From Sedimentisphaerales bacterium (GTDB taxonomy: Bacteria > Planctomycetota > Phycisphaerae > Sedimentisphaerales > SM23-30), in the NCBI GenBank assembly GCA_963666285.1, contig OY762711.1: a stretch of 64,000 nucleotides of DNA; one strand, 5' to 3'. The position numbers and the translations under genes are program-made. Within the stretch, counting starts at the first letter, position 1; each line of letters starts with the position of its first letter. The notes beneath the pieces are model-generated. The model saw only the letters and a program-made list of their open reading frames with translations, searched no databases and had not been told where the DNA came from. Positions 1-64,000 of the stretch are shown one piece after another.

Positions 1-569
1 ACCTGAGCATCGTTTTCGGTAATGCAAAATTTTTCTCCACTGCCATAAAACTCTACGGCAGCAGAACGACCTGACAAATCACATATGAAAAAATGAACAT
101 TTGTCCTAAACTGAGAAGATATACGTACATCTTTAAGACTGTTTTTGACCTCATCCAAATTCGAACTGCAATCGAGCTGGTACTGGATCCAGGGCAATAC
201 ATCAATTGCAGGCCTTGAGTCTGCAACGGGTGATTTTGCTTCCGACAGCCATAAAATCTCAATTACCAGCCCTTTCTCATTCATACCTCCAAGAGGATAT
301 TCCCTGCCATATTGATTAAAAGTTATACTGCCATACTTTGAAACCCACGCTAAAGCCTTTTCATTGGTTACAGGAAGCAATGCTTTTTTGGCCATACCAG
401 ACTTATTCACGACAACATGCCCGACATTAATCATCCAGTCGAAATTTTTGCATACATAAATATTGTCGTTAGCCTTATAACTAAATGCCGAACACGCAAA
501 TAATTCATTACAACCAAAAGTCAAAACAGCTACAAAAAAGACTGCAATCAATTTAACTCTAAAATTCAC
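1..569 (-). CDS. Secreted linear amide C-N hydrolase (choloylglycine hydrolase/Ntn family), runs off the window edge
   Basis: Translated by hand (absent from the ORF track): GTG at 569 after AAGGA; signal peptide then CSAF (Ntn catalytic Cys), KNFDW, WVSKYGS, GGMNEKGL, WIQYQLD, HFFICD. Confidence 0.85.
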   Translation of the reverse strand, partial: MNFRVKLIAVFFVAVLTFGCNELFACSAFSYKANDNIYVCKNFDWMINVGHVVVNKSGMAKKALLPVTNEKALAWVSKYGSITFNQYGREYPLGGMNEKGLVIEILWLSEAKSPVADSRPAIDVLPWIQYQLDCSSNLDEVKNSLKDVRISSQFRTNVHFFICDLSGRSAAVEFYGSGEKFCITENDAQ

Positions 570-687
570 TTCGTATCCTTTCTAAAAGCACATAAATCTT
601 CCTGAGAAAATTATTAGAACTGTCATTATTGTAAGCCGTTAAACAATTATATCCAAAATAAAAACATTTATGCCTGTAAAGTTTAGC

Positions 688-715
688 TTGAAAATTCTAA
701 CTATCCTACTATAAT
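688..715 (+). promoter_or_regulatory. Sigma70-type promoter of ligA
   Basis: TTGAAA-16 nt-TATAAT about 30 nt upstream of the ATG. Confidence 0.55.
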
Positions 716-746
716 CACAGGAGTTATAATCTGGAAAATTGAAAAT

Positions 747-2759
747 ATGAATATCGAAAAGCAAATAGAACAATTACGCAGAGAAATTCGCAAACATGAC
801 CGGCTCTATTATGTAGATGCCGCTCCGGTTATTTCTGACCAGCAATACGACAAACTGTTCGCCGAGCTTAAACAGCTGGAAAGAGATAATCCTGATCTTG
901 TCACCCCTGACAGCCCTACCCAACGAGTCGGAGGTGAACCGCTTAAAGGCTTCGATACTATCACACATGCAGTTCCCATGCTGAGTATGGATAATACCTA
1001 CTCTCCTGACGAACTGCGGGATTTTGACAACAGGGTCAGAAAAGGTCTCAATGGAGAGATGCCGGAATATGTCGTCGAAACCAAAATCGACGGAGTCGCC
1101 GTATCTTTGCGATATGAAAACTCACAACTCATACAAGGAGCGACCCGCGGTGATGGCCGGCATGGCGACAATATTACCGTTAATATTAAAACGGTCGGAG
1201 GTGTACCGCTTAAACTCGAAACCGATAATGAATCTATCTCTGTGCCGGACATACTTGAAACTCGCGGCGAAGTCTTCATGTCTTTCAGCCAGTTCGAAAA
1301 CCTCAACGCTCAAAGAGAAGCCAACGGCGATAATCTTTTTGCTAATCCCAGAAACTCTACTGCAGGCACACTAAAATTGCTCGACAGCAAAGAAGTTGCC
1401 AAAAGAAAACTCAGTATTCTATTGTACGCTTTAGGACAGGTTGTCCCGGAAAACTTTTCCAGCTCTCATGGTGAATCTCTGGAAAAACTAAAAGTACTCG
1501 GTCTGCCTGTTTCGCTAAACTGGCAAATTGCCAAAGATATTGAACAGGTAATAGAAATCTGTAATCAGTGGGAATCAAAGAAAAATGAACTTGATTACCC
1601 TATAGACGGCATGGTTATCAAAGTTAACAGCTATAACCATCAAAAGAAACTGGGCACTACCAGCCGCATCCCTAAATGGTGTATCGCTTATAAATTCGCT
1701 GCCGAACAGGCCGAAACTACTATTGAAAGTATCGATGTTCAGGTCGGAAAATCCGGTGCTCTCACCCCTGTTGCCAATCTCAAACCTGTTCAGCTGGCCG
1801 GTACAGTTGTCAAAAGAGCTAGTCTTCATAACTTCGAAGAACTTGCCAGAAAAGATGCACGTATCGGCGACACGGTTATTATCGAAAAAGCCGGAGAGAT
1901 CATACCGCAGGTTGTAAAGGTTATTACCGATAAAAGACCCGACAAAACTAAACCTTTCGAGCTCCCGGAAATATGCCCAGAATGCGGCGGTAAAGTATTA
2001 AAAGATGAAAATACCGTATATCTCAGATGCCAGAATCCTGAATGCCCGGCACAGCTCATCGAAAAGATACGACATTTTGCCGGTCGCGACCAGATGGATA
2101 TCGACGGACTGGGCATATCAATTATCGAACAGCTTGTCAAAAAAGATATGGTTCGATCTTTCGCCGAGTTATACCAGTTGAACCTGCTGGAAATAGCAAA
2201 CCTCGACAGAATGGGGACAAAATCTGCCGAAAACCTGCTCGACGGACTGGAAGTCAGTAAAACCCGGACTCTTGACAGGTTCATTGCCGCCCTCGGCATA
2301 ATGCATGTCGGCAAAAAAGCCGCTTATGTACTGGCCGACCATTTCAATAGTCTGGAAAAACTGCGCAGTACAGACATAGAGGAGCTGGAATCTATCGATG
2401 AAATTGGACCCGTTATGGCACAAAGCATATACAACTATTTCAATTCACCGGAAACTAGCAAAATTATTGACGACCTGCTTGCTGAAGGCATAAACCCCAA
2501 ATGGACTGCCCAAACAACCAAAAACAAGGGACCTCTTACAGGCAAAACAGTTGTCGTTACCGGCTCTATAGAAGGATATGGCCGTAAAGATATGGAAGAT
2601 ATTATTAAATCTCTTGGCGGTAAACCATCCGGATCTGTTAGTAAAAAGACTTCTATGCTGGTCTATGGCGAAAAAGCCGGCAGTAAACTCAAAAAAGCTC
2701 AAGAGCTTGATGTCGAAACTATTACATCAGATGATTTCTTCAAAAAATACGCAAAATGA
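747..2759 (+). CDS. ligA: NAD-dependent DNA ligase
   Basis: KIDG adenylation motif, ANPRN, Zn finger (CPECG...C...C), HhH repeats, C-terminal BRCT (GSVSKKT). Confidence 0.98.
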   Translation: MNIEKQIEQLRREIRKHDRLYYVDAAPVISDQQYDKLFAELKQLERDNPDLVTPDSPTQRVGGEPLKGFDTITHAVPMLSMDNTYSPDELRDFDNRVRKGLNGEMPEYVVETKIDGVAVSLRYENSQLIQGATRGDGRHGDNITVNIKTVGGVPLKLETDNESISVPDILETRGEVFMSFSQFENLNAQREANGDNLFANPRNSTAGTLKLLDSKEVAKRKLSILLYALGQVVPENFSSSHGESLEKLKVLGLPVSLNWQIAKDIEQVIEICNQWESKKNELDYPIDGMVIKVNSYNHQKKLGTTSRIPKWCIAYKFAAEQAETTIESIDVQVGKSGALTPVANLKPVQLAGTVVKRASLHNFEELARKDARIGDTVIIEKAGEIIPQVVKVITDKRPDKTKPFELPEICPECGGKVLKDENTVYLRCQNPECPAQLIEKIRHFAGRDQMDIDGLGISIIEQLVKKDMVRSFAELYQLNLLEIANLDRMGTKSAENLLDGLEVSKTRTLDRFIAALGIMHVGKKAAYVLADHFNSLEKLRSTDIEELESIDEIGPVMAQSIYNYFNSPETSKIIDDLLAEGINPKWTAQTTKNKGPLTGKTVVVTGSIEGYGRKDMEDIIKSLGGKPSGSVSKKTSMLVYGEKAGSKLKKAQELDVETITSDDFFKKYAK

Positions 2760-2824
2760 TAATTTAATGACTGTTTTCTAGACTTTTGTTCTATAATACG
2801 GCATATTCGGTAGTTATTATGTAA

Positions 2825-3007
2825 ACTTTCGCGGTTTCATGTTGCAAAAAACGCCAAAAATGGGCCTTCCTGCAACACTTATGTTTTAAACAAAGCGTGA
2901 GACGATAGTAGAACACCTTAATTTTTCACTATTCGTTTTTCACTTAATTGGCCCTGTTCCGGCCTTCGTGTATTAATATTGAACGGTCATAAGTGCGAGA
3001 CCGCACA
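2825..3007 (+). repeat. Dispersed intergenic repeat family R1, copy 1
   Basis: Shares CTTTCGC, CCTTCCTGCAACA, GTGAGACG, TTCACTTAATT, CTGTTCCGGCCTT and AAGTGC blocks with the copies at about 5.6, 12.5, 17.1 and 58.8 kb. Confidence 0.75.
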
Positions 3008-3078
3008 TTATGGTTTTGCATAAAAACATTCCTGATATCCAACATTTTAACCACCCTGCATTAAAACTGGAGGAAACA

Positions 3079-5349
3079 ATGAAAAGATTCCTTTGCGTCA
3101 TTATTACTGTACTAATCTCTGCTAATTCTCTATTTGCTGCCGGTAGACAATTCACCGCTGATGATTACCGCAAAGGATATAACTTCCGCAACGAAGTTCA
3201 AAACCTGGTATATAACGACAGAATCCAGTTTAACTGGCTGAAAGATTCGCCGGCTTTCTGGTATACATCAGAAACAAAAGATGAAAAAGAGTTTATCCTA
3301 TTTAACCTTGATACCAACACTAAGACAAAATTGTTTGACACAAACAAATTGGCTCAAGCTCTGGAATCCTGCATAGACAAAAAATTTGACGCGAAAAAAC
3401 TGCCTATCTTTGTATTCAGTTTCCTTGAAGATAAAAACACTATATTATTCAAATATGAAAATAATAACTGGATATACAAGCTGGACAACGACGAGCTTAA
3501 AAAAGAAGAAAATGCTCCTGAAATGCCAAATCGAAGAGGATGGCGCAGCAGGTATTATGGCAACAGGCTCGATAGCCGAAACGAATCTCCCGATGGTAAA
3601 TGGAAAGTTTATGCTGATGAGCATAACGTGTGGCTGGAAAATATTGAAACATCTGAACAAAACCAGCTTACAACCGATGGTACCGAAGAGAGTTTCTATG
3701 ATAACCAGTTCTTTTGGGCTCCCGATTCTGCTAACGCAATTGGTTTTATTAAAACGCCGGCTGAAATGAGAAAAGTTCATTATATCGAATCTTCTCCTGA
3801 AGACCAGCTCCAACCCAAACACTTTACTATCGATTATAATAAACCGGGTGATAAGCTGACTATCGAAAAGCCGGTACTTATTAATGTAACCGATAAAAGC
3901 TGCAAACATATCGATGACTCGCTTTTCCCAAACCCATATTTCATCTCCGACTATCACTGGAGTAAAGACGGCAATTACTTCTATTTCTTCTACAACCAGC
4001 GAGGCCACCAGGTTGGACGTGTAATCGCAATCGATACCAATACCGGCCAGGCTAAAGCTGTTATTAACGAAGAAACTGACTCTTTCTTTGATTATAACCA
4101 TAAAAAATACCTGAAATACCTTGATGATACTAATGAAATCATATGGGCTTCTGAACGAGATGGATGGAACCACCTGTATTTATACGATGCGGTTTCCGGC
4201 AAAGTTAAAAATCAGATCACAAAAGGAGACTGGCTCTGGCGTTCGGTTGAAAAACTCGATATCGAAAACCGTAATATGATGATCACCATCAGCGGCTATT
4301 ATCACGACCAGGACCCGTACTTTATCCATTACGCCAAAATCAATTTTGACGGATCAGGATTAACCCTGCTTACAACAGGAAATGGTACACACAGGCTGAC
4401 TTTTTCACCTGACGACAAGTTTTATATTGATACTTATTCAAGAATTGACTCACCTCCTGTCTACGAGCTAAGAAATAGTAATGACGGCTCATTGATATGT
4501 GAAATCGAACGGGCAGATGCCGGCGAATTAATAGCCGCCGGTTGGCCGGTAACCGAACCGTTCGTAACAAAGGATCGAAATGATAAATACGATATCTGGG
4601 GGATAATACATCGCCCGCGTAACTTCGATCCAAACAAAAAATATCCGGTCATTGAAGACATCTATGCCGGGCCGCACGGCAATCACGTCCCCAAAAGCTG
4701 GAGAGGATATGATTACTGGCATCAGGCTCTTTGCGAACTTGGTTTCATCGTGGTACAAATCGACGGGCTCGGAACCTCAAACCGCTGTAAAGAGTTCCAT
4801 CATTTCGCCTGGAAAAACCTTGCTGATGCCGGGTTCCCAGACCGCATTAAATGGATGAAAGCTGCCGCGGAAAAATACCCGTACATGGATATCGAACGGG
4901 TTGGAATATATGGAACCTCTGCCGGTGGACAAAGTGCCTTGGGAGCCCTGCTGTTTCACCCGGAATTCTATGATGTTGCTGTCGCATCATGCGGCTGCCA
5001 CGATAACCGCATGGATAAAATATGGTGGAATGAACTTTGGATGGGATACCCTATCGACGACCACTACAAGGAACAATCCAATGTCACCAACGCTCATAAG
5101 CTCGAAGGCAGACTTCTTCTTATTGTCGGCGAACTTGACAGAAATGTTGACCCTGCATCAACTATGCAGGTTGTCAATGCCCTTATAAAAGCCAACAAGG
5201 ATTTCGATATGCTCTATTTGCCGGGCATGGACCATTCGGCAGGCGGTAAATTCGGCGAGAGAAAACGACGCGACTTTTTCATTAAGTATCTGCTTGATGA
5301 TATCCCGGTTGACTGGAATACCGTTCCAGACGACATAAAATTACCATAA
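3079..5349 (+). CDS. Secreted S9 family (DPP IV-like) peptidase
   Basis: Signal peptide after GGAGG; DPPIV_N propeller; GTSAGG nucleophile, GELDRNV Asp, PGMDH His. Confidence 0.93.
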   Translation: MKRFLCVIITVLISANSLFAAGRQFTADDYRKGYNFRNEVQNLVYNDRIQFNWLKDSPAFWYTSETKDEKEFILFNLDTNTKTKLFDTNKLAQALESCIDKKFDAKKLPIFVFSFLEDKNTILFKYENNNWIYKLDNDELKKEENAPEMPNRRGWRSRYYGNRLDSRNESPDGKWKVYADEHNVWLENIETSEQNQLTTDGTEESFYDNQFFWAPDSANAIGFIKTPAEMRKVHYIESSPEDQLQPKHFTIDYNKPGDKLTIEKPVLINVTDKSCKHIDDSLFPNPYFISDYHWSKDGNYFYFFYNQRGHQVGRVIAIDTNTGQAKAVINEETDSFFDYNHKKYLKYLDDTNEIIWASERDGWNHLYLYDAVSGKVKNQITKGDWLWRSVEKLDIENRNMMITISGYYHDQDPYFIHYAKINFDGSGLTLLTTGNGTHRLTFSPDDKFYIDTYSRIDSPPVYELRNSNDGSLICEIERADAGELIAAGWPVTEPFVTKDRNDKYDIWGIIHRPRNFDPNKKYPVIEDIYAGPHGNHVPKSWRGYDYWHQALCELGFIVVQIDGLGTSNRCKEFHHFAWKNLADAGFPDRIKWMKAAAEKYPYMDIERVGIYGTSAGGQSALGALLFHPEFYDVAVASCGCHDNRMDKIWWNELWMGYPIDDHYKEQSNVTNAHKLEGRLLLIVGELDRNVDPASTMQVVNALIKANKDFDMLYLPGMDHSAGGKFGERKRRDFFIKYLLDDIPVDWNTVPDDIKLP

Positions 5350-5463
5350 TTCTACACAATAAAAGGCTTTGGATTATCTCTCCGAAGCCTTTTTACTTTT
5401 CTTTCCCTTCTTATTACGTCCTGAATATAGTTTATTTTCGCAGTTTTTAAAGCTTTGTTTATG

Positions 5464-5586
5464 TTTTCTGTTCCAATTTATGGCGATGTAAGGACGAGGC
5501 TGACGAAGAAGAAAACACAGTAATATTGATATATTGCCAGTATCTCCGATATAGTCAGCCGAAGCCGCAACAGACATAAAGTGAAC
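5464..5586. repeat. Dispersed repeat family R2, copy 1 (about 123 bp)
   Basis: Closely similar to 13972-14094. Confidence 0.85.
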
Positions 5587-5605
5587 TAGAACAATTAAAT
5601 TGCTC

Positions 5606-5803
5606 TAAATTGCAATAACGAAGTGCCTTTGGTAATTCGCCTGAAAGGTCCTTCCTGCAACATTTAAATTTAAACGAAAAGTGAGACGCGATGTTAAGCA
5701 ATGTAAAATCCGGATTCATCGCAAACACATTATTTTTTCACTTAATTCGTCCTGTTCCGGCCTTTGCGTGTAATGTTAAACAGCCAAAAGTGCAAGACCA
5801 CGC
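5606..5803 (+). repeat. Dispersed repeat family R1, copy 2
   Basis: Same conserved blocks as 2825-3007. Confidence 0.75.
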
Positions 5804-6246
5804 TGATATATATTGACATTTAACAGCCTTTTAACACTAGCTCTTTCTCTGATTTTATTATTGTATTTACGCTCTATACGATACGATCACCAACCCACGC
5901 AAACCCTTACAACAAAGCAAGTTAGGCCAAAATGGCCACACCATCCCAATAAAGACTTATACTATTTTTTTTGGACATTGGTTTGCAAATTTCCGAAACC
6001 ATAGGATAACACCACTCTCATTCAATTCATGTCGTTTTGTTATATCAATAATATATATGTATAATTAAATTTTTTTAATTGATTTTCAGGTTTTATTCAT
6101 TTACCATTGAACGTGGCAGTTATCTTTTTGAGTGATTATTGGTGTTAATAATTACTGTTTTTTGGTTTTCCTTTTGGCATAAACTGGTTATGTATATGTA
6201 TCAAAAGGAATATGAGTGTGCGTATATGCGCAATTAGGAGTGTATA

Positions 6247-7083
6247 ATGAAAAATTGGATTGTATGTTTATTACTGGTTATATTTATTACTATTACCGGC
6301 TGCCAGAATCAATCGCAAAGCAATAATAAATCTGGAAACATCGTTCCTGATACCGACCTGCAAAAGGCAATATCTAAATGCCTTGATTCTACTGGATGCA
6401 ACGCAAAGGAATGGAGCTTTGATGCCGATGCTGTTGCCACAATTTATGAGGATGAGTGCAAAACACTTATTGCTCAGCATCATTTGTTTAATTGCTGCTC
6501 AGGCAAAACTGAGGTCACTATTGACTCGATTAAGGCTTCAGAAAAAGTCAGTGAATCTATCAGTGCAAATGACAAACTTCAGCTTAATGGGATGCTCTGC
6601 CATAATAACTCTATGGCATGCACTGCGGCAAGGTTAAAAATATATATGGTCGCACTTACATCATTGAACACCATTTTGGATAATAAAGAGCTGAATTTGG
6701 AATATGTTACAATGGAAGATAAAGGCGGATCATGCTGTCATATTATTGAAACTAAAGGGAATATTCTCGCTTGCTGCAGAAATCACAATCATTTCAGCAA
6801 AGACTCACCTTATGATACCTTGAGAATATGGATTGACGATGAGACTGGCTATATCAAACGTATATGGATCAGCTATATTAAAGACCCTGAAACCGGGGAA
6901 TACGGCTATATCGCAGCCAACATCAGCAACTACTTACTGCAAAAAAATGGTATGAAACTTCCTACATCCATGGAATTTATACCTAGTGATTGCGAAGCCA
7001 ATGATTCAGGCATTTCAATGCTGAAAATCGACCTGCAAAGATTCAGATTCCCCGGCGATATGCTCTCTTCTTCTGCTGGATAA
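6247..7083 (+). CDS. Cys-rich hypothetical lipoprotein
   Basis: AGGAG RBS, signal peptide with lipobox ITGC; family not recognised. Confidence 0.75.
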   Translation: MKNWIVCLLLVIFITITGCQNQSQSNNKSGNIVPDTDLQKAISKCLDSTGCNAKEWSFDADAVATIYEDECKTLIAQHHLFNCCSGKTEVTIDSIKASEKVSESISANDKLQLNGMLCHNNSMACTAARLKIYMVALTSLNTILDNKELNLEYVTMEDKGGSCCHIIETKGNILACCRNHNHFSKDSPYDTLRIWIDDETGYIKRIWISYIKDPETGEYGYIAANISNYLLQKNGMKLPTSMEFIPSDCEANDSGISMLKIDLQRFRFPGDMLSSSAG

Positions 7084-7283
7084 AAATAACATGGTAAGCC
7101 CAAAAACATTATTTTTTCGGTACTTGCTTATATTTTTAAAACATTTATAATAAAAACGGTTGGAAATGCAATATTTTCAGCCGTTTTTCGTTTTTCTTTT
7201 TTAATGCTAGTTTGCGCATAGTTAACTGGACTTACCAAATTTGCCCACTAAATTTGAACCCGCATTATACCCTGAGGTACCTT

Positions 7284-9059
7284 ATGAGTCGTAAATCTAT
7301 CGTATTATTTATAATCATTTTAGCTATAGCCGCAGTCCTATACGCTTCACTCGGTTCAAAGAAAACTGACAAGACCGAACAGCCCGTTTTTACTGCCAAA
7401 AAAGGGGATCTCCAAATCAGTGTATCGGAAACCGGCACTATTAAACCGCGATCAAGGGTTGTTGTCAGAAATGAACTTGAGTCTTCTGCTACTATCACCT
7501 TCCTCGTTGATGAAGGAGCTGTTGTCAAAAAAGGTGACCTGCTGGTTACTTTCGATCCCACCGAACTGGACGACGAACTGATCAACCAGGAAATCAACTT
7601 GCAAAATGCTGAAGCGTCATATATCAGCGCCGAGGAAAAACTCGCTGTTGCCAAAAACCAGGCCGATAGCGATAAAGAACAAGCGCAGCTGACTCTTGAA
7701 TTTGCTAATATGGACCTGGAAAAATACATTGCAAAAGAATACCCAAACCAGCTGTCAGAAGCAAATCAAAGTATCTTTCTTGCTGAAGAAGAGTTAAAAC
7801 GTGCCAACAAAACCCTGGAATCTTCTAAGGAATTACTAAAAGAAGAATATATTTCCCAGACTGAATTTGATGCTGATCAGCTCGCCCAGAAACAAAAAGA
7901 AAGCAGAGTACAAATTGCCAAAAATGACCTTGAGCTGCTTGAAAAATACACAAATATTAGAAAAAAAGCTGAACTTGAAAGCGATGTCCGACAGGCTAAA
8001 ATGGCACTTGATCGTACTAATAGAAAGGCGAGAGCTGACATCACCCAGGCTCAAGCTGACTTAAAGGCAAAAGAAGCCCAATACAAACGACAGCAAGATC
8101 GTTACGACAGACTTAAGGAACAGCTGAGTAAAACCAAGCTCTACGCTCCTGAAGACGGCATGGTAATCTACCAGACCAGCATGGATGACCGCCGCTGGAG
8201 AGATAATAGCGAACCGCTGGAAGTTGGTCAGGAAATTCGAGGAAGAGAAGAAATCATCTACCTGCCAACTGCTGAAACTACTAAAGCTGATATAGAAGTT
8301 CACGAAACCGCTATGAAAAAAATCAGTATAAATCAGCCGGCTATTATTAAAGTTGACGCACTTCCGGACGTTGTCTTCTCTGGATATATCGCAAAAATAT
8401 CTCCTCTTCCTAACCGAGACTGGCTAAACCCGGACTCTAACAAATATCCTTGCGAAATATATATTGATGAGAATAAATATGACCTGAAAAACGGCATGAA
8501 CTGCAGATGTGAAATCCTGATCGAAGAACTTAACGATGTTATTTATGTACCTCTTCAGGCTGTAGTACAAATCGGTAGAGAACACTTCGTCGAGGTTAAG
8601 GAAGGTAAGGATTTCGTCAGAAGAAAAGTTGAAATTGGACTGGATGACAATAAATGGATACATATCGTATCGGGACTGGAAGAAAATGAAATTGTATCTT
8701 TGACCCCGCAATTGTCAAATACTGAAGTTATCCCTGACTCCGGCGAAAAAACCAACATTGAAGGTAAAGATGCAAACAAGCAAAAAAGACCTGCCGGAGG
8801 ACCGGAAAAACAAGGCATGCGCCAGGGACAACACCAGGGGCAGGGACCTCGTATGGGGCAAAACTCAGGACAGGGACAGGGGCCAAATCCGCAATTCATG
8901 CAATTGATGAATAAATTTACTGATGAGGAAAAGAAAAAACTTCGAAACGCTTCTTCTCCTGAAGAAGGAAAAAAGATCTTCGAAGAACTTATGAAAAAAT
9001 ACGGCGCCTCAGCTCAGCCGAAACCTGGCTCTCAAAACACCCAAAAGCAGGAAAACTAA
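7284..9059 (+). CDS. Efflux periplasmic adaptor (HlyD/MacA-like MFP) with Gly/Gln-rich tail
   Basis: N-terminal TM, lipoyl half-motifs (VDEGAVVKKGDLL, LYAPEDGMV), long coiled coil; in operon with ABC genes. Confidence 0.9.
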   Translation: MSRKSIVLFIIILAIAAVLYASLGSKKTDKTEQPVFTAKKGDLQISVSETGTIKPRSRVVVRNELESSATITFLVDEGAVVKKGDLLVTFDPTELDDELINQEINLQNAEASYISAEEKLAVAKNQADSDKEQAQLTLEFANMDLEKYIAKEYPNQLSEANQSIFLAEEELKRANKTLESSKELLKEEYISQTEFDADQLAQKQKESRVQIAKNDLELLEKYTNIRKKAELESDVRQAKMALDRTNRKARADITQAQADLKAKEAQYKRQQDRYDRLKEQLSKTKLYAPEDGMVIYQTSMDDRRWRDNSEPLEVGQEIRGREEIIYLPTAETTKADIEVHETAMKKISINQPAIIKVDALPDVVFSGYIAKISPLPNRDWLNPDSNKYPCEIYIDENKYDLKNGMNCRCEILIEELNDVIYVPLQAVVQIGREHFVEVKEGKDFVRRKVEIGLDDNKWIHIVSGLEENEIVSLTPQLSNTEVIPDSGEKTNIEGKDANKQKRPAGGPEKQGMRQGQHQGQGPRMGQNSGQGQGPNPQFMQLMNKFTDEEKKKLRNASSPEEGKKIFEELMKKYGASAQPKPGSQNTQKQEN

Positions 9060-9754
9060 TGACCGAAGATAATAAAAAAGAAATTGTCAGACTGGAGAAT
9101 GTTCGCAAAGAATATGTCATGGGTACTTCGGTTGTTCATGCCCTGGACGGTGTCTCACTTAAATTCTGCGAAGGTGAATTCTGGGCTGTTATGGGCGCCA
9201 GCGGATCCGGGAAAAGTACCATCCTGAATATCCTTGGATGCCTTGATAAAGTCACCAGCGGAGATTATTTCCTCGACGATATCAATGTCGCAAACATGGA
9301 AGATAACCAGCTCAGTAATATCAGGCTTAAACGGCTTGGGTTCATTTTCCAGAGTTTTAACCTTATCCCACAGCTCACGGTTCAGAAAAACATCGAATTG
9401 CCGCTCTATTACCTTGGATGGGAAGACGACGAAAGTGCCGAGAGAGCCAGGGTGCTGGCAGAAAAAGTAGGACTCTCAGAAAGACTCGGTCACAGACCAA
9501 ACGAACTTTCAGGTGGCCAGCGGCAGCGTGTTGCCATCGCCCGGTCATTGGCTAACGACCCGCAGATTATTCTGGCTGATGAACCAACCGGTAATCTGGA
9601 TACATCAACCGGTCACCAGATCATGGACATGCTCTGCGAACTTCACGACGAAGGTAAAACTATCATAATGGTTACCCACGAGCCGGAAATAGCTGGATAC
9701 ACCTCTCATCAGCTGCACATGAGAGATGGAAAGATACATGAAATTTGCAACTAA
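9059..9754 (+). CDS. ABC transporter ATP-binding protein (MacB/LolD-like)
   Basis: [36 protein letters not shown]. Confidence 0.95.
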
Positions 9755-9846
9755 TCCTAAACCCGCTCCTAAATAGGACGGCCCTGAATATTTAACTTAA
9801 TGCTGGCTCAATGGTATAATACCGGCCCAAAGTGCAAAATAATAAT

Positions 9847-11115
9847 ATGGCTAATAAATTTTCAAGAAATATTACACTCGGAATAGAAAACCTGCTCTTA
9901 CATAAGCTGCGTTCACTGCTAACAATGCTTGGTATTGTGTTTGGTGTTGGTAGTGTCGTTGCCATGCTTAGCGTCGGGGAAGGTGCTGGTAAAGCAGCTC
10001 TGGAACAGATTCGCAAGCTCGGCAGCAACAATATTATAATCGACTCACAAAAAGCCCTGGAGACTCTTCAGGACTCACAGGGCAACTCTGCCAGAATGGC
10101 TGTTTATGGATTGCTCTGGGACGATTATGAAAGAATGAAAGATACTTTCGGTAATATCAAGAGAGTGGTTCCTGCTAAACTGATCCGCAAAAGTGCCAGG
10201 TTTTATGACAGATCTATCGAACTGCGTATTGTTGGTACCTCGCCTGAATGGTTTGACCTGGTTCCAAGGGAGCTGCTTGCTGGGCGTACTATCGAACAGT
10301 ATGACATCGACAATAAGGCACCGGTTGCTGTTCTCACCGAACATGGTGCCAGGAAAATCCTGGCCGCTAACAATACCGTCGGTCAGGGTATATCTCTTGG
10401 CGGATCTGCCTTTGATATTATCGGTATTATACACAGTGAAAGCGGACAGGCCGGCAATATCCAGATACCTGACACAGAAGTCGATGTTTATGTCCCAATA
10501 AATGTTGCACGTGAACGATTTGGCGACACAGCTATACGTAGAACCGCCGGTAGCAGAATTATGGAAAAAGTCGAGATCCATCAGATTATTGTAGAGGTTG
10601 ATGACTTGACCAATGTCGAATCAGTTGCTAGCGGAATCCAATATATGCTCGATAAATTCCATGACAAAAAAGATTATTCCATGCAGGTACCTCTCGCACT
10701 GAAAAAACAGGCTGAAGCCAGCAAACGCACTTCTAATATCGTGCTCGGTTCTATCGCATGTATCAGCCTGCTGGTCGGCGGTATCGGAATTATGAATATC
10801 ATGCTCGCTAATGTTACCGAACGTACCAGGGAAATCGGTATACGCAGGGCCATCGGTGCCAAGCGTAACCAGATCGTTATCCAGTTCCTCATCGAAACCG
10901 TTGTACTCAGTACCATAGGCGGACTTATTGGTGTGCTGGTTGGTGTTTCAATTCCTATTATTATTGAACTGATGTCAGGCATGCCAACCGTCGTCACTAT
11001 GTGGGGCGTGATGCTGCCGCTGCTTATCAGTGTAGGAATCGGTATTATATTCGGCATCTACCCTGCCGTCCAGGCCGCCAAGGTTGACCCGATCATAGCA
11101 CTAAGACACGAATAA
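9847..11115 (+). CDS. ABC transporter permease (MacB/FtsX-like)
   Basis: RSLLTMLGIVFGV, GGIGIMNIML..VTERTREIGIRRAIGA, DPIIALRHE. Confidence 0.95.
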   Translation: MANKFSRNITLGIENLLLHKLRSLLTMLGIVFGVGSVVAMLSVGEGAGKAALEQIRKLGSNNIIIDSQKALETLQDSQGNSARMAVYGLLWDDYERMKDTFGNIKRVVPAKLIRKSARFYDRSIELRIVGTSPEWFDLVPRELLAGRTIEQYDIDNKAPVAVLTEHGARKILAANNTVGQGISLGGSAFDIIGIIHSESGQAGNIQIPDTEVDVYVPINVARERFGDTAIRRTAGSRIMEKVEIHQIIVEVDDLTNVESVASGIQYMLDKFHDKKDYSMQVPLALKKQAEASKRTSNIVLGSIACISLLVGGIGIMNIMLANVTERTREIGIRRAIGAKRNQIVIQFLIETVVLSTIGGLIGVLVGVSIPIIIELMSGMPTVVTMWGVMLPLLISVGIGIIFGIYPAVQAAKVDPIIALRHE

Positions 11116-11148
11116 ACTCAAACATCAATAAAATAAAAACCGACAGGA

Positions 11149-11670
11149 TTATTTCAAACCGATTTTTAGCCCAAATTCTGACTTTATCCTTAGCATTGCC
11201 TCGGCATTACCCGTGGCATCATCTACCGGGTTATGCGTATGCTTTGTCACTCGCAGATGCTTGAAATTCTTACTGAAATCCTTAACAATACCCTTATAAA
11301 GCGATCCCAGGTTTACCGAGCTGAAACCAAATGGATTTTCACCGCAGAAATGATGAAAATACCAGTTTATAAACTGCCAGTCAAAACCATTATTATCTGA
11401 CACAAATATCGGACGACCACTGCTGACACTTTTCACCCAATCACTAAAATCTGACATTACCTGCTTAGGGTCATCAAACTCAAGCGTCTCCTCACGAGAA
11501 AAACCACTCACTTGCAAGGCTTCTGGTATCCATTCTTCCGATATAGGCTTCAAATTGCCATAATATGTTTCTTCAAGCCCCGGCTTCACCAGTACCGCAC
11601 CAAAACATACCATCGAATAATCACCCGGTATTGGACCATCTGCCTCAATATCAACCATTATAAAACTCAT
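11149..11670 (-). CDS. DEDDh 3'-5' exonuclease (RNase AS-like)
   Basis: DIEADG, NGFDWQF, HNPVDDA motifs. Confidence 0.85.
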   Translation of the reverse strand: MSFIMVDIEADGPIPGDYSMVCFGAVLVKPGLEETYYGNLKPISEEWIPEALQVSGFSREETLEFDDPKQVMSDFSDWVKSVSSGRPIFVSDNNGFDWQFINWYFHHFCGENPFGFSSVNLGSLYKGIVKDFSKNFKHLRVTKHTHNPVDDATGNAEAMLRIKSEFGLKIGLK

Positions 11671-11694
11671 TTTACCTCTTTTCTAACTGCATGA

Positions 11695-12414
11695 TCAGGC
11701 AGCTTCACCGGGCATCTTTATCATGCCCTTTCTATGCTGAACCTCTATCGACTTATTTGCCCAGAGGTGCCTCCTCACAAAAAATCGCCAGACTCCCATA
11801 CAAAACCACAACGGAAAACTTAACAGATAGTCCGCCTGCTTTTTGATCGCATCCTGAACACTATTCATAAATTCATATTCTTTTGAACTCAATGCCAGGT
11901 TGCCGTTAAACATAATATAACTCTCTGCTTCCCTGTGTTTTGCCCATTGCTCATTAATGTCAATTTTAGCAAAACTTTGCATATAAGATTTCGGCGGCTG
12001 CGGATGCAAATGACCATCCTTTGTACTGCCTGTTGTTAGTGCATAATCTCCGCCAAAATAAGTAACAAAATCACAAGAACAATTTACCGTTTTGCCGGCC
12101 TCAACCATATAATAACACATAAACATTGGCCTGCTTTTATGCTTCCATCCTGCAATTTCTGCCGATGTAGAGCATATTTGCATTCTATAACTTCCCTGAT
12201 ACTCAAAATCATTCTTCTCTGCAAATATCAAAAAGTCATCCGGAACTTCAAAATCACCCATCGGCTCAATCCTGGCACTTTTGAGAGCATAAGTATAAAT
12301 ACAGTACATAACACTTACTCCCCCAATAGCAAATACAGCTCCTACAGATACAACTGCAAACACTACATCCCTCAACTCAAATAACAATGGAATAATCTTA
12401 TCAAACATAGACAC
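11695..12414 (-). CDS. Hypothetical membrane-anchored protein
   Basis: 239-aa ORF, AAGGA RBS, N-terminal hydrophobic segment. Confidence 0.7.
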   Translation of the reverse strand: MSMFDKIIPLLFELRDVVFAVVSVGAVFAIGGVSVMYCIYTYALKSARIEPMGDFEVPDDFLIFAEKNDFEYQGSYRMQICSTSAEIAGWKHKSRPMFMCYYMVEAGKTVNCSCDFVTYFGGDYALTTGSTKDGHLHPQPPKSYMQSFAKIDINEQWAKHREAESYIMFNGNLALSSKEYEFMNSVQDAIKKQADYLLSFPLWFCMGVWRFFVRRHLWANKSIEVQHRKGMIKMPGEAA

Positions 12415-12499
12415 TCCTTATCAATAACACACAAATCATACTCAATCATATCAATTTCAATTTACATTCCACATCTGATATAAACTGTTTAATGCCGAA

Positions 12500-12593
12500 T
12501 ATTTTAATCAAACGTGAGACGACCTGTCCGGAGCTGGTCGAAGGATAGTCGAACACCTGAATGTTTAATTATTCATTATTCACTTAATTGACC
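12500..12593 (+). repeat. Dispersed repeat family R1, partial copy 3
   Basis: CGTGAGACG...GATAGT.GAACACCT...TTCACTTAATTG as in copy 1, with an extra inserted hairpin. Confidence 0.6.
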
Positions 12594-13814
12594 TTATTTC
12601 TCCGGCCCTAATATCGTCGTTGTCACAACCTCCATAGGAAACTGCTCAATCGTCTCATTAATCTGTTCAAGTGTAACTGCATTCACCAAATCCAGCTCCT
12701 CTTTCACTGTCATATATTCCTGCCGATACATCCAACCCATACCTAGCGGCACCAGGCGCCCCATCGGCACCTCGCTGGTTATTATACGCGCTGAACCGAT
12801 CTTGTTCTTGCCAGTCTGCAGCTCATCGTCAGTTATCCCGTTTGCCCGGATATCCGACAAAACATCTTTGACTATTGCCAGCACCTGCTCGGTCTTATCC
12901 GGATCACATGAGATATAGCTGTAATACAATCCGGTACCGTCCAGTGACTCAAAATCAAATGAAGCATAATCTGCCAGCGCTTTATCTACCAGTGCCCAGT
13001 GCAGACGCGAATTGCCTTCATCTCCAATTACACCACCCAATATCCCGGCCGCATAACGCTTCATATTCTGGGCCGATGGCCCCTGCAGCATCAGGCATAT
13101 ATGATCACGCTGGACATTCGGCGAACTGTAACGCTCCTGCGTACCGGTACCAACGAAATCTGACAGCTTACGCGTCGGCTTATGCGGCTGCCAGTGTCCG
13201 CAAAGCTCGTTCGCCTGACTCTTCAGCAGCTCTAGGTCAACCTTGCCGCTGCATGCCAGGATTATATTATCAGGACTGTATCTGCTGGCAAAATATTCAC
13301 GCATCTGGCTGCTTGCCAATGCGATAATTGATTCATCACTGCCCAATACACTATTACCGCTCGGGTATCCCTTATAGTGCTGACTCCGGCATTTATCTAT
13401 TACATCAAAATGCGGCAGATCCTTATACATCGCGATTTCTTCCAGGATTACTCCCTTTTCGATATCAAAATCTTCCTGCTTCAAACCAGGCCTCATCAGA
13501 TCTGACCACAAATCCATCACCTGCCCCTGGTATTCCGGCAAAACACACGCGTAATATACCGTATTCTCCTCGGAGGTAAATGCATTATACTTGGCACCCA
13601 TCTGGTCAAATTCGAGATTAACATCCATCGCCGAACGCTTATCTGTCCCCTTAAACAGCATATGCTCCAGGAAATGACTTACACCCGCTATTTCCGGGCT
13701 CTCATCCCTGCTGCCTGTTCGCACAAAAAAGCCTAATGCTGTCGATAAGGCACTATCGTTGATCTCTGCCAGTACCGTTAAACCATTGTCCAGTTGTATA
13801 TGTTCAAATCGCAT
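12594..13814 (-). CDS. M16 family (pitrilysin-like) zinc peptidase
   Basis: GVSHFLEHMLFKGT inverted zincin motif, NAFTS. Confidence 0.95.
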   Translation of the reverse strand: MRFEHIQLDNGLTVLAEINDSALSTALGFFVRTGSRDESPEIAGVSHFLEHMLFKGTDKRSAMDVNLEFDQMGAKYNAFTSEENTVYYACVLPEYQGQVMDLWSDLMRPGLKQEDFDIEKGVILEEIAMYKDLPHFDVIDKCRSQHYKGYPSGNSVLGSDESIIALASSQMREYFASRYSPDNIILACSGKVDLELLKSQANELCGHWQPHKPTRKLSDFVGTGTQERYSSPNVQRDHICLMLQGPSAQNMKRYAAGILGGVIGDEGNSRLHWALVDKALADYASFDFESLDGTGLYYSYISCDPDKTEQVLAIVKDVLSDIRANGITDDELQTGKNKIGSARIITSEVPMGRLVPLGMGWMYRQEYMTVKEELDLVNAVTLEQINETIEQFPMEVVTTTILGPEK

Positions 13815-13971
13815 AAATCTTCCTTTATTTCTCTATAAACTCTATTGATTATAGCGTAAACATTCCGACAGGTAAACAGATAATAAACACCTGATATCTT
13901 TTAAGGACACCTCTGTTATGAGGTCTTCCTTAAGGATGCCTCTATAAATTACTTTTTAGAGCACTTTAATA

Positions 13972-14094
13972 TTTTCTGTTCCGATTTATACCTCTGTGAG
14001 GATGAGGCTGACAAAGAAGAAAACACAGTAATATTCATATATTGCGAGTATTTCTGATGTAGTCAGCCGAAACCGCAACAGGCAAAAAGAGAAC
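13972..14094. repeat. Dispersed repeat family R2, copy 2
   Basis: Closely similar to 5464-5586. Confidence 0.85.
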
Positions 14095-14130
14095 ACGCCA
14101 CAAAGTGATGCGAAGCATAAAAATTAAGCT

Positions 14131-16881
14131 CTAATTTACTACTGAACAGATTGCTTTCTGACGGATATTGTCAGAAGATGAGCCAACCTGGACCTCGAAC
14201 CTGCCGGTTGGGACAACATATTTACCGGCATCGGTATCCCAATATCGCAGAGAGGAAGCAGACAGTTCGAACTCAACTGTTTCTGATTTTCCAGAAGCAA
14301 TAGCAACTCGTTTGAAACCGGCGAGGCTATGGATCGGCTGAGGTACGGGTGAGTCTATATGACGGAGATATAGCTGGACGACCTCTTCGCCGTCAACTTT
14401 GCCGGTATTTTTGACATCTACACTAACCTTAATACTGCCGTCAGTTTTGACAATCTTATCAGACAATTCAATCTCGCTGTAATCGAAAGTTGTATAGCTT
14501 AAGCCATAACCAAAGGCATATAGCGGCTTACCTTTGAAATATCGATAGGTACGGTTGGCCATGGAATAATCAGTGAAATCAGGCAGGTCTTTCGTGCTGC
14601 GATAGAAAGTAACAGGCAGACGACCGGCCGGGTTATAATTGCCAAACAGAACATCGGCAACAGCGACACCGCCGTTCTGACCGGGATACCATGCCTGCAG
14701 GATAGCTGACAGGTTTTCAGCTTCCCAAGGGATCGCAATACTACTGCCGGTAAGATTAACAAAGATAACAGGGGTACCGGTTGCGACAAGTTCCCTGAGA
14801 AGGTCGCTTTGGGGCTTTGGCAGTTCGATAATCGTGCGGTCACCCTTATCAAAACCAACGATAGGTTTACGATGGTTCATCTCCTCACCTTCGAGATTGG
14901 CGTTCAAACCACCAACAAAAACAGTAAAATCTGCATTTTTGGCAAGCTCAATAGCCTTCTGAGCTTCATCACTATCCATTGAATAAGGTTCGTCCTGATA
15001 CATCGAGATTGGACAGCCCCTGGTATAGTCAATGATAATATCGTCACCCGCTTCACGACGAATACCTTCCAGAACACTTATCGGGTTGGCAGCATCACCG
15101 TTATAATTAGCATGCAGAACTTTAACTTCAGCTGCGTTCGGGCCAATAACAGCGATACGCCTGAGATGCTTTTTGTTAAACGGAAGCACATCATCATTTT
15201 TCAGCAGTACCATAGATTTCCTGGCAGCTTCAAGTGAAAGCCGGCTGTGCTGAGTGGTATCATTCTGAGAGCCAGGTATTTTCAGATAAGGGCACTCTTT
15301 GGGTGTGTCGAAGAGTCCGAGCTTGAAACGGGCAGTAAGTACGCGGGTAAGAGCACGGTCAAGGTCAGCTTCTGTTAAGAGGCCATCCAGGACAGCATCA
15401 GTTAAGGCAGCATAGGTACCGCCGCAATTCAGGTCGTTACCGGCCAAAATAGAGACAGCAGAAGCCTCTTCGGGTGTACCAACATATTTATGATATCTCC
15501 ATATATCACTAACAGCGCCGCAGTCAGAGACAACATGCCCATCAAAACCCCAAGTATTACGCAGGATATCAGTAAGGAGCATCTTATTGGCAGGACCGGG
15601 CACGCCATAAACAGAATTGTAGACAGACATAATATTGCCGACATTACCTTCCCTCACCGCCATTTCAAACTGTGGCAGGTAAGTTTCAAATAGATCGCGT
15701 TTTGAAACAACCGCATCAAAGGAATGTCGTAGTTTTTCCGGCCCGCTGTGAACGGCAAAATGCTTGGCACAGGCAATTGCCTTGTAATATTCAGGGTCAT
15801 CACCCTGCAGCCCGGTAATAAAGGCAACTGCAAGCTTGCCGGTCAGGTACGGGTCTTCACCATAGGTTTCATGGCCGCGTCCCCAGCGAGGGTCACGAAA
15901 GATATTTATATTCGGGGTCCAGAAGGTAAGCCCGAAGTAACGGGCAGTATTGGGATTCTTTGCCCTGGCTTCATTATTCTTTGCCCTGCCCTCAGTTGAT
16001 ATGACATCAGCAACCTGGTTGAGCATATCGGTATCCCACATAGCCGCCATGCCAATAGCCTGCGGGAAAACAGTTGCCCTACCGGCGCGAGCAACACCAT
16101 GGAGACATTCGTTCCAGTAATCATAGGCCGGCACCCCTAACCTGGAGATTTCATCAGCACTATTAACCAGCTGGCCAACTTTTTCCCGGAGTGACATACG
16201 ACGGATAAGGTCAGCCACCCTCTGATGTATCGGGAAACCGGTATCGGTATAGATAACAGGTTCATCAACCACCGGGATAACCAGCGCCCGCGGATCAACC
16301 ATATCATCAAGATCTTTTGCGTCAACACAAGCCACAGCATAACCATTGGCATCTAAAACAGCAACCGCATTAAATTTGGCATTATTAACTTTTGTCTCAA
16401 AACGAATAGCCAGCGGCCCGTTGATGCTATCTTCCTTATGATACATTTTGGCTTCGAGTTTAATTTCCTTATAGGCCCCTGCCTTGCCGAAGATGTCGAG
16501 GTCCTCTACGATCGGTTCGCTGCCATTATATATGCTAAATACCCGTGCATTCGATCTGTCGTGATAAGTCTCGGCAAGATAGATTTCGAAGGTATATTCC
16601 CCTTCCGGAAGGCCGTCAACCTGAACAATGAATGCCTTGCCATATATTTCCTCATCGTACATGTCCTGGCGGGTTGCTCCAGCTACTTCACACTGATAAC
16701 GACGTTTGGAATGATTTATTTGACCACGCACAATGATGGGCTTACCACATTCTGACATGCCTATTTGGTCGGCACGTAAATCTGATTCAAACAGAAAAGC
16801 AATTAGTAATGCAACAAAAGCAAAGAATATGACTGCACTAACAGGAATATAACGCTTAGAAAACTTCGAAATATTAACCAT
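14131..16881 (-). CDS. GH3 beta-xylosidase/beta-glucosidase with N-terminal malectin-like domain and C-terminal Fn3-like domain
   Basis: WNECLHGV, NIFRDPRWGRGHETYGEDP, KHFAVH, VVSDCGA, GEEVVQLY. Confidence 0.95.
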   Translation of the reverse strand: MVNISKFSKRYIPVSAVIFFAFVALLIAFLFESDLRADQIGMSECGKPIIVRGQINHSKRRYQCEVAGATRQDMYDEEIYGKAFIVQVDGLPEGEYTFEIYLAETYHDRSNARVFSIYNGSEPIVEDLDIFGKAGAYKEIKLEAKMYHKEDSINGPLAIRFETKVNNAKFNAVAVLDANGYAVACVDAKDLDDMVDPRALVIPVVDEPVIYTDTGFPIHQRVADLIRRMSLREKVGQLVNSADEISRLGVPAYDYWNECLHGVARAGRATVFPQAIGMAAMWDTDMLNQVADVISTEGRAKNNEARAKNPNTARYFGLTFWTPNINIFRDPRWGRGHETYGEDPYLTGKLAVAFITGLQGDDPEYYKAIACAKHFAVHSGPEKLRHSFDAVVSKRDLFETYLPQFEMAVREGNVGNIMSVYNSVYGVPGPANKMLLTDILRNTWGFDGHVVSDCGAVSDIWRYHKYVGTPEEASAVSILAGNDLNCGGTYAALTDAVLDGLLTEADLDRALTRVLTARFKLGLFDTPKECPYLKIPGSQNDTTQHSRLSLEAARKSMVLLKNDDVLPFNKKHLRRIAVIGPNAAEVKVLHANYNGDAANPISVLEGIRREAGDDIIIDYTRGCPISMYQDEPYSMDSDEAQKAIELAKNADFTVFVGGLNANLEGEEMNHRKPIVGFDKGDRTIIELPKPQSDLLRELVATGTPVIFVNLTGSSIAIPWEAENLSAILQAWYPGQNGGVAVADVLFGNYNPAGRLPVTFYRSTKDLPDFTDYSMANRTYRYFKGKPLYAFGYGLSYTTFDYSEIELSDKIVKTDGSIKVSVDVKNTGKVDGEEVVQLYLRHIDSPVPQPIHSLAGFKRVAIASGKSETVEFELSASSLRYWDTDAGKYVVPTGRFEVQVGSSSDNIRQKAICSVVN

Positions 16882-17105
16882 TGTAGAACCTCATAAAATA
16901 ATAGAATTATAATTATTGAAATTTTTGGGGTATTTTATGCGCATTTTGGTTGTTTTTTAGCCTGCGATAAATGATACTATATCCAAACCAATGAGGCATG
17001 TCAACTATTCTTTGACACCATCAATAGCAGAAAATATAAATGCCATAAGGCTATGAAAAAATAAATCCAAATTTAATGGTTCTACAGTGCCTATATTAGT
17101 GCGGT

Positions 17106-17300
17106 TTATGCTTCGCATCATATGTATAACGCACTTTTGACTGTTCGATATTATACGCAAAGGTCGAAACAGTGCCTTGTAAATGAAAAACTTCACATTT
17201 TATTGTGTTTTCGAGCTATTTCTCGAAAGTGTATTTAATTGAAAGCGTTGTAGGAAGGCCCTATTAGGTGATTGCAACATAAAAACTGCGAAAGTAAACT
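17106..17300 (-). repeat. Dispersed repeat family R1, copy 4 (inverted)
   Basis: Reverse complement reads ACTTTCGC...ATGTTGCAA...GGGCCTTCCTACAAC...CTGTTTCGACCTTTGCGTATAAT...GAACAGTCAAAAGTGCG. Confidence 0.75.
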
Positions 17301-17344
17301 AATTCTTAAACTTTTTAACAGTTCTTCCGGACCATCTTCTCTCA

Positions 17345-17775
17345 ACATATGGCAATATTTGCTTCACCATTTACCTTGCTTCGCTAGATCATTATATGTT
17401 TTATTAGCACATTCCGATATGTACTGGCAGGCATGAAAGTAATCTATTATCAAGGTCGCTGTTGGCAGATTCTTGCTTATATGATTATAAAATCCTTGAG
17501 CTCCATCCATTAAAAATACTACCTCTTCTGCCTTGGATGCATTCAAAGATACTGCTTCACGTTTTGAACCATATTGCCAAAGCGACCGATACGGCACAAC
17601 AACGCTCTATAGATTCCTGCTGGACTGCATTTATCAGCTTTTGAAACTCAGACGCAAACATATCTGACATGTTAAGCAATTGATCCGGCGAAATACTGGA
17701 AAGTTTTGCTTGTTGTTGTTCACATAATAACTTAAACTTATTTGAAGATTCAATTATTCAATTACTTTTCACAAT
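17345..17775 (-). pseudogene. Degraded ISKra4/UPF0236-like transposase remnant
   Basis: Fragment VVFLMDGAQGFYN...ATLIIDYFHACQYI matches the DGA...D.FHA signature; upstream GGAGG+GTG frame is broken by a stop and a frameshift. Confidence 0.7.
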
Positions 17776-17963
17776 ATACTCCTATAAATACTGATAAGAT
17801 ACTTATTTTGATCCAGCGTGCCAGATACACATCCAATATGTTTATGGCGGCCAACTGCTCTAGCATTACCCAGGCCTGAACAATTTAAACTGAAAATGGG
17901 ATAGGAATGCCCTACCCCAAGAGAACCGAAGTATTAGAATGAAAAAGGCGTGTTTTATTATAT

Positions 17964-19328
17964 TTATTCTTCCGGTTTTTCCGGTAATTTACTAAGCCTT
18001 CTTTCCCGGTTATCATTTTCGAGAACTTTCTGGAACCCGTCCTTTGACATATATTCAGAATGGCCATCCATAAAACCAACAACATAATACGTATTACAAT
18101 TACTTTCAAATCGTTCATAGACACAAATCATTTCAGATCTGGCTTTGTCATTCAGGTCTTTTCCCCTGAAAATATAGCCGGTACCAATATTTTTTAAGGG
18201 GCTGATCAAGCCTTTGGCAGGATAATCAGCTGTGGTAATCAATTCTTCCAAAGACTCAGGCATTTTTCCTTTATGATCATTCATGTGGATACAACAAGCA
18301 GTAGCAATCCCTTTAACATTCAGCATGCTTATTTGAATATCAGCCTGGTGTTTGGCACTACTATAACAATCCATCATAAAAGGAGCGAGGATTTCCCTGA
18401 TCTGAATATTGTTTATGGAGCCTACCAGCCTGCTCCCGGAGCATTCAGGTTTAATGTTCTTTAGCATAGAGTTGATATCAGGATATTTTTCCTTGATCCA
18501 TGGCTCTTCTTTTAACGCGTAGTTTTGTAATAATTCAACCAAAACAATAGCCCGCTGAGCAGCTTCAACACTTTGAGATTGTGCCGTATAGGAAAGATTC
18601 AGTTTCTTGTTCAGATTCAGGCCAAGAGCTGCCCACTGAACCGACCTAGTAAAATCAGCCCCGGTAGCAATATCGTCAGCTTCCCGAAAAGGATAAAAAG
18701 TTTCCTCGATAACACGTTTAAGACTGACAGAAGGTGTAAATAATAACCTGACACCATATTCCTTAACAGTCTCTTCTGCATTTGACACGTCCTGCCGAAC
18801 ACCATCCGTTTTACCTTTGAGTCTCTCAATCGTATCAGATCTTCCAATAAGCAGGGTATCATCAATATCAACCATAGTATCAAGACTAATAAATGGAACA
18901 TTCTTCAATTCGGTAAGATTCAGCATCTGGACAAGTCCTTTTAATGAAGGACAGTCTTTGCCTGGTTCATGAGGAACAACCAGGTAAAATGCAGGTAAAT
19001 CATGCATACTCATAACAAAATTAACATTCTTAATCCCGTCATTTTTGAACTGGGCGAGATAGCCATCGACAACAATCTTAAACGAGTTGATTTTAGCAAT
19101 AGCCTGATCTGCATCTGCCTGATCAAGATACTCTGCTATATAGTACATGAATTCATCAGTTACAGCCTGGGTATCTACACTATTAAGGTCTACACTTAGT
19201 ATTGCTGCCGTTTCATCTTCGAGCCATGGTTCTAATTGCTCATAGCCTGTTGCAGCAGCTAATGAGTTGCAAAGAAAAACTGAAATCATGGCCAAAATTA
19301 CGACATATGCGTTAAATGTTTTATACAT
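17964..19328 (-). CDS. Secreted hypothetical protein with C-terminal DUF1559/H-X9-DG-like domain
   Basis: Signal peptide; SMLNVKGIATAC...MP and VVGFMDGH motifs. Confidence 0.75.
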   Translation of the reverse strand: MYKTFNAYVVILAMISVFLCNSLAAATGYEQLEPWLEDETAAILSVDLNSVDTQAVTDEFMYYIAEYLDQADADQAIAKINSFKIVVDGYLAQFKNDGIKNVNFVMSMHDLPAFYLVVPHEPGKDCPSLKGLVQMLNLTELKNVPFISLDTMVDIDDTLLIGRSDTIERLKGKTDGVRQDVSNAEETVKEYGVRLLFTPSVSLKRVIEETFYPFREADDIATGADFTRSVQWAALGLNLNKKLNLSYTAQSQSVEAAQRAIVLVELLQNYALKEEPWIKEKYPDINSMLKNIKPECSGSRLVGSINNIQIREILAPFMMDCYSSAKHQADIQISMLNVKGIATACCIHMNDHKGKMPESLEELITTADYPAKGLISPLKNIGTGYIFRGKDLNDKARSEMICVYERFESNCNTYYVVGFMDGHSEYMSKDGFQKVLENDNRERRLSKLPEKPEE

Positions 19329-19351
19329 TTCTATTACTCCTTATAAAAAGT

Positions 19352-20770
19352 CTATTTGTTCAGTTTAATGCGATAGCCAATGAAATTTGCATTGTCATCC
19401 GGGTCCTGAACATCCAGAATTGCCGTATCTCCTTCCAGACGATAGATGAATTCTTCACCAGTGAATGCATTTTCAGGTAACGGTACATTATTTATATCAG
19501 AAAGCCGTTTTGGCAACTGGTCATATTCGGCAACATACATACGTATTGCTTCGACACATTGCATAGCCTGATCGCGAACCTGGAATCTTGCCACAAGAAG
19601 TTTGCATCTATTCAAAGCGGGAAGAAATTCATAGAATATATTTGGGACAGTCATGTAATGACGTTTCCGGTCTAATTCTTTGCTATATTTTTTCATTCTA
19701 TCGCCTATCTGATGATAAGGCACAAAAAGATATTTGAACATATCATCTCGCAAAGGAAGGTATTGCTTCCATTGAGCCAGCATAACTACCTGGGCAGCAG
19801 GCATCATCTCTACCCTGCGAGAGTCGTAGCCATTTGCCAGAAGATAATTTTTGCCCGACACATATCCTGCGGCAACTATCGCAGCTAAAGGGATGTCATC
19901 ATCTACCATCTGCAGCATTTCGCTGAACTTTTTGTTAGCACGCTCAACGGAGAGTATATCAGTTTCCAGATCATCAATACCATCCTTTACCCACAAGCTC
20001 AATTCATATTCAAATGCCTGATGCATATCAATAAATGGTTGAGGCATTACTTTCAGAGCCCAATAGAGATTCGGACTGTCAGGTTGAGATGCGATGTCTT
20101 CGATTATCCTGTAATTTATTGTCGATATTGCAATAGCGACAAGGTCCTGAATGAGAGTTTTGCCCTTGCTTATATCTTCTGCCAGAGCAAAATTATAGCT
20201 GATCATCTCCAAAGCACCATCATAATCGCCGTCAGCTACTTTCACCCGAGCCTCTAAAGCAATAAGTTTAGCAATATTCTTGTAATCAGACAAGCTCGGC
20301 AGCAACATATTTATGCCGTCTTCTATCGGATCCTGCCAGTCGCAGTCGGTTCGATATGCAGCATGTTTTAAGAAGCTAACAGATGAAACGTTGAAAAACT
20401 TCCTGGCATGATCAAGCTGTTTATTCTTAAATTCATAAAATGGCAACTGGACCAATTCCATACAGTCTAATTCACCCTCCTTAAAATTATGATATTCATC
20501 CAGATCGGCTGGAATCATAGCGTTTAACTTATTCCAGTCAACTGCGGCATTGCCGGGAATAAGGTCGATAATAGGAGGCAACAGCCTGTACTGCAGTGCC
20601 GGGACAGGCTCAGAAGCACCGGAAATGGAAATTTCTACATACTTATCAGGTTCTTTTTCACTATCAGTTTTGTCGGTGGCAATAATTGCCTGTCCTGACA
20701 CAGTACTGCCGGCATACATTGCCAAAACCAGCCATAGTAATATTTGTTTGATAATTTTATTCATCATCAT
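19352..20770 (-). CDS. Secreted helical hypothetical protein (ECF-operon associated)
   Basis: Signal peptide, long ORF in operon with ECF sigma; PALQYRLLP...GNAA and CDW...LLP motifs. Confidence 0.75.
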   Translation of the reverse strand: MMMNKIIKQILLWLVLAMYAGSTVSGQAIIATDKTDSEKEPDKYVEISISGASEPVPALQYRLLPPIIDLIPGNAAVDWNKLNAMIPADLDEYHNFKEGELDCMELVQLPFYEFKNKQLDHARKFFNVSSVSFLKHAAYRTDCDWQDPIEDGINMLLPSLSDYKNIAKLIALEARVKVADGDYDGALEMISYNFALAEDISKGKTLIQDLVAIAISTINYRIIEDIASQPDSPNLYWALKVMPQPFIDMHQAFEYELSLWVKDGIDDLETDILSVERANKKFSEMLQMVDDDIPLAAIVAAGYVSGKNYLLANGYDSRRVEMMPAAQVVMLAQWKQYLPLRDDMFKYLFVPYHQIGDRMKKYSKELDRKRHYMTVPNIFYEFLPALNRCKLLVARFQVRDQAMQCVEAIRMYVAEYDQLPKRLSDINNVPLPENAFTGEEFIYRLEGDTAILDVQDPDDNANFIGYRIKLNK

Positions 20771-20820
20771 TAATCCCTCATAATTTTCACATAAACAGAC
20801 CAAAAGTCAGTTTGTGTAAT

Positions 20821-21255
20821 TTAACTGTTTAGCATATCTTTAAGAGAATACACCTTGCCATTTTTACCAGTAGATTTCGGTAAAACCTCCAAGCCATGGT
20901 CAAATACCTGTCTGCGCAGCAACAGGTACGAGTTTTCATCCAGCTCATTTACTGGACCTGAAACAACATTAGTTTCAAGGTTTGTCTTGTCAAATTCAGA
21001 ATCTGCATTATCCTGTACAACAAGCTTAATATTACCGAATGACATTTCTGGTACAGTCTGAGACCGGTTATTTGCCATATTCACAAAAGCTAGCACCATA
21101 ACCAAAAGTATCATACAGCCGTTGGAAACCTGCCAGATCCTGGTATTTTTGCGACCCTGCCTGAAGCCAGCTTCATAAGCCACCGCTGCGGGATCGAGCC
21201 CCGGTTCAACTGGAGCAAGGTTCATAAGTTTATTTTCAAATTCATTTATATTCAT
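20821..21255 (-). CDS. Putative single-TM anti-sigma factor
   Basis: Immediately downstream of ECF sigma; short N-terminus followed by one TM helix. Confidence 0.6.
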   Translation of the reverse strand: MNINEFENKLMNLAPVEPGLDPAAVAYEAGFRQGRKNTRIWQVSNGCMILLVMVLAFVNMANNRSQTVPEMSFGNIKLVVQDNADSEFDKTNLETNVVSGPVNELDENSYLLLRRQVFDHGLEVLPKSTGKNGKVYSLKDMLNS

Positions 21256-21261
21256 GGCAAT

Positions 21262-21744
21262 TCACTCCAATCTATCTTTAAGAGCTTTAATAGCCCTGTT
21301 ATATCTATTGTGCAGGGTTGAGGTTGCTATGCCGGTTATTTCTGAAATTTGCTCAAAGCCCATCTGGCCCCAAAGCCTAAGGGTAACAACTTCGCGAAGT
21401 TCGGTATCAAGTTCAAATAAAGCTTTTTGGACTATTTCGGCGTCCAGCTGATTATCGGTATCCGGCTGAAACCATAATTTACCGTCAACTTTTAGCTTTT
21501 GGACCGCTTTATCTCTGACCTGCTTTTTTCGCAGACGACTGATACAATCGTTTCTAACCGTACGATACAGCCATGCCTTAATATTAACCGGCATATTTTT
21601 CTGGCTGATCAGCTTTACAAACGCTTCCTGAACAACATCTTCGGCATAATTTCCGAGCCATTGCCGGGCGTACAGACACAACCCGGCTGAATATTCGGTA
21701 AAATATTGCTGAATATGTGATGTCCTGGAGGGCAGTCTGTCCAT
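21262..21744 (-). CDS. ECF RNA polymerase sigma factor
   Basis: AEDVVQEAF, KAWLYRTVRN, region 4 HTH. Confidence 0.93.
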   Translation of the reverse strand: MDRLPSRTSHIQQYFTEYSAGLCLYARQWLGNYAEDVVQEAFVKLISQKNMPVNIKAWLYRTVRNDCISRLRKKQVRDKAVQKLKVDGKLWFQPDTDNQLDAEIVQKALFELDTELREVVTLRLWGQMGFEQISEITGIATSTLHNRYNRAIKALKDRLE

Positions 21745-21890
21745 AAAGTCTTTCTTGCTATAGCATTACGCAACAGGTACATTTTTATTATTATACCTGC
21801 TACATATATAAGACGCATGAAGAATGGTTTTTTCCAATAGAAAATGAGAAAAACAAAAATAATACTATTTAAAATTATGGTCAATAAATA

Positions 21891-23813
21891 TTATTTCAAA
21901 AATCTAGTATTACCCGAGCGGCGTGTGACACCGATTTTGTCCATATAATCAAGTATCGGCAAGGCATATTTGCGAGTTGTATCGAGCAGATATTTCATCT
22001 TAACGCTTTCGAGCCTACCCTGCCCTTCCCCGTTGACATGATCGATAATTCTGCGTTTGGCCTCTTCAATTGCTTCACTATGGAAATAAACCTTCCGTTC
22101 AACCTCAATAATTATTTTCTGCTCGGTGAGAATAGCAATGGTTTTATCATATTCACTTTGAGATGCATTAACCATGCTGCGGATGTCATCCGGATTTGGC
22201 GGAGAGAACAGGTTGTCTTTATAGACAGCTTCAACTTTATCCAGTAAAGCCTGCTGGGCCGGGTCATACTGTTCCTGGTGAGACGTCAGGGCAAACAGTT
22301 GATTTTTCAATAGCAGTTTACCTTCACTAATAGCAAGTTTTACAACTGCATCAAAAAGCGTTTTCTCCAGATCGCTCTGCTGCAGCAGAAGATCACGCTC
22401 CATGCCCAGTCGATCAGGCATTTGTTTGTGAAAGACCTCTAGTTTGCCATAAATATACTCAAGAACATCGTTATACACCTGAGCATGAAGATATTGTTCG
22501 TTAGCAACCTGGATAACAGTATTGCTTTCGACAAACCTGGCCAGAATATTCTTTACAGAATCGGGTTCCAGCTTGGTCCGCAATGCGATCTGCCTGATTG
22601 ACAAAACAGACCATGGATCATCTTTCAGGCAATATTCGATAAAAGACCTATTCTCGCATACTGCATTTGCCCAGCATTTTATTGCATCGATTGAAGATAT
22701 CCTGCTGCGTTTTAGTTTTTTCGGCAGTGGTTCTATGACAGTACCACCACCAACGGTCTGGACCGGACCGGTAGAACGCAAGATAAACCTGTCATTGGGA
22801 CCGGCAACTATTGGCTGATCAGCTAATAGCTGTACAAATACTTCCTGACCGGCAAGAGCGACAGTGTCTTCTAAAAGATATATCTTGGCGGTTACCTCAC
22901 TGGTACCTGTGTGAAACTTCATACGTTTGCCATGTTTGACAACAAGACCATCCAAATTAAGAATCTTTAGAGAACATAAAAACCACTCAGAAGGTTCAAA
23001 ATATTCACCTTTTGTAAGTACATTACCACGCTCGATATCGTTGAAATCCAGCTGCGGCAGGTTTAAGGCGGCACACTGGCCGGAACGGACAGTATCATCA
23101 TCACGACCATAGACCTGGATAGCCTTGATACGGCTTTTTGTGCCTTTTGGCAAAAGAGTAACCTCATCGCCAACTCTGGCAGAACCACTTACAGGGATGC
23201 CGCTAATAACATTACCAAAGCCTTTAACCGAGAAGAATTTTTCAACCGGCTGGCGAAATACGCCTTCTGTGCTTTTGGGCTCAATACTCTTTATCAGGGA
23301 TTTGAGAGAATCATAAAAGAAATCAAAGCCATCGCCCGTGATATTTGACATCGGGCAGATATCTGCACCCGCCAGAAAGGTATCTTTGAGATAATCTTTG
23401 AGTTCGGATATCACCTGCTCAACTCTTTCCGGAGAGACAATATCGGTTTTGGTAAGAGCTACCATGCCATGTTTGACACCAAGCAGGGTAAGAATATTGA
23501 GATGTTCCCGCGTCTGGGGCATTATACTATCATCAGCAGCAACAACAAAGATAACACCATCAATACCGGAAGCTCCGGCTACCATGGTCTTAATAAAATT
23601 TTCATGGCCGGGAACATCCACTATACCAACTTCAAGATCGCCTAGCCGACAAGGGGCAAAGCCAAGCTCTATGCTCATACCGCGTTCTTTTTCCTGCTTG
23701 AGCCGGTCGGTTTCGCAACCGGTAAGAAGCCTGATAAGTGCAGTTTTGCCGTGGTCAATATGACCGGCAGTACCTAGCGTTATATTTATTTGAGATGCCT
23801 GTTTATCGTTCAT
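21891..23813 (-). CDS. selB: Selenocysteine-specific elongation factor
   Basis: GTAGHIDHGKT, DRLKQEKERGMSIELGF, DVPGHENF, C-terminal winged helix TTRKYALPILDYMD. Confidence 0.98.
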   Translation of the reverse strand: MNDKQASQINITLGTAGHIDHGKTALIRLLTGCETDRLKQEKERGMSIELGFAPCRLGDLEVGIVDVPGHENFIKTMVAGASGIDGVIFVVAADDSIMPQTREHLNILTLLGVKHGMVALTKTDIVSPERVEQVISELKDYLKDTFLAGADICPMSNITGDGFDFFYDSLKSLIKSIEPKSTEGVFRQPVEKFFSVKGFGNVISGIPVSGSARVGDEVTLLPKGTKSRIKAIQVYGRDDDTVRSGQCAALNLPQLDFNDIERGNVLTKGEYFEPSEWFLCSLKILNLDGLVVKHGKRMKFHTGTSEVTAKIYLLEDTVALAGQEVFVQLLADQPIVAGPNDRFILRSTGPVQTVGGGTVIEPLPKKLKRSRISSIDAIKCWANAVCENRSFIEYCLKDDPWSVLSIRQIALRTKLEPDSVKNILARFVESNTVIQVANEQYLHAQVYNDVLEYIYGKLEVFHKQMPDRLGMERDLLLQQSDLEKTLFDAVVKLAISEGKLLLKNQLFALTSHQEQYDPAQQALLDKVEAVYKDNLFSPPNPDDIRSMVNASQSEYDKTIAILTEQKIIIEVERKVYFHSEAIEEAKRRIIDHVNGEGQGRLESVKMKYLLDTTRKYALPILDYMDKIGVTRRSGNTRFLK

Positions 23814-23823
23814 TCTTATTGTT

Positions 23824-25224
23824 TTAACCCAAAATTTCAGTTAAAGCTTCAACTACTATCTTTGCATCCCCCTCCAGCAAAGACCTGGGATCCAGCAGTA
23901 TTTTATCTTCCTGGATACGGGTAAATATCGGAGTACTATAATGCCTGAGTCTGTTTGCAATTATAACACTACTAATCTTATTACTAAATATTGTCACTAA
24001 CCTGGTTTTGAGGTTCTGAGTCGGAAGAGAGCCGCTACCTGTTTGAGAAAATCCATCGACGCTCTCAATTTCAGCATCTAACTTTGCCTTACGCAGTTTT
24101 GATGCAATTTTTGCCGCTTCGCTTTTGATAGAATCGTACGACCGCAGCATCATCCGCAAGGTTGGAACCTGCTGTAGTGCCTTTTCTTCATTCATAAACA
24201 ACCTCAAAGTTGCTTCCAGGGCAGCAAGAGTCATTTTATCTACTCTAACTATGCGGGCAAACTGGTTCTTTTTGACCTTTTTAACCAGATCAGCCCTGCC
24301 GAGAATAATCCCGGCCTGGGAAGCACCGATAAGCTTGTCACCACTGGAACAGAGAATATCGGCACCATCGGCAATAGATTCGGCAAGAGTTGGCTCTTTG
24401 GCAAAACCATATTTTGAGAAATCAACCAGCGAACCTGCACCAACATCATCAAAAGCAATAAGGCCATTGGCATGAGCCAGATCAACAATCGGTTTAAGCG
24501 GTACTTCACTGCTGAATCCCTGGATTTTGTAATTGCTCGGATGAACTCGCAGAATAGCGGCGGTTTCTTCTGAAATAGCATTTTCATAATCACGCAAATG
24601 GGTTTTATTGGTAGTACCAACTTCGACCAGTTTTGCCCCGCTGAACGCCATTACATCCGGCAATCTGAAAGAACCGCCAATTTCGACAAGCTGACCGCGT
24701 GAAACTATAACCTCTTTGCCCTCGGCGATGGTATTTAATACCAGTGCAGTTGCTGCGGCATTGTTATTTACAATCGTAGCCGCTTCGGCACCGGTAAGAA
24801 TAGAAAACATCTTTTCTATATGGTTGTCGCGACTACTGCGTTTTCCATCTTCGATACCAAGCTGCAGCAGTGAATAGCCGCTGAGTTCGCTTTTTATCTG
24901 ATCTACAGCCGCGTCAGGCAATACCGCCCTGCCAAGCCCGGTATGAAGTACTATCCCGGCAGCATTAATAACCTTGCGATAGAAAGGACTTACCAGTGAA
25001 CCAAGTTCAGATTGAATATCGCCTACAACAGCATCTCTAATATCAAGCACATCCTTTGAGCAGCTGCCGGCTAATATCTCCTTGCGTTTTTCTTCAATAA
25101 CAGAACGACAAACCTTCGTTAATATTGCCTGAGAAAACGATTCCTTGTAAGAATCCGGCAATAGCTGACAGACAGAATCCACCGAAGGTATCTGCCTTAA
25201 CATTTCCTGCTGAGAAGCATCCAT
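23824..25224 (-). CDS. selA: L-seryl-tRNA(Sec) selenium transferase
   Basis: VINAAGIVLHTGLGRA, VSRGQLVEIGGSFRLP, VEVGTTNKT, SGDKL PLP lysine. Confidence 0.98.
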   Translation of the reverse strand: MDASQQEMLRQIPSVDSVCQLLPDSYKESFSQAILTKVCRSVIEEKRKEILAGSCSKDVLDIRDAVVGDIQSELGSLVSPFYRKVINAAGIVLHTGLGRAVLPDAAVDQIKSELSGYSLLQLGIEDGKRSSRDNHIEKMFSILTGAEAATIVNNNAAATALVLNTIAEGKEVIVSRGQLVEIGGSFRLPDVMAFSGAKLVEVGTTNKTHLRDYENAISEETAAILRVHPSNYKIQGFSSEVPLKPIVDLAHANGLIAFDDVGAGSLVDFSKYGFAKEPTLAESIADGADILCSSGDKLIGASQAGIILGRADLVKKVKKNQFARIVRVDKMTLAALEATLRLFMNEEKALQQVPTLRMMLRSYDSIKSEAAKIASKLRKAKLDAEIESVDGFSQTGSGSLPTQNLKTRLVTIFSNKISSVIIANRLRHYSTPIFTRIQEDKILLDPRSLLEGDAKIVVEALTEILG

Positions 25225-25248
25225 ATAAGTATCTTTCTAAAAAACGGG

Positions 25249-25785
25249 TTATTTGATTTCAACCCATTCTTCTTTCTTTTCAACTTTGAACGGGCCTAGA
25301 TCAGCATCTAAAACAACTTTTACTTTGCCGCTGAAATTATTAGGAGCTCGCCACGAACTCCGGCATGTGCCGCCTCAGCCAAAGGTAAAATCGCCAGAAC
25401 CGAGCAGTTTTTCCTGTTCATCATAAATCTTATATGATGGAGCATTCTGCATACTACCATTTCTTTCTGCTGCAGGTAAATAGGTTTCGCCGGCATTTCC
25501 CTCTAAAACAGCCCCCAGGTATAAAGTTCGACCGCTGACGGTAACATCTGCCCTGGCAACCAGCGGCTCACCAGGTTTTGAATCATTTTTCCAAGGGGAA
25601 GTTGATATTGAAAGCTCCCATATATTGCCCTGATCATCTTTTACAGATAGCCCAGAGTCTGAGATAACTTTAGCTGACGGATTCATAAACATAAAAAAGA
25701 GGAAAAGACCAATAATTACAAAACCAACAATAAAAATGCCTTTAGGCCCGGATTTATTCATTTCTTCAAAACTTTTTTCTGTCAT
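25249..25785 (-). CDS. Predicted selenoprotein A (178 aa, U137), single TM plus GUGGxC domain
   Basis: ORF-track stop TGA 25375-25377 reads through as FTFG-U-GGTCRSSWRAP... to TAA 25249-25251, just upstream of selA; hairpin loop at +22. Confidence 0.85.
25343..25361 (-). promoter_or_regulatory. Putative bacterial SECIS upper hairpin
   Basis: GGAGTTCG-TGG-CGAGCTCC, loop starts 22 nt after the UGA. Confidence 0.8.
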
Positions 25786-26052
25786 AGAACTCTCCAGTGT
25801 TAATTTGACGCAAAACAATACTAAATATCAAAACGACAAGGCTATACTATAACTAATAAATGCACTAATTTGTATCAAAAACCTTGAAAAATGATTTCAT
25901 CTGTTATAAATCTGCTTATATTCTCATAAGAAAAGTAGTAATATAAATTTAATTAGTCAAACCACACAACCAAACTACCATAACATCCTATATTAACAAA
26001 GGTTACAGTTTAACAACCTTTTAAGTGCCTTTGTTTTATATACCGAAATATC

Positions 26053-26081
26053 TTGCAATTATTTTGGGATTATGGCATGAT
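26053..26081 (+). promoter_or_regulatory. Candidate sigma70 promoter for the ABC-selD-selC operon
   Basis: TTGCAA-17 nt-CATGAT with an extended -10 TG. Confidence 0.4.
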
Positions 26082-26133
26082 ATATGAAGTTATTGTCTCG
26101 GCATATTAGAAATTGCTTTTTACAGGAAATTGA

Positions 26134-26271
26134 ATGAACAGCTATCAATATATACGATTAATGCACTCCGGAAAACAGGAGTATGGCTGAGTTGTTTCCT
26201 GTCGATACTCGTGTCGAGTGTCAGAAAGCAATTCTATCTTTAAATGTTTCATACAGCTTCATTTTATTTAA
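26134..26271 (+). CDS. Candidate Sec-codon leader peptide (45 aa, U19)
   Basis: AGGA then ATG 26134; MNSYQYIRLMHSGKQEYG-U-VVSCRYSCRVS...*; TGA 26188-26190; GATACTCG-TGT-CGAGTGTC hairpin with loop at +22. Confidence 0.6.
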
Positions 26272-26325
26272 TAGAATCGTTAATGACACCAATAATATTG
26301 GTCAAAACCAAATAAAGAGCATATC

Positions 26326-26354
26326 GGCAGACTGGAATTTATCGTCTGCCTTTT
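26326..26354 (+). terminator. Intrinsic-terminator-like hairpin in the operon leader
   Basis: GGCAGAC-11 nt-GTCTGCC followed by TTTT, about 35 nt before the SBP start codon. Confidence 0.55.
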
Positions 26355-26389
26355 CTATTTTAAATGGGAACATTGCCGAAAGGGAAAAT

Positions 26390-27520
26390 ATGAAAAATCT
26401 TCTACTTGCACTAATCGTTATAACAGCAGCGATAACCGGCTGCGAAAAAAAGGAAACCACATCCAGCGATAATACCACAAATCAAACACCATCAAAAGCA
26501 GTAACATTAAAAGTTGGGCATGTCGGCCACGACCACCACCTGGCATTGTATATGGCATGTGATTACGCTGATGAACTAAGTATAAATGGCGTCAGACTGG
26601 AGAAAGTTGAGGACATGAAATATTATACACTCTATAAAAACGAGACCAAACTTGCAGACGTGGAAATTGTAAAAGTTGGCGGCGGAGCCAAGATGCCTAC
26701 CGCACTGGCACAGGATGTCATAGATATTGGATTTGGCGGAGTTGCACCGGTTATTGCAGCAGTTGATAAAAACGCACCTGTAAAATTAATCAGCCCACTA
26801 CACTCCAAGGGTGATATGTTTGTGATGAAAACCGACTCCGAGGTAAACAATTGGGACGATTTTATTAAAATGGCAAAAGAAACCAAAACACCTATCAGAA
26901 TAGGATACAAAAGTCCATCAGCAGTCGCCAAGTTAATCTTTGAAGATGCTCTAAGTAATGCAGGGATCTCTTTTGGACAGGACCCTGCCCAGACCGATAT
27001 TAATGTGTTAATGGTTAATACCAAAGGCGGCGGCAAACTGAATGTTGCCCTGGAAAGCAATATTATTGATGGTTATGCAGGAAATAACCCATTCCCTGCT
27101 ATTGCCGTTAATAAGAAAATGGGAAAAGTAATTGCCGACCTGGAAGACCTTCCGCCTGGAAACTTCAAGAACCATCCATGCTGCTGCATTGCAGCTAACG
27201 ATAAGGCCCTGGCGGAAAAAACTGAAGCTATCGAGGCAATGCTGACACTATTCAAAAAGGCAACCGATTTAATCAACAACGACCTGAATAAATCAGTTGC
27301 AGCTGCGACGCACTGGATTGGTACATCTGAAGAAGTCGAAAAGATGAGTATTCCGACCAGCGGATACAGTATGCAGGTCACTGAGGATTGGCAGGCGACC
27401 ATGGATAAATGGTTCGAGGCTATGAAGGCTCTTGACACCTATCAAGGTGAACTAAAGGACATACCTGCTAAACAGGCCTGTGATAAAGTATACGATATGT
27501 CAATTTTGAAAAAGATATAA
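26390..27520 (+). CDS. ABC transporter substrate-binding lipoprotein (SsuA/TauA/NMT1-like)
   Basis: Lipobox ITGC; GHVGHDHHLAL and HPCCC motifs; upstream of permease and ATPase. Confidence 0.88.
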   Translation: MKNLLLALIVITAAITGCEKKETTSSDNTTNQTPSKAVTLKVGHVGHDHHLALYMACDYADELSINGVRLEKVEDMKYYTLYKNETKLADVEIVKVGGGAKMPTALAQDVIDIGFGGVAPVIAAVDKNAPVKLISPLHSKGDMFVMKTDSEVNNWDDFIKMAKETKTPIRIGYKSPSAVAKLIFEDALSNAGISFGQDPAQTDINVLMVNTKGGGKLNVALESNIIDGYAGNNPFPAIAVNKKMGKVIADLEDLPPGNFKNHPCCCIAANDKALAEKTEAIEAMLTLFKKATDLINNDLNKSVAAATHWIGTSEEVEKMSIPTSGYSMQVTEDWQATMDKWFEAMKALDTYQGELKDIPAKQACDKVYDMSILKKI

Positions 27521-27533
27521 ACAGCTATAAATA

Positions 27534-28373
27534 ATGAACAATCCAAAGATAAGAAAATCAAATATCATCGGCTGGCTGATTATGCCAATAGTGCTGCTGG
27601 GAATATGGCAATTACTAGCGGTTAAACTTAACCAGCCATGGCTGATACCTGCACCGGTAAAGATAATAGAACAGTTGACCCACCCACTGCGAATTCATTT
27701 TTCGTCCGGGTCACTTTTTAGCAATACAATTATCAGCCTTCTGAGAGTATTTATCGGTTTTGCGCTAGCAGCTATTATCGGAGTTTCAGCAGGATTACTG
27801 CTGGGTTCGATCCGGCCGCTTAGACAATGGTTTGAACCAACAATAGAGATTATCAGGCCGTTATGCCCAATTGCCTGGCTGCCGTTTGCGATTGCGGTAT
27901 TCAAACTGAACACTCTGCCTAATCTTTTTGGTATCAGGTTTACTCATACCATACTGGACCAGGTACAGCTGGGTATGATATTTGTAATTTTTATCGGCGG
28001 ATTCTTTCCGATCTTCACTAACACTATGGATGGAGTAATAGGAGTGAGAAAGAATTTTGTCAGGCTGGCCCAGACACTTGGCGCAACCAGAGTCCAGGTA
28101 TTCCTGCAAATATATCTACCTTCTGCTATGCCTCAAATTCTTACCGGATTGCGACAGGGACTCGGCTTGTGCTGGTTTGTTATTATTGCAGCCGAAATGA
28201 TGGTTGGCTCTGATACAGGCATAGGCTATTTACTGATGTATGCCGCAGATAACTCGGCAATGGATATCGTGATATCATGCATGATTATCATAGGTGTGAT
28301 CGGCGCTGTAATGAGTACTGCTATGCGTATACTGATACACAAAAAGGTTGCATGGAAAGGAAAAGAGTTTTAA
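27534..28373 (+). CDS. ABC permease (SsuC/TauC-like)
   Basis: SLLRVFIGF, RPLCPIAW, EAA-like loop AQTLGA, IIAAEM. Confidence 0.92.
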   Translation: MNNPKIRKSNIIGWLIMPIVLLGIWQLLAVKLNQPWLIPAPVKIIEQLTHPLRIHFSSGSLFSNTIISLLRVFIGFALAAIIGVSAGLLLGSIRPLRQWFEPTIEIIRPLCPIAWLPFAIAVFKLNTLPNLFGIRFTHTILDQVQLGMIFVIFIGGFFPIFTNTMDGVIGVRKNFVRLAQTLGATRVQVFLQIYLPSAMPQILTGLRQGLGLCWFVIIAAEMMVGSDTGIGYLLMYAADNSAMDIVISCMIIIGVIGAVMSTAMRILIHKKVAWKGKEF

Positions 28374-29149
28374 TGCAAACAGAACTACAACATCCTAATA
28401 CATGCACAAGTGTTATACCTCTAATCAGTTTTACAGGTATCAGTAAAGCATTCACCTCCGATTCCGGCCGAATAGTACAGGCTTTGACAGATGTATCATT
28501 TTCGGTGCGACCTGGTGAATTTATTACAATTGTTGGTGCAACCGGTTCCGGTAAAACCACTTTACTGAACCTGATAGCCCGTCTGGAACATTCAGATGCA
28601 GGAATAATAGAATACAACAACTCACTGGATATAAAAAATGAAATATCTTATGTATTCCAGCATTATACCCTGCTGCCCTGGTTAAACATTCAGAAAAACA
28701 TCTCTTTGGGACTGAAGCTGCGTAAAATACCTCAAAAACAACGAATTAAAACCGCATGCAGGTTAATGAAAGATACCGGGCTAAAAGGTTTTGAGCGGGC
28801 GTACCCACATGAGCTTTCCGGTGGAATGAGACAGCGTGCCGCAATTGCCCAGGCCCTGGCAACAGAACCAAAACTACTGCTTATGGACGAACCATTCGGG
28901 TCACTTGATGATGGCACACGAAGCGACTTACAGCAGATGTTAATAAATATCCACCAGCAAAGCAAAACTACTATTCTATTTGTTACTCATAACATTGACG
29001 AAGCAATATTGCTGGCTGACAGGATAATTGTTTTAAGCAAATCGCCTGGAAATATATTAGAAGATATTGAAATTAACCTGGCAAAACCAAGAAACAGAAA
29101 CAATAACGATTTTACTAAACTTTTTTTGCAGATACGGAATTTATTATGA
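28373..29149 (+). CDS. ABC ATP-binding protein (SsuB/TauB-like)
   Basis: GATGSGKT, LSGGMRQR, LLMDEPF, FVTHNIDEA; start overlaps the permease stop. Confidence 0.93.
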   Translation: MQTELQHPNTCTSVIPLISFTGISKAFTSDSGRIVQALTDVSFSVRPGEFITIVGATGSGKTTLLNLIARLEHSDAGIIEYNNSLDIKNEISYVFQHYTLLPWLNIQKNISLGLKLRKIPQKQRIKTACRLMKDTGLKGFERAYPHELSGGMRQRAAIAQALATEPKLLLMDEPFGSLDDGTRSDLQQMLINIHQQSKTTILFVTHNIDEAILLADRIIVLSKSPGNILEDIEINLAKPRNRNNNDFTKLFLQIRNLL

Positions 29150-30777
29150 CAATTAATAAAGAAAGACGTAAACGCGTAATGCAGCGTTCTATCAAACTGG
29201 GACATTGTGTATGCGACCCTAAACAACCCTGTCCTTGTGAGATATTCAAGGAAAAAAACATATGCTTATGTGCAGGTGAGAGACTGGAGGAACCAACTGG
29301 AGAAGTTCGCTTAACCCAAATGGTGGAAAAGGCAGGATGCGGCTCCAAAATTGACCAGGCTTTCCTCAAGGAAGTGCTTGGCGATTTGAAAATGCCGGAA
29401 GACACTAACGTTCTAGTTGGCGTACCTGCCGGTGATGATGCCGGGGTATACGATATGGGCAATGGAACCTGCCTGGTTCAAACAGTTGATGTATTTACCC
29501 CAACTGTTGATGATCCATATATGTTCGGCCAGATTGCAGCAGCAAATTCTGTTAGTGATGTATATGCTATGGGCGGCATACCCAAAACCGCCCTTTCGAT
29601 AATCGGCTTTCCGGTACGCAAAGTCCCTGATAGAGTAATGAAAGAGATCATCCGAGGTGGAATTGATAAAATGGCAGAAGCCGGTGTGTCTATTATTGGC
29701 GGACATAGTATCAACGACCCGGAAATAAAAGCAGGCTATGCAGTAACTGGAACAATAGATAAAGAAAAAGTAATTACTAATGATGGCATAAAGGTTGACG
29801 ATGTATTCATCCTTACTAAAGCATTAGGGACAGGAATAATCTCATTTGCATCTCAAATAGGACGAGCGTCTAAAAGTGCAATGGAAGCTGCCGCAAAGTC
29901 AATGGCAACCCTGAATAAAACAGCATGCGAGTTAATGGTGAAATACAATGCCCATGCCGCCAGTGATGTTACCGGCTTTAGCTTGATAGGCCATTTATCA
30001 GAAATGACAAGACGTAGCGGGGTAGATGTCGAGATAACCTGGGATAAGCTGCCCTGGCTGCCGGAGGCACTTGATTATGCCGCTCAAGGAATATATCCCG
30101 GGGCAATCGAACGAAACAAGGAATCATGTGGTCATACCATTATTGTCGATGATAATGTGAGCGAAGCAATGGCTGATATCTGTTTTGACGCTCAGACTTC
30201 CGGCGGCATGCTAATTGCAGCAGCACCAGATAAAGCTGAAAAACTATTAGGTGAACTGAAAGCATCTGGACTGGAATATGCTGCCATCATTGGTAGGACC
30301 ATTTCAAGAGGCTCAGGAAAAATTAACATTGTAACGGACCGGACAAAATCATTTACAGCTTCTAATGCCGCTCAAAACATACAGGAAACTTCAGAACCTG
30401 ACCCGGAGCCATGTTGCGGGACAGGAGCAGCATCTGCAATAAAAGCACAAACAGCTAATGCAGAAAGCTGTTGTTGCGGTCCAGAACCGGATGGGCAAGA
30501 TAACAATAATGAACCAATCAAAGCTATCGAAACCAGTTTTTCCAGCTTTATGAGTAAGGTAAACAGACCCGGCGGACTTGACGCATTCACCAAGCAAGCG
30601 GTGAACCTGGCATTGTCTATCCATTCGAAATGTAAACCTTGTCTCAAAACACATATTGCAAAAGCACGTAAAATGGGCTATACTGAATCTGAGATTGACG
30701 AAGCAGCATGGATGGCAATCGCTTTTGGCGGTTCACCGGCCATGATGTTTTATAAAGAAGTGAAAGCAGAGGTATAA
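29146..30777 (+). CDS. selD: Selenophosphate synthetase with N-terminal Cys-rich extension and C-terminal AhpD/CMD-like domain
   Basis: AGCGSKI, GDDAGVY, QTVDVFTP, AAANSVSDVYAMGG, GGHS, DVTGFSL, DAQTSGG; C-terminal CKPC...EIDEA. Confidence 0.95.
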   Translation: MTINKERRKRVMQRSIKLGHCVCDPKQPCPCEIFKEKNICLCAGERLEEPTGEVRLTQMVEKAGCGSKIDQAFLKEVLGDLKMPEDTNVLVGVPAGDDAGVYDMGNGTCLVQTVDVFTPTVDDPYMFGQIAAANSVSDVYAMGGIPKTALSIIGFPVRKVPDRVMKEIIRGGIDKMAEAGVSIIGGHSINDPEIKAGYAVTGTIDKEKVITNDGIKVDDVFILTKALGTGIISFASQIGRASKSAMEAAAKSMATLNKTACELMVKYNAHAASDVTGFSLIGHLSEMTRRSGVDVEITWDKLPWLPEALDYAAQGIYPGAIERNKESCGHTIIVDDNVSEAMADICFDAQTSGGMLIAAAPDKAEKLLGELKASGLEYAAIIGRTISRGSGKINIVTDRTKSFTASNAAQNIQETSEPDPEPCCGTGAASAIKAQTANAESCCCGPEPDGQDNNNEPIKAIETSFSSFMSKVNRPGGLDAFTKQAVNLALSIHSKCKPCLKTHIAKARKMGYTESEIDEAAWMAIAFGGSPAMMFYKEVKAEV

Positions 30778-30793
30778 CATCTCCTGCTTAGCT

Positions 30794-30890
30794 GGAGGTG
30801 ACAGGTAACTGGTGTTGCTCCTGGTCTTCAAAACCAGTGTGGGGCGGTAAGCCCGTCCCGGGTGGGTTCGATTCCCATTCGCCTCCGCCA
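30794..30890 (+). tRNA. selC: tRNA-Sec (anticodon UCA)
   Basis: 8-bp acceptor stem GGAGGTGA/TCGCCTCC, anticodon arm CTGGT-CTTCAAA-ACCAG, long variable arm, GGTTCGATTCC, 3' GCCA. Confidence 0.97.
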
Positions 30891-31014
30891 TTTTAGACTC
30901 TCCTACCTGAATATTAGCACATTTAATAGCACATTACTCTTTTATCCTACCTACCATTCTGATATAATATTTCTATCTGAATTTTAAATTATTCATCATT
31001 TATCAGGCTTAATA

Positions 31015-32400
31015 ATGGCTAAAAAAACTGGCAAAAAAGCAAACTATATCATCTTTGGAAACCAAGAAGTTAAAACTGTTTTCGATGGAAAAGAAATTGG
31101 AGTAAGCCTTGATAGAACCACTCAATCTCACTATACAATGCTTCCGCAAAAATCAGGAAGAACCAAACGAAAATGGTTAGGAAAGCATACAGGTAAAGCC
31201 GTTGCAAGTTTCTGGGCTTTAGTAGAAGAGCTCAATAACAAACAAACACCTACAACAACCATAATCGCTCAACAAGAAGACATATCCCCCCTGTATGAAC
31301 CAACGGATAAAATGTCTATGGATGAAGTTGTCAGGTCCAATCAAATTAAGTTAAGAAAGACTGGCAAAGTAATACTTACAACAAAGGAGTCAGAGCATAT
31401 ACAATGGCTATTCAAGGAACTCCAAAATCCCAAGGAATTGGCTCGTAAAACTGGCATCGAAGAGTTTACAGAGTTTGGAAAACTATTAGCCAAAGATACC
31501 AACATACCTCTTAAAGACCTTCTTAAAAACTATCTTAATAAAAAGAAAACCGTTTCAAAAACAACCAGACAACAAAGCAAAACATTTTTTAATAATTTCA
31601 TTAAAGCTATTGACTGCAAGTATGTCGATGAAATCACCCTGAAAGACATACACAACTATGAAGACTATATATACTCAAAAGGATTAGCCGCGAAAAGCAT
31701 CATTAACCAAATATGCACTATATCTACTATCATAAATTACAACACAGGAAGATATCACTGCCCTCATCTATTACAAGTGCATAGTTGGCTCCAGAAAGGA
31801 ATAGACAAACCTACGGAAGATAAACTTTACAATCCAAAATTGATTTCAGTTGTTGATTTTATGGCTTTATACGAAGTGGCTCCATTCAAATGGAAGCTGT
31901 TTCTATTACTTGGTCTGAATTGTGCAATGTATCCAATTGACATTTCCAACTTTCAACTAAAACACCTCAATATCGAAGATGGAACGGTTGCATTTAGACG
32001 GGGTAAAACAGGTAAAGTATTAGCCGTTTCTACCTTATGGACAATTACAAAAAAACTTTTAAAACAATACCTGAAAGACAAAAAAGATAAAAGCCCGTAT
32101 GTATTTATTTCAAGACTTGGAATACCACATAGCCCCAAAGGTATAACTACTGCATTTGACAAGACTATTAGAAAAAACGCCAAAGTTTCAAAGGATGTTA
32201 AGTTCAACCACCTACGAGACACATTTGCTACTTTGGCACAAGATGCAGGCTTTTCTATCGAACAAATCAACCTCGTGTTAGGACACAAAAACAAAGGAAT
32301 GAACGACCGATACGCTGCTCGCCAAGCAAAACAACTAACAAGTAAAATATGCAATTCAGTAGAAGATGAGTTCTTTTCTTCAAACAAAATAAAAAAATAA
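31015..32400 (+). CDS. Tyrosine recombinase/integrase
   Basis: KFNHLRDTFAT (HxxR), LGH, DRY catalytic Tyr; next to the att site. Confidence 0.9.
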   Translation: MAKKTGKKANYIIFGNQEVKTVFDGKEIGVSLDRTTQSHYTMLPQKSGRTKRKWLGKHTGKAVASFWALVEELNNKQTPTTTIIAQQEDISPLYEPTDKMSMDEVVRSNQIKLRKTGKVILTTKESEHIQWLFKELQNPKELARKTGIEEFTEFGKLLAKDTNIPLKDLLKNYLNKKKTVSKTTRQQSKTFFNNFIKAIDCKYVDEITLKDIHNYEDYIYSKGLAAKSIINQICTISTIINYNTGRYHCPHLLQVHSWLQKGIDKPTEDKLYNPKLISVVDFMALYEVAPFKWKLFLLLGLNCAMYPIDISNFQLKHLNIEDGTVAFRRGKTGKVLAVSTLWTITKKLLKQYLKDKKDKSPYVFISRLGIPHSPKGITTAFDKTIRKNAKVSKDVKFNHLRDTFATLAQDAGFSIEQINLVLGHKNKGMNDRYAARQAKQLTSKICNSVEDEFFSSNKIKK

Positions 32401-32590
32401 CCACTATATTTTAATTATTGAATAAATAATGCTGTAAGTAAAAGTCAGTTTGAGTCTGACGCAGAATTGACGCAGGGAATGACCTATATCGATTATTCTA
32501 TTACTGGTGGCAGTGATGCTCCACGTAGTGGCATAAGTTGTTTCCTGTTGTTTGATAACTACAATGTAATTTATCAATATTAAATTAAAG

Positions 32591-33151
32591 TTACTTTATG
32601 GCACATTCAATGATATAATTGGGAAAATCGTGAATTGCTTCATCTAACATCTCACCTAACTGAAATATTCTTTTCATTTTGTCGGAACTAAGTTCACTTA
32701 ATTTAATTATTGAATATCTATTTAATATATTATTAGGGCTGCTATGAGAATATTCGACCAATATTCCACAATCAATATCAGTATTTGGCAAAGTAAATAA
32801 TCTAACTTTACCGAAAGGTTTACTATTAAGTTTAACCTGATTTATACTCTCTTGTTTTGCCTTTGATGGTGCAGGTATTGTAACTTTTGTTCCTCCAGAT
32901 TCAATACTATTACCAACTTCATAATTTGAATTAGCTGGGATGAACTTCGACTCAGAACCGCCAATAATCTCACAAAAGAATAGCCGATTTTCATAAAAAC
33001 CTAAATCGTTCAATTGCTTACCTACTTCATCTTCTTCCATTCCTTTTATCAAAACCAGTTGTTTTTTTTCATTGATTTCTAATCTACTATCATTGTCAGA
33101 CATGCAACCAGATATATTAATTAAAGCAAATAATAATATAAAGAATCTCAT
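32591..33151 (-). CDS. Lipoprotein, candidate immunity protein
   Basis: Lipobox ISGC; directly downstream of the RHS-core gene. Confidence 0.55.
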   Translation of the reverse strand: MRFFILLFALINISGCMSDNDSRLEINEKKQLVLIKGMEEDEVGKQLNDLGFYENRLFFCEIIGGSESKFIPANSNYEVGNSIESGGTKVTIPAPSKAKQESINQVKLNSKPFGKVRLFTLPNTDIDCGILVEYSHSSPNNILNRYSIIKLSELSSDKMKRIFQLGEMLDEAIHDFPNYIIECAIK

Positions 33152-33179
33152 ATCGTCCTTTCATTATCATATTATGAAA

Positions 33180-34121
33180 TTAGTATTGTAAATAAGGTTT
33201 AGCATCACCCCAATCCTCATCTCCTACCCAATTTGGCGAACATTTTAAACCAAGATATTTACCATTATTATCATACATAAATTGACACCCCTCACCTTTA
33301 TTATTAATATAAAAATTGGGAGTATATGGGTGTTCACTATCTGAAAATACACCAGGACCAAACCCATGCCACGGGTCAAGCCTAAGAGAACATTCTCCCT
33401 CCGGCTCATTTATGCTTCCGACTGAAACGGTTACCCAGTTATGGATTACTGCAATTGGTTCATCAATTTGAGTTGTTCTTGAAGTCCCAGAACGGAGAGA
33501 TTTAAAGCAATTGAAATCTTTCTGTAGTGGAGCTAATGCATTATAAGTATGTGTTCTCCAGTGGTAACACATCCAACCACAATGGCTGTCACCATAAGTT
33601 TGTCCTGCCGTTGATGGTCCTGTTCCTTCAGGAACTTGTGAACGATAATACGAGTTCTCGTTTTCAGCCATTTGGTTCCACATAGCAACATAAGCCCGAG
33701 CTATCTGCATTGCCTCACTTTCACATTTTGGCTTTGTGCATCCTTCTCCGGCATTACATACACAGCTATCCTTACAAGCTGACTTTAATTTATTGTATAC
33801 ATTGCTTACTTGTGGGCTTATTTGTGGACCAATAAATTGTGGTTCATTTTGGGTAAAAGGATTATTCCACCAGCTATCAGGAATGATAGGATCTGGATTT
33901 GGAAAGACTGTAGGATTAGCATTCCCTGCAAATGATGTAAGTCCCATAGGGTCTGAATGTGAAATCGGATTTCCTTTAACATATTCATACATATTCATAC
34001 CATCAGCATATCCAATAGGGTCCTGCTGCTGAAATCTACCTGTTTTAGGGTTGTAAACACCAAATAGATAACTGTTTAAGATAACCGATATTAGAAAAAC
34101 TATAAGAATTGTATTTTTCAT
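33180..34121 (-). CDS. Signal peptide plus RHS core signature plus Cys-rich C-terminal (toxin-like) domain
   Basis: YNPKTGRFQQQDPIGYADGMNMYEYVKGNPISHSDPMGL. Confidence 0.85.
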   Translation of the reverse strand: MKNTILIVFLISVILNSYLFGVYNPKTGRFQQQDPIGYADGMNMYEYVKGNPISHSDPMGLTSFAGNANPTVFPNPDPIIPDSWWNNPFTQNEPQFIGPQISPQVSNVYNKLKSACKDSCVCNAGEGCTKPKCESEAMQIARAYVAMWNQMAENENSYYRSQVPEGTGPSTAGQTYGDSHCGWMCYHWRTHTYNALAPLQKDFNCFKSLRSGTSRTTQIDEPIAVIHNWVTVSVGSINEPEGECSLRLDPWHGFGPGVFSDSEHPYTPNFYINNKGEGCQFMYDNNGKYLGLKCSPNWVGDEDWGDAKPYLQY

Positions 34122-34150
34122 AACATACCTCTCAAAATCATAATGTATAA

Positions 34151-35131
34151 CTATTTTCGTAATTCTGGCTTGTATTTAAATATTTCTTCACGTGCAATAA
34201 CAAATATACATTTTTGTCTATTTAGAGTTGGCATTAGATTGTTGGCATAAGCAAACATTATTTGTGCTTCGTTTTTATTACCAGTATCCGCCAAAAGGTG
34301 TCCACGAGTCTCCAGGAACAAGGCTAATTCATCCTTGGGGGTTAGAGATTTCAAGTAATGATTATCTTTTATTTCTGCCTCAGATACTCTTGCTGGAAAT
34401 GATTTATAATAGCTATCAGGGTGACTATCACACCCACCTCGGCAACAAGCTTCAAAGTTGATAACTTCTTTTCCATCGTCCCAACGAAAGAATACGTGTT
34501 CTCTGGTAGTAACAAGTTTCAAAGGATAGCCAAGTCTTCGACCAACAGCCACGCAGGTTATTGGGATAGATACACAGCCACCTTCTTTTTTACCTGTTAG
34601 GCAACCGTGAATAAAGTGGTCCTTTGAGTCAAGAAAGTCTCGACTTTTCATTATGTCCAGATTGTAATTAACACCGATAGTATTCTTTAAGAATAATATC
34701 ATATTAACAATTTTATATAAAATGACTGAATTATCATACTTAGCCGAATATTGTGAGAAGTATGGAAGCCTTTTTTCCATATCAATTCTGGCTTGTTCTG
34801 CCCAATCATCAAGGATACTCATACATTGATCTATGTTAAGATTCTCTGAACCTTGCAGACCTTGAGCACAAATCAGATTAACTTTGGCTATGTCAATATT
34901 AGCCAATTGGTCTTCTGAGAGTAAAATAAGGTCAGAAACAGAAGATGGGTTCTTTATTGATGAATTATCTTCATTGGGCTGATTATCTGAAGCAATGGAA
35001 ATAGCATATAAAGCTGTTGCAAATCCAGCAGTTACGATAAAAGCTATCAATAATCTTGAAAATGTTTCCTTCTGACCAGCATTTTCAGTTGGATTTTCTT
35101 TTTGTTTATTTTTATTCCCAGTAGGTTTCAT
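34151..35131 (-). CDS. SirB1/transglutaminase-like protein with TM anchor
   Basis: FIHGCL..K.GGCVSIP...AVGRRLGYPL...EHVFFRW. Confidence 0.75.
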   Translation of the reverse strand: MKPTGNKNKQKENPTENAGQKETFSRLLIAFIVTAGFATALYAISIASDNQPNEDNSSIKNPSSVSDLILLSEDQLANIDIAKVNLICAQGLQGSENLNIDQCMSILDDWAEQARIDMEKRLPYFSQYSAKYDNSVILYKIVNMILFLKNTIGVNYNLDIMKSRDFLDSKDHFIHGCLTGKKEGGCVSIPITCVAVGRRLGYPLKLVTTREHVFFRWDDGKEVINFEACCRGGCDSHPDSYYKSFPARVSEAEIKDNHYLKSLTPKDELALFLETRGHLLADTGNKNEAQIMFAYANNLMPTLNRQKCIFVIAREEIFKYKPELRK

Positions 35132-35906
35132 CTAAATACTATAAAAATCTCAATTACCTATGCTTATTATTGTATTTCAAAAAAACGCTATAAAAACAGG
35201 AAAATAAAAGAATTAGGAAAGGTTCTTTCCCTAATATTGCAATCCCTATTTTCATAAAGCAATACTAGTTTATCCCTATATAGATGTCAATATATTTCAC
35301 CACTTTTTTCAGGTAAAATCAGGATAATTTGCCTATTTTAGACAAAGCTTAACCTGTTCTGCTATTTTTATTATTTTCCAGTCTCCCAGTGGCCCAGTCG
35401 AACAAGTCGAAATTGAGCCTCTCTATTGTGGTTGGATACCTTATGCCTGATAAACAGGGTATGGGGTATAGGGGGAGCCAGAATAACTTTTTTCTAAGTC
35501 ACAATTATTTTATTTTTTTCAGTTTCAAAACTATCTTACTCAAGAAAAATCCATCGATACCTACCCAAATCAGAATAAATATTTTTCTGAAAATGATAAT
35601 AATAATATTTATTATTTTTCAAAACATAGATTTAAAGGTTTTTAAAGGTTTTAGAGCCAATATGCCCTTATATGGGCAATAACGGGCTTTTATGTCCTGA
35701 AAAATTATATCTGCCATATGTCTTGGGCAGTTATGCCCAAAATTGCCATAGTGAAATGGCATCTATGGCATATATTGCCACAGGGAAAACAGGTGCCCAA
35801 TCCAACCTATAGAGGATAAGGTCAGATTATGCCCATTATTGGGCTATAAATGAGGCTATTTATAATTGAATAGGTGCCCTGATGGACTGTAGTTGGAATA
35901 GGCACC

Positions 35907-36500
35907 TTAGGCAGATAGTTGCTTGGTCTGTTTCAGGGCAGTATAGACGGTCTGCCTGGAGCAATTCAAGTGACGGGCTATGCCACTGACTGACATACCT
36001 TGGCTCTTGAGGGATATAATCTCATCATAATTGTATTGTGGCACAGAGCCACCAAGTAGGACACCTTTTTGCCTTGCCCTTTGAAGACCACGGACGATGT
36101 TCTCCCTGATATTCTGCCGTTCCATTTCGGCAATACCTAATAAGAGGCTCATTATCATCCTGCCCACTGCCCCTGACAGGTCAAAGTTTTGGGCAATAGC
36201 AATGACCCTGATGTCCTGTTCGAGCCAATCGACCAACAGGTTGATACCGTCCTTGAGACTACGGGACAAACGGTCCAATTTCCATACGACTACAGTATCG
36301 ACCCTGCCCCTGAATATATCATTTTGAAGTTTTTTCAATGATGGACGGTCGAGATTACTACCTGTCTGCCTGTCTTCATAGACCTTGTAATTGGTTATGC
36401 CGTGGTTACGGCAATACTCAAGAATAGAAGCCTCCTGACTGTCCAAACCTGAACCTTGTTTTAGTGTGCTGACCCTGACATATATGGCTGTATATTTCAT
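35907..36500 (-). CDS. Small serine recombinase (resolvase/invertase)
   Basis: YVRVST, DRPSL, VWKLDRLSRS, C-terminal HTH. Confidence 0.95.
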   Translation of the reverse strand: MKYTAIYVRVSTLKQGSGLDSQEASILEYCRNHGITNYKVYEDRQTGSNLDRPSLKKLQNDIFRGRVDTVVVWKLDRLSRSLKDGINLLVDWLEQDIRVIAIAQNFDLSGAVGRMIMSLLLGIAEMERQNIRENIVRGLQRARQKGVLLGGSVPQYNYDEIISLKSQGMSVSGIARHLNCSRQTVYTALKQTKQLSA

Positions 36501-36772
36501 TCAGTTGGCTCCTTCCTGCCTGATGACTCTATGCAATATTCTATGTGGCTCTGAATTATACTTGGCATCTGATACCAATTTATAACTTGTTCATTATTGA
36601 ATGAGCCTTGTTCAAAGTCGGCATCATCAATGCCGAAATACTGTCCCCAATGACTGAAACCATTTGGACAGTCAGGATTGCTACTCAATAATAAACAGGT
36701 TCCATCATAGAAATAAATGGTATATCTATCTTGAACATTATTTTTTGATTTGGTTATTGCTCTGATAATCAT
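36497..36772 (-). CDS. Hypothetical protein
   Basis: 91-aa ORF overlapping the resolvase start. Confidence 0.6.
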   Translation of the reverse strand: MIIRAITKSKNNVQDRYTIYFYDGTCLLLSSNPDCPNGFSHWGQYFGIDDADFEQGSFNNEQVINWYQMPSIIQSHIEYCIESSGRKEPTE

Positions 36773-36784
36773 TGATAATTCTTT

Positions 36785-37543
36785 CTAAAATGGTATTTCA
36801 TCATTATATATGTTGTTATTGTGTTCTTCTATCCTGATTGCCTTTTTGACAAGGCTTGTGGTCAGGTTATTTGTTTGTTCTGATTTGAGTATTGTCAGAC
36901 AGGTTTTAACTGTTTGAATGACACTCCTGATGCCTGTTTTATCTGAAATTATATGGCTTACTATGTTTTGCTTATATTCTATTCCGCAGAAATTTAAATA
37001 TTGCCTGACAACCTTGTCATAATAGTCTTGTGAGTGAGGCTTCAGGTAGATTGTATTATTAGTTGCTTTGGCAATTGGCTCTGATACGTGATTGATATGG
37101 TATGCTGTTAAAATTATTATACCATTGCAATGAATGATAGTTGGCTCTCTGCCCCTGAAGAAATGTGGGCAGGCTCCAAGGGACAGATACTTCCAAAGGT
37201 TTGCCTCACCAATCTTTTTGTTACGGTCCAAATCTTCGATGATGTGTGCCGTATATGGCATACTATAGTCAAAGAAATTAAACGATTGAGTCCCACATTC
37301 AAGGTGGTGATACTTACATATCCTGATGTCAGTTGAGTTGATGCTATTGGCAAAGCATTGAGCTACAAAATCTTTACCGGCGCCGATTAGTAGTAGGGAA
37401 GGCAACCTATCGGTAGAGCCATTGTTAATGGCATTGGCTATACTTTTAAGTTGCTCTATCCCTATACAATCAGTTTGTGGCAGAGTCCAAAGATTGCTAT
37501 GTGCCATATACAGGCTATGGTCTTTGTTTATTTGTTCTGCCAT
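36785..37543 (-). CDS. Degenerate RuvB-like AAA+ protein
   Basis: PQT.CIG.E...LPSLLLIGAGK..VAQ.FAN resembles the RuvB N-terminus with a shortened Walker A. Confidence 0.5.
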   Translation of the reverse strand: MAEQINKDHSLYMAHSNLWTLPQTDCIGIEQLKSIANAINNGSTDRLPSLLLIGAGKDFVAQCFANSINSTDIRICKYHHLECGTQSFNFFDYSMPYTAHIIEDLDRNKKIGEANLWKYLSLGACPHFFRGREPTIIHCNGIIILTAYHINHVSEPIAKATNNTIYLKPHSQDYYDKVVRQYLNFCGIEYKQNIVSHIISDKTGIRSVIQTVKTCLTILKSEQTNNLTTSLVKKAIRIEEHNNNIYNDEIPF

Positions 37544-37713
37544 ATAGACTTGTTAAACCTCAAAGGCTGCCGTGATTTTGGCATCAGGATGCCTCATCTT
37601 AATTATTTGCCGTGCCTTGTGTATGCTATCAGCACATACAACTTCCTGAAACGGCTTGCCATCTACAATATAATGCACTTCAAAACTTTTCATTTTAATT
37701 ACATCTCCAAAAA

Positions 37714-37911
37714 TTATGCTGTTAATTTTATAACTGAATTACCTTGGATCCTTGGCAACTTATACTCTTGATAATAGTTATATAAGGCTATGGCATATAA
37801 TGACTCTTGCTCTTGACTATTTAAATTCTTGGCAAGGTTGCCATTGAATATGGCATTATTATCTTTATTTATTTGTCTTTCATACCATTGAATTGTCTTT
37901 GTTTTCGCCAT
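37714..37911 (-). CDS. Small hypothetical protein
   Basis: GAGG RBS, 65 aa, same orientation as neighbours. Confidence 0.4.
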   Translation of the reverse strand: MAKTKTIQWYERQINKDNNAIFNGNLAKNLNSQEQESLYAIALYNYYQEYKLPRIQGNSVIKLTA

Positions 37912-38030
37912 TTTTGAGCCTCATTTTATTGTGTTTTTATCTTCGCCTGAAAAAATGTTCTACTCTGGTTAATAGCAATAAAAAAGACAGTTGACTAAAT
38001 GAAGAACTAACTGCCTCGGAGATGTATATG

Positions 38031-38552
38031 CTACTGATTAAAGACATTCAATATCTTTACCTTGGCACGATAATGCCGTTTTTTAACAGCATCTATTGAT
38101 ATGTTCAACTCTGTTGCTATTTCTTTGTAATTCATCCCTGACCGATGAGAAACAAACGCCATGTGTTCCTTGGATGTCAGATTTGCCTTCATAATAATTT
38201 CAACTACTTCAGCCATACAGATATCGAAGCAAAAATGTTTATCAGATTTTTCAGTCATTTCTTTTAAATAAACAGATTGTTTAATTTGACCATCTAACCA
38301 TTCACTTAGAATATCTTTCAACTTGTTGTTGAGCACTTTGTATGAGTAGGATTGTGGGTATTCGACCTTCTTACCTTGCTTGAAATTACGTTCAACTACA
38401 GACAGAAACCTGACCTTCAGTTCAGACTTTATATCATTTTTATCTGTATCTGTTAAATAATATTTTTGGATACTGTCATAAAACTGATTTGATATGAAAC
38501 TCTTGTAATAACCATAATACTTTAAATATTCCCACTTCAATTTATCACTCAA
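38031..38552 (-). CDS. Sigma70 region-4/ECF-like regulator
   Basis: GMNYKEIATELNISIDAVKKRHYRAK HTH. Confidence 0.75.
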   Translation of the reverse strand: MSDKLKWEYLKYYGYYKSFISNQFYDSIQKYYLTDTDKNDIKSELKVRFLSVVERNFKQGKKVEYPQSYSYKVLNNKLKDILSEWLDGQIKQSVYLKEMTEKSDKHFCFDICMAEVVEIIMKANLTSKEHMAFVSHRSGMNYKEIATELNISIDAVKKRHYRAKVKILNVFNQ

Positions 38553-39548
38553 TTTACATCAACTCCACACCTGAAATCTGTTGCTATTCAGGTTCCATAC
38601 TAACCATTGTTACAGTGTAAGTATAACAAAATGTTTTTCACTTTTCAACGAAAATCGCCTATTTTAACATTTTCGGGAAAGATAATACCTGTGACCTGTG
38701 GATCCTGTCAAGCCTTGTTAGGCTAATTGAAATGAATTATCATTGTATATAAACATTGAAAGAAAAAATAAAAGATAAGGTATGCTATCGCCGCTGTCGA
38801 AGACAGTGGGGGTCAATTTTCGATTTGCTTTAGCAAATTGAAAGTTGCAGTTAAGTCAGTAGCCTTGTTATCTACCTATTTTCATTTTTTCACAGAAGAA
38901 GAATATTAGGTATGTCAGTTATTCCTGTTATACCTGTAAAGTCTAAATGGCAGGCATTTAGACCACACCACACTTCGTGTCGTGTGTTATTTTTATTGTT
39001 TTTTTAATCTTTTCAGGTTTTCAGTCCCTAAGGTTCCTTAGTAACTATCAATAGTTATTATATATAGACCCCAAAAGGGTCAAAATCGGGACATATAATT
39101 TTAATTATTTCTGAAAAATATTTGATTGTTGATAGTGATGGGCAAGTGTGGCAGAATGCCACACAGCCCTTGGTCTCTTATAGGGACAGGTTTAAATTCT
39201 CTTCATATTGAGCCAGGACTGTCTGTATCCCCAGAGGGCGCATAGCACCTGTAAAAGAAATAGGATTATCCGGGAGCAATCTCGTGGCTCCGGTGGTAAG
39301 TTGAAAGATAGAGCCAACACTTGCAATGTAAAATTGCTTTACATCACCTACAATAATAAGGCTCAACATAGTAAAAAGCCTCATAAACTTTCCTTGTATA
39401 AAGAAGATAGATAGGCTATCATTATTGAAATAATAAATGCAATGTCTATGAGGATAATTGATTAAAAACATTAGCACATTCACATAGCACATTGCCAAAT
39501 ATTGAAAATATAACTTTTTATTTAATAAATAGTTATAAAATGTCGGAT

Positions 39549-39580
39549 TGGGTTCGATTCCCATTCGCCTCCGCCATTTT
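39549..39580 (+). repeat. attR: duplicated 3' end of tRNA-Sec
   Basis: Exact copy of 30863-30894. Confidence 0.95.
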
Positions 39581-39605
39581 TTAATTTGGAAACCGTAAAT
39601 AAAAA

Positions 39606-39869
39606 ATGAACAAGAAATTAAGACAAATAATAACTTCAATCCTGCTTGTTATTGGTCTGGCATTGCTGGTATATGGACAATTTGTAAAATCCTATACCGT
39701 TCTTAGTAAAGAAGGCGATGCGACTTCTGCCGATCCTGAAACAATGATAGTCAAGGATGTCACCATCCATGGTGTTGACCGTAACGCGGAAGGCGAGTTA
39801 TTTAGAACTTACTCGACTAAGGAAGGAGCAGCTCCGCCCCCGGATGACTGCCCTACCTGAGGCAGCTAA
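39606..39869 (+). CDS. Small membrane protein, probable C-terminal CxxU selenoprotein (…DDCPT-U-GS*)
   Basis: TGC CCT ACC TGA GGC AGC TAA; N-terminal TM; sits in the sel locus. Confidence 0.65.
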
Positions 39870-39881
39870 CAGGAGGCTGTG

Positions 39882-40709
39882 GTGTCCATGGCTAAAGAAA
39901 GCAAGCTACACAACTTTGCTCTAAAACTTATCCCTCACCGACTTTGGGTCCAAACAGCATTTCTGCTGGTCTGGCTCGACCCGCTGGCATTGCGTATGCA
40001 CACAGCCTGTGCACCTGTGTTCCATTGTTATGCATGTCCGCTGGCAACTTTTGCCTGCCCGGTTGGCGTTATTGCACAATTTACCGCATTACACCTTTTC
40101 CCTTTCCTTGCTATAGGTCTGATACTTAGCCTGGGCGCCTTGCTCGGCTCGATTATCTGCGGATGGATGTGCCCGTTTGGTTTACTGCAGGATCTGGCGG
40201 CAAAAATTCCAATACCACGTTTCAAAATCCCGCAATGGATGGGCTATGGTCGATATATCGTATTGCTGGGTACAGTCATTCTTATCCCTTATATATGGGG
40301 AAGCGAACATAGTCTTTTTATATGTAGAGTATGCCCAATCGGAGCAATAGAAGGTGCAGGTCCTGATATTGTAACAGCTGCTGCAAATGGTTCAGAAATT
40401 GTATGGCCAAACGCCTTAAAGATGACAATTACAATCGTAGTAGTAGTCGCCATGTTTGTTTCGATAAGGCCCTGGTGCCGCGTATTATGCCCGTTGGGAG
40501 CAATATTTGGATTTATGAATCGATTCTCACTGTTCTCAATGAACCTGAAAGAGTCAAACTGCACTCAATGCGGCCACTGTCATACACTATGCACCTACGG
40601 TGTTGAGCCGGAAAAAGACTCCAACAGCGACAATTGCATACGATGTCTGGAATGTACCAAATGCAAGCCGGGAGCTCTTCAATCAGGTCACATTTTTGAG
40701 AAAGAATAG
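39882..40709 (+). CDS. Membrane 4Fe-4S binding protein (NapH/MauN/Fer4_5-like)
   Basis: CYACPLATFACP, CGWMCPFG, CRVCP, WCRVLCP, two ferredoxin-type CxxCxxC motifs. Confidence 0.9.
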   Translation: MSMAKESKLHNFALKLIPHRLWVQTAFLLVWLDPLALRMHTACAPVFHCYACPLATFACPVGVIAQFTALHLFPFLAIGLILSLGALLGSIICGWMCPFGLLQDLAAKIPIPRFKIPQWMGYGRYIVLLGTVILIPYIWGSEHSLFICRVCPIGAIEGAGPDIVTAAANGSEIVWPNALKMTITIVVVVAMFVSIRPWCRVLCPLGAIFGFMNRFSLFSMNLKESNCTQCGHCHTLCTYGVEPEKDSNSDNCIRCLECTKCKPGALQSGHIFEKE

Positions 40710-40714
40710 ATCTC

Positions 40715-41836
40715 TTACCCTGTTGATTCTTCTGAGATTTGACTAATTGTGTCTAATACTGCTTCAGAATTGAGATTATCAGAATATCTAAACAATTCCA
40801 TGAACCTACAGTTCCAGAACTTGTTATTTATCAAAAATATCACAAACGGCAAACATAAAACAAAACAGGCAAAACCAAATATTAGTGCCATAAGCAATAC
40901 CTGCCAGATATAATCATCAATTTGCTGACTATTAGCCATTGCCTGTATAACAAATGCGGAAACGACAAATATTCCGGAAATTAAAATCATATTAACAAAT
41001 GTCAAGATGACGAACTTTATTGGCCTGAAACGCCTGCGACACATCCACCTGGTAACTATTATTCCCGACAAAACAACTCCGAATGCAATTAAGTAGACAA
41101 TAAATAGCTCTGCTTCCATGTCCCCGAAGCTCATTATTTCAAGTACGCCGAATGCGATAAATATAATAACAGTCAGGATAAAAACCAAAAAGCGATGCAC
41201 TTTTGCCAGCTTCTCAGACAATAGCCAACAGAAAACAAAACTGATAACTGTTGAGTTAACAATAATGTCAAAATATGTTCCAGATTGGCCAAGAGATACT
41301 ATTTTCAGGTATATCCACCATATCGCCAGCGCTATAACCATTGGCATAAGCAGCCATAAAGCTTTTCCTGTACGGTTTTCCTTGAGCAATATAAATCCAA
41401 CTGCAATAATCAACCACTTTACCATCCCAAGCAAAGCACTAAACGGACTGATATACACCTCAACCGGCCGGCCTTTAACTGGTCCCCAATCACCAATATT
41501 GTTACTTACCACAATTTGAATATTACCAAAAACATACCCAGGTATTCGCCACGAATACGAACTTAAGCCTCCTCAACCATACTCAAATTTACCGGTACCT
41601 AATTTTAAATTCCCTTTATATATTTCAAACGTTGGCTTCTGCCCTCTTTCAAACAGCCCTGAATTTTCATGAGCTTTTCCTAAGGTATCAAGAAGTTTAT
41701 ATTCCAGGGTAATATAACAGCCATTAATTCCAACCTCAACTGTATTATCCAAAGGCTTGCCAGGACTATCATCCGCAAGTAAACCAAAATTGATAGAAGA
41801 AATAAACAGAATAATAAATATAAATATTTTTTTCAT
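40715..41836 (-). CDS. Predicted selenoprotein B (373 aa, U88): signal peptide, GUGG domain, multi-TM membrane domain
   Basis: ORFs 41573-41848 and 40715-41512 are one frame interrupted only by TGA 41573-41575: FEYG-U-GGLSSYSWRIP; hairpin loop at +22. Confidence 0.85.
41542..41558 (-). promoter_or_regulatory. Putative SECIS upper hairpin
   Basis: GTATTCG-TGG-CGAATAC. Confidence 0.8.
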
Positions 41837-41858
41837 AATCAAACACACATAAATTAAT

Positions 41859-43184
41859 TTATTTCAATTGATCTTCCAACTCGTCAATCGTAAAACCTTC
41901 TGCAGTAACCTTCAATTCAGAATCTGCTAATATCAGCCATGGTAAGCCTTTCAAACCAAGTTTGAATTTAGCATCATCCAGCTCTTTATTCAAAATGCAA
42001 GATTCAAATGGAACAGAATTATCTGATAACCATTTATCAATTTCCTCCTGGTCAATTTGTCCGTTATGTACCAGCACAGTATGAATACCCTTTGTTTCAA
42101 GTATTTCTTTTTTACCTGCCAGCTGTTTAATAAAATAACGGCTTGGTCTCTGTTGTATATCCCAGAAAAAGAGCAAAACAGGCTTGCCTGCTTCCAGGTT
42201 GGTTATGCCGTATTTAGTCATATCAGGCAAATTCTTACCGAGCAAAGAAGAAGGCTGTCTAGGCACAAAGCCTCCGTAAGACGGTTGTTCACTAACTACA
42301 AGAACAACATCCTCGGCACCACCTTCAGTTTCTATGTGGTTGTATAAATGCCTGCCATTACTTTGATAGTTAGCCTGAATATTCGCCCTGCCTGAACAAA
42401 CAGCTTCAAAAGTAAATTTCCCTTCTTCATCTGTTTGTTTGCCTTCATTTGGCTGGCCGCTGCCGTAGAGATAAACATTAACATTAGATATGCCTTTTCC
42501 ATCTTCGTCAACAACCTGACCGGATATTTTCATATCAGCAATACGTAAAATAGTATTATCCAGCTGAATAACCCTGCCTATTATACCTGGATCTGCCTCA
42601 CAGCTTATGTTGCCTGAACCATATCCTTTGACACTACTAATATTAATACTGTACCTATGAGATTCCGGTAAACATGATACAGCAAACTCACCGTTGGCAT
42701 CTGATTTGATTTTTGACTCGGTACGTTCAAAGCTGCACCCCCAACTATTGGACATAAGTGACAATGAAACTCTCGCACCTTCAAGTGGTTCGCTTTTTTC
42801 GTTAACAACTTTACCTTTTACAGAAAATCCTTTTGCCAGTGTGATGTCTGCAACTTTACTATCTACTGTAATTGAAGTTGAACCTGCCAGATTGTTACCA
42901 ATATCTCTGGCAATAACATACATCTCATCTTGCACCCAGCTATAATTACTGGGCTTCCAGTTTATTATATATTTACCATCTGCATCCGTTGTCACACTTC
43001 CCGGCACATAATAGTTCGGCATAAGATAAACAGCTGCTCCTTCAACCGGGCTGCCATCGGCATCTCTAACTATTCCAATTAGTTGAGAAGGAGCATTACG
43101 CTGCATTTCTCTGACCATTGGAGTCGCCTGATCAGCCAGTTCCATCCCTAACGACGATAACAAGATTAAAAATAACCTTAACAT
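41859..43184 (-). CDS. Secreted protein with carboxypeptidase-regulatory-like repeats and a Cys-less thioredoxin-like C-terminal domain
   Basis: Three G.V.D..G.P..GA.V...TD..G repeats; GKPVLLFFWDIQQRPS and KGLPWLIL. Confidence 0.8.
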   Translation of the reverse strand: MLRLFLILLSSLGMELADQATPMVREMQRNAPSQLIGIVRDADGSPVEGAAVYLMPNYYVPGSVTTDADGKYIINWKPSNYSWVQDEMYVIARDIGNNLAGSTSITVDSKVADITLAKGFSVKGKVVNEKSEPLEGARVSLSLMSNSWGCSFERTESKIKSDANGEFAVSCLPESHRYSINISSVKGYGSGNISCEADPGIIGRVIQLDNTILRIADMKISGQVVDEDGKGISNVNVYLYGSGQPNEGKQTDEEGKFTFEAVCSGRANIQANYQSNGRHLYNHIETEGGAEDVVLVVSEQPSYGGFVPRQPSSLLGKNLPDMTKYGITNLEAGKPVLLFFWDIQQRPSRYFIKQLAGKKEILETKGIHTVLVHNGQIDQEEIDKWLSDNSVPFESCILNKELDDAKFKLGLKGLPWLILADSELKVTAEGFTIDELEDQLK

Positions 43185-43205
43185 AATAAATCCTTATCTT
43201 AAAAT

Positions 43206-43231
43206 AGCCCGGATCAATAATAATCCGGGCT
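43206..43231 (-). terminator. Intergenic hairpin
   Basis: AGCCCGGAT...ATCCGGGCT inverted repeat. Confidence 0.4.
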
Positions 43232-43245
43232 TTATTAGAATGATT

Positions 43246-46140
43246 TTATTTCTTTTTACGTGTTGAAGAAACAACCGCAACAACAACCATAACTACAAAT
43301 ATAACTATTACAGCACTCAAGTTGAACTTCCTCTCCTGCCCGGCTTCGGGTTGAGATTCTGACTGTTCAGCCTGAATCGCTTCTTCGGCGGCCTCTTCGG
43401 CTACTTCTTGCACAGATTCGCCTTCTTCAACAAAACTTACATTCTCCAGCTTAACTTCATCCTGTTCAGCTGCGACAATCTTATTTTCCTTGAAAAGCGA
43501 TTCAACTTGTTCGGCACTTAAGGCATAGCCAAAAATATAAGCTTCATCGATAAGTCCCTTAAAGTTCCTCATTGTACGGCTATGATCAATTTTACCAAGA
43601 ACGAAATGTACCGGATCATCAAATTGCTTTTCGACATTATTAACAAAGCCTGCCAGCTGGCCATCAATATACAGATAATTACAACTACCGGAATTAACTA
43701 TAACTATATGGTGCCAGTTATTATCTGTATAGATTCCATTACCATTAATTGAATTACCACCTTCGTTACCAAAAGGTTTTCTATGAAGATATCTAATCCG
43801 ATCTTTGTAGATTTCCAGCAAAATACCGTGATTACCATGGCCGGTTGCTGCAACTATATCCATCGCTTCATCTGTACCACCATTCTTAATCCATACAGAA
43901 ATCGAATAATCTTTCGATATAGTTAACGGATCAGTAATATCAACATAATCATCCTTACCATCAAGCTGCAACGCTCCGCCAAACCGGCCTTTACCAGGAA
44001 GCCATTCAGGCTCCCCATTAAGAGTTCCATTAAACGAATTATTTTGATCTAACGCTACCGAACCACTCACTTCATCAAGAGACCAATGAGCAAGCTGGTC
44101 GCCTTTCGTCTCAAATGACCATACCGGGCCAACTGTTGTTTTTCCGGATTGGCTTACTTCATCAACACACCAGAAATAGATGGCATTAGGAATAAGTCCG
44201 CTGAAAGTCAGTTCAGGTTTCCCTTTAATGCTGCCTAGCAGCTCCATATTCTGTTTTGTATTGCCAAAATATATTTTATGTATAACTGAATCTTCACCTG
44301 CAGTCCATAATACCTTCATTTTTCGCTGAGAAGCGACATTTGCCCCATCCCAAGGCTCCGGATTACAGGCATTTGCCCCAAGCTCTTTATAAAATCGAAC
44401 TTCACTAATCCCTATTTGACCACTCTTATGCCAACTGGATGGATTATCAAAACGAACTTTTTGAGCGTCTACTGGATCTAACTTAACTACAACGGGCGAA
44501 TCATAATCGAAAGTACCCTCAGCCTTGTCAAATACAATATCCTGCTTAACAGATTTCCAACCTTCTTTTTCAGTCCACACGGAAACATCAGCCTTTGCAA
44601 TACCATAATCGACATAACCTGGCTTATTATAATTCCAGACGACTATAGAAGTAAGTTTCTGTGGTTCAGTAAAATCAAAAACAATACCTTCACTATATCT
44701 TTCGACATTTGACAGCCACATAGCTTCAGTGTCAGTATTATGCTCTATCAGATTATCTTGATCTACATCCAGAAGACCGCTGCCATCAATTACAGCATTC
44801 ATCCCTTTAGCTACAACGCCGGTAACCATCTCGCCATATACAGTTCTTTTACGGTTTTCAGGTTTTAATGTATAAATTTTTCCCCTTATATCAAAAGGAG
44901 AATCAATAACAGCTTCAGCAATAAATGGTCGTGCAACATTCTTAGGCTCTCGCCACGAGAGCGAACAAGTGCCACCTCAACCATATTCCAGACTAAAAGT
45001 CTGGTCATAGGTCCGATCCCTGTTGTATATCCTGACCTTTGGAGCATCAGGTCTGCTGCCCGATTTTGTCAAGCTTACAGACTCTCCATTATTACCTGAT
45101 AATTGGTGTCTGAAGTAATAACTACCATTTCCATAACTCACCGATAGGTTTGAAAATACATTTTCGCCTACATTCGATTTGGCAACAGCTCCCCGGCTAA
45201 TCTCAAATTCGTTGCTATTGGAATACCAGGTGGCTCCCATCTCCCAGTTTTTACCGGAATCATCTTTTGCTGTTTTCTGCCAGGAACGAACTCGATATTT
45301 ACCAACAGGTAAACTGATTTGGCCATCTTTTATATTGTCTCGTTTGAACAAACCATTCTGGCCGCAGCATACGATTGAATCGACATTAACCGGTACTTCC
45401 AGCTTACTGTATGCAACGTCATCTGCCGAAGTCAATTCGACAAATGCTCCGTCTTTTGAAACTTGCAGGTTATATAGTTTATTTTCATATTCAATATAAT
45501 TACCAACAAAAGTTTCATGCTTGGTTATGACATCACCTATAATTATTCTGTCACTGTCAAATGTTTCAGAAATATCATTAAATGTGCCATTCAGATTATA
45601 GTCAACTAGCGTAATTTTTGTTTTAACACCAGCTATATCAACAGTCCCTTCATACCAGCACCCAATCTGGGCATACAAACGCTCGTAATCTGCTCTGTAG
45701 GAATAATAATAAAAATTAATATGATATGTAACGATCCCATCATCTGTATCAAACAGCACAGGAATTCCGTTGAAGTTTACACGGTATTCATCTCTACGCT
45801 CACCCTGATATTTTTCATTTTCAGAAATAGAGCCGTCCCCATTAGAATCAAAATACATTAGATCGTATTTGCCATATTTCTTCTGACGATCCAGTATTAT
45901 CTGCCTTGATTTCTTCCCGGCCATCTCATGCTTCCAAACGGCATACCTTACATCATCTGTATTTAGTTTTGGTACTGTCATTTCTGACGGTTTTTCCTTT
46001 GAAAGCTCGATATTTTTTGTGTTCCCACCTATGATTTCTCTGGCCGTATCGGAACTGCAATATCGCAACCATTGAGGTGCAGAAAAAACTGTCGCAGTAA
46101 TTGAAAAAATAACCAATAAAAATAATGCCTTGATTTTCAC
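43246..46140 (-). CDS. Predicted selenoprotein C (964 aa, U388): signal peptide, N-domain, GUGGxC domain, discoidin-like, LamG-like, C-terminal TM anchor
   Basis: ORFs 44977-46140 and 43246-44829 are joined in frame by TGA 44977-44979 plus 49 open codons: LEYG-U-GGTCSLSWREP; hairpin loop at +22. Confidence 0.87.
44946..44962 (-). promoter_or_regulatory. Putative SECIS upper hairpin
   Basis: GCTCTCG-TGG-CGAGAGC perfect stem. Confidence 0.82.
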
Positions 46141-46615
46141 ATCAAACCACCTTCCTAATTATAGAAGCACTCAAATACTTCTGAACCTAAATAACTATTT
46201 TGCATTTATTGTATCAATTAACATTATTTATGCAAACCCTATTATTTTAATAGCTTACATAAATTCATCGCCAATTCCTTTCCATTTTATCAATATTCTA
46301 TATATACCAATAACAGTTGAAAATACCCGTTCGACCATGGTATAAATGATTAAATTATCATTACTTACCTCCCGAGCAATCGGACATAATCATACACAGC
46401 GTGTATACTATTTGACGTACTATAATCAAAAATGTTACAACTTTTTTTGCAAAAATATGAAAAATATACTACATAACTATTTTATATCTTTTCACTTAAG
46501 CAAAATAACTGTTTATTAGCTTTAACACCACTACCTACCCTATCAACAAAAATATTATATTATTCCAAAAAAATTCTTTTGACTGCCTGCTTTATTGTGA
46601 TATTATTTAAAAAAG

Positions 46616-46668
46616 TCAGGCAATTTGCCTGATATTATTTTGCCTGCATCTAAGGCAACTTGCCTTAG
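46616..46668. promoter_or_regulatory. Two palindromic operators AGGCAA(T/C)TTGCCT
   Basis: TCAGGCAATTTGCCTGA (46616-46632) and CTAAGGCAACTTGCCTTAG (46650-46668) just upstream of the BlaI-like gene. Confidence 0.65.
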
Positions 46669-46700
46669 AGTTATCAAAGCCAAAAAAATGGATATTATTA

Positions 46701-47081
46701 ATGAAAAACGATGCTAATCAAAACGTATCAGAAACTGAATTGACAATATTAAATGTATTATGGAACAGTCAGGAAGCCAGTATCAGAGATATAACTCATA
46801 ATATCTACGGCAACACTGATACCAGCAACTATAATACGGTTCAAAGCCTGATCAATCGACTGGAAAATAAGGGTTTTGTAGGCCGGGATAGAAGTGGTTT
46901 CGCCCATAAGTTCTTTGCACAAATAAAAAGGCAGGACTTTATTAACCGCCAGCTAACCGAAATAGCAGACAAAGTATGCGGAGGATCCTTTATGCCGCTT
47001 TTAACCAATCTTGTTAATAAAGCAGAGTTTACTGAAGACCAAAGAAACCAGCTTAAAAGGCTGATTGATCAAATAGACTAA
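46701..47081 (+). CDS. BlaI/MecI/CopY family repressor
   Basis: SETEL.IL.VLW, YNTVQSLINRLENKGFV. Confidence 0.93.
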   Translation: MKNDANQNVSETELTILNVLWNSQEASIRDITHNIYGNTDTSNYNTVQSLINRLENKGFVGRDRSGFAHKFFAQIKRQDFINRQLTEIADKVCGGSFMPLLTNLVNKAEFTEDQRNQLKRLIDQID

Positions 47082-47106
47082 AATAACTCGCATTGAGAAC
47101 AATACA

Positions 47107-48846
47107 ATGGAAACTTTATTATATACGGCATTATCAAACACAATAATAGTAGCGATTATCGTATTATCAAATCTACTACTAACTCGAGTAATTAAAAATA
47201 AGCAGATTTTAGCAATACTATGGCTGGTTGCATTGGCCAAACTGTTAACCCCAGCCCTTTTCAACCTTCCAATAATCACCCTGCCAATAAACCAGGCTAA
47301 TGACCAGATACAGTTCAATATAGCATCAATACAACCAACTGACTTCGATAATGACAAATTGAATACGGGGTACAAAACCTCTATAACGCCATTAATGTTA
47401 GAAAAAACTCCACTGGATGATGCGATTAAACTTGATTGGCACACTATTCTCATTTCAATCTGGCTTGGAGGAGGTATTATTTTTATCTCATACAATTGTT
47501 ATAAAATATTTAATACTATTAACCTATTAAGAAAAGCTAACAAGCCGCCTCATTTCATTAAACAGGAGGCAGAAAAAATCGCTGACACACTTGGCCTGAA
47601 ATCTGCACCAAGGATTTTAATGTTAAACAAGCCTATTTCACCTTGCGTATGGGGACTCGGCAAAAAACCGACAATTATACTACCTACAGGCTTCTTCTTT
47701 AGCCTCTCTCGCAAGGATCAGGATTTAATATTAACTCATGAGATGGCACATATCAAACGCTATGATCATTTAATAAGATTCATCGAGTTTTTGGCATTAT
47801 CAATATACTGGTGGAATCCAATTGCCTGGTTGATATGTTTTAATGTCAGACAAAGCTCAGAAATTTGCTGTGATAACTATGTATTAAAATTATTTCCTCA
47901 GCAAGCCAAAACTTACGCGCGGGTTTTGGTACAGACAGTGGAATATATAGCTAATCGGCCGGTCTTTGCCTTTAGCAGCGGACTGACCAGGGAACCTTTT
48001 ATAAACAGGAGAATTAAAATGCTCAATAAAAATCAAACGGATAGATATTCAATAGCATCCTTATTATTTATTTTTGCTCTCGTTCTTACTCTGCCATTTT
48101 CTGTTTCAATAGCCACAGCCGAAGACACAAATATTGATGAGCTTAAAGAAAAAGTACTAAATTCACTGGAAGGCCAGGATGAAAAAGTACTGCAATCGAT
48201 AGAAATGGCATTTAATGAATACCAGAAAGAAGCAGTACAGGAAATACCCAATAATACAGATGCCGATAAAAGCCAACCAGACAATGAACAGCCTAAAGAG
48301 ACTGGAACAAAAGAACTTACTAAATCACTCTATAAGTCTATTAAAAAGCGGCTAATGTCTGGAAAAGATATTAATAATGGTAGTAACGAAACAAAAAATG
48401 ATGCAGCTGACAGCAAAAATGTCCAAACATTCAAAATCGGAAATTCTACAATTACTATAGCAACTGATTCTGATTGGTTAAATATAGCACAGCACCACAT
48501 CAATCAAATAGACAAAAGTAAATTGGAAAATCTAAAAAATGAAATAAATGAAAAACTGCAAAATAACTTCAAAAAGCTTAACAAGGAAATGGCTAATTTA
48601 ATAGATATTGACTTTGACGAGATAAGATTTAACTCGGAAAAGCAAAGAGAAATCTTAGAAAATGCTATAAAGTTAAAAGAACTTATTACCAGCGGAAATC
48701 TCAAAGAAAAAATATTCCAGGAAAAAGATGAAGTTATCACAGAACTTCATACAAAAATGGCTGATCTGGAAGAAAAGTACCAGCAACTTAAAAACGACCT
48801 GTATGGCCTCGACCAAAATATAAATAAGAAAATAGAGAAAGAATAA
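47107..48846 (+). CDS. M56 family (BlaR1-like) metallopeptidase with coiled-coil C-terminus
   Basis: HEMAHIKRYD, YWWNPIAW, EICCD, RRIKML. Confidence 0.92.
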   Translation: METLLYTALSNTIIVAIIVLSNLLLTRVIKNKQILAILWLVALAKLLTPALFNLPIITLPINQANDQIQFNIASIQPTDFDNDKLNTGYKTSITPLMLEKTPLDDAIKLDWHTILISIWLGGGIIFISYNCYKIFNTINLLRKANKPPHFIKQEAEKIADTLGLKSAPRILMLNKPISPCVWGLGKKPTIILPTGFFFSLSRKDQDLILTHEMAHIKRYDHLIRFIEFLALSIYWWNPIAWLICFNVRQSSEICCDNYVLKLFPQQAKTYARVLVQTVEYIANRPVFAFSSGLTREPFINRRIKMLNKNQTDRYSIASLLFIFALVLTLPFSVSIATAEDTNIDELKEKVLNSLEGQDEKVLQSIEMAFNEYQKEAVQEIPNNTDADKSQPDNEQPKETGTKELTKSLYKSIKKRLMSGKDINNGSNETKNDAADSKNVQTFKIGNSTITIATDSDWLNIAQHHINQIDKSKLENLKNEINEKLQNNFKKLNKEMANLIDIDFDEIRFNSEKQREILENAIKLKELITSGNLKEKIFQEKDEVITELHTKMADLEEKYQQLKNDLYGLDQNINKKIEKE

Positions 48847-48900
48847 TCACATATTTTCGATATAGATTGTTAAATTAGATAAAGCTGGAACAAAAAAATA

Positions 48901-48925
48901 CGGGGGTGTATAGTCAACACCCCCG
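48901..48925. terminator. Hairpin between convergent genes
   Basis: CGGGGGTGT...ACACCCCCG. Confidence 0.55.
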
Positions 48926-48966
48926 CTCTATGTATAATTTTTTGCGAGAAATCCAATATATTTACA

Positions 48967-49146
48967 CTAATCCGCCATCTTGTCTTTTTTCTTCAACTTT
49001 TTAGATTTACATAAGTTACCTTTGTCATTACTTACCCTAGCACATTTCTCGCAAAAAAACTTCGCGTCTTCTGTTTGGGCAATAAATTTCTTTTTCTGCG
49101 AACTTGATACGCCTTTACCAAATTCAGAGCACATCTTTTTGGCCAT
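48967..49146 (-). CDS. Small basic Cys-containing protein
   Basis: GAGG RBS; KKMC...CEKCARVS...LC pattern. Confidence 0.6.
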   Translation of the reverse strand: MAKKMCSEFGKGVSSSQKKKFIAQTEDAKFFCEKCARVSNDKGNLCKSKKLKKKDKMAD

Positions 49147-49333
49147 ATATTTCATCCTCACGATTTTAACTAGTTATTACATTTAAATTATAACCACTGT
49201 TTATGGTTTAAGGCAAATAACACAAAGATTTTTATCATAATTATAAGAACATTTGCGTATAAAAGCCGTTATTAGAGGAGTAAAGTCTACTGTTGACATT
49301 TATCGTTACTATATATATCATTATAGATTACAA

Positions 49334-49762
49334 ATGAGTAGCCAAAATACACAAACCCAACCTGTTAAACCACTTAAATCAATACCAATGATTTTTATCG
49401 GTATAATCGCCTGGCTGATCCCCGGGGCCGGTCATTGGATGCTGGGCAAAAAAAACAGGGCAATCGTAATATTCGTTAGCATCATAATACTATTTTTCAC
49501 TGGTATTTATATCGGAGGAAATTCTCTGGTAAATGTAACCTATGCGAAGTTATGGTATATAGCCCAAATTTTTACCGGACTGCCATGTTTAATTATGACC
49601 AGCAAAGAGCAACTCGGTTTTGGTAAAGGTATTGACCTGGGCCAGCTCTATACCAGTTGTGCCGGCTTGCTCAACCTAATGTGTGTTATTGATGCCATTA
49701 TTCCTCCTGAAAGTGGTACTAATAAAAATAAGGCCAAAGAAGTAAAGGAGAAACTGGTATAA
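49334..49762 (+). CDS. DUF6677-like membrane protein
   Basis: AWLIPGAGH, YTSCAGLLNL..IDA. Confidence 0.75.
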   Translation: MSSQNTQTQPVKPLKSIPMIFIGIIAWLIPGAGHWMLGKKNRAIVIFVSIIILFFTGIYIGGNSLVNVTYAKLWYIAQIFTGLPCLIMTSKEQLGFGKGIDLGQLYTSCAGLLNLMCVIDAIIPPESGTNKNKAKEVKEKLV

Positions 49763-50016
49763 TGCCCTTTATTTTTGCTTCTATCCTGGCTTTTTCGCAA
49801 TATCCTATAGCTATCCCAACTACCCCTGCTTCACTGTTATGGGCATTACCCGTATCCCTTGGAATAGCAGCAGTTTATAAAGCAGTAAAACTTGAAGAGT
49901 TTACCTGGCCTTTGTTTGTCCGCGAAGTATCTCTGCTGTTTGTAACTATTATTGGCGCACTAATAGCCACAGCTCTATGCCTGTTAATCCTTGCACGTTT
50001 TGTAGGTTTGCTGTAA
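49762..50016 (+). CDS. Small hypothetical membrane protein
   Basis: LP..L.IAAVYKA motif, two TM helices, coupled to the upstream gene. Confidence 0.7.
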   Translation: MPFIFASILAFSQYPIAIPTTPASLLWALPVSLGIAAVYKAVKLEEFTWPLFVREVSLLFVTIIGALIATALCLLILARFVGLL

Positions 50017-50155
50017 AAAAATAAGGCTTTTTTTACGGTTAAACCTTTAAATGACAAACAGCTCAAAAAACATAAACTACTGCAAAAGAGAGCTTTAAAT
50101 CACCATATCCATCCCGGCCAAGCCAAAACCCCATACACCTAAAACTCTATTTTAC

Positions 50156-50184
50156 TTGAATTAAAAGTTATAGGACTCTATAAT
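50156..50184 (+). promoter_or_regulatory. Sigma70-type promoter with about 250-nt leader to the RRM gene
   Basis: TTGAAT-17 nt-TATAAT. Confidence 0.5.
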
Positions 50185-50437
50185 GAATATGCGCGATAGC
50201 TGGATAAAAAGTCGTATTCGGCTCCAAAAGATGCTCTCGATAAGTATCTGAAAGATTGATTTTCGTATTTAGATTCTGATTGAGTGTAATCATGGTTATT
50301 TTCCTATCGATGCAAAGTTCTATATTAAGTGCAATTAATATTCGTTTTTGGCCAGATATATATATGTCTGGACGGGCTGTGCTTGGGCCCGGTTTGTGTT
50401 CTAATGAGTCTGTATTAACAGACAGGATGGTTTGTTT

Positions 50438-50731
50438 ATGTCCAGGAATATTTATGTGGGCAACCTTAGTTATGGTTTGTCAGAAGAAGAATTAGGTAAT
50501 GTATTTTCAGAGTTTGGAGATGTGGCAAGTACAAAGATCATAGTCGACAAGGATACAGGTCGCAGTAAAGGTTACGGATTTGTAGAAATGGGAACAGAAG
50601 AGCAGGCCCAATCTGCAATTACCGCAATGGATGGTAGAGATATTGATGGCCGAAGCGCCAAAGTAAGTCTGGCCCGCCCAAGACAGGAACGTCCTCAAGG
50701 CAGCCGCAATTTCAGTAGAAACCGAAACTAA
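50438..50731 (+). CDS. RRM RNA-binding protein
   Basis: RNP2 IYVGNL, RNP1 KGYGFVEM. Confidence 0.95.
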   Translation: MSRNIYVGNLSYGLSEEELGNVFSEFGDVASTKIIVDKDTGRSKGYGFVEMGTEEQAQSAITAMDGRDIDGRSAKVSLARPRQERPQGSRNFSRNRN

Positions 50732-50812
50732 AAAAACAGTCGAACTCAAATGCTAGTCAATGATATTTAAATAGCAATTGAATATACGACAAAAATGTAA
50801 AAAGTATTCTAC

Positions 50813-50850
50813 AAAAAAAGCTGAGAATCGTTAAACGACTCTCAGCTTTT
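50813..50850. terminator. Bidirectional intrinsic terminator
   Basis: AAAAAAAGCTGAGA...TCTCAGCTTTT between convergent genes. Confidence 0.75.
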
Positions 50851-50875
50851 AATTTTTAACAAATCAGATAAATTC

Positions 50876-51625
50876 TTAGAATTCCAGGCCAACGCTTACG
50901 CCGCCATATAGATAGTCTTCATAAGAATCTTCGATAGCTGACTGATAAACGATGAAAGGAGAAACACTTGCACCAGAAACTTCTAAGCCACTCAGAGACA
51001 CGCCAAAATCAGCATGAGTCCAATCAGAACCAGCATAGAACATATCATTATTGTAGCCAGTACCAGCTGAGAAGCTCAGAGAATAAGTGTCATCAATAGC
51101 AACATCTTTGCTGATGCTGATGCTATGATACTGCATTTTATCATTATCAACATCGTCATCTACAAAATCACCATAACCTGTATAGTAGCTCAGGCAAATA
51201 TCCCAAGGCAACAAGTTAGGCATATCAGCAGAAACACCAACTTCCCATACATCCCAAGTAGAATTGGCTTTAGGGAAATCATAATAAATGAAATTAGCAC
51301 CAAGATCAACCTGAGTAGCACCTTCACCAACTGTTGTGCCCCAGCTCAATGTGTAATCAAGCTCAGTAGCATCTTCAGAGCCAGAACCCATAGGGAAAGA
51401 ACCCCAAACATTCAAGCCAAGACCACTGTCACCAAATAATGCCATGTCAACGCTAGGCTGCCATGCACCATGAGATCCAAATAAGTTTTGGCCTCTCCAT
51501 ACATACCTACTTGTGTAGTCAACAGACGCACCAGTAACTTTAACAGGTTGAGCATTAACAACGCTTACCATCAGTGCCGCAACTACGCCCACCATTACAG
51601 ATTTCATCAATTTGCTCTTCAACAT
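50876..51625 (-). CDS. TorF-like outer-membrane beta-barrel
   Basis: Signal peptide, SRYVWRG, ELDY, C-terminal Phe. Confidence 0.8.
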   Translation of the reverse strand: MLKSKLMKSVMVGVVAALMVSVVNAQPVKVTGASVDYTSRYVWRGQNLFGSHGAWQPSVDMALFGDSGLGLNVWGSFPMGSGSEDATELDYTLSWGTTVGEGATQVDLGANFIYYDFPKANSTWDVWEVGVSADMPNLLPWDICLSYYTGYGDFVDDDVDNDKMQYHSISISKDVAIDDTYSLSFSAGTGYNNDMFYAGSDWTHADFGVSLSGLEVSGASVSPFIVYQSAIEDSYEDYLYGGVSVGLEF

Positions 51626-51739
51626 CTTACCTTTTCCTTTCGGACAAAAAAAGATCCAATAAAAAAATAACTCTAAAACAACATATTATATTGATATCAG
51701 CACTGATAACAGCATCAGGCCATTTCGTATTATAATTTT

Positions 51740-51755
51740 AGCAAGTATTATGCCA
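51740..51755 (-). promoter_or_regulatory. Sigma54 (-24/-12) promoter
   Basis: Minus strand TGGCAT-AATAC-TTGCT versus consensus TGGCAC-N5-TTGCW. Confidence 0.7.
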
Positions 51756-52163
51756 CTAACTATAAAAATCGACAAAAACGTTATAAAACATAAATTTTAA
51801 TAACAATAATGCGTACAAAACAAGTTTTAAAACATATTGCCCCACCGATTAACCTTTCAAAAGTGTTACATAAGGTTAACCTTTTTTACAATATTGTAAC
51901 TAAGCACAATAGCATTCTCATTTACTCACCCTAAGCTTTACCTTAATTATAAGGCAGTAAACATATAATATAGTGAGAAAAACCAAATTGGCAAGAATAT
52001 ATCTGAATAAAAACTATCTTAAAATGCATTAAAATAAAGCAGATATATTACTAACACAACCATCACATAACAACATAGTTTTTTTTAATACAACAACTTA
52101 CACACATCAGTCGTCATCAATATTTAATAAAATATCACTGTTTTTAAGATATTAAACTAAACA

Positions 52164-52616
52164 TTATACAGCGATTTTCAAAACTATTTTTCTAACAGTA
52201 CCATCGCTACCAATAGAACAACCAGGCTTATGACAATCCTGAGGGAAATATATTACAAACTCGCCTTCAGCCAGAATAATCCTGCTGTAATCGCATATGG
52301 TGCCATAAAATGCCAGATCTTTCTCAGCATCGTACTCTTTTTCAATAACAAGGTTCTTAGTATCAAGAGGTGTTATCCCATGCATTTCTGAGCCGGAAAG
52401 CATAATCTGCACATCAATATATTTCCTGTGAGATTCAAATAGCTTCTCATTTTCCGGACCAGTTTGATAGCTCTCTACATTGGCAAATATCTTGTCGCCG
52501 TCGATGTGATATCTGCCATCAGCATCAGAGAATGCTTTGGCAAAATCAACTGCCCTGGCAATATCACTATCAGAACCAACATAAACACCAATATTTTCTA
52601 ATTTATCGTATATCAT
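52164..52616 (-). CDS. YhcH/YjgK/YiaL (NanQ-like) protein
   Basis: FESHRKYIDVQ, IYFPQDCHKP, VRKIVLKI. Confidence 0.93.
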   Translation of the reverse strand: MIYDKLENIGVYVGSDSDIARAVDFAKAFSDADGRYHIDGDKIFANVESYQTGPENEKLFESHRKYIDVQIMLSGSEMHGITPLDTKNLVIEKEYDAEKDLAFYGTICDYSRIILAEGEFVIYFPQDCHKPGCSIGSDGTVRKIVLKIAV

Positions 52617-52790
52617 TTAATTTATCAAACTGACCAATGGCCGATTTGGCGGGTTCCAGGTATTAGTTTTTAATAAAAAAGTAAGGATTGCACACAACCG
52701 GGACAACCATCTCATCTTAAAGTATTGTTTTATAAGACATTACAGAAAGAGTTAATTTCTTTCAGTCGTATTGAATAATAACAATAAATA

Positions 52791-53774
52791 CTATTCAGAT
52801 CCGGCATTACCCATCCTGAAAGCAGTAGCGATAGCCAAGAAAACAAATAACAGGTCTAACGGCCCTAAAGTTTCAATCACACCCTGAGTTGCCACCCCTG
52901 ATAGTTCTTCTTTCATTTGAGAATTAAACCAGTCAACTACTTTCTGGCATGCAGTGCGTTTATCCCAAGAGCTGCCCAGAGTTAAAGCTTTAGAATGTAA
53001 CTCTTTAATTTCCGGGGAAATAGAGGCAATATCTAAAGCATCATAATATGCATTATCATGCTCAAGCTGCTGTAATTCAGAAATTTCACCATTATTTGCC
53101 ATTTCAAAAACAGCAGCAAAAGCCAGGCAATCTTGATTCATCTCGATTAAATCAGCAGCATTTTCTACAGTAATAGTGGTATTTTCATTCAAAATCCAGG
53201 TAACAGCGATATATTTACCGGCAAATATGCCGACTACAGCCAATACCGCAGCAATTACGCCAGTAAAATTATTTAAGCTGGCTCCGCTGAGAGTAAATCC
53301 TAAACCGGTAAGGAACCCAACGCCAATGGCAATCCAGCCAATTTCATAACCAGTAATTTTGACAACTAATGCCCAGAGGAAAGCACCCACAAGAGCACCG
53401 CCAGCACCAAGAGCAATAGCAAGAGGCAATTTAGCGGCATCAACGGCTATTTCGCCAACAGCCGATTTGCCAGGCTTTTTCTTTTTAGGAGTTTCGTGCC
53501 ATTGGCTATCGTCAATGTCCTGCTCTTTATCCTGCAGTCGAGATTCACGTAATGCCTGGTTCTGTTCATAGTCAGCAGCACCCTGTGATTCCATCATCTC
53601 TAAATCGGATTTGAGGTCGGAAAAAATGTTAGCTTCGTCAGCCGACTGTTCGGGTGCCGGCGGCTCCGGAACCACAAGAGCAGTCTCACAAGATGGGCAT
53701 TTCACTCTTTTAGAAGCATATTCTACAGGAACTTTCAATTTTTTTTCACAATTTTCGCAGCTAAACCGTATCAT
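52791..53774 (-). CDS. Zn-ribbon plus membrane hypothetical protein
   Basis: MIRFSCENC...VKCPSC; Gly-rich TM helices. Confidence 0.75.
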   Translation of the reverse strand: MIRFSCENCEKKLKVPVEYASKRVKCPSCETALVVPEPPAPEQSADEANIFSDLKSDLEMMESQGAADYEQNQALRESRLQDKEQDIDDSQWHETPKKKKPGKSAVGEIAVDAAKLPLAIALGAGGALVGAFLWALVVKITGYEIGWIAIGVGFLTGLGFTLSGASLNNFTGVIAAVLAVVGIFAGKYIAVTWILNENTTITVENAADLIEMNQDCLAFAAVFEMANNGEISELQQLEHDNAYYDALDIASISPEIKELHSKALTLGSSWDKRTACQKVVDWFNSQMKEELSGVATQGVIETLGPLDLLFVFLAIATAFRMGNAGSE

Positions 53775-54329
53775 ACCTAACACCTATTCATACAATCAGT
53801 TAACAATATTTTCAATTTACATAGATCCCATTTCCGCCCAAAAAATAACATCTAACGATGATATAAAACCAACAAAAATGGTAATAACCCTTAACGATAA
53901 AATTATGAGTATATATTCTGACCTGAAATAGCGAAATAGTCAAGAAAAAATTGTCAACGAAACAAGGCAACAAAGTATAGCCAATTGAGATTGGAATGTT
54001 GAATGACCGTTCATTCTGAACGGACAGGCCCCTAAAAAAACTTAAATATTCAATTATTCAAAGAGCGAAATTTATGTTATAGACGAAGTTTTCGTCGTTG
54101 TTAAGTTTTATAGAGAGCTGATTTTTGTTGGTTCGCTTTTTTATTAGCTCTCTACTATCGGATGGTATGTCGAAAGTGCGCTGATTTTTGTGGCGGGATG
54201 GTTGGTGTGGACGATTGTAAGGTGTTTGTAGCAAGCGGGATAAAATTTTTGGGAATTATAGATTTTCGCGATTTGGTTGATGTAAAAACGCGGTGATTTA
54301 TTTTTTGAAAAAATCAAGAGAAGAATTGC

Positions 54330-55130
54330 GGTGTCGCTTCGCGACGGCTAATTAATGGGGGACGGAGGGAGTGCGGCATATATACGGGGCAGCGCGGCGG
54401 GTGGACGGCGGTGAAAAGGTAAACGGATTTGAACGGCGGCGAATTGCGGGCTGCGGGTAGTATACGGCGGAACGTTGAATGGGTGCGGCGGTATACGGAC
54501 GGAAACGAAGCGGAGAAGCGGAAAACGGTTCTGAAGTATAAAGGACAAAGTATAAAAAATCAAGAGAGCTTGTCAGCAGCGAGTTGCCAGCGACCAGCAA
54601 CCAGCGGTCAGTGAAGAGGAAATACGTGCTACGCGAACGACCGAAGGTCGTTAGAGAGTAGAACAGGTGAGCAGTAGAACAGGCAATCAGCAGCGAGCTA
54701 TCAGCGGCCAGCGGTCAGTATATTAACTTCGTGCTACGCACTCTGGCACATCATTGGAGAAGTCCAATGATGTGAAGGAATCGCCTAGCGGCGATACTAT
54801 TTTTATGTGTTGAAGCGAAAGTGAAGGCGGTTTGCGAAGTTGATCGGGCGGTTTGCGGAGGTAGTGCGGCGGGAAGGGAATTATGCGGATATTATCGTAA
54901 GTTGTTATTTTTGGATTGTGGGCAGACCAGATGCCGCGAAGCGGCATCAAAGTGTAAAAGGTGTTCGCCTAGCGGCTCACAACTTATTTTAAAGCTTACT
55001 CATATGAAAAGATCATGCCAAAATTGCGGTACCTGAAGGATGAGAAGAGTTAGAAGAAAGAAGCGAGAAGAGAGAGTTTAAAACCGATTCGTTCAGGACA
55101 TGGGTAACGGTTATCTAACTTCGCTATATA
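54330..55130. repeat. Cluster of REP-like palindromes and short tandem repeats
   Basis: GTCGCTTCGCGAC, AACGACCGAAGGTCGTT, GATGCCGCGAAGCGGCATC, TCGCCTAGCGGC twice, CAGCG(A/G)-type runs. Confidence 0.55.
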
Positions 55131-55136
55131 TTAACA

Positions 55137-56120
55137 CTATTTGCTTTGCTTGAATAGCCAGTCACGAACAGCTGACAGTTTGTAGGCGTAGTCGAAAGAG
55201 TACATGTGTTCACCACCGGGGCCATGGCTGCCTTCAGGAATTACGGTGCCCCTGGTAAACTTAATGAAATTTATGGTATGCCCCTGACTGAGAAGCGTCT
55301 GCACATATTTATCCTGTTCTTGTGGAGAAATCTTAGCGGAAAATTCAGTTGAGCCAAACTTTACACCATTTTCTGTCAGCATCTTGGCCAGCTCATTCAT
55401 GCCAATAGATGCCTTTGGGTCAGCGGCAGACACAATATAGAAGAACTTCATATCCACGAGCGGTTCCAGGACATTGACATCCCATTGACTTCCGACATAA
55501 ATTGAAGCGGCAAAGAGGCCGGGATAGTTAGCGTTAAAATAAAATGAGATCATCCCACCCATTGACTGGCCTGTAGTGTAGAGCCTGTTAATATCAATAT
55601 TATATTGGGATACAACAAAGTGGAGCAGCCGAAAAGCAACTGAAACTTCATCACTTACCTGCCAGTTGTCGTTGGTTGCTCTTTCCGGACCGGCAAAGGA
55701 AGGAGCGAGCACAAAACAGGGATTCTGAGCCTGGCTTTCATCTGTCGCCCATATTATGGCACCATAACCCTGCTTGAGCGGTGCATCGTAGACTTTGCCT
55801 GCTGTGCTTGCGTCAGCCATAAAAAGTACAAGGGGATAACTTTTGGTTTTGTCATAGTCTTTGGGAATGAATAAATTGTAAGTCATTGTTCTTCCAGTAA
55901 CTTTATCTTCAAATTGAAATTTTTTAAACCTGGGAGCAATTTTTTCTCTCAGCAGCAGAAGTTCCTTATCATAACTTTTGTCTGCTCCACCATATGTCCT
56001 GTCCCATGAGCTATCCTGGTCTGGACGAGTGCGCTGCTCTGCCTGGTTTGTATTAGTATTTGAAGCAAAAGATGTTAGAACGAAAGAAAAAAAGACTATC
56101 CAGAAAAATAAGACTTTCAT
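55137..56120 (-). CDS. Secreted alpha/beta hydrolase (predicted peptidase/esterase)
   Basis: YPLVLFM, RLYTTGQSMGG, EHM. Confidence 0.85.
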   Translation of the reverse strand: MKVLFFWIVFFSFVLTSFASNTNTNQAEQRTRPDQDSSWDRTYGGADKSYDKELLLLREKIAPRFKKFQFEDKVTGRTMTYNLFIPKDYDKTKSYPLVLFMADASTAGKVYDAPLKQGYGAIIWATDESQAQNPCFVLAPSFAGPERATNDNWQVSDEVSVAFRLLHFVVSQYNIDINRLYTTGQSMGGMISFYFNANYPGLFAASIYVGSQWDVNVLEPLVDMKFFYIVSAADPKASIGMNELAKMLTENGVKFGSTEFSAKISPQEQDKYVQTLLSQGHTINFIKFTRGTVIPEGSHGPGGEHMYSFDYAYKLSAVRDWLFKQSK

Positions 56121-56310
56121 AATAAGCTCCTTAGAAGATCAAGTTTTCCATTATTTAATCGTATTTAACCCTATGGGGCAGGTTATATCAATATAAAAAT
56201 GATGAGAAGAGAAAAAGTGTATGCATCCCTATAACCAGTCTCTGGTTTTTTGGGATGTAATCAGTATAATAATCGATATGCAGCATAATGATTATTGAAG
56301 GAGTCCGGCT

Positions 56311-57621
56311 ATGTTTAGAATATTAGTTATTACTATTTTAATCACCATGCCGCTAATTTCAGCGGAATCGGATATTGGCCAAACAAGTCCTGAATTACGC
56401 CATAGAGTGATAGTCTCGACCGACATCGGCGGAACAGATTATGACGATTTCCAGTCTATGGTGCATTACCTGCTCTATAGCGATATATTTGATACGGAAG
56501 GGATAATATCATCGCCAATCGGCGGTCCGGGCCGCAAATCAGACATACTAAAGGTAATTGACGTTTATGAAAAAGATTATGGCAATCTAAAATCATGGTC
56601 ATCGAGCTACCCTGGGCCACAGCAATTACGCGATATGTCCAAACAGGGAGCTATTGACCGGGCCGGACTGAAAGGTTTTGATACGCCTACCGAGGGTTCG
56701 CAATGGATTATCAAATGCGCGAAACGCCAAGACCCCAGACCACTCTGGGTACTAGTCTGGGGCGGCCTGGAAGATGTGGCACAAGCCCTGCATGACGAAC
56801 CTGCAATAGAGTCGAAACTAAGAGTATATTTCATCGGCGGACCAAATAAAAAATGGTCCACAACAGCCTATGACTATATATCCCGAAACCATCGGTCATT
56901 ATGGATAATTGAAGCGAATTCCACCTATCGCGGCTGGTTTACCGGCGGTGACCAAGAGGGGCAATGGAATAATGACAGTTTTCCACAACAACACATTGCC
57001 GACTGCGGAGCATTGGGCGAGTTCTTCGTGAAAGGGATCAGTTTCAAATCTCAAATCCGCAGCACAATAAAAATGGGTGATACCCCATCAGTTGTATATT
57101 TGCTCGGTAAAAGTCCAGAAGATCCGTCCAGCCAATCCTGGGGCGGCAGTTTTGTGCGGGCATGGGACAGACCACGCTATACATTTGAACATTTACCCAC
57201 TGTCGATGACACAGTAGAAACATTTGCTATTATTGAAATAATACGCAGAATAAATTGTGATACGACACCAGATTCAAAATCATACCTGATAATAGACAAA
57301 CAGCGATTTGAAGGTTTTGTCGATATGTCGGGAAACCGGCATTTTATTTTTTCGCCCAAGACTGCTAAAAAGTGGAATTATACTATTGAAAGTACTGTGC
57401 CTGAGCTGAACAATCAGAAAGGCAGTTTCACTTCATACCGGCCTAATCCAGAGCAAGCGAACCATCCATCAGGCCAATATGAAAACTGGTGGACCGACAA
57501 TCCGGACCCCGCTTTTGCAGAAGGAGTACACCAGGGAGCCAAAACCATTAGCCGCTGGCGGAAAGAATTTCTCAGCGACTTTGCCCAGAGGATGCAGCGC
57601 TGTAAAAAACTAAAACAATAA
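56311..57621 (+). CDS. DUF1593 (nucleoside hydrolase-like) protein
   Basis: RVIVSTDIGGTDYDDFQSMVH, RPLWVLVWGG, MGDTPS, SWGG. Confidence 0.88.
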   Translation: MFRILVITILITMPLISAESDIGQTSPELRHRVIVSTDIGGTDYDDFQSMVHYLLYSDIFDTEGIISSPIGGPGRKSDILKVIDVYEKDYGNLKSWSSSYPGPQQLRDMSKQGAIDRAGLKGFDTPTEGSQWIIKCAKRQDPRPLWVLVWGGLEDVAQALHDEPAIESKLRVYFIGGPNKKWSTTAYDYISRNHRSLWIIEANSTYRGWFTGGDQEGQWNNDSFPQQHIADCGALGEFFVKGISFKSQIRSTIKMGDTPSVVYLLGKSPEDPSSQSWGGSFVRAWDRPRYTFEHLPTVDDTVETFAIIEIIRRINCDTTPDSKSYLIIDKQRFEGFVDMSGNRHFIFSPKTAKKWNYTIESTVPELNNQKGSFTSYRPNPEQANHPSGQYENWWTDNPDPAFAEGVHQGAKTISRWRKEFLSDFAQRMQRCKKLKQ

Positions 57622-57664
57622 CAAAAGGCTGGTATCCGTTCTTGCAATCAATATAATAAAGGTC

Positions 57665-58072
57665 ATGAATTTTCATAACAGACAACCTGTAAAGGCGAAG
57701 TTAAACCTGACGCCGATGATAGATGTTGTGTTTCTGCTGATAATCTTTTTTATGGTGGTATCGCAGTACAGCAGCCAGGAGCGGTCTATGCTGGAGCTGC
57801 CGAAGGCGGATGATGCCGAGCAAATCCAGAGTACGGCCCAGCAGCAGTCGATAATAGTGAATATCGAGGCGGACGGTCGGATTATGATCGGTGAAATCGA
57901 GTATGATATCAATGGGCTGGGTGAGCTGCTGAGCGGTCATGGAGAGGACAAGATAACGATCCGATCCGACAGGCAGTGTCAATGGCAGATGGTCCGCCCA
58001 GTATTTGATACATGCCGAAAGGCGGGGATATCTACACCTAATATTGCAGTAGTAAAAGAGAGTGACAATTAA
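57665..58072 (+). CDS. exbD: Biopolymer transport protein ExbD/TolR
   Basis: NLTPMIDVVFLLIIFFMV, IRSD. Confidence 0.9.
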   Translation: MNFHNRQPVKAKLNLTPMIDVVFLLIIFFMVVSQYSSQERSMLELPKADDAEQIQSTAQQQSIIVNIEADGRIMIGEIEYDINGLGELLSGHGEDKITIRSDRQCQWQMVRPVFDTCRKAGISTPNIAVVKESDN

Positions 58073-58169
58073 TAACTCAAACTGACAGATGGTCAGTTTA
58101 AGAGAGATAAGGGAACAGTACCGGCATCGCTCGTTACTGATCTAAGTTAGCTATCAAAGAGGTTTGATA

Positions 58170-58670
58170 ATGAAATTGGTTACAGAAAGACTGGTATTGC
58201 TGCCCTGCTCGCTGGAGATGTTAAAAAGCCTGGTTGACGATAGGATCAATCTTGGTCAGATAGCAGGTGTGCAAGTGCCGGAAAGTTGGCCAATGGAAGA
58301 TTTGCAGGACGCCGCACCATTTTTTATAGATATATTGGTCAAGTATCCGGAGATGGAAGGTAGGCTCAACTGGCTTATTGTAGAAAAATCCCAAAATATG
58401 CTGATAGGCAGTATCGGTTTCAAAGGAAAACCCAGTGAAAACGGCGAAACAGAGATAGGATTTGGGCTTGACAGTTCGTACTGGCGAAAAGGATATGCGA
58501 CAGAAGCGGCAAAAGAACTGATCGGCTGGGCATTTTTACAGGATGATATCCAAAAGATCACCGCTGAATGTGATTTTGACAATACCGCATCGAAAAGAGT
58601 GCTTGAAAAAGTTGGGATGTGTAATATTGCAGAACGAGATAATATGCTATACTGGGAACTTTGCAGGTAG
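58170..58670 (+). CDS. RimJ/RimL-type GNAT acetyltransferase
   Basis: TERLVL, EIGF...YWRKGYATEA, NTASKRVLEKVG. Confidence 0.92.
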   Translation: MKLVTERLVLLPCSLEMLKSLVDDRINLGQIAGVQVPESWPMEDLQDAAPFFIDILVKYPEMEGRLNWLIVEKSQNMLIGSIGFKGKPSENGETEIGFGLDSSYWRKGYATEAAKELIGWAFLQDDIQKITAECDFDNTASKRVLEKVGMCNIAERDNMLYWELCR

Positions 58671-58784
58671 CAGCTTTAGCAAAAATATAGTTCAATTGTA
58701 AATGATATCTTTGTGGCTAGAGAAGAGTGGTTAACCGAAGCTGGCCAATGGGCAATTTCAGAGGTTTAGAAGATTTAAGGTTCA

Positions 58785-58890
58785 GAAATTAGGGTATTTG
58801 GCGAGCTATTTCTCGAATAGTATAATTCAAAGTGTTGCAGGAAATCCATTTTAGGTGATTTTTGCAATTTATAAGCAGCGAAAGATAACT
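58785..58890 (-). repeat. Dispersed repeat family R1, partial copy 5 (inverted)
   Basis: Reverse complement CTTTCGC...TTGCAA..TCACCTAA...TTCCTGCAACAC...TCGAGAAATAGCTCG as in copy 4. Confidence 0.7.
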
Positions 58891-58921
58891 ATGATAGTAG
58901 AATGAATAATAGCAATATACT

Positions 58922-59054
58922 GTAACCGTTCACACGGTTACAGTAATAAGATATAAGTAAAAAGAAATAAGTTAAGGTATCGCTTATCGTGACCTATTTT
59001 AAAGCTTCGCAAACACAGAATCTGACGCAAATAACGCACCTGTGAATGCTTACA
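58922..59054 (+). repeat. Direct repeat R3, copy 1 (133 bp)
   Basis: Near-identical to 63581-63713. Confidence 0.9.
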
Positions 59055-59079
59055 ATATATTAAATATGATGGTGGAACA

Positions 59080-60891
59080 ATGATTAATTATGAGCAATTA
59101 GCAGAACAGGCTGATATAGCATATAATGAAGATTCAGAAAACGAAAAAGCAATAGAACTATATCAGCAGGCACTAGCAGCACTTCCCGCAGAGGAAAAAA
59201 AACTGGAAGCAAAATATTCTAACGGGCTGGCACTAGCGTATCATGAGACTCGAGAGTTCGATAAAGCCGAAGAGCTTTTTAAGCACTCCATATCAATAAT
59301 AAAAGAGCTGCATGGTGAGCTCCACGAAGACCTTGCTATTGATTACGGAAACCTGGGGCTACTCTATCAAGATATGTACCGCTTTGAAGAGGCAGAGGAG
59401 TTTCTAACAAAAGCAATTGAAATAGATGAAAAACTTTTGGGGCCGGACGATCCTGAATTAACTTTACGGCTAAGTTACTTAGGAAATCTGTATCATGAAC
59501 TATGTCAATACGAAGATGCAGAGAAGCTATACCAACGATCGCTTAAAATTGATGAAGCTCACTATGGCACACAACACATTGAGGTAGCAACAGACCTGTT
59601 CAACCTGGCTTCCGTATATGATGACATGAGCCTTTATGATAAAGCTATAGAGTATTATAAAAAAGCAATAGTCATAAAAGAAAAAGAATATGGAGCAGAT
59701 GCGCCAGAAGTTGCCAGCACACTAAACGCCCTTTCGGTATCTTATAACAAAACATGCAATTATGATGAAGCTGAGAAATTATTATTACGTTCAATAAGCA
59801 ACGGTGAAAAGAATCTTGGAGAAAATCACCCTGACCTTGCAATTCGGCTAGATAACCTGGCACTACAATACACAAAAAGAGAGCGATATGAAGAAGCCGA
59901 ACCGCTAGTTAAACGAGCATTGAAAATATTTGAAGATAACTTCGGGGCTGTCCATCCTGATGTTGGCATAGCTCTCAACAACCTTGCCCTGCTATACAAT
60001 AATACAGGCAGAATCGAAGAGGCAGAAGAACTTTACAAGCGATGCACCAGAATTAGAGAGCAGATATACGGTAAAGATAATCCAAATATAATTAGTTCGA
60101 TATCAAACCTGGCAACTCTATACGAAGAAGAAGGCCGCTTCGATGAAGCATTTAAACTATATTCAAGATCTTTAGAAATTAATATTTCACATTACGGTGA
60201 AGTTAGCCATGAAGCTGCATCCGGCTATAATGACATTGGGCAAATGTGGTCAGCAGCTGAGCAATATGATAAAGCGGAAGATATGTATACAAAGGCTATG
60301 GACATATTTAAGGCTGTTCACGGGGAAGATTCTATTGATTATGCCGCTCAACTATACAATCTTGCCGAAGTGTGTAGCGAGACTAAACGATTTGAAGAGT
60401 CGGTAAAATACCTTGAACGTGCAATTGAGATAGATAAAGCATATTATGGCGAAGAACACCTGGAAATTGCCAAAGACTATGAATTATTGGCCGCCACTTA
60501 TAATCGCACAGAAAAATACGCAAAGGCAGAAAAGTTTATGGTTCAGGCATTGGAAATACGAAAGAAATGCCTAAAGGAAAATGACGAAGAAATTGCCCGC
60601 ACTCTTAATAATTTAGCTGCTATATATAACAATCTCGATCATCTTGCTGATTCTATAGTAACATCAGAACAGGCTGTAATAATTTTAATAAATAACTCAA
60701 GAGAAACCGGCAAAGTAAATCCGCACTTAAAAGACGCAGCCGAGTATCTATTGATAGACCTGATAACCAGTAAAATACCAGAGGAAGAAAGCCGCAAAAG
60801 AGTGATAGATATCGCACCTGAGCTACTCAGTGACATTGTCGAAAATATTGACCTTAGTAAAATAATCACTAAAGACGCGTACTTGAATTGA
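59080..60891 (+). CDS. Tetratricopeptide repeat protein (42-aa kinesin-light-chain-type repeats)
   Basis: Repeated G.DHP.A..L.NLA.LY...GRY.EA..L..RAL.I. Confidence 0.92.
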   Translation: MINYEQLAEQADIAYNEDSENEKAIELYQQALAALPAEEKKLEAKYSNGLALAYHETREFDKAEELFKHSISIIKELHGELHEDLAIDYGNLGLLYQDMYRFEEAEEFLTKAIEIDEKLLGPDDPELTLRLSYLGNLYHELCQYEDAEKLYQRSLKIDEAHYGTQHIEVATDLFNLASVYDDMSLYDKAIEYYKKAIVIKEKEYGADAPEVASTLNALSVSYNKTCNYDEAEKLLLRSISNGEKNLGENHPDLAIRLDNLALQYTKRERYEEAEPLVKRALKIFEDNFGAVHPDVGIALNNLALLYNNTGRIEEAEELYKRCTRIREQIYGKDNPNIISSISNLATLYEEEGRFDEAFKLYSRSLEINISHYGEVSHEAASGYNDIGQMWSAAEQYDKAEDMYTKAMDIFKAVHGEDSIDYAAQLYNLAEVCSETKRFEESVKYLERAIEIDKAYYGEEHLEIAKDYELLAATYNRTEKYAKAEKFMVQALEIRKKCLKENDEEIARTLNNLAAIYNNLDHLADSIVTSEQAVIILINNSRETGKVNPHLKDAAEYLLIDLITSKIPEEESRKRVIDIAPELLSDIVENIDLSKIITKDAYLN

Positions 60892-61706
60892 AGAGCTTTA
60901 TGCTAACAGAAAAGACAGTTGAGCATGATAATTGCGTGCTGCATTATTGGTGCGGTGGTGATGCGGATGGTCCGGCGGTGGTATTTACCCATGGTATGAC
61001 GATGAGTCATGAGATGTGGCAGTATAACTACCAGGCAGTGGTCGATGCGGGATACCGGGTGATAGGCTGGGATATGCGTGGGCATGGCAAGTCTCGTCCA
61101 ATGGGCGATTATATAACTGTCCCGCGAGCGGCAGATGATATACTTGCGATAATGGATAACGAGCAGATCGGCCAGGCGGTGCTGGCAGGTCATTCGATGG
61201 GCGGGATGGTGAGCCAGGAGTTTGCGTTTCGATACCCGGATCGGGTAAAGGCGGTGTTTATCCTGGGCAGTTTGAATATCACCAGGAAACAGCCAGGGTT
61301 TGTATATATGCTGCGGCCGGCAGCAACGGTGTTTTTCTGGTTGTGTCCGCTGCCGCTATTAAATGCGTTTGCAAAACTGTTTGCCGGTAAGAAAAGGCAG
61401 ACTCGGGAGCTGGCGAGAAAGATATGCAAGGTAGTTACGAAAGAAGATTTCAAGAAGATATGGAAAGCAGTGATCAGCTGCGATCATTATGAGCCGGGGT
61501 ATAAGCCGAAGATGCCGTTTATGATAACTCGCGGCAGCGGCGATCACTGGATAGGAGCGGGGTTGATACGGCTACAGTCGAAAAAGTGGGCGAAGCAGTT
61601 CGGCTGCGGGCATGCTGTAATCCCGAAAGCCGGTCATAACGCGTGCAGTGATAATGCGGATGTGTTTGATGAGATGCTTATAGAATTTCTGAAAACTAAT
61701 GCCTGA
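60888..61706 (+). CDS. Alpha/beta fold hydrolase
   Basis: FTHG, DMRGHGKS, GHSMGG, AGH. Confidence 0.92.
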   Translation: MKSFMLTEKTVEHDNCVLHYWCGGDADGPAVVFTHGMTMSHEMWQYNYQAVVDAGYRVIGWDMRGHGKSRPMGDYITVPRAADDILAIMDNEQIGQAVLAGHSMGGMVSQEFAFRYPDRVKAVFILGSLNITRKQPGFVYMLRPAATVFFWLCPLPLLNAFAKLFAGKKRQTRELARKICKVVTKEDFKKIWKAVISCDHYEPGYKPKMPFMITRGSGDHWIGAGLIRLQSKKWAKQFGCGHAVIPKAGHNACSDNADVFDEMLIEFLKTNA

Positions 61707-61770
61707 TTGTTTTGCAGAACTACTGATAAATTCAGATAGACGCAGATAATGACATGAAAGAAGGAATGGT

Positions 61771-62268
61771 ATGAAGAAGAAAAAGTCATGGCAGGATAAG
61801 CTGAACGATAGTAAGGGACTGCCGAAAGTTGATAAGATAGATGCTAAAATGAGTAAGAGATGGGGAACGGGTACGTTTGTTATCCCGGCACCGATCGAAG
61901 TTGACGAGATAATGCGGAAGGTGCCGAAGGGTAAGCTGATAACGATAAATGAGATACGGGAGATATTAGCGGCCAGGCATAAAGCGACGATAAGCTGCCC
62001 GATTACGACGGGGATATTTTCGTGGATAGCTGCGCATGCCGCAGATGAGCAGGAAAACGAAGGTAAGAAACGGGTTACGCCATACTGGCGTACATTGAAA
62101 ACCGGCGGGATATTGAACGAGAAATACCCGGGCGGACTAGAGAATCTGAAGCAACGATTGGAAGCGGAAGGTCATAAGGTGATACGAAAAGGGAAGAGTA
62201 AGCACTTTATGGTGGAGGAATTTGAGAAAAAAGTAGTGAATGCGAGTAATAAGCAATGGTATCGCTAA
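61771..62268 (+). CDS. MGMT/alkyltransferase-like DNA-binding protein
   Basis: VPKGKLIT, TPYWRTLK..G.LN, LEAEGH. Confidence 0.8.
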   Translation: MKKKKSWQDKLNDSKGLPKVDKIDAKMSKRWGTGTFVIPAPIEVDEIMRKVPKGKLITINEIREILAARHKATISCPITTGIFSWIAAHAADEQENEGKKRVTPYWRTLKTGGILNEKYPGGLENLKQRLEAEGHKVIRKGKSKHFMVEEFEKKVVNASNKQWYR

Positions 62269-62351
62269 CGCGACGTTAATTTAAACGGCTTCGCCGAATA
62301 TGCCGAGCCCCTGATTAATCTGGATAAGATTCCGCTTGGCGTTTCCAGGTT

Positions 62352-63326
62352 TTACTTTTCGCAGGTGAACATGGCGCGGATTGGTGAGGGCAGTCCTTCA
62401 ATGGTTTTGGTCTGAGTTTTGGGGTCCAGACATTTATCGAGCGATTCGAAGGTCATCCATTCTGTGCTGCGCTGCTCCTGGGTGGAGGTATGTGCGATAT
62501 CTACGCATTGGATATTTTTCAGGCCGGCTTCGCTGAGCCATTGTTCGATAAGCGGGACGCTAGGCAGGTTATGGACATTTCGCATGCGACAGTAACGATC
62601 TTCAGGAACGAGCATTTCCGGTTTATCGGATTCGATTATGAGGGTTTCGAGTACGAGCTGGCCGCCGGGCTTGATCAGGTCACGCAGGTCGGTGATATGC
62701 TGCTGCGGGTCGCGGCGATGATAGAGCAGCCCCATGGAGAAAACAGTATCGAAATGCTGACCGGTGCCGGTGACGTCTTCGATAGTAAGCGGCAGAACAG
62801 CAGCTATGCTAGAGGCGATGTATTTGTTCAAGGCCTGGAACTGCATAACGTAGACAAGGGTCGGCTCAAGGCCTACGACTGCGGCGGCTCGTTCGCCGAG
62901 CATACGAAGGACATGATAGCCGCTACCGCAACCGACGTCGAGAACAACCTTGCCGGCGAGCGGTTTGAGGTGCGGTTTGATGCGGTCCCATTTCCAGTCG
63001 CTGCGCCATTCGGTATCGATATCTATGCCGAAGACCTGGAACGGTCCTTTGCGCCATGGATGGAGCTGCATGAGGGTATGGCGAAGCTCGTCCTGCTCGG
63101 TTTTGGTGATATTGGCTGGTGTGCCTATGATCACAGTAGGCGAGTCGAGCTTGACCATGGTCGGCAGCAGATCGGGCATGGCATCGATAGCGGCCTGCCA
63201 GCGGTCGTAATCGCCGTGGTTAAGATTTTTGAGTGCTGTTTTGACATGCTGGTCGAGCTGCATTGCGAGCGGGCCTTTGCCAAGCGAGGTCAGGGACATA
63301 TATATATCGCTAAAGTCTAATTTCAT
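62352..63326 (-). CDS. cmoB: tRNA U34 carboxymethyltransferase
   Basis: PWRKGPF, IDTEWRSDWKWDR, LDVGCGSGYH, FSMGLLYHRR, EQRSTEWM..ESL. Confidence 0.96.
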   Translation of the reverse strand: MKLDFSDIYMSLTSLGKGPLAMQLDQHVKTALKNLNHGDYDRWQAAIDAMPDLLPTMVKLDSPTVIIGTPANITKTEQDELRHTLMQLHPWRKGPFQVFGIDIDTEWRSDWKWDRIKPHLKPLAGKVVLDVGCGSGYHVLRMLGERAAAVVGLEPTLVYVMQFQALNKYIASSIAAVLPLTIEDVTGTGQHFDTVFSMGLLYHRRDPQQHITDLRDLIKPGGQLVLETLIIESDKPEMLVPEDRYCRMRNVHNLPSVPLIEQWLSEAGLKNIQCVDIAHTSTQEQRSTEWMTFESLDKCLDPKTQTKTIEGLPSPIRAMFTCEK

Positions 63327-63580
63327 AGTACGCTTTCGTACTTTTGGCTGTTCTACCGTATCTGCAAAGGTCAGAACAGGGCCTTAAAATTTGAAAAAAC
63401 TAATTTTATCACTGGCTTATGGCTTGTTCGCAAAGGCAGTAATTAACAAAGTTAACTAACAGGCCCTTATCGGCTATATACATAACCCATAAGGAGAACG
63501 TAAGTTAACGGAAGGTTATTGTAACTTAGATAATACAAATTGTCAAAAGTGATATATGAAAAGAAACATTTAAGATAATG

Positions 63581-63713
63581 GTAACCGTTCACACGGTTAC
63601 AGTAATAAGATATAAGTAAAAAGAAATAAGCTAAGGTGTCGCTTATCGCGAAAAATTTAAAAGCTCCGCAAACACAGAATCTGACGCAAATAACGCACCT
63701 GTGAATGCTTACA
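63581..63713 (+). repeat. Direct repeat R3, copy 2
   Basis: Near-identical to 58922-59054. Confidence 0.9.
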
Positions 63714-64000
63714 GATAATATATGCCAACTTTAATAGAAACCAGGTTTGTGGTGCTCGTATCATGCTTGCATTTTGTTTGAAGATGATTCAATATGCAGA
63801 AAAGGAAGTGGTTCAGGGCTTGATCCTCTTTGAATAAGTATGAAAGTTAGCTTGAATGCCAGGGTAATATTTGATATGATAATAGTCTGTTAAAACTTTA
63901 TATATCATATAGTTAAAAATAGATCGTTTATACCGGTTAGTTATATTTTATGATTTTTACCGACCTGGAATTTCTGTACTTTTATGTTGGTCTGTTTGTC

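Follow-up and report, generated by a model that had tools for sequence, protein, structure and literature searches.

The window analysed here, a 64,000-nucleotide stretch of contig OY762711.1 from a Sedimentisphaerales bacterium, contains three minus-strand open reading frames (translation table 11) that are each ended by an in-frame TGA, at positions 25377-25375, 41575-41573 and 44979-44977. In all three the frame is open throughout and a common motif, (F/Y)G-U-GG-x-C-xx-S-W-R-x-P, runs across the TGA, U being the predicted selenocysteine (Sec). An initial annotation had claimed that homology crosses these stops, and the ORFs and their read-through frames bear this out, as they do the lengths of the products. 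Paralog 1 (25249..25785, 178 aa) has an N-terminal membrane anchor followed by the domain that holds the motif (the U-domain), with its TGA at 25375..25377 read through as ..FTFG-U-GGTCRSSWRAP... Paralog 2 (40715..41836, 373 aa) consists of a signal peptide, the U-domain and a C-terminal polytopic membrane region, with the TGA at 41573..41575 (..FEYG-U-GGLSSYSWRIP..). Paralog 3 (43246..46140, 964 aa) has, in order, a signal peptide, an N-terminal region, the U-domain, F5/8 type C and Laminin_G_3 domains and a C-terminal transmembrane anchor, with the TGA at 44977..44979 (..LEYG-U-GGTCSLSWREP..). A degenerate DNA pattern for the motif matches twice in the window, against 0.00 matches expected from shuffles.

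As in canonical bacterial Sec systems, the genome has selA, selB, selD and tRNA-Sec, and all four lie inside the window (21891-30890). Paralog 1 sits 24 nt upstream of selA (23824-25224), which together with selB (21891-23813) lies downstream of it and is transcribed in the same direction. On the plus strand an ABC transporter (NMT1_2 binding protein, permease and ATPase) is followed by selD (26183..30777) and by tRNA-Sec with anticodon TCA (30794..30890); the selD product is of the Cys type, extended at its N-terminus by a Cys-rich segment and carrying a CMD domain at its C-terminus. A plus-strand gene for a Fer4_5 membrane Fe-S protein (39879..40709), convergent with paralog 2, comes after selD and tRNA-Sec here and in related Sec islands. 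The minus-strand gene at 41859..43184 encodes a protein of CarboxypepD_reg repeats whose C-terminal domain has a thioredoxin fold but no CxxC (..FFWDIQQRPSR..), and is a conserved neighbor of family members in four Sec islands; NQRPSR replaces WCxPC in all four genomes inspected, which bars this protein from acting as a classical disulfide reductant. Among Sedimentisphaerales-like Phycisphaerae, the Sec machinery and the family would travel as one island containing selA, selB, selD, tRNA-Sec, the Fer4_5 membrane protein and either ABC transporter or double-cubane-like genes.

The family was initially described as having three paralogs, and while these three stand in the window, there are seven in the whole genome (four of them elsewhere), with one TGA apiece. 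When the 6.35 Mb genome was scanned without the motif, for any TGA flanked by open frame and followed 14-30 nt later by a stem of 7 bp or more topped with G-UGG-C, exactly these seven sites came back and nothing else, and within limited scans of the genome this is the sole selenoprotein family detectable so far. A signal peptide, lipobox or signal anchor is present in 7/7 as judged by eye, which fits the extracytoplasmic location proposed initially.

The locations and sequences of the hairpins downstream of the TGAs suggest that they are selenocysteine insertion elements (SECIS). They lie at 25343..25361 (8 bp stem, UGG loop, with the S-W-R codons forming the top), 41541..41559 (7 bp, AU-rich) and 44945..44963 (7 bp stem, UGG loop), all on the minus strand; that of paralog 2 is weak (−6.0 kcal/mol alone, −11.3 within a 60-nt context). 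There are several consistent features. First, the hairpin has 7–8 bp and a UGG loop, which lies 21 nt past the TGA in all seven genomic copies, a spacing also found in an ungapped alignment of 34 sites. Second, among these 34 distinct sites 93.8% of cells pair and six of the eight pairs change on both sides (40 cells), a level of covariation reached by none of 500 shuffles, with slid controls pairing at 23–55%. Third, columns 30–34 (G-UGG-C) are invariant (34/34), although part of the hairpin top, but not the covarying pairs, is fixed by the selection of the sites through a protein-motif regular expression demanding W followed by R or Q. Finally, the mean energy is −10.5 kcal/mol. The published bSECIS model (PMC13188914) describes an apical loop of 3–9 nt with G at one or both of the two leading positions, an upper stem of 4–16 bp, a UGA-to-loop distance of 16–37 nt and a minimum free energy of −7.5 kcal/mol or lower; the family agrees with it in loop, stem, loop G and spacing, and in energy at 32 of the 34 sites.

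With its 3-nt (or 5-nt) apical loop, G within the loop's first two nucleotides, 7–8 bp stem and 21 nt spacing, the hairpin resembles canonical bSECIS elements, and as in genes of the E. coli fdhF type an in-frame UGA is followed just downstream by a stem-loop within the ORF; the protein family, fold and location are different from those of the fdhF type. Unlike canonical elements, the top is fixed as CG-UGG-CG across the family by the S/T/A-W-R codons, so that amino acid conservation and RNA structure are confounded. The hairpin is made of the codons for x-x-(S/T/A)-W-R-x-P, and this stretch is therefore coded for protein and RNA at once, the third base of the Arg codon pairing with the Ser/Thr/Ala codon's first base. 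The Arg is found in 33/34 Sec forms and in only 4/10 Cys forms. The shared S-W-R signature of the initial annotation is conserved beyond the TGA as claimed, but is largely imposed by the SECIS RNA. We propose that the UGA is recoded through this 7–8 bp, UGG-loop hairpin 21 nt downstream.

The sequence beyond the TGA behaves as coding sequence. The frame is open for 38 to 540 codons past the TGA in 31/31 homologous loci, and in four close pairs the differences after the TGA fall on the three codon positions as 7/5/32, with 28 synonymous and 10 non-synonymous codons; purifying selection acts downstream of the TGA. In one subfamily a Sec/Cys pair is seen at the DNA level, with TGA in three loci (L191-L193) and TGC in a fourth (L194), and C occupies the U position in 10/114 database representatives (protein entries). 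Other stop-free relatives have E, D, R, Q, S or L at this position or a reshaped loop, and the scaffold can therefore exist without a reactive residue. The U-x3-C spacing proposed initially holds in 33/34 Sec sites, paralog 2 in the window being an exception with Ser at U+4.

The distribution of the family follows that of the Sec machinery. In an order-level sample of 41 related genomes the family is present in 13 and SelA in 11, each of the latter having the family too, and 28 have neither; the two family-positive, SelA-negative genomes are 78% complete and carry tRNA-Sec (72.6 and 74.2 bits), so that every genome of this sample with the family also has Sec machinery. Here 52/53 family matches have a single TGA each, no match being stop-free. 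Across a phylum-level sample the TGA is present in 64/73 matches; SelA is found in 24 of the 25 genomes with a TGA form and the remaining one has SelB, whereas SelB is missing as well from the two SelA-less genomes whose forms are all stop-free. The family is not rare: one subfamily alone comprises at least 319 clusters at 90% identity, and one strict DNA motif is present in at least 141 genomic stretches, almost all from Planctomycetota, in which this exported family is common. Sec forms far outnumber Cys forms, and public copies are "hypothetical proteins" cut off at a ..(F/Y)G end, the misannotation that had been predicted.

These truncated gene calls could also be taken at face value, with the TGAs being real stops in split genes or pseudogenes, or codons reassigned to Trp or Gly, as might be read from some database entries in which this position is G or W, as under translation with code 25 or 4. 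This reading, already disfavored, is extremely improbable given the covarying hairpin, the third-position bias past the TGA and the presence of the Sec machinery. Moreover, TGA is the ordinary stop of 6/43 long ORFs in the window and also terminates a further paralog (L004), and a single TGA recurs in the same column in 52/53 order-level and 64/73 phylum-wide matches, TAA or TAG alone never being present.

Structure prediction places both sides of the TGA in one domain. The AF2 model of paralog 1 (pLDDT 85.8) has strands on either side of U137, and together with a model of a second type (L006; pLDDT 89.9) it indicates an Ig/macroglobulin-like beta-sandwich with U-x3-C within a hairpin loop. 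The proteins would be exported, either lipid- or membrane-anchored or secreted, with a sandwich of about 110 residues in which Sec lies in a glycine-rich loop, (F/Y)G-U-G-G-x-C, four residues before a near-invariant Cys. Nothing but generic Ig-like sandwiches comes out of the fold searches (best Z 7.5 and 10.6; Foldseek 6.5e-3 and 2.4e-4). The nearest structural neighbors are MG domains of E. coli and Salmonella alpha-2-macroglobulins (Z 7.5 and 9.8), the match to 4zjh having Z 7.5, rmsd 2.3 and 78 aligned residues; residues 277-417 match 8u01 (a GH2 Ig-like domain) at Z 10.6 and 4u48 at 9.8. Pfam gives MG2 in 6/37 members and PKD_6 in 5/37, all below curated cut-offs, and unlike this family none of the MG, PKD and E-set domains has a Sec/Cys loop. 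Membership of the Ig-like/macroglobulin-type sandwiches, which have seven to nine strands and superpose on MG/Fn3/PKD domains, holds at the level of fold only, and these modeled fold matches carry no information on chemistry.

The Cys homologs, conservation past the TGA and co-occurrence with the machinery that the initial annotation had named as checks are all found, and structure prediction, named there too, gives one fold across the TGA. Together the covarying SECIS, the co-occurrence with SelA, SelB and tRNA-Sec, the post-TGA selection, the TGA-spanning sandwich and the TGC counterpart support the prediction of Sec incorporation; the "stop" codon is almost certainly read as selenocysteine in the seven paralogs, and we conclude with high confidence that these genes are genuine SelB/SECIS-decoded selenoproteins of one family that is uncatalogued in the sources checked. 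The modules added by read-through (the polytopic membrane region of paralog 2; the F5/8 type C, Laminin_G_3 and anchor segments of paralog 3) raise the further possibility that the UGA mainly makes the C-terminal part, including the last strands, depend on selenium, with selenium chemistry being secondary and a selA-linked gene coupling its translation to expression of the sel operon, and a small member does lie within or directly upstream of selA-selB. This is very unlikely, as stopping at the UGA would split the beta-sandwich and leave an incomplete domain, most lipoprotein-type members have only about 40–50 residues after the UGA, and chemistry at this residue is suggested both by the Cys at U+4 and by the stop-free relatives that have Cys in place of U.

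The family fits none of the catalogued selenoproteins with which it was compared, in keeping with the first impression that it matched no recognized family. None of 37 members matches an NCBIfam (20.0) model at E 0.01 or below, no Pfam model is above cut-off, and none of the 119 families tabulated in a 2026 review fits (PMC13188914, Table 1). A DUF1573 selenoprotein with the UGC motif was rejected, there being no match to PF07610 among the 37 members at E up to 1, and a thioredoxin-fold UxxC/CxxU selenoprotein, with Sec in a CxxC-type motif at the N-terminus of a helix, was rejected because the models are all-beta, with U placed in a hairpin loop as part of a U-x3-C motif; most characterized selenoproteins are thioredoxin-like in fold (PMC13188914). 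The catalogued envelope or exported selenoproteins, namely DUF1573, the TonB-dependent receptor FCYXU, the GSU2204 outer-membrane barrel, SaoB/SaoX binding proteins and UGC-containing TlpA (PMC13188914), are likewise extracytoplasmic, computationally found and typically truncated in databases, but differ in motif and fold and have no sequence match. TsoA (LULAXC motif, NF045695; PMC13188914, Table 1) has the same U-x3-C spacing, and was compared by motif and model only, the family giving no NCBIfam match. 'Hypothetical protein DG' (NF049953), from Desulfosediminicola, is described in the deep-Sep report (PMC12013277) as having a GUxG motif, which G-U-G-G formally fits, and many Cys homologs, and it too has no conserved domain; the family is set apart from it by this description and by the NCBIfam scan of the 37 members rather than by sequence.

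We infer that the loop is an extracytoplasmic selenol/thiol redox or chalcogen/metal-reactive one. Tentatively, U-x3-C would be a redox center cycling through a selenenylsulfide, a possible reading for which the U+4 Cys, the conserved thioredoxin-fold neighbor and the presence of a fused, CxxC-bearing Redoxin/AhpC-TSA domain in two members of the Cys form (P0042 and P0027) would speak. Against it stand the absence of the U+4 Cys from paralog 2, the lack of CxxC in that neighbor and the existence of the scaffold without a reactive residue.

DsbD (its N-terminal domain), SoxY/SoxZ and CopC are periplasmic beta-sandwiches with a reactive Cys on a loop, and paralog 2 is like DsbD in that its domain is joined to a polytopic membrane region, although Pfam finds no DsbD-type membrane domain. 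There is no sequence relation to any of these, and the fold matches to SoxZ, SoxYZ and CopC are non-specific. The flexible, glycine-rich loop offers two soft ligands at a spacing of four residues, and might instead chelate Cu(I), Hg, Cd, Zn or similar for chaperoning, sequestration or sensing, without redox catalysis. The resemblance of the sandwich to periplasmic copper proteins such as CopC (5icu; Z 8.6, rmsd 2.9, 93 aligned) and the Cys/Gly-rich lipoprotein that adjoins one paralog (L004) are compatible with this, and metal-linked selenoprotein families have been noted (PMC13188914, Table 1). Such soft-metal binding seems unlikely, as CopC is just one of 43 chains with Z ≥8, no metal transporter, regulator or homeostasis gene recurs in six annotated islands, and the redoxin fusions favor thiol chemistry.

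SoxY is an Ig-like subunit paired with SoxZ and has a C-terminal GGCGG arm, which we take the GUGG loop to resemble. By analogy the G-U-G-G loop could, at the cell surface, be a covalent carrier of selenium or sulfur species in the form of Se-S or Se-Se adducts, the small selA-linked member passing selenium to the transporter and SelD. This small member is within 2 kb of selA in 9/11 SelA-positive relatives and also in further families of the phylum, and in two relatives lies between selA and selB on one strand; in this genome and one relative (G035) it is followed by an ABC transporter, an outer-membrane channel and selD. The linkage may nonetheless only mirror co-inheritance of machinery and client, most paralogs are far from sel genes, the motif is internal rather than C-terminal as in SoxY, no sox genes are seen in the six annotated Sec islands, and the weak Foldseek matches to SoxZ (1v8h, 1.2e-2) and SoxYZ (2oxh, 3e-2) are no better than those to dozens of other Ig-like folds. 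We regard such a carrier role as improbable.

This analysis would add a widespread selenoprotein family with an Ig-like fold, which would correct hundreds of truncated "hypothetical protein" records and offers a clean case of overlapping protein and RNA constraints. It escaped notice because Sec forms outnumber Cys forms and homology-based pipelines lean on Cys homologs; the deep-Sep authors acknowledge that their method may miss such families (PMC12013277). It also gives a convenient setting in which to ask why organisms lacking formate dehydrogenase retain the Sec trait, no molybdopterin oxidoreductase having been found in this genome, whose SelD is of the Cys type. At the speculative end, the family may be why these anaerobic Phycisphaerae keep the Sec code, as a transferable island of the machinery and its only clients, in which the small member of the selA-selB operon, with an uptake transporter and selD as neighbors, would face outward and take the first step in capturing or sensing selenium (or sulfur). 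This has a low probability; if true, a selenoprotein would feed or gauge the supply of its own cofactor.

Three minus-strand ORFs in the window, called under translation table 11, end at TGA codons at positions 25375, 41573 and 44977. When the TGA is read through, all three frames remain open and a common motif crosses the codon, as the initial annotation had stated. Paralog 1 (25785..25249, minus strand) is a product of 178 residues with the sequence FTFG-U-GGTCRSSWRAP, paralog 2 (41836..40715, minus strand) has 373 residues and FEYG-U-GGLSSYSWRIP, and paralog 3 (46140..43246, minus strand) has 964 residues and LEYG-U-GGTCSLSWREP. Judged by eye, each begins with a signal peptide or signal anchor, and paralog 3 has, besides an anchor at its C-terminus, F5/8 type C and Laminin_G_3 domains. 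A BlaI-type repressor and BlaR1/M56 sensor-protease pair (46701-48846) is divergent from paralog 3.

The initial annotation counted three paralogs, which is correct for the window, but a profile of the three window domains finds seven places in the 6.35 Mb genome (G000), with exactly one TGA apiece. The four extra genes encode lipoproteins of about 420-530 residues with the U-domain at the C-terminus, and their motifs are LEYG-U-GGLCGFSWREP, FDYG-U-GDLCEYSWRVP, MPFG-U-GGTCGYAWRIP and MEYG-U-SGLCGFSWRGP. A scan of G000 blind to the protein motif, demanding a TGA flanked by open frame (40 codons or more on its 5′ side, 20 or more on its 3′ side) and, 14-30 nt 3′ of it, a G-UGG-C hairpin top closed by 7 bp or more of stem, returned the same seven family sites and none besides. 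One paralog lies tail to tail with a gene for a 158-residue Cys/Gly-rich lipoprotein with repeated CGSGGCGGKK-like units (locus L004, 382-858).

Conservation continues beyond the TGA, a point that the initial annotation had proposed to check. All 31 of the 31 homologous loci keep an open frame there, over 38 to 540 codons, and in the first 40 codons past the TGA four close pairs differ 7, 5 and 32 times at codon positions 1, 2 and 3, the codon changes being synonymous in 28 cases and non-synonymous in 10. Reassignment of the genetic code is ruled out because TGA serves here as an ordinary stop, terminating 6 of the window's 43 long ORFs as well as the paralog at L004. Two metagenomic Sec forms (those with TGA at the U position) of a GFxC subfamily, L191 and L192, have a second in-frame TGA about 55 codons after the first (..GKGP-TGA-FFSL..), which may be either the terminal stop or another Sec codon. 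Two small selA-linked members, L030 (genome G040) and L031 (G029), have only 86 and 50 open codons 5′ of the TGA, where the sequence looks non-homologous; these genes may be frameshifted, may be pseudogenes or may start elsewhere.

Each TGA is followed, from 13 bases 3′ of it, by a 7-8 bp hairpin whose loop is UGG. We examined it as a candidate SECIS element in 34 distinct family sites from G000 and its relatives, with loci chosen by profile score and sites by a motif regular expression. First, pairing is present in 93.8% of cells, and both sides have changed at six of the eight pairs (40 cells). Second, none of 500 shuffles matches any of the five measures, and sliding the 3′ arm reduces pairing to 23-55%. 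Third, the most informative pair is that between a Ser/Thr/Ala codon, at its first base (U, A or G), and the Arg codon, at its synonymous third base (A, U or C); at one site UUG..CAA (Leu-Trp-Gln) keeps the pairing. Fourth, the mean energy is −10.5 kcal/mol, with 32 of 34 hairpins at or below −7.5 kcal/mol; the weakest, at −6.0 kcal/mol, is that of paralog 2. Finally, the hairpins agree with the published constraints on bacterial SECIS elements (PMC13188914) in loop, length of the stem, spacing (21 nt) and energy. The "SWR" that had been taken as part of the domain motif is thus partly an RNA signal, because its codons pair in the hairpin. The Arg is nearly universal at Sec sites (33 of 34), whereas 4 of the 10 representatives with Cys at the U position (Cys forms) have it. 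The Trp, together with the Pro of the motif, persists in both Sec and Cys forms.

The co-occurrence with selenocysteine machinery that had been suggested as a further check is most apparent within the order. Among 41 genomes sampled there, G000 included, 13 contain the family, with 53 matches, of which 52 have exactly one TGA, one weak match has several stops and none is stop-free. SelA is above cut-off in 11 of the 41, all of which contain the family, in nine cases with a member within 2 kb of selA; family and SelA are both missing from 28 genomes. Two genomes have the family but lack SelA; they are 78% complete and have tRNA-Sec (72.6 and 74.2 bits), in one of them on the same contig as a family gene. 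For the phylum, an even sample of 401 genomes yields 28 with a match at E ≤ 1e-5 and 73 matches in all, 64 with one TGA and nine stop-free. SelA is common at this level (290 of 401), and the association is therefore weaker evidence; SelA is found in 24 of the 25 genomes with a TGA form, and the exception (90% complete) has SelB. Both SelA and SelB are absent from two genomes with a stop-free form alone.

An alignment of the seven paralogs offered no stretch conserved enough for a related-locus search, and a degenerate DNA pattern was used in its place for the wider collections. At least 141 stretches in species-representative genomes fit the strict form of the pattern. The 80 matches listed are nearly all from Planctomycetota MAGs (Sedimentisphaerales, Anaerohalosphaeraceae, other Phycisphaerae, Pirellulales, Planctomycetaceae and Brocadiaceae), together with three from Verrucomicrobiota and one each from Acidobacteriota, Hydrogenedentota and an "Actinomycetes" MAG.

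Among 1.84 billion protein representatives, a search by profile gives 114 matches at E ≤ 1e-3. Some are generic PKD or Ig repeat proteins, and P0015, P0036 and P0057 were rejected as family members, being long PKD_6, Flg_new or Big_13 repeat proteins. Of the 114, 23 end exactly at ..(F/Y)G, ten span it with Cys at the Sec position, and the remainder have G or W, or else R, S, L, Q or P; the G and W probably reflect TGA called under codes 25 or 4. The five stop-free genomic sites that were read have E, D or a reshaped loop at this position. Cys homologs, which the initial annotation had thought worth seeking, are also seen as DNA: a metagenome scan with a Cys-form subfamily found four loci, three with TGA (FHYG-U-GFSCSLSWRGP) and one with TGC (LKWG-C-GFLCRKNWQAP), and so provides a Sec/Cys pair at the level of the codon. 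Sec forms nonetheless dominate over Cys forms.

The window paralogs lie near genes for selenocysteine insertion: selB (21891-23813, minus strand), selA (23824-25224, minus strand; 24 nt from the end of paralog 1 and on the same strand), selD (29146-30777, plus strand) and tRNA-Sec (30794-30890, plus strand). The island is split by an 8.7 kb integrative element (30863-39580) inserted in the 3′ end of tRNA-Sec and bracketed by exact 32-nt direct repeats of that end (30863-30894 and 39549-39580). The element contains genes for a tyrosine integrase (31015-32400) and a serine invertase/resolvase (35907-36500) and a sigma-factor-like gene (38031-38552), and its GC content drops to 0.35-0.37. With the element removed, a single block comprises the three paralogs, the sel genes, an ABC transporter and a membrane protein of the Fer4_5 type. 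The same parts recur in six islands of relatives. A small family member accompanies selA and selB there, in many cases next to an N_methyl pseudopilin-like gene, and selD, which is often CMD-fused, is followed by Fer4_5. The islands further contain an ABC transporter or, alternatively, HGD-D (double-cubane-like) genes accompanied by a BcrAD activator and a methyltransferase, as well as a CarboxypepD_reg-repeat protein with a thioredoxin-fold end and larger family members.

Several of these neighbors have features of their own. The SelD of G000 is of the Cys type (..AGCGSK..). It has an N-terminal extension rich in Cys (HCVCDPKQPCPC..CLC) and, at the C-terminus, a CMD/AhpD-like domain containing CKPC; the SelD-CMD fusion is also seen in the relatives G010 and G026. 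The ABC transporter (26183-29149, plus strand; NMT1_2 binding protein, permease and ATPase) lies directly 5′ of selD and overlaps it, and may be an uptake system for selenium compounds; in G035 (L179, 9658-13307) an outer-membrane Phenol_MetA_deg-type channel precedes it. Two or three HGD-D genes replace the transporter beside selD in four relatives (L180 8538-10831; L181 9049-14110; L182 11219-15524; L183 1-1294), where three of the islands also encode a SAM methyltransferase and one a BcrAD/BadFG activator ATPase. The arrangement is reminiscent of the statistical association of double-cubane proteins with SelD that Haft and Gwadz described (bioRxiv 10.1101/2022.07.06.499078). The Fer4_5 (NapH-like) membrane Fe-S protein (39879-40709) is located 3′ of selD/tRNA-Sec in G000, G010, G026, G033 and G035, and was rejected as a partner of paralog 2, as four relatives place it 3′ of selD and convergent with family genes.

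AlphaFold2 predicts a single beta-sandwich spanning the TGA for paralog 1 (pLDDT 85.8, pTM 0.72), in keeping with the continuous domain that the initial annotation had suggested to check by structure prediction. U137 and C141 are in a loop between strands 127-132 and 142-146, and four strands therefore lie beyond the TGA. The model indicates an Ig/macroglobulin-like sandwich, its best VIA row being an E. coli alpha-2-macroglobulin MG domain (Z 7.5, rmsd 2.3, 78 aligned). A lipoprotein-type member (pLDDT 89.9, pTM 0.81) is modeled in its entirety as a string of beta-sandwiches, and the best VIA rows for its residues 277-417 are a GH2 Ig-like domain (Z 10.6), Salmonella alpha-2-macroglobulin (9.8) and CopC (8.6). 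Foldseek was no more specific for the U-domain; searches with both models returned generic Ig-like, MG or Fn3 sandwiches alone, with no functional lead, and the fold tells nothing of the chemistry.

Within this family, for which recoding signals, export signals and a loop location are shown, the U-x3-C arrangement reported initially is conserved in that Cys occupies U+4 in 33 of 34 sites, but paralog 2 has Ser. The loop may act as a selenol/thiol redox centre, the leading though tentative reading, suggested by the interchange of Sec and Cys, by the fusion of two Cys forms (P0042 and P0027) to a Redoxin/AhpC-TSA domain with CxxC, and by the recurrence of the thioredoxin-fold neighbor. The CarboxypepD_reg-repeat proteins with this terminal fold adjoin family members in the window (41859-43184) and in three relatives (L180 14530-17037; L181 4123-6582; L182 5870-7576). 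Where CxxC would be expected they have a conserved D(M/I)(N/Q)QRPSR, so that the domain looks like a conserved but redox-dead thioredoxin fold, and a classical reductant is rejected, since NQRPSR stands in place of WCxPC in all four genomes read. This neighbor, together with the inert residues at the U position of some relatives, argues against a simple redox picture. Of the rival readings, binding of a metal by the U-x3-C loop seems less likely than redox chemistry, and carriage of sulfur or selenium, by analogy with SoxY, less likely again.

The family may be the only one of selenoproteins in G000, the searches being suggestive rather than exhaustive. There is no match to PF00384 (molybdopterin oxidoreductase) in this genome, and FdhA is therefore absent; the six matches to PF00578 and three to PF13905 (peroxiredoxin, thioredoxin-like) are all without stops. 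A loose scan for TGA with a stable hairpin gives 65 candidates and a relaxed loop scan 34, seven of them family members; four non-family candidates of the latter, when read through, look like non-coding frames, and neither scan offers a convincing selenoprotein besides the family.

The initial annotation recognized no known selenoprotein family here, and the catalogues bear this out. The U-domain has no match in Pfam or NCBIfam: 0 of 37 members match NCBIfam at E ≤ 0.01, and a lenient Pfam scan of the 37 gives only sub-threshold MG2 (6) and PKD_6 (5), without DUF1573. No row among the 119 families in Table 1 of a 2026 review (PMC13188914) has its motif or architecture. "Hypothetical protein DG" (GUxG, NF049953), reported from Desulfosediminicola (PMC12013277), differs in giving no match in the NCBIfam scan, and the SAO families described by Haft and Gwadz have CU motifs. 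Full-text searches on selenoproteins in Planctomycetes and these orders did not return the family. Public copies are unnamed or "hypothetical protein" and end at the TGA, so the suspected mis-annotation as proteins ending in (E)YG is indeed present: all three near-length relatives of paralog 1 stop there, and query coverage for the MPFG-U subfamily (319 relatives) is at most 89% for all but P0211 among the 120 matches listed. P0010, a natural Cys-form relative, retrieves only unnamed Planctomycetota clusters from the ESM Atlas. We conclude that this is very probably a real selenoprotein family, and one that is uncatalogued in the sources checked, distinguished by a fold unusual among selenoproteins, a membership dominated by Sec forms and a tight linkage to the sel genes.

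Follow-up and report, generated by a model that had tools for sequence, protein, structure and literature searches.

A putative selenium-responsive transcription attenuator of Planctomycetota with an antisense-to-SECIS antiterminator and a leader related to a selenoprotein gene

Gene neighborhood and leader of the selenium-supply operon

The analyzed window, i.e. the whole 64,000-nt stretch of contig OY762711.1 (GenBank assembly GCA_963666285.1) from a Sedimentisphaerales bacterium, contains a plus-strand operon in which the genes of an ABC transporter are followed by selD and selC. The first gene of the operon encodes an NMT1-like substrate-binding lipoprotein (SBP; 26390–27520), related to SsuA and SaoX at scores below the cut-offs, and is followed by a permease (27534–28373) with the SaoP family as its best, also sub-threshold, match, an ATPase recognized by profile match (28373–29152), selD (29146–30777) and the tRNA-Sec gene selC (30794–30890, tRNA call). 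The selD product scored above its NCBIfam cut-off and combines a Cys-type active site with an N-terminal Cys-rich extension and a C-terminal CMD/AhpD domain; the active-site Cys was present in all 36 motif matches across the loci, which fits an enzyme required when selenium is short. Divergent from the operon leader, on the minus strand, are a full-length gene of a selenoprotein family (25249–25818; UGA at 25377–25375), selA (23824–25224) and selB (21891–23813). In most of the related loci a gene for an outer-membrane barrel (Phenol_MetA_deg) was located 5′ of the SBP gene. The Sao ABC transporter, including SaoX and SaoP, belongs to selenium-associated clusters (NCBIfam; see also 10.1101/2022.07.06.499078), and these families were the best or second-best matches for the permease and the SBP of the window; however, the scores (45.5 of 300 and 141.8 of 295 bits) were far below the NCBIfam cut-offs and the permease gene had no UGA.

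The region 5′ of the SBP gene carries a short leader ORF (uORF; 26134–26271) of 45 codons with a single in-frame UGA at codon 19 (26188–26190), the putative selenocysteine/stop sensor codon. Its ATG, located 18 codons 5′ of the TGA, is preceded at 6 nt by a ribosome-binding region with an AGGA core (26122–26129), and the encoded peptide includes the stretch QEYG-U-VVSCRYSCR. The UGA is followed by a SECIS-type hairpin (26204–26222) of segments 1 and 2, with 8 bp and a 3-nt loop (26212–26214) at +22. Segment 1 (26199–26210), which covers +9 to +20 relative to the UGA, contributes the SECIS 5′ arm with its 3′ part and has an alternative partner further downstream, segment 3. The uORF, the TGA and the hairpin with its loop at +22 had been described in the first-pass annotation, and all of these coordinates were confirmed in the sequence, together with the near-complementarity of 26107–26119 to 26225–26236, listed there as an imperfect pairing. 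Its statement that the TGA-to-hairpin spacing is the same as in the family genes also held: a loose scan turned up six full-length genes in this genome with the cassette G-U-x3-4-(C/S)-x2-SWR, and in all six the TCG core follows at 21 nt, i.e. the leader hairpin is positioned at the organism's own selenoprotein-gene distance. In a pool of 92 elements this distance was mostly 21 nt (87 elements), the other five having 24 nt, and the SECIS stem pairs were retained in 90–92 of the 92. Neither the leader ORF nor its parent selenoprotein family produced a Pfam or NCBIfam match.

The leader region of the window folded better than its shuffled versions (z −3.15, with 1 of 100 shuffles equally good). 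A candidate leader promoter (26053–26081), consisting of a −35-like box at 26053–26058 and an extended −10-like box at 26073–26081, was recognized by eye; it is weak, agreeing with the consensus at 8 of 12 positions, and a simple promoter scan did not call it, giving three promoter-like matches against 4.0 expected. The ribosome-binding region is complementary to positions 26195–26202 just after the UGA, as had been noticed earlier, and the respective helix (0:1) is predicted in the untranslated RNA of the window, but it was not conserved in 14 other short leaders, where the best duplexes ranged from −5.0 to −13.8 kcal/mol at scattered positions. These leaders ruled it out as a conserved element and it was retained as a window-specific modifier.

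Terminator, antisense segment and their conservation

An intrinsic terminator is predicted at 26326–26361, with the 7-bp stem GGCAGAC/GTCTGCC (26326–26332/26344–26350) and T4 (26351–26354) already recorded at first pass, an 11-nt loop and further Ts extending to 26361. It is modest (−10.3 kcal/mol), and a simple terminator scan of the window called none; the terminators of the homologues had stronger stems and T6–T9. Segment 3, or anti-SECIS (26317–26330), can pair with segment 1 by 9 bp, a 2-nt bulge and 3 bp, and it overlaps five of the seven bases of the terminator 5′ arm. The SECIS together with the terminator on one side and the anti-SECIS helix on the other are, from their predicted pairings, mutually exclusive folds, and in the antiterminator fold the freed SECIS 3′ arm (26218–26223) is predicted to pair with segment 2′ (26284–26289). 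The anti-SECIS helix of the window (−14.2 kcal/mol; equalled by 8 of 5000 random genomic 23-mers) is among the weakest of all copies.

The first-pass annotation had overlooked this antisense segment and proposed as the alternative to the terminator a pairing of 26324–26329 with 26374–26379. The 6-bp complementarity does exist, but it cannot act before termination because the U-tract precedes its 3′ half, which is still untranscribed at the moment of decision; in the homologous leaders read by eye it did not stand out either, and it was ruled out as an antiterminator. What stood of the earlier attenuator reading is the UGA/SECIS/terminator leader ahead of ABC-selD-selC, which is conserved; what did not is the antiterminator, since the conserved competitor of the predicted terminator is the SECIS 5′ arm itself.

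A search for the SBP found it in 41 of the 401 genomes of the order and in 74 metagenome loci, and the records with an orthologous SBP were labelled Sedimentisphaerales, Anaerohalosphaeraceae or Planctomycetota; both the SBP and the cassette were absent from the three same-genus genomes searched. Counting loci with at least 230 nt 5′ of the first operon gene and dropping identical duplicates, 47 distinct loci had a UGA-SECIS cassette 200–325 nt before the first operon gene. A terminator was called 131–170 nt after the UGA in 44 of them and was visible by eye in the other three. Another 18 rows fell outside the cassette regex and were read by eye. One of these was a regex miss with all elements present (L117), two were cut at a contig edge, yet with a visible anti-SECIS and terminator (L062, L140), and in three another gene of the same operon precedes (L052, L100, L107). 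One had a terminator and no upstream cassette in the 420 nt available (L090), one had a degenerate cassette and no terminator (L093), and the remaining ten were more distant SBP homologues in other contexts. The conservation of the UGA, hairpin and terminator in relatives, which had been suggested as a check, was thus found ahead of the operon in other genera and families, and therefore the leader is not simply a decayed paralogue.

The reverse approach, a search with a terminator-only pattern, found 68 places in 66 of the 401 genomes, compared to two matches of a reversed-pattern control; the divergent terminators of the present genome did not match this pattern. Three of the places (L065, L073, L074) were already among the 47 loci. 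The other 65 were re-examined, and 60 had a UGA-SECIS 145–164 nt upstream by regex. Inspection added three more, two missed by the regex at contig edges (L184, L167) and one with a compensated SECIS variant (L218), to give 63 of 65; the last two (L213, L214) were chance terminator matches in coding DNA. In a phylum-wide sample the cassette pattern occurred in 7 of 401 genomes, three of them outside the class. Two of these loci (L221, L222) had an anti-SECIS-like segment and a terminator before genes for a corrinoid protein and MtaA-like methyltransferases, and a third (L220) leads directly into the next gene, a terminator being absent. The UGA-SECIS, the putative anti-SECIS overlapping the terminator base and the selenium-supply genes are kept together across an order of the Planctomycetota and beyond.

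Throughout this set the anti-SECIS was a near-perfect antisense of the SECIS 5′ arm, often also of the loop, that overlaps the terminator base, with a consensus of up to 16–18 bp. The best duplex of segment 1 with the region 90–200 nt downstream had a median of −27.4 kcal/mol in the 47 operon-proximal cassettes (weakest −14.9) versus −13.3 kcal/mol in 49 further matches, drawn from these loci and the present genome, a comparison whose significance is overstated by the kinship of the loci. All but two of these 49 controls were paralogues with the same SECIS; the two that were not family cassettes included the strongest control (−24.6 kcal/mol), and the next-strongest (L085, −23.1 kcal/mol) proved to be a second complete element. 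The full-length family gene divergent from the window's leader had no anti-SECIS (−11.6 kcal/mol). Seven consecutive anti-SECIS pairs were retained in 91–92 of the 92 pooled elements, 45 of which had been collected by a pattern that fixes segment 3. At one column the window and L014 have A-U in place of G-C or G-U, and the exchange affects the SECIS stem as well as the anti-SECIS helix. When nine hand-picked diverse elements were aligned with plain MAFFT, pairing held in 75 of 81 cells and two of the nine anti-SECIS pairs changed on both sides, which are few events; 9 of 500 shuffles reached the score, and slid registers gave 29–49%. A 6-of-6 partner for the freed SECIS 3′ arm, located close to the leader's end, was present in 74 of the 92 operon-proximal elements versus 14 of the 49 other cassettes.

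Origin of the leader and the genes behind the element

Among the 46 rows of the SBP tree with a cassette, the leader was a full-length family gene with the UGA 38–46 codons before the stop in 25 and short in 12. On this tree, which is a quick tree only, the short leaders needed 11 changes, with at least five forced by well-supported branches; by such a count the full-length selenoprotein gene appears to have been reduced to a short uORF on several occasions. Short leaders homologous to that of the window were found in L014, L049, L231, L238, L239 and others. They had in-frame starts 12–20 codons before the UGA and, by eye, an SD-like or TATAAT-like box 5–7 nt before the start; in L014 and L049 the second Cys or the downstream frame was lost. 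Some of the short forms, e.g. in L065, may be frameshifts or assembly errors. The leader ORF of the window is best regarded as a relic of the C-terminus of the selenoprotein family, i.e. a derived minimal form, in which, judging from the aligned leaders, it is the RNA and not the peptide that is conserved. In the parent family, 99 of 153 homologous proteins end just before the UGA position, and a homologue search with the divergent family gene (25249–25818) returned four truncated proteins. Among UGA-free homologues the selenocysteine position was occupied by C in only 4 of the 45 aligned rows running through it, with no sign of a conserved Cys.

A second copy of the element exists in the genome of the window (C1:379222); in it, one extra nucleotide behind the UGA scrambles the peptide, which ends after 11 more codons. 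The copy has a compensated 14-bp anti-SECIS helix, with which 2 of 5000 random 23-mers paired equally well, and a T7 terminator, and it heads genes for a methyltransferase, three HGD-D/double-cubane proteins and an activase; the same cluster stands behind the element in many genomes. Elsewhere selD directly follows the element (L179, L182), or corrinoid and MtaA-like methyltransferases stand behind it (L229), and further variants with other compensations occurred in L236, L237, L238 and L239. In one genome (G063) the ABC genes belong to a longer operon, at the head of which a short leader was found together with its anti-SECIS and terminator, an arrangement predicted beforehand; two tandem paralogues just upstream of this leader lacked an anti-SECIS and a terminator. 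The element heads varied gene sets: the ABC transporter, a Cys-type selD, the methyltransferase/double-cubane reductase cluster or corrinoid methyltransferases. In Methanococcus, corrinoid methyltransferase loci and transporters were reported to be induced by selenium starvation (PMC11097638, partial text). The regulated genes fit selenium scavenging, because they include a Cys-type selD and corrinoid/MtaA-like methyltransferases as in starved Methanococcus.

Proposed attenuation mechanism and its alternatives

In the amino-acid operon attenuators, such as E. coli trpL, hisL and pheL, transcription is attenuated by the ribosome translating the leader. A general outline of such attenuation is given in PMC3892789 (partial text), according to which attenuators responding to a rare amino acid had been built by engineering but, as of 2013, had not been reported in nature. 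The element of the window shares with the trp type an upstream ORF that has a start site (ATG with AGGA) and a codon for the sensed amino acid, an intrinsic terminator ahead of the first structural gene, albeit weak in the window, an antiterminator (the anti-SECIS helix) exclusive of this terminator, and downstream supply genes for the sensed amino acid. The trp-type attenuators are on when aminoacyl-tRNA is short, and the same sign is predicted here. Unlike in the trp type, there is no run of sensor codons but one UGA only, a codon that also means stop and whose reading requires both SelB and a SECIS. Further differences are that this SECIS takes part as one of the rival folds, that approximately 120–150 nt separate segments 1 and 3, and that the leader of most genomes encodes a full-length protein instead of a dedicated peptide.

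Bacterial SECIS hairpins carry a G in the apical loop. They direct a SelB-dependent recoding of UGA (PMC8124441, partial text). The hairpin of the window resembles them in being short, in following the UGA immediately on its 3′ side, in its apical-loop G and in sharing the geometry of the full-length genes, but differs from an ordinary bacterial SECIS in that it would double as half of a conformational switch. In 2002, Thanbichler and Boeck reportedly described an element resembling a SECIS in the 5′ UTR of E. coli selAB. In that case the element adjoins the SD and represses translation (10.64898/2026.03.03.709296, partial text). Common to both would be a SECIS-type hairpin as a sensor of SelB-GTP-Sec-tRNA with a negative feedback on sel genes. 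In contrast to the selAB operator, however, the SECIS of the window does not adjoin the SD of the regulated gene, ending 167 nt before the SBP start, and there is an in-frame UGA in a leader ORF, an antisense segment and a terminator approximately 105–145 nt downstream; moreover, the controlled genes are transport/selD/selC, with selAB being divergent. In Treponema primitia, selenium lack shortens the transcript of fdhF-Sec, i.e. the selenoprotein's own, with imprecise ends (PMC3892789, partial text). In both cases transcription past a UGA-SECIS would depend on selenium via translation coupling, but the element of the window has a dedicated terminator and antiterminator, the opposite predicted sign and other genes under control. 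Bacterial selenium sensing and the adjustment of selenium uptake are poorly described, and the E. coli selAB operator and the polarity in T. primitia were the direct cases found. Five loci compared with Rfam gave no match above the gathering threshold, a term search of a 2026 review of the prokaryotic selenoproteome (PMC13188914) found 'attenuat', 'leader' and 'riboswitch' absent, and the literature searched, consisting mostly of open papers, contained no description of the element, which motif tables in supplements could hold. The present case adds the antisense-to-SECIS antiterminator, together with controls, and the derivation of the leader from a gene for a full-length selenoprotein.

It is highly probable, from the comparative evidence, that a SECIS-gated terminator of some kind is real, conserved and regulatory. 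The reading which we consider likely is a translation-coupled transcription attenuator that senses the supply of selenocysteyl-tRNA and is off with selenium. With selenium being short there would be no Sec-tRNA, and the ribosome would stall or be released at the UGA; the downstream RNA would stay naked, segment 1 would capture the terminator base and the polymerase would read into the transporter, selD and selC. With sufficient selenium, SelB-GTP-Sec-tRNA would clamp the SECIS and the ribosome, reading through the UGA, would sweep segments 1, 2 and 2′, so that the terminator forms and the operon is off; uptake and activation of selenium would thus be under negative feedback. In most of the relatives the full-length selenoprotein gene would serve as the leader. 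In a broader version, which we hold with moderate confidence, an ordinary selenoprotein gene doubles as a leader, its own recoding reporting the selenium status and its SECIS being a switch arm, the short leaders have been stripped down repeatedly, and the element marks a selenium-starvation regulon of predicted scavengers (an ABC importer with an outer-membrane barrel, the methyltransferase/double-cubane cluster and corrinoid methyltransferases). If true, this would extend attenuation to the 21st amino acid, add a switch arm to the functions of a SECIS and an attenuator leader to those of a protein-coding gene, point to a selenium-scavenging role for several uncharacterized gene families and provide selenoprotein engineering with a compact genetic Sec-tRNA sensor. 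The element, of approximately 220 nt, would represent a complete and mutable mechanism testable by a few point changes.

The likely reading was modelled by folding the transcript up to the terminator loop in 44 loci. In these models, the anti-SECIS helix pairs ahead of synthesis of the terminator 3′ arm if the RNA is ribosome-free or if a ribosome waits at the UGA; closing the SECIS, or advancing the ribosome by one codon, removes this helix. The antiterminator probability exceeded 0.5 in 42 of the 44 loci with free RNA, in 44 with a ribosome covering to +6, in 39 with coverage to +9 and in 18 with coverage to +12; with the SECIS forced it did so in only eight, i.e. in these eight the helix was not abolished. 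A ribosome with the UGA in the A site reaches approximately +9 in toeprint data. In the window the naked RNA, in which the 5′ leader traps segment 1 in a helix, gave a predicted antitermination of 0.00–0.16. With the ribosome edge at +6 to +9 it was 0.96–1.00 (30 nt of 5′ context) or 0.69–0.72 (100 nt), and with the edge at +12 it was 0.02–0.07; as modelled, the naked, halted and one-codon-on states would resemble the three states of trp. The prediction for the window depends on the assumed footprint, because an edge at +6 to +9 is needed. In L222 the predicted antitermination was at most 0.13. In equilibrium folding with the complete terminator present, the terminator probability was 1.00 in the window in all modes, and the terminator was favored in the free state in 5 of the 7 loci listed; a switch would therefore have to be kinetic, since equilibrium with the complete terminator favors termination.

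The same RNA switch might be set by SelB-GTP-Sec-tRNA acting on the SECIS alone, as a protein-gated terminator with incidental leader translation, and this would make it a transcriptional analogue of the E. coli selAB leader (10.64898/2026.03.03.709296, partial text). It would agree with the removal of the antiterminator by a forced SECIS in 36 of the 44 loci without any ribosome, with an anti-SECIS spanning the apical loop in many loci, with the free degeneracy of the peptide and with TTG as the only candidate start in the C1:379222 copy. We nevertheless regard it as rather unlikely, since no element with a SECIS and an anti-SECIS was without a UGA, either among the 18 regex-negative rows read by eye or in the terminator-first set, the short leaders have retained in-frame starts and the naked RNA of the window is predicted not to antiterminate. 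An opposite polarity, with selenium turning the operon on as for T. primitia fdhF, because a halted ribosome would hide segment 1, is very improbable: the antiterminator is lost with a footprint to +12 in 26 of the 44 loci, and full-length transcription in T. primitia is selenium-dependent (PMC3892789, partial text), but the naked RNA after release at the UGA forms the modelled antiterminator in 42 of the 44, the SECIS-bound state is compatible with the terminator and not with the antiterminator, and the downstream genes are supply genes including a selenium-independent SelD.

It is very unlikely that control is exerted mainly on the translation of the first gene, by pairing of the terminator arm with 26374–26379 near the SBP ribosome-binding site. 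This pairing, of 6 bp, appears in the MFE structure of the window, where the U-tract is short; in the homologues, however, it was not seen by eye, the U-tracts are long, and 40–143 nt of variable sequence separate the terminator from the estimated start of the first gene. There is equally little probability that the translation-coupled attenuator preferred here is instead a decayed paralogue of the selenoprotein family next to an ordinary terminator, with no regulation, even though the leader is clearly family-derived and its peptide degenerate, possible frameshifts or assembly errors occur among the short forms (e.g. L065) and the three same-genus genomes searched have neither SBP nor cassette. 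A plain terminator does not need an antisense to the SECIS, and the paralogues elsewhere lack it; furthermore, compensated changes were present in two degenerate copies of one genome, and the element stays at the operon head whichever gene is first.

Leader copies at other loci

The second copy of the leader in the genome of this organism (G000:C1:379222-379395; L226, L228:4444-9709) was frameshifted, with both the anti-SECIS and the terminator intact. The genes downstream of it code for a methyltransferase, three double-cubane/HGD-D proteins and an activase, and represent a candidate selenium-salvage pathway. Outside the Phycisphaerae, at L229:5286-8082 and L221, the genes behind the element coded for a corrinoid protein plus a pair of MtaA/CmuA-like methyltransferases; selA/selB were located divergently. 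This gene set resembles the methyl-selenium demethylation loci of Methanococcus.

In four leader loci (L049, L231, L238 and L239) a TATAAT-like box was located 5–7 nt upstream of the leader ATG, its position suggesting that their uORF mRNAs are leaderless.

The parent selenoprotein family and its cassette

Three members of the unnamed parent family are encoded in the window, all on the minus strand (25249-25818, 40715-41887 and 43246-46140), each with a C-terminal or internal domain that by eye looked Ig-like and bears the G-U-GG-x-C/S motif. Most of the retrieved database proteins of this family (99 out of 153) ended immediately ahead of the UGA, and the UGA-free homologues had no conserved Cys at this position. 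At L082:2905-3429 and L117:1925-2449 the family gene terminated at the TGA, where no SECIS was recognisable, and a short leader copy was present close downstream; the protein may have split off from its own regulatory cassette. Degenerate UGA-SECIS cassettes lacking both anti-SECIS and terminator were found within the operon ahead of DUF3034/methyltransferase genes (L082:8232-8393 and L090:4591-4752), and are possibly relics or translational variants.

selD, the island and a candidate selenoprotein

The window SelD (29146-30777) combines an N-terminal Cys-rich extension (GHCVCDP..PCPC...CLCAG), kept in relatives, with a C-terminal CMD/AhpD domain. The stretch with an integrase-like gene immediately 3' of selC (31015-32400) and, beyond it, a resolvase-like gene (35907-36578), both annotated by eye, is an inserted island that separates selC from the gene of an 87-aa membrane-anchored protein with the C-terminus CPT-U-GS (39606-39869, plus strand). 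In L006, L007, L008 and L011 the latter gene directly follows selD. The protein had no match in Pfam/NCBIfam and is a candidate unlisted selenoprotein, kept, including its TGA, in four further loci. Behind the stop codon of this gene lies a hairpin that overlaps with the start of the next one, which encodes a 4Fe-4S membrane protein (39879-40709).
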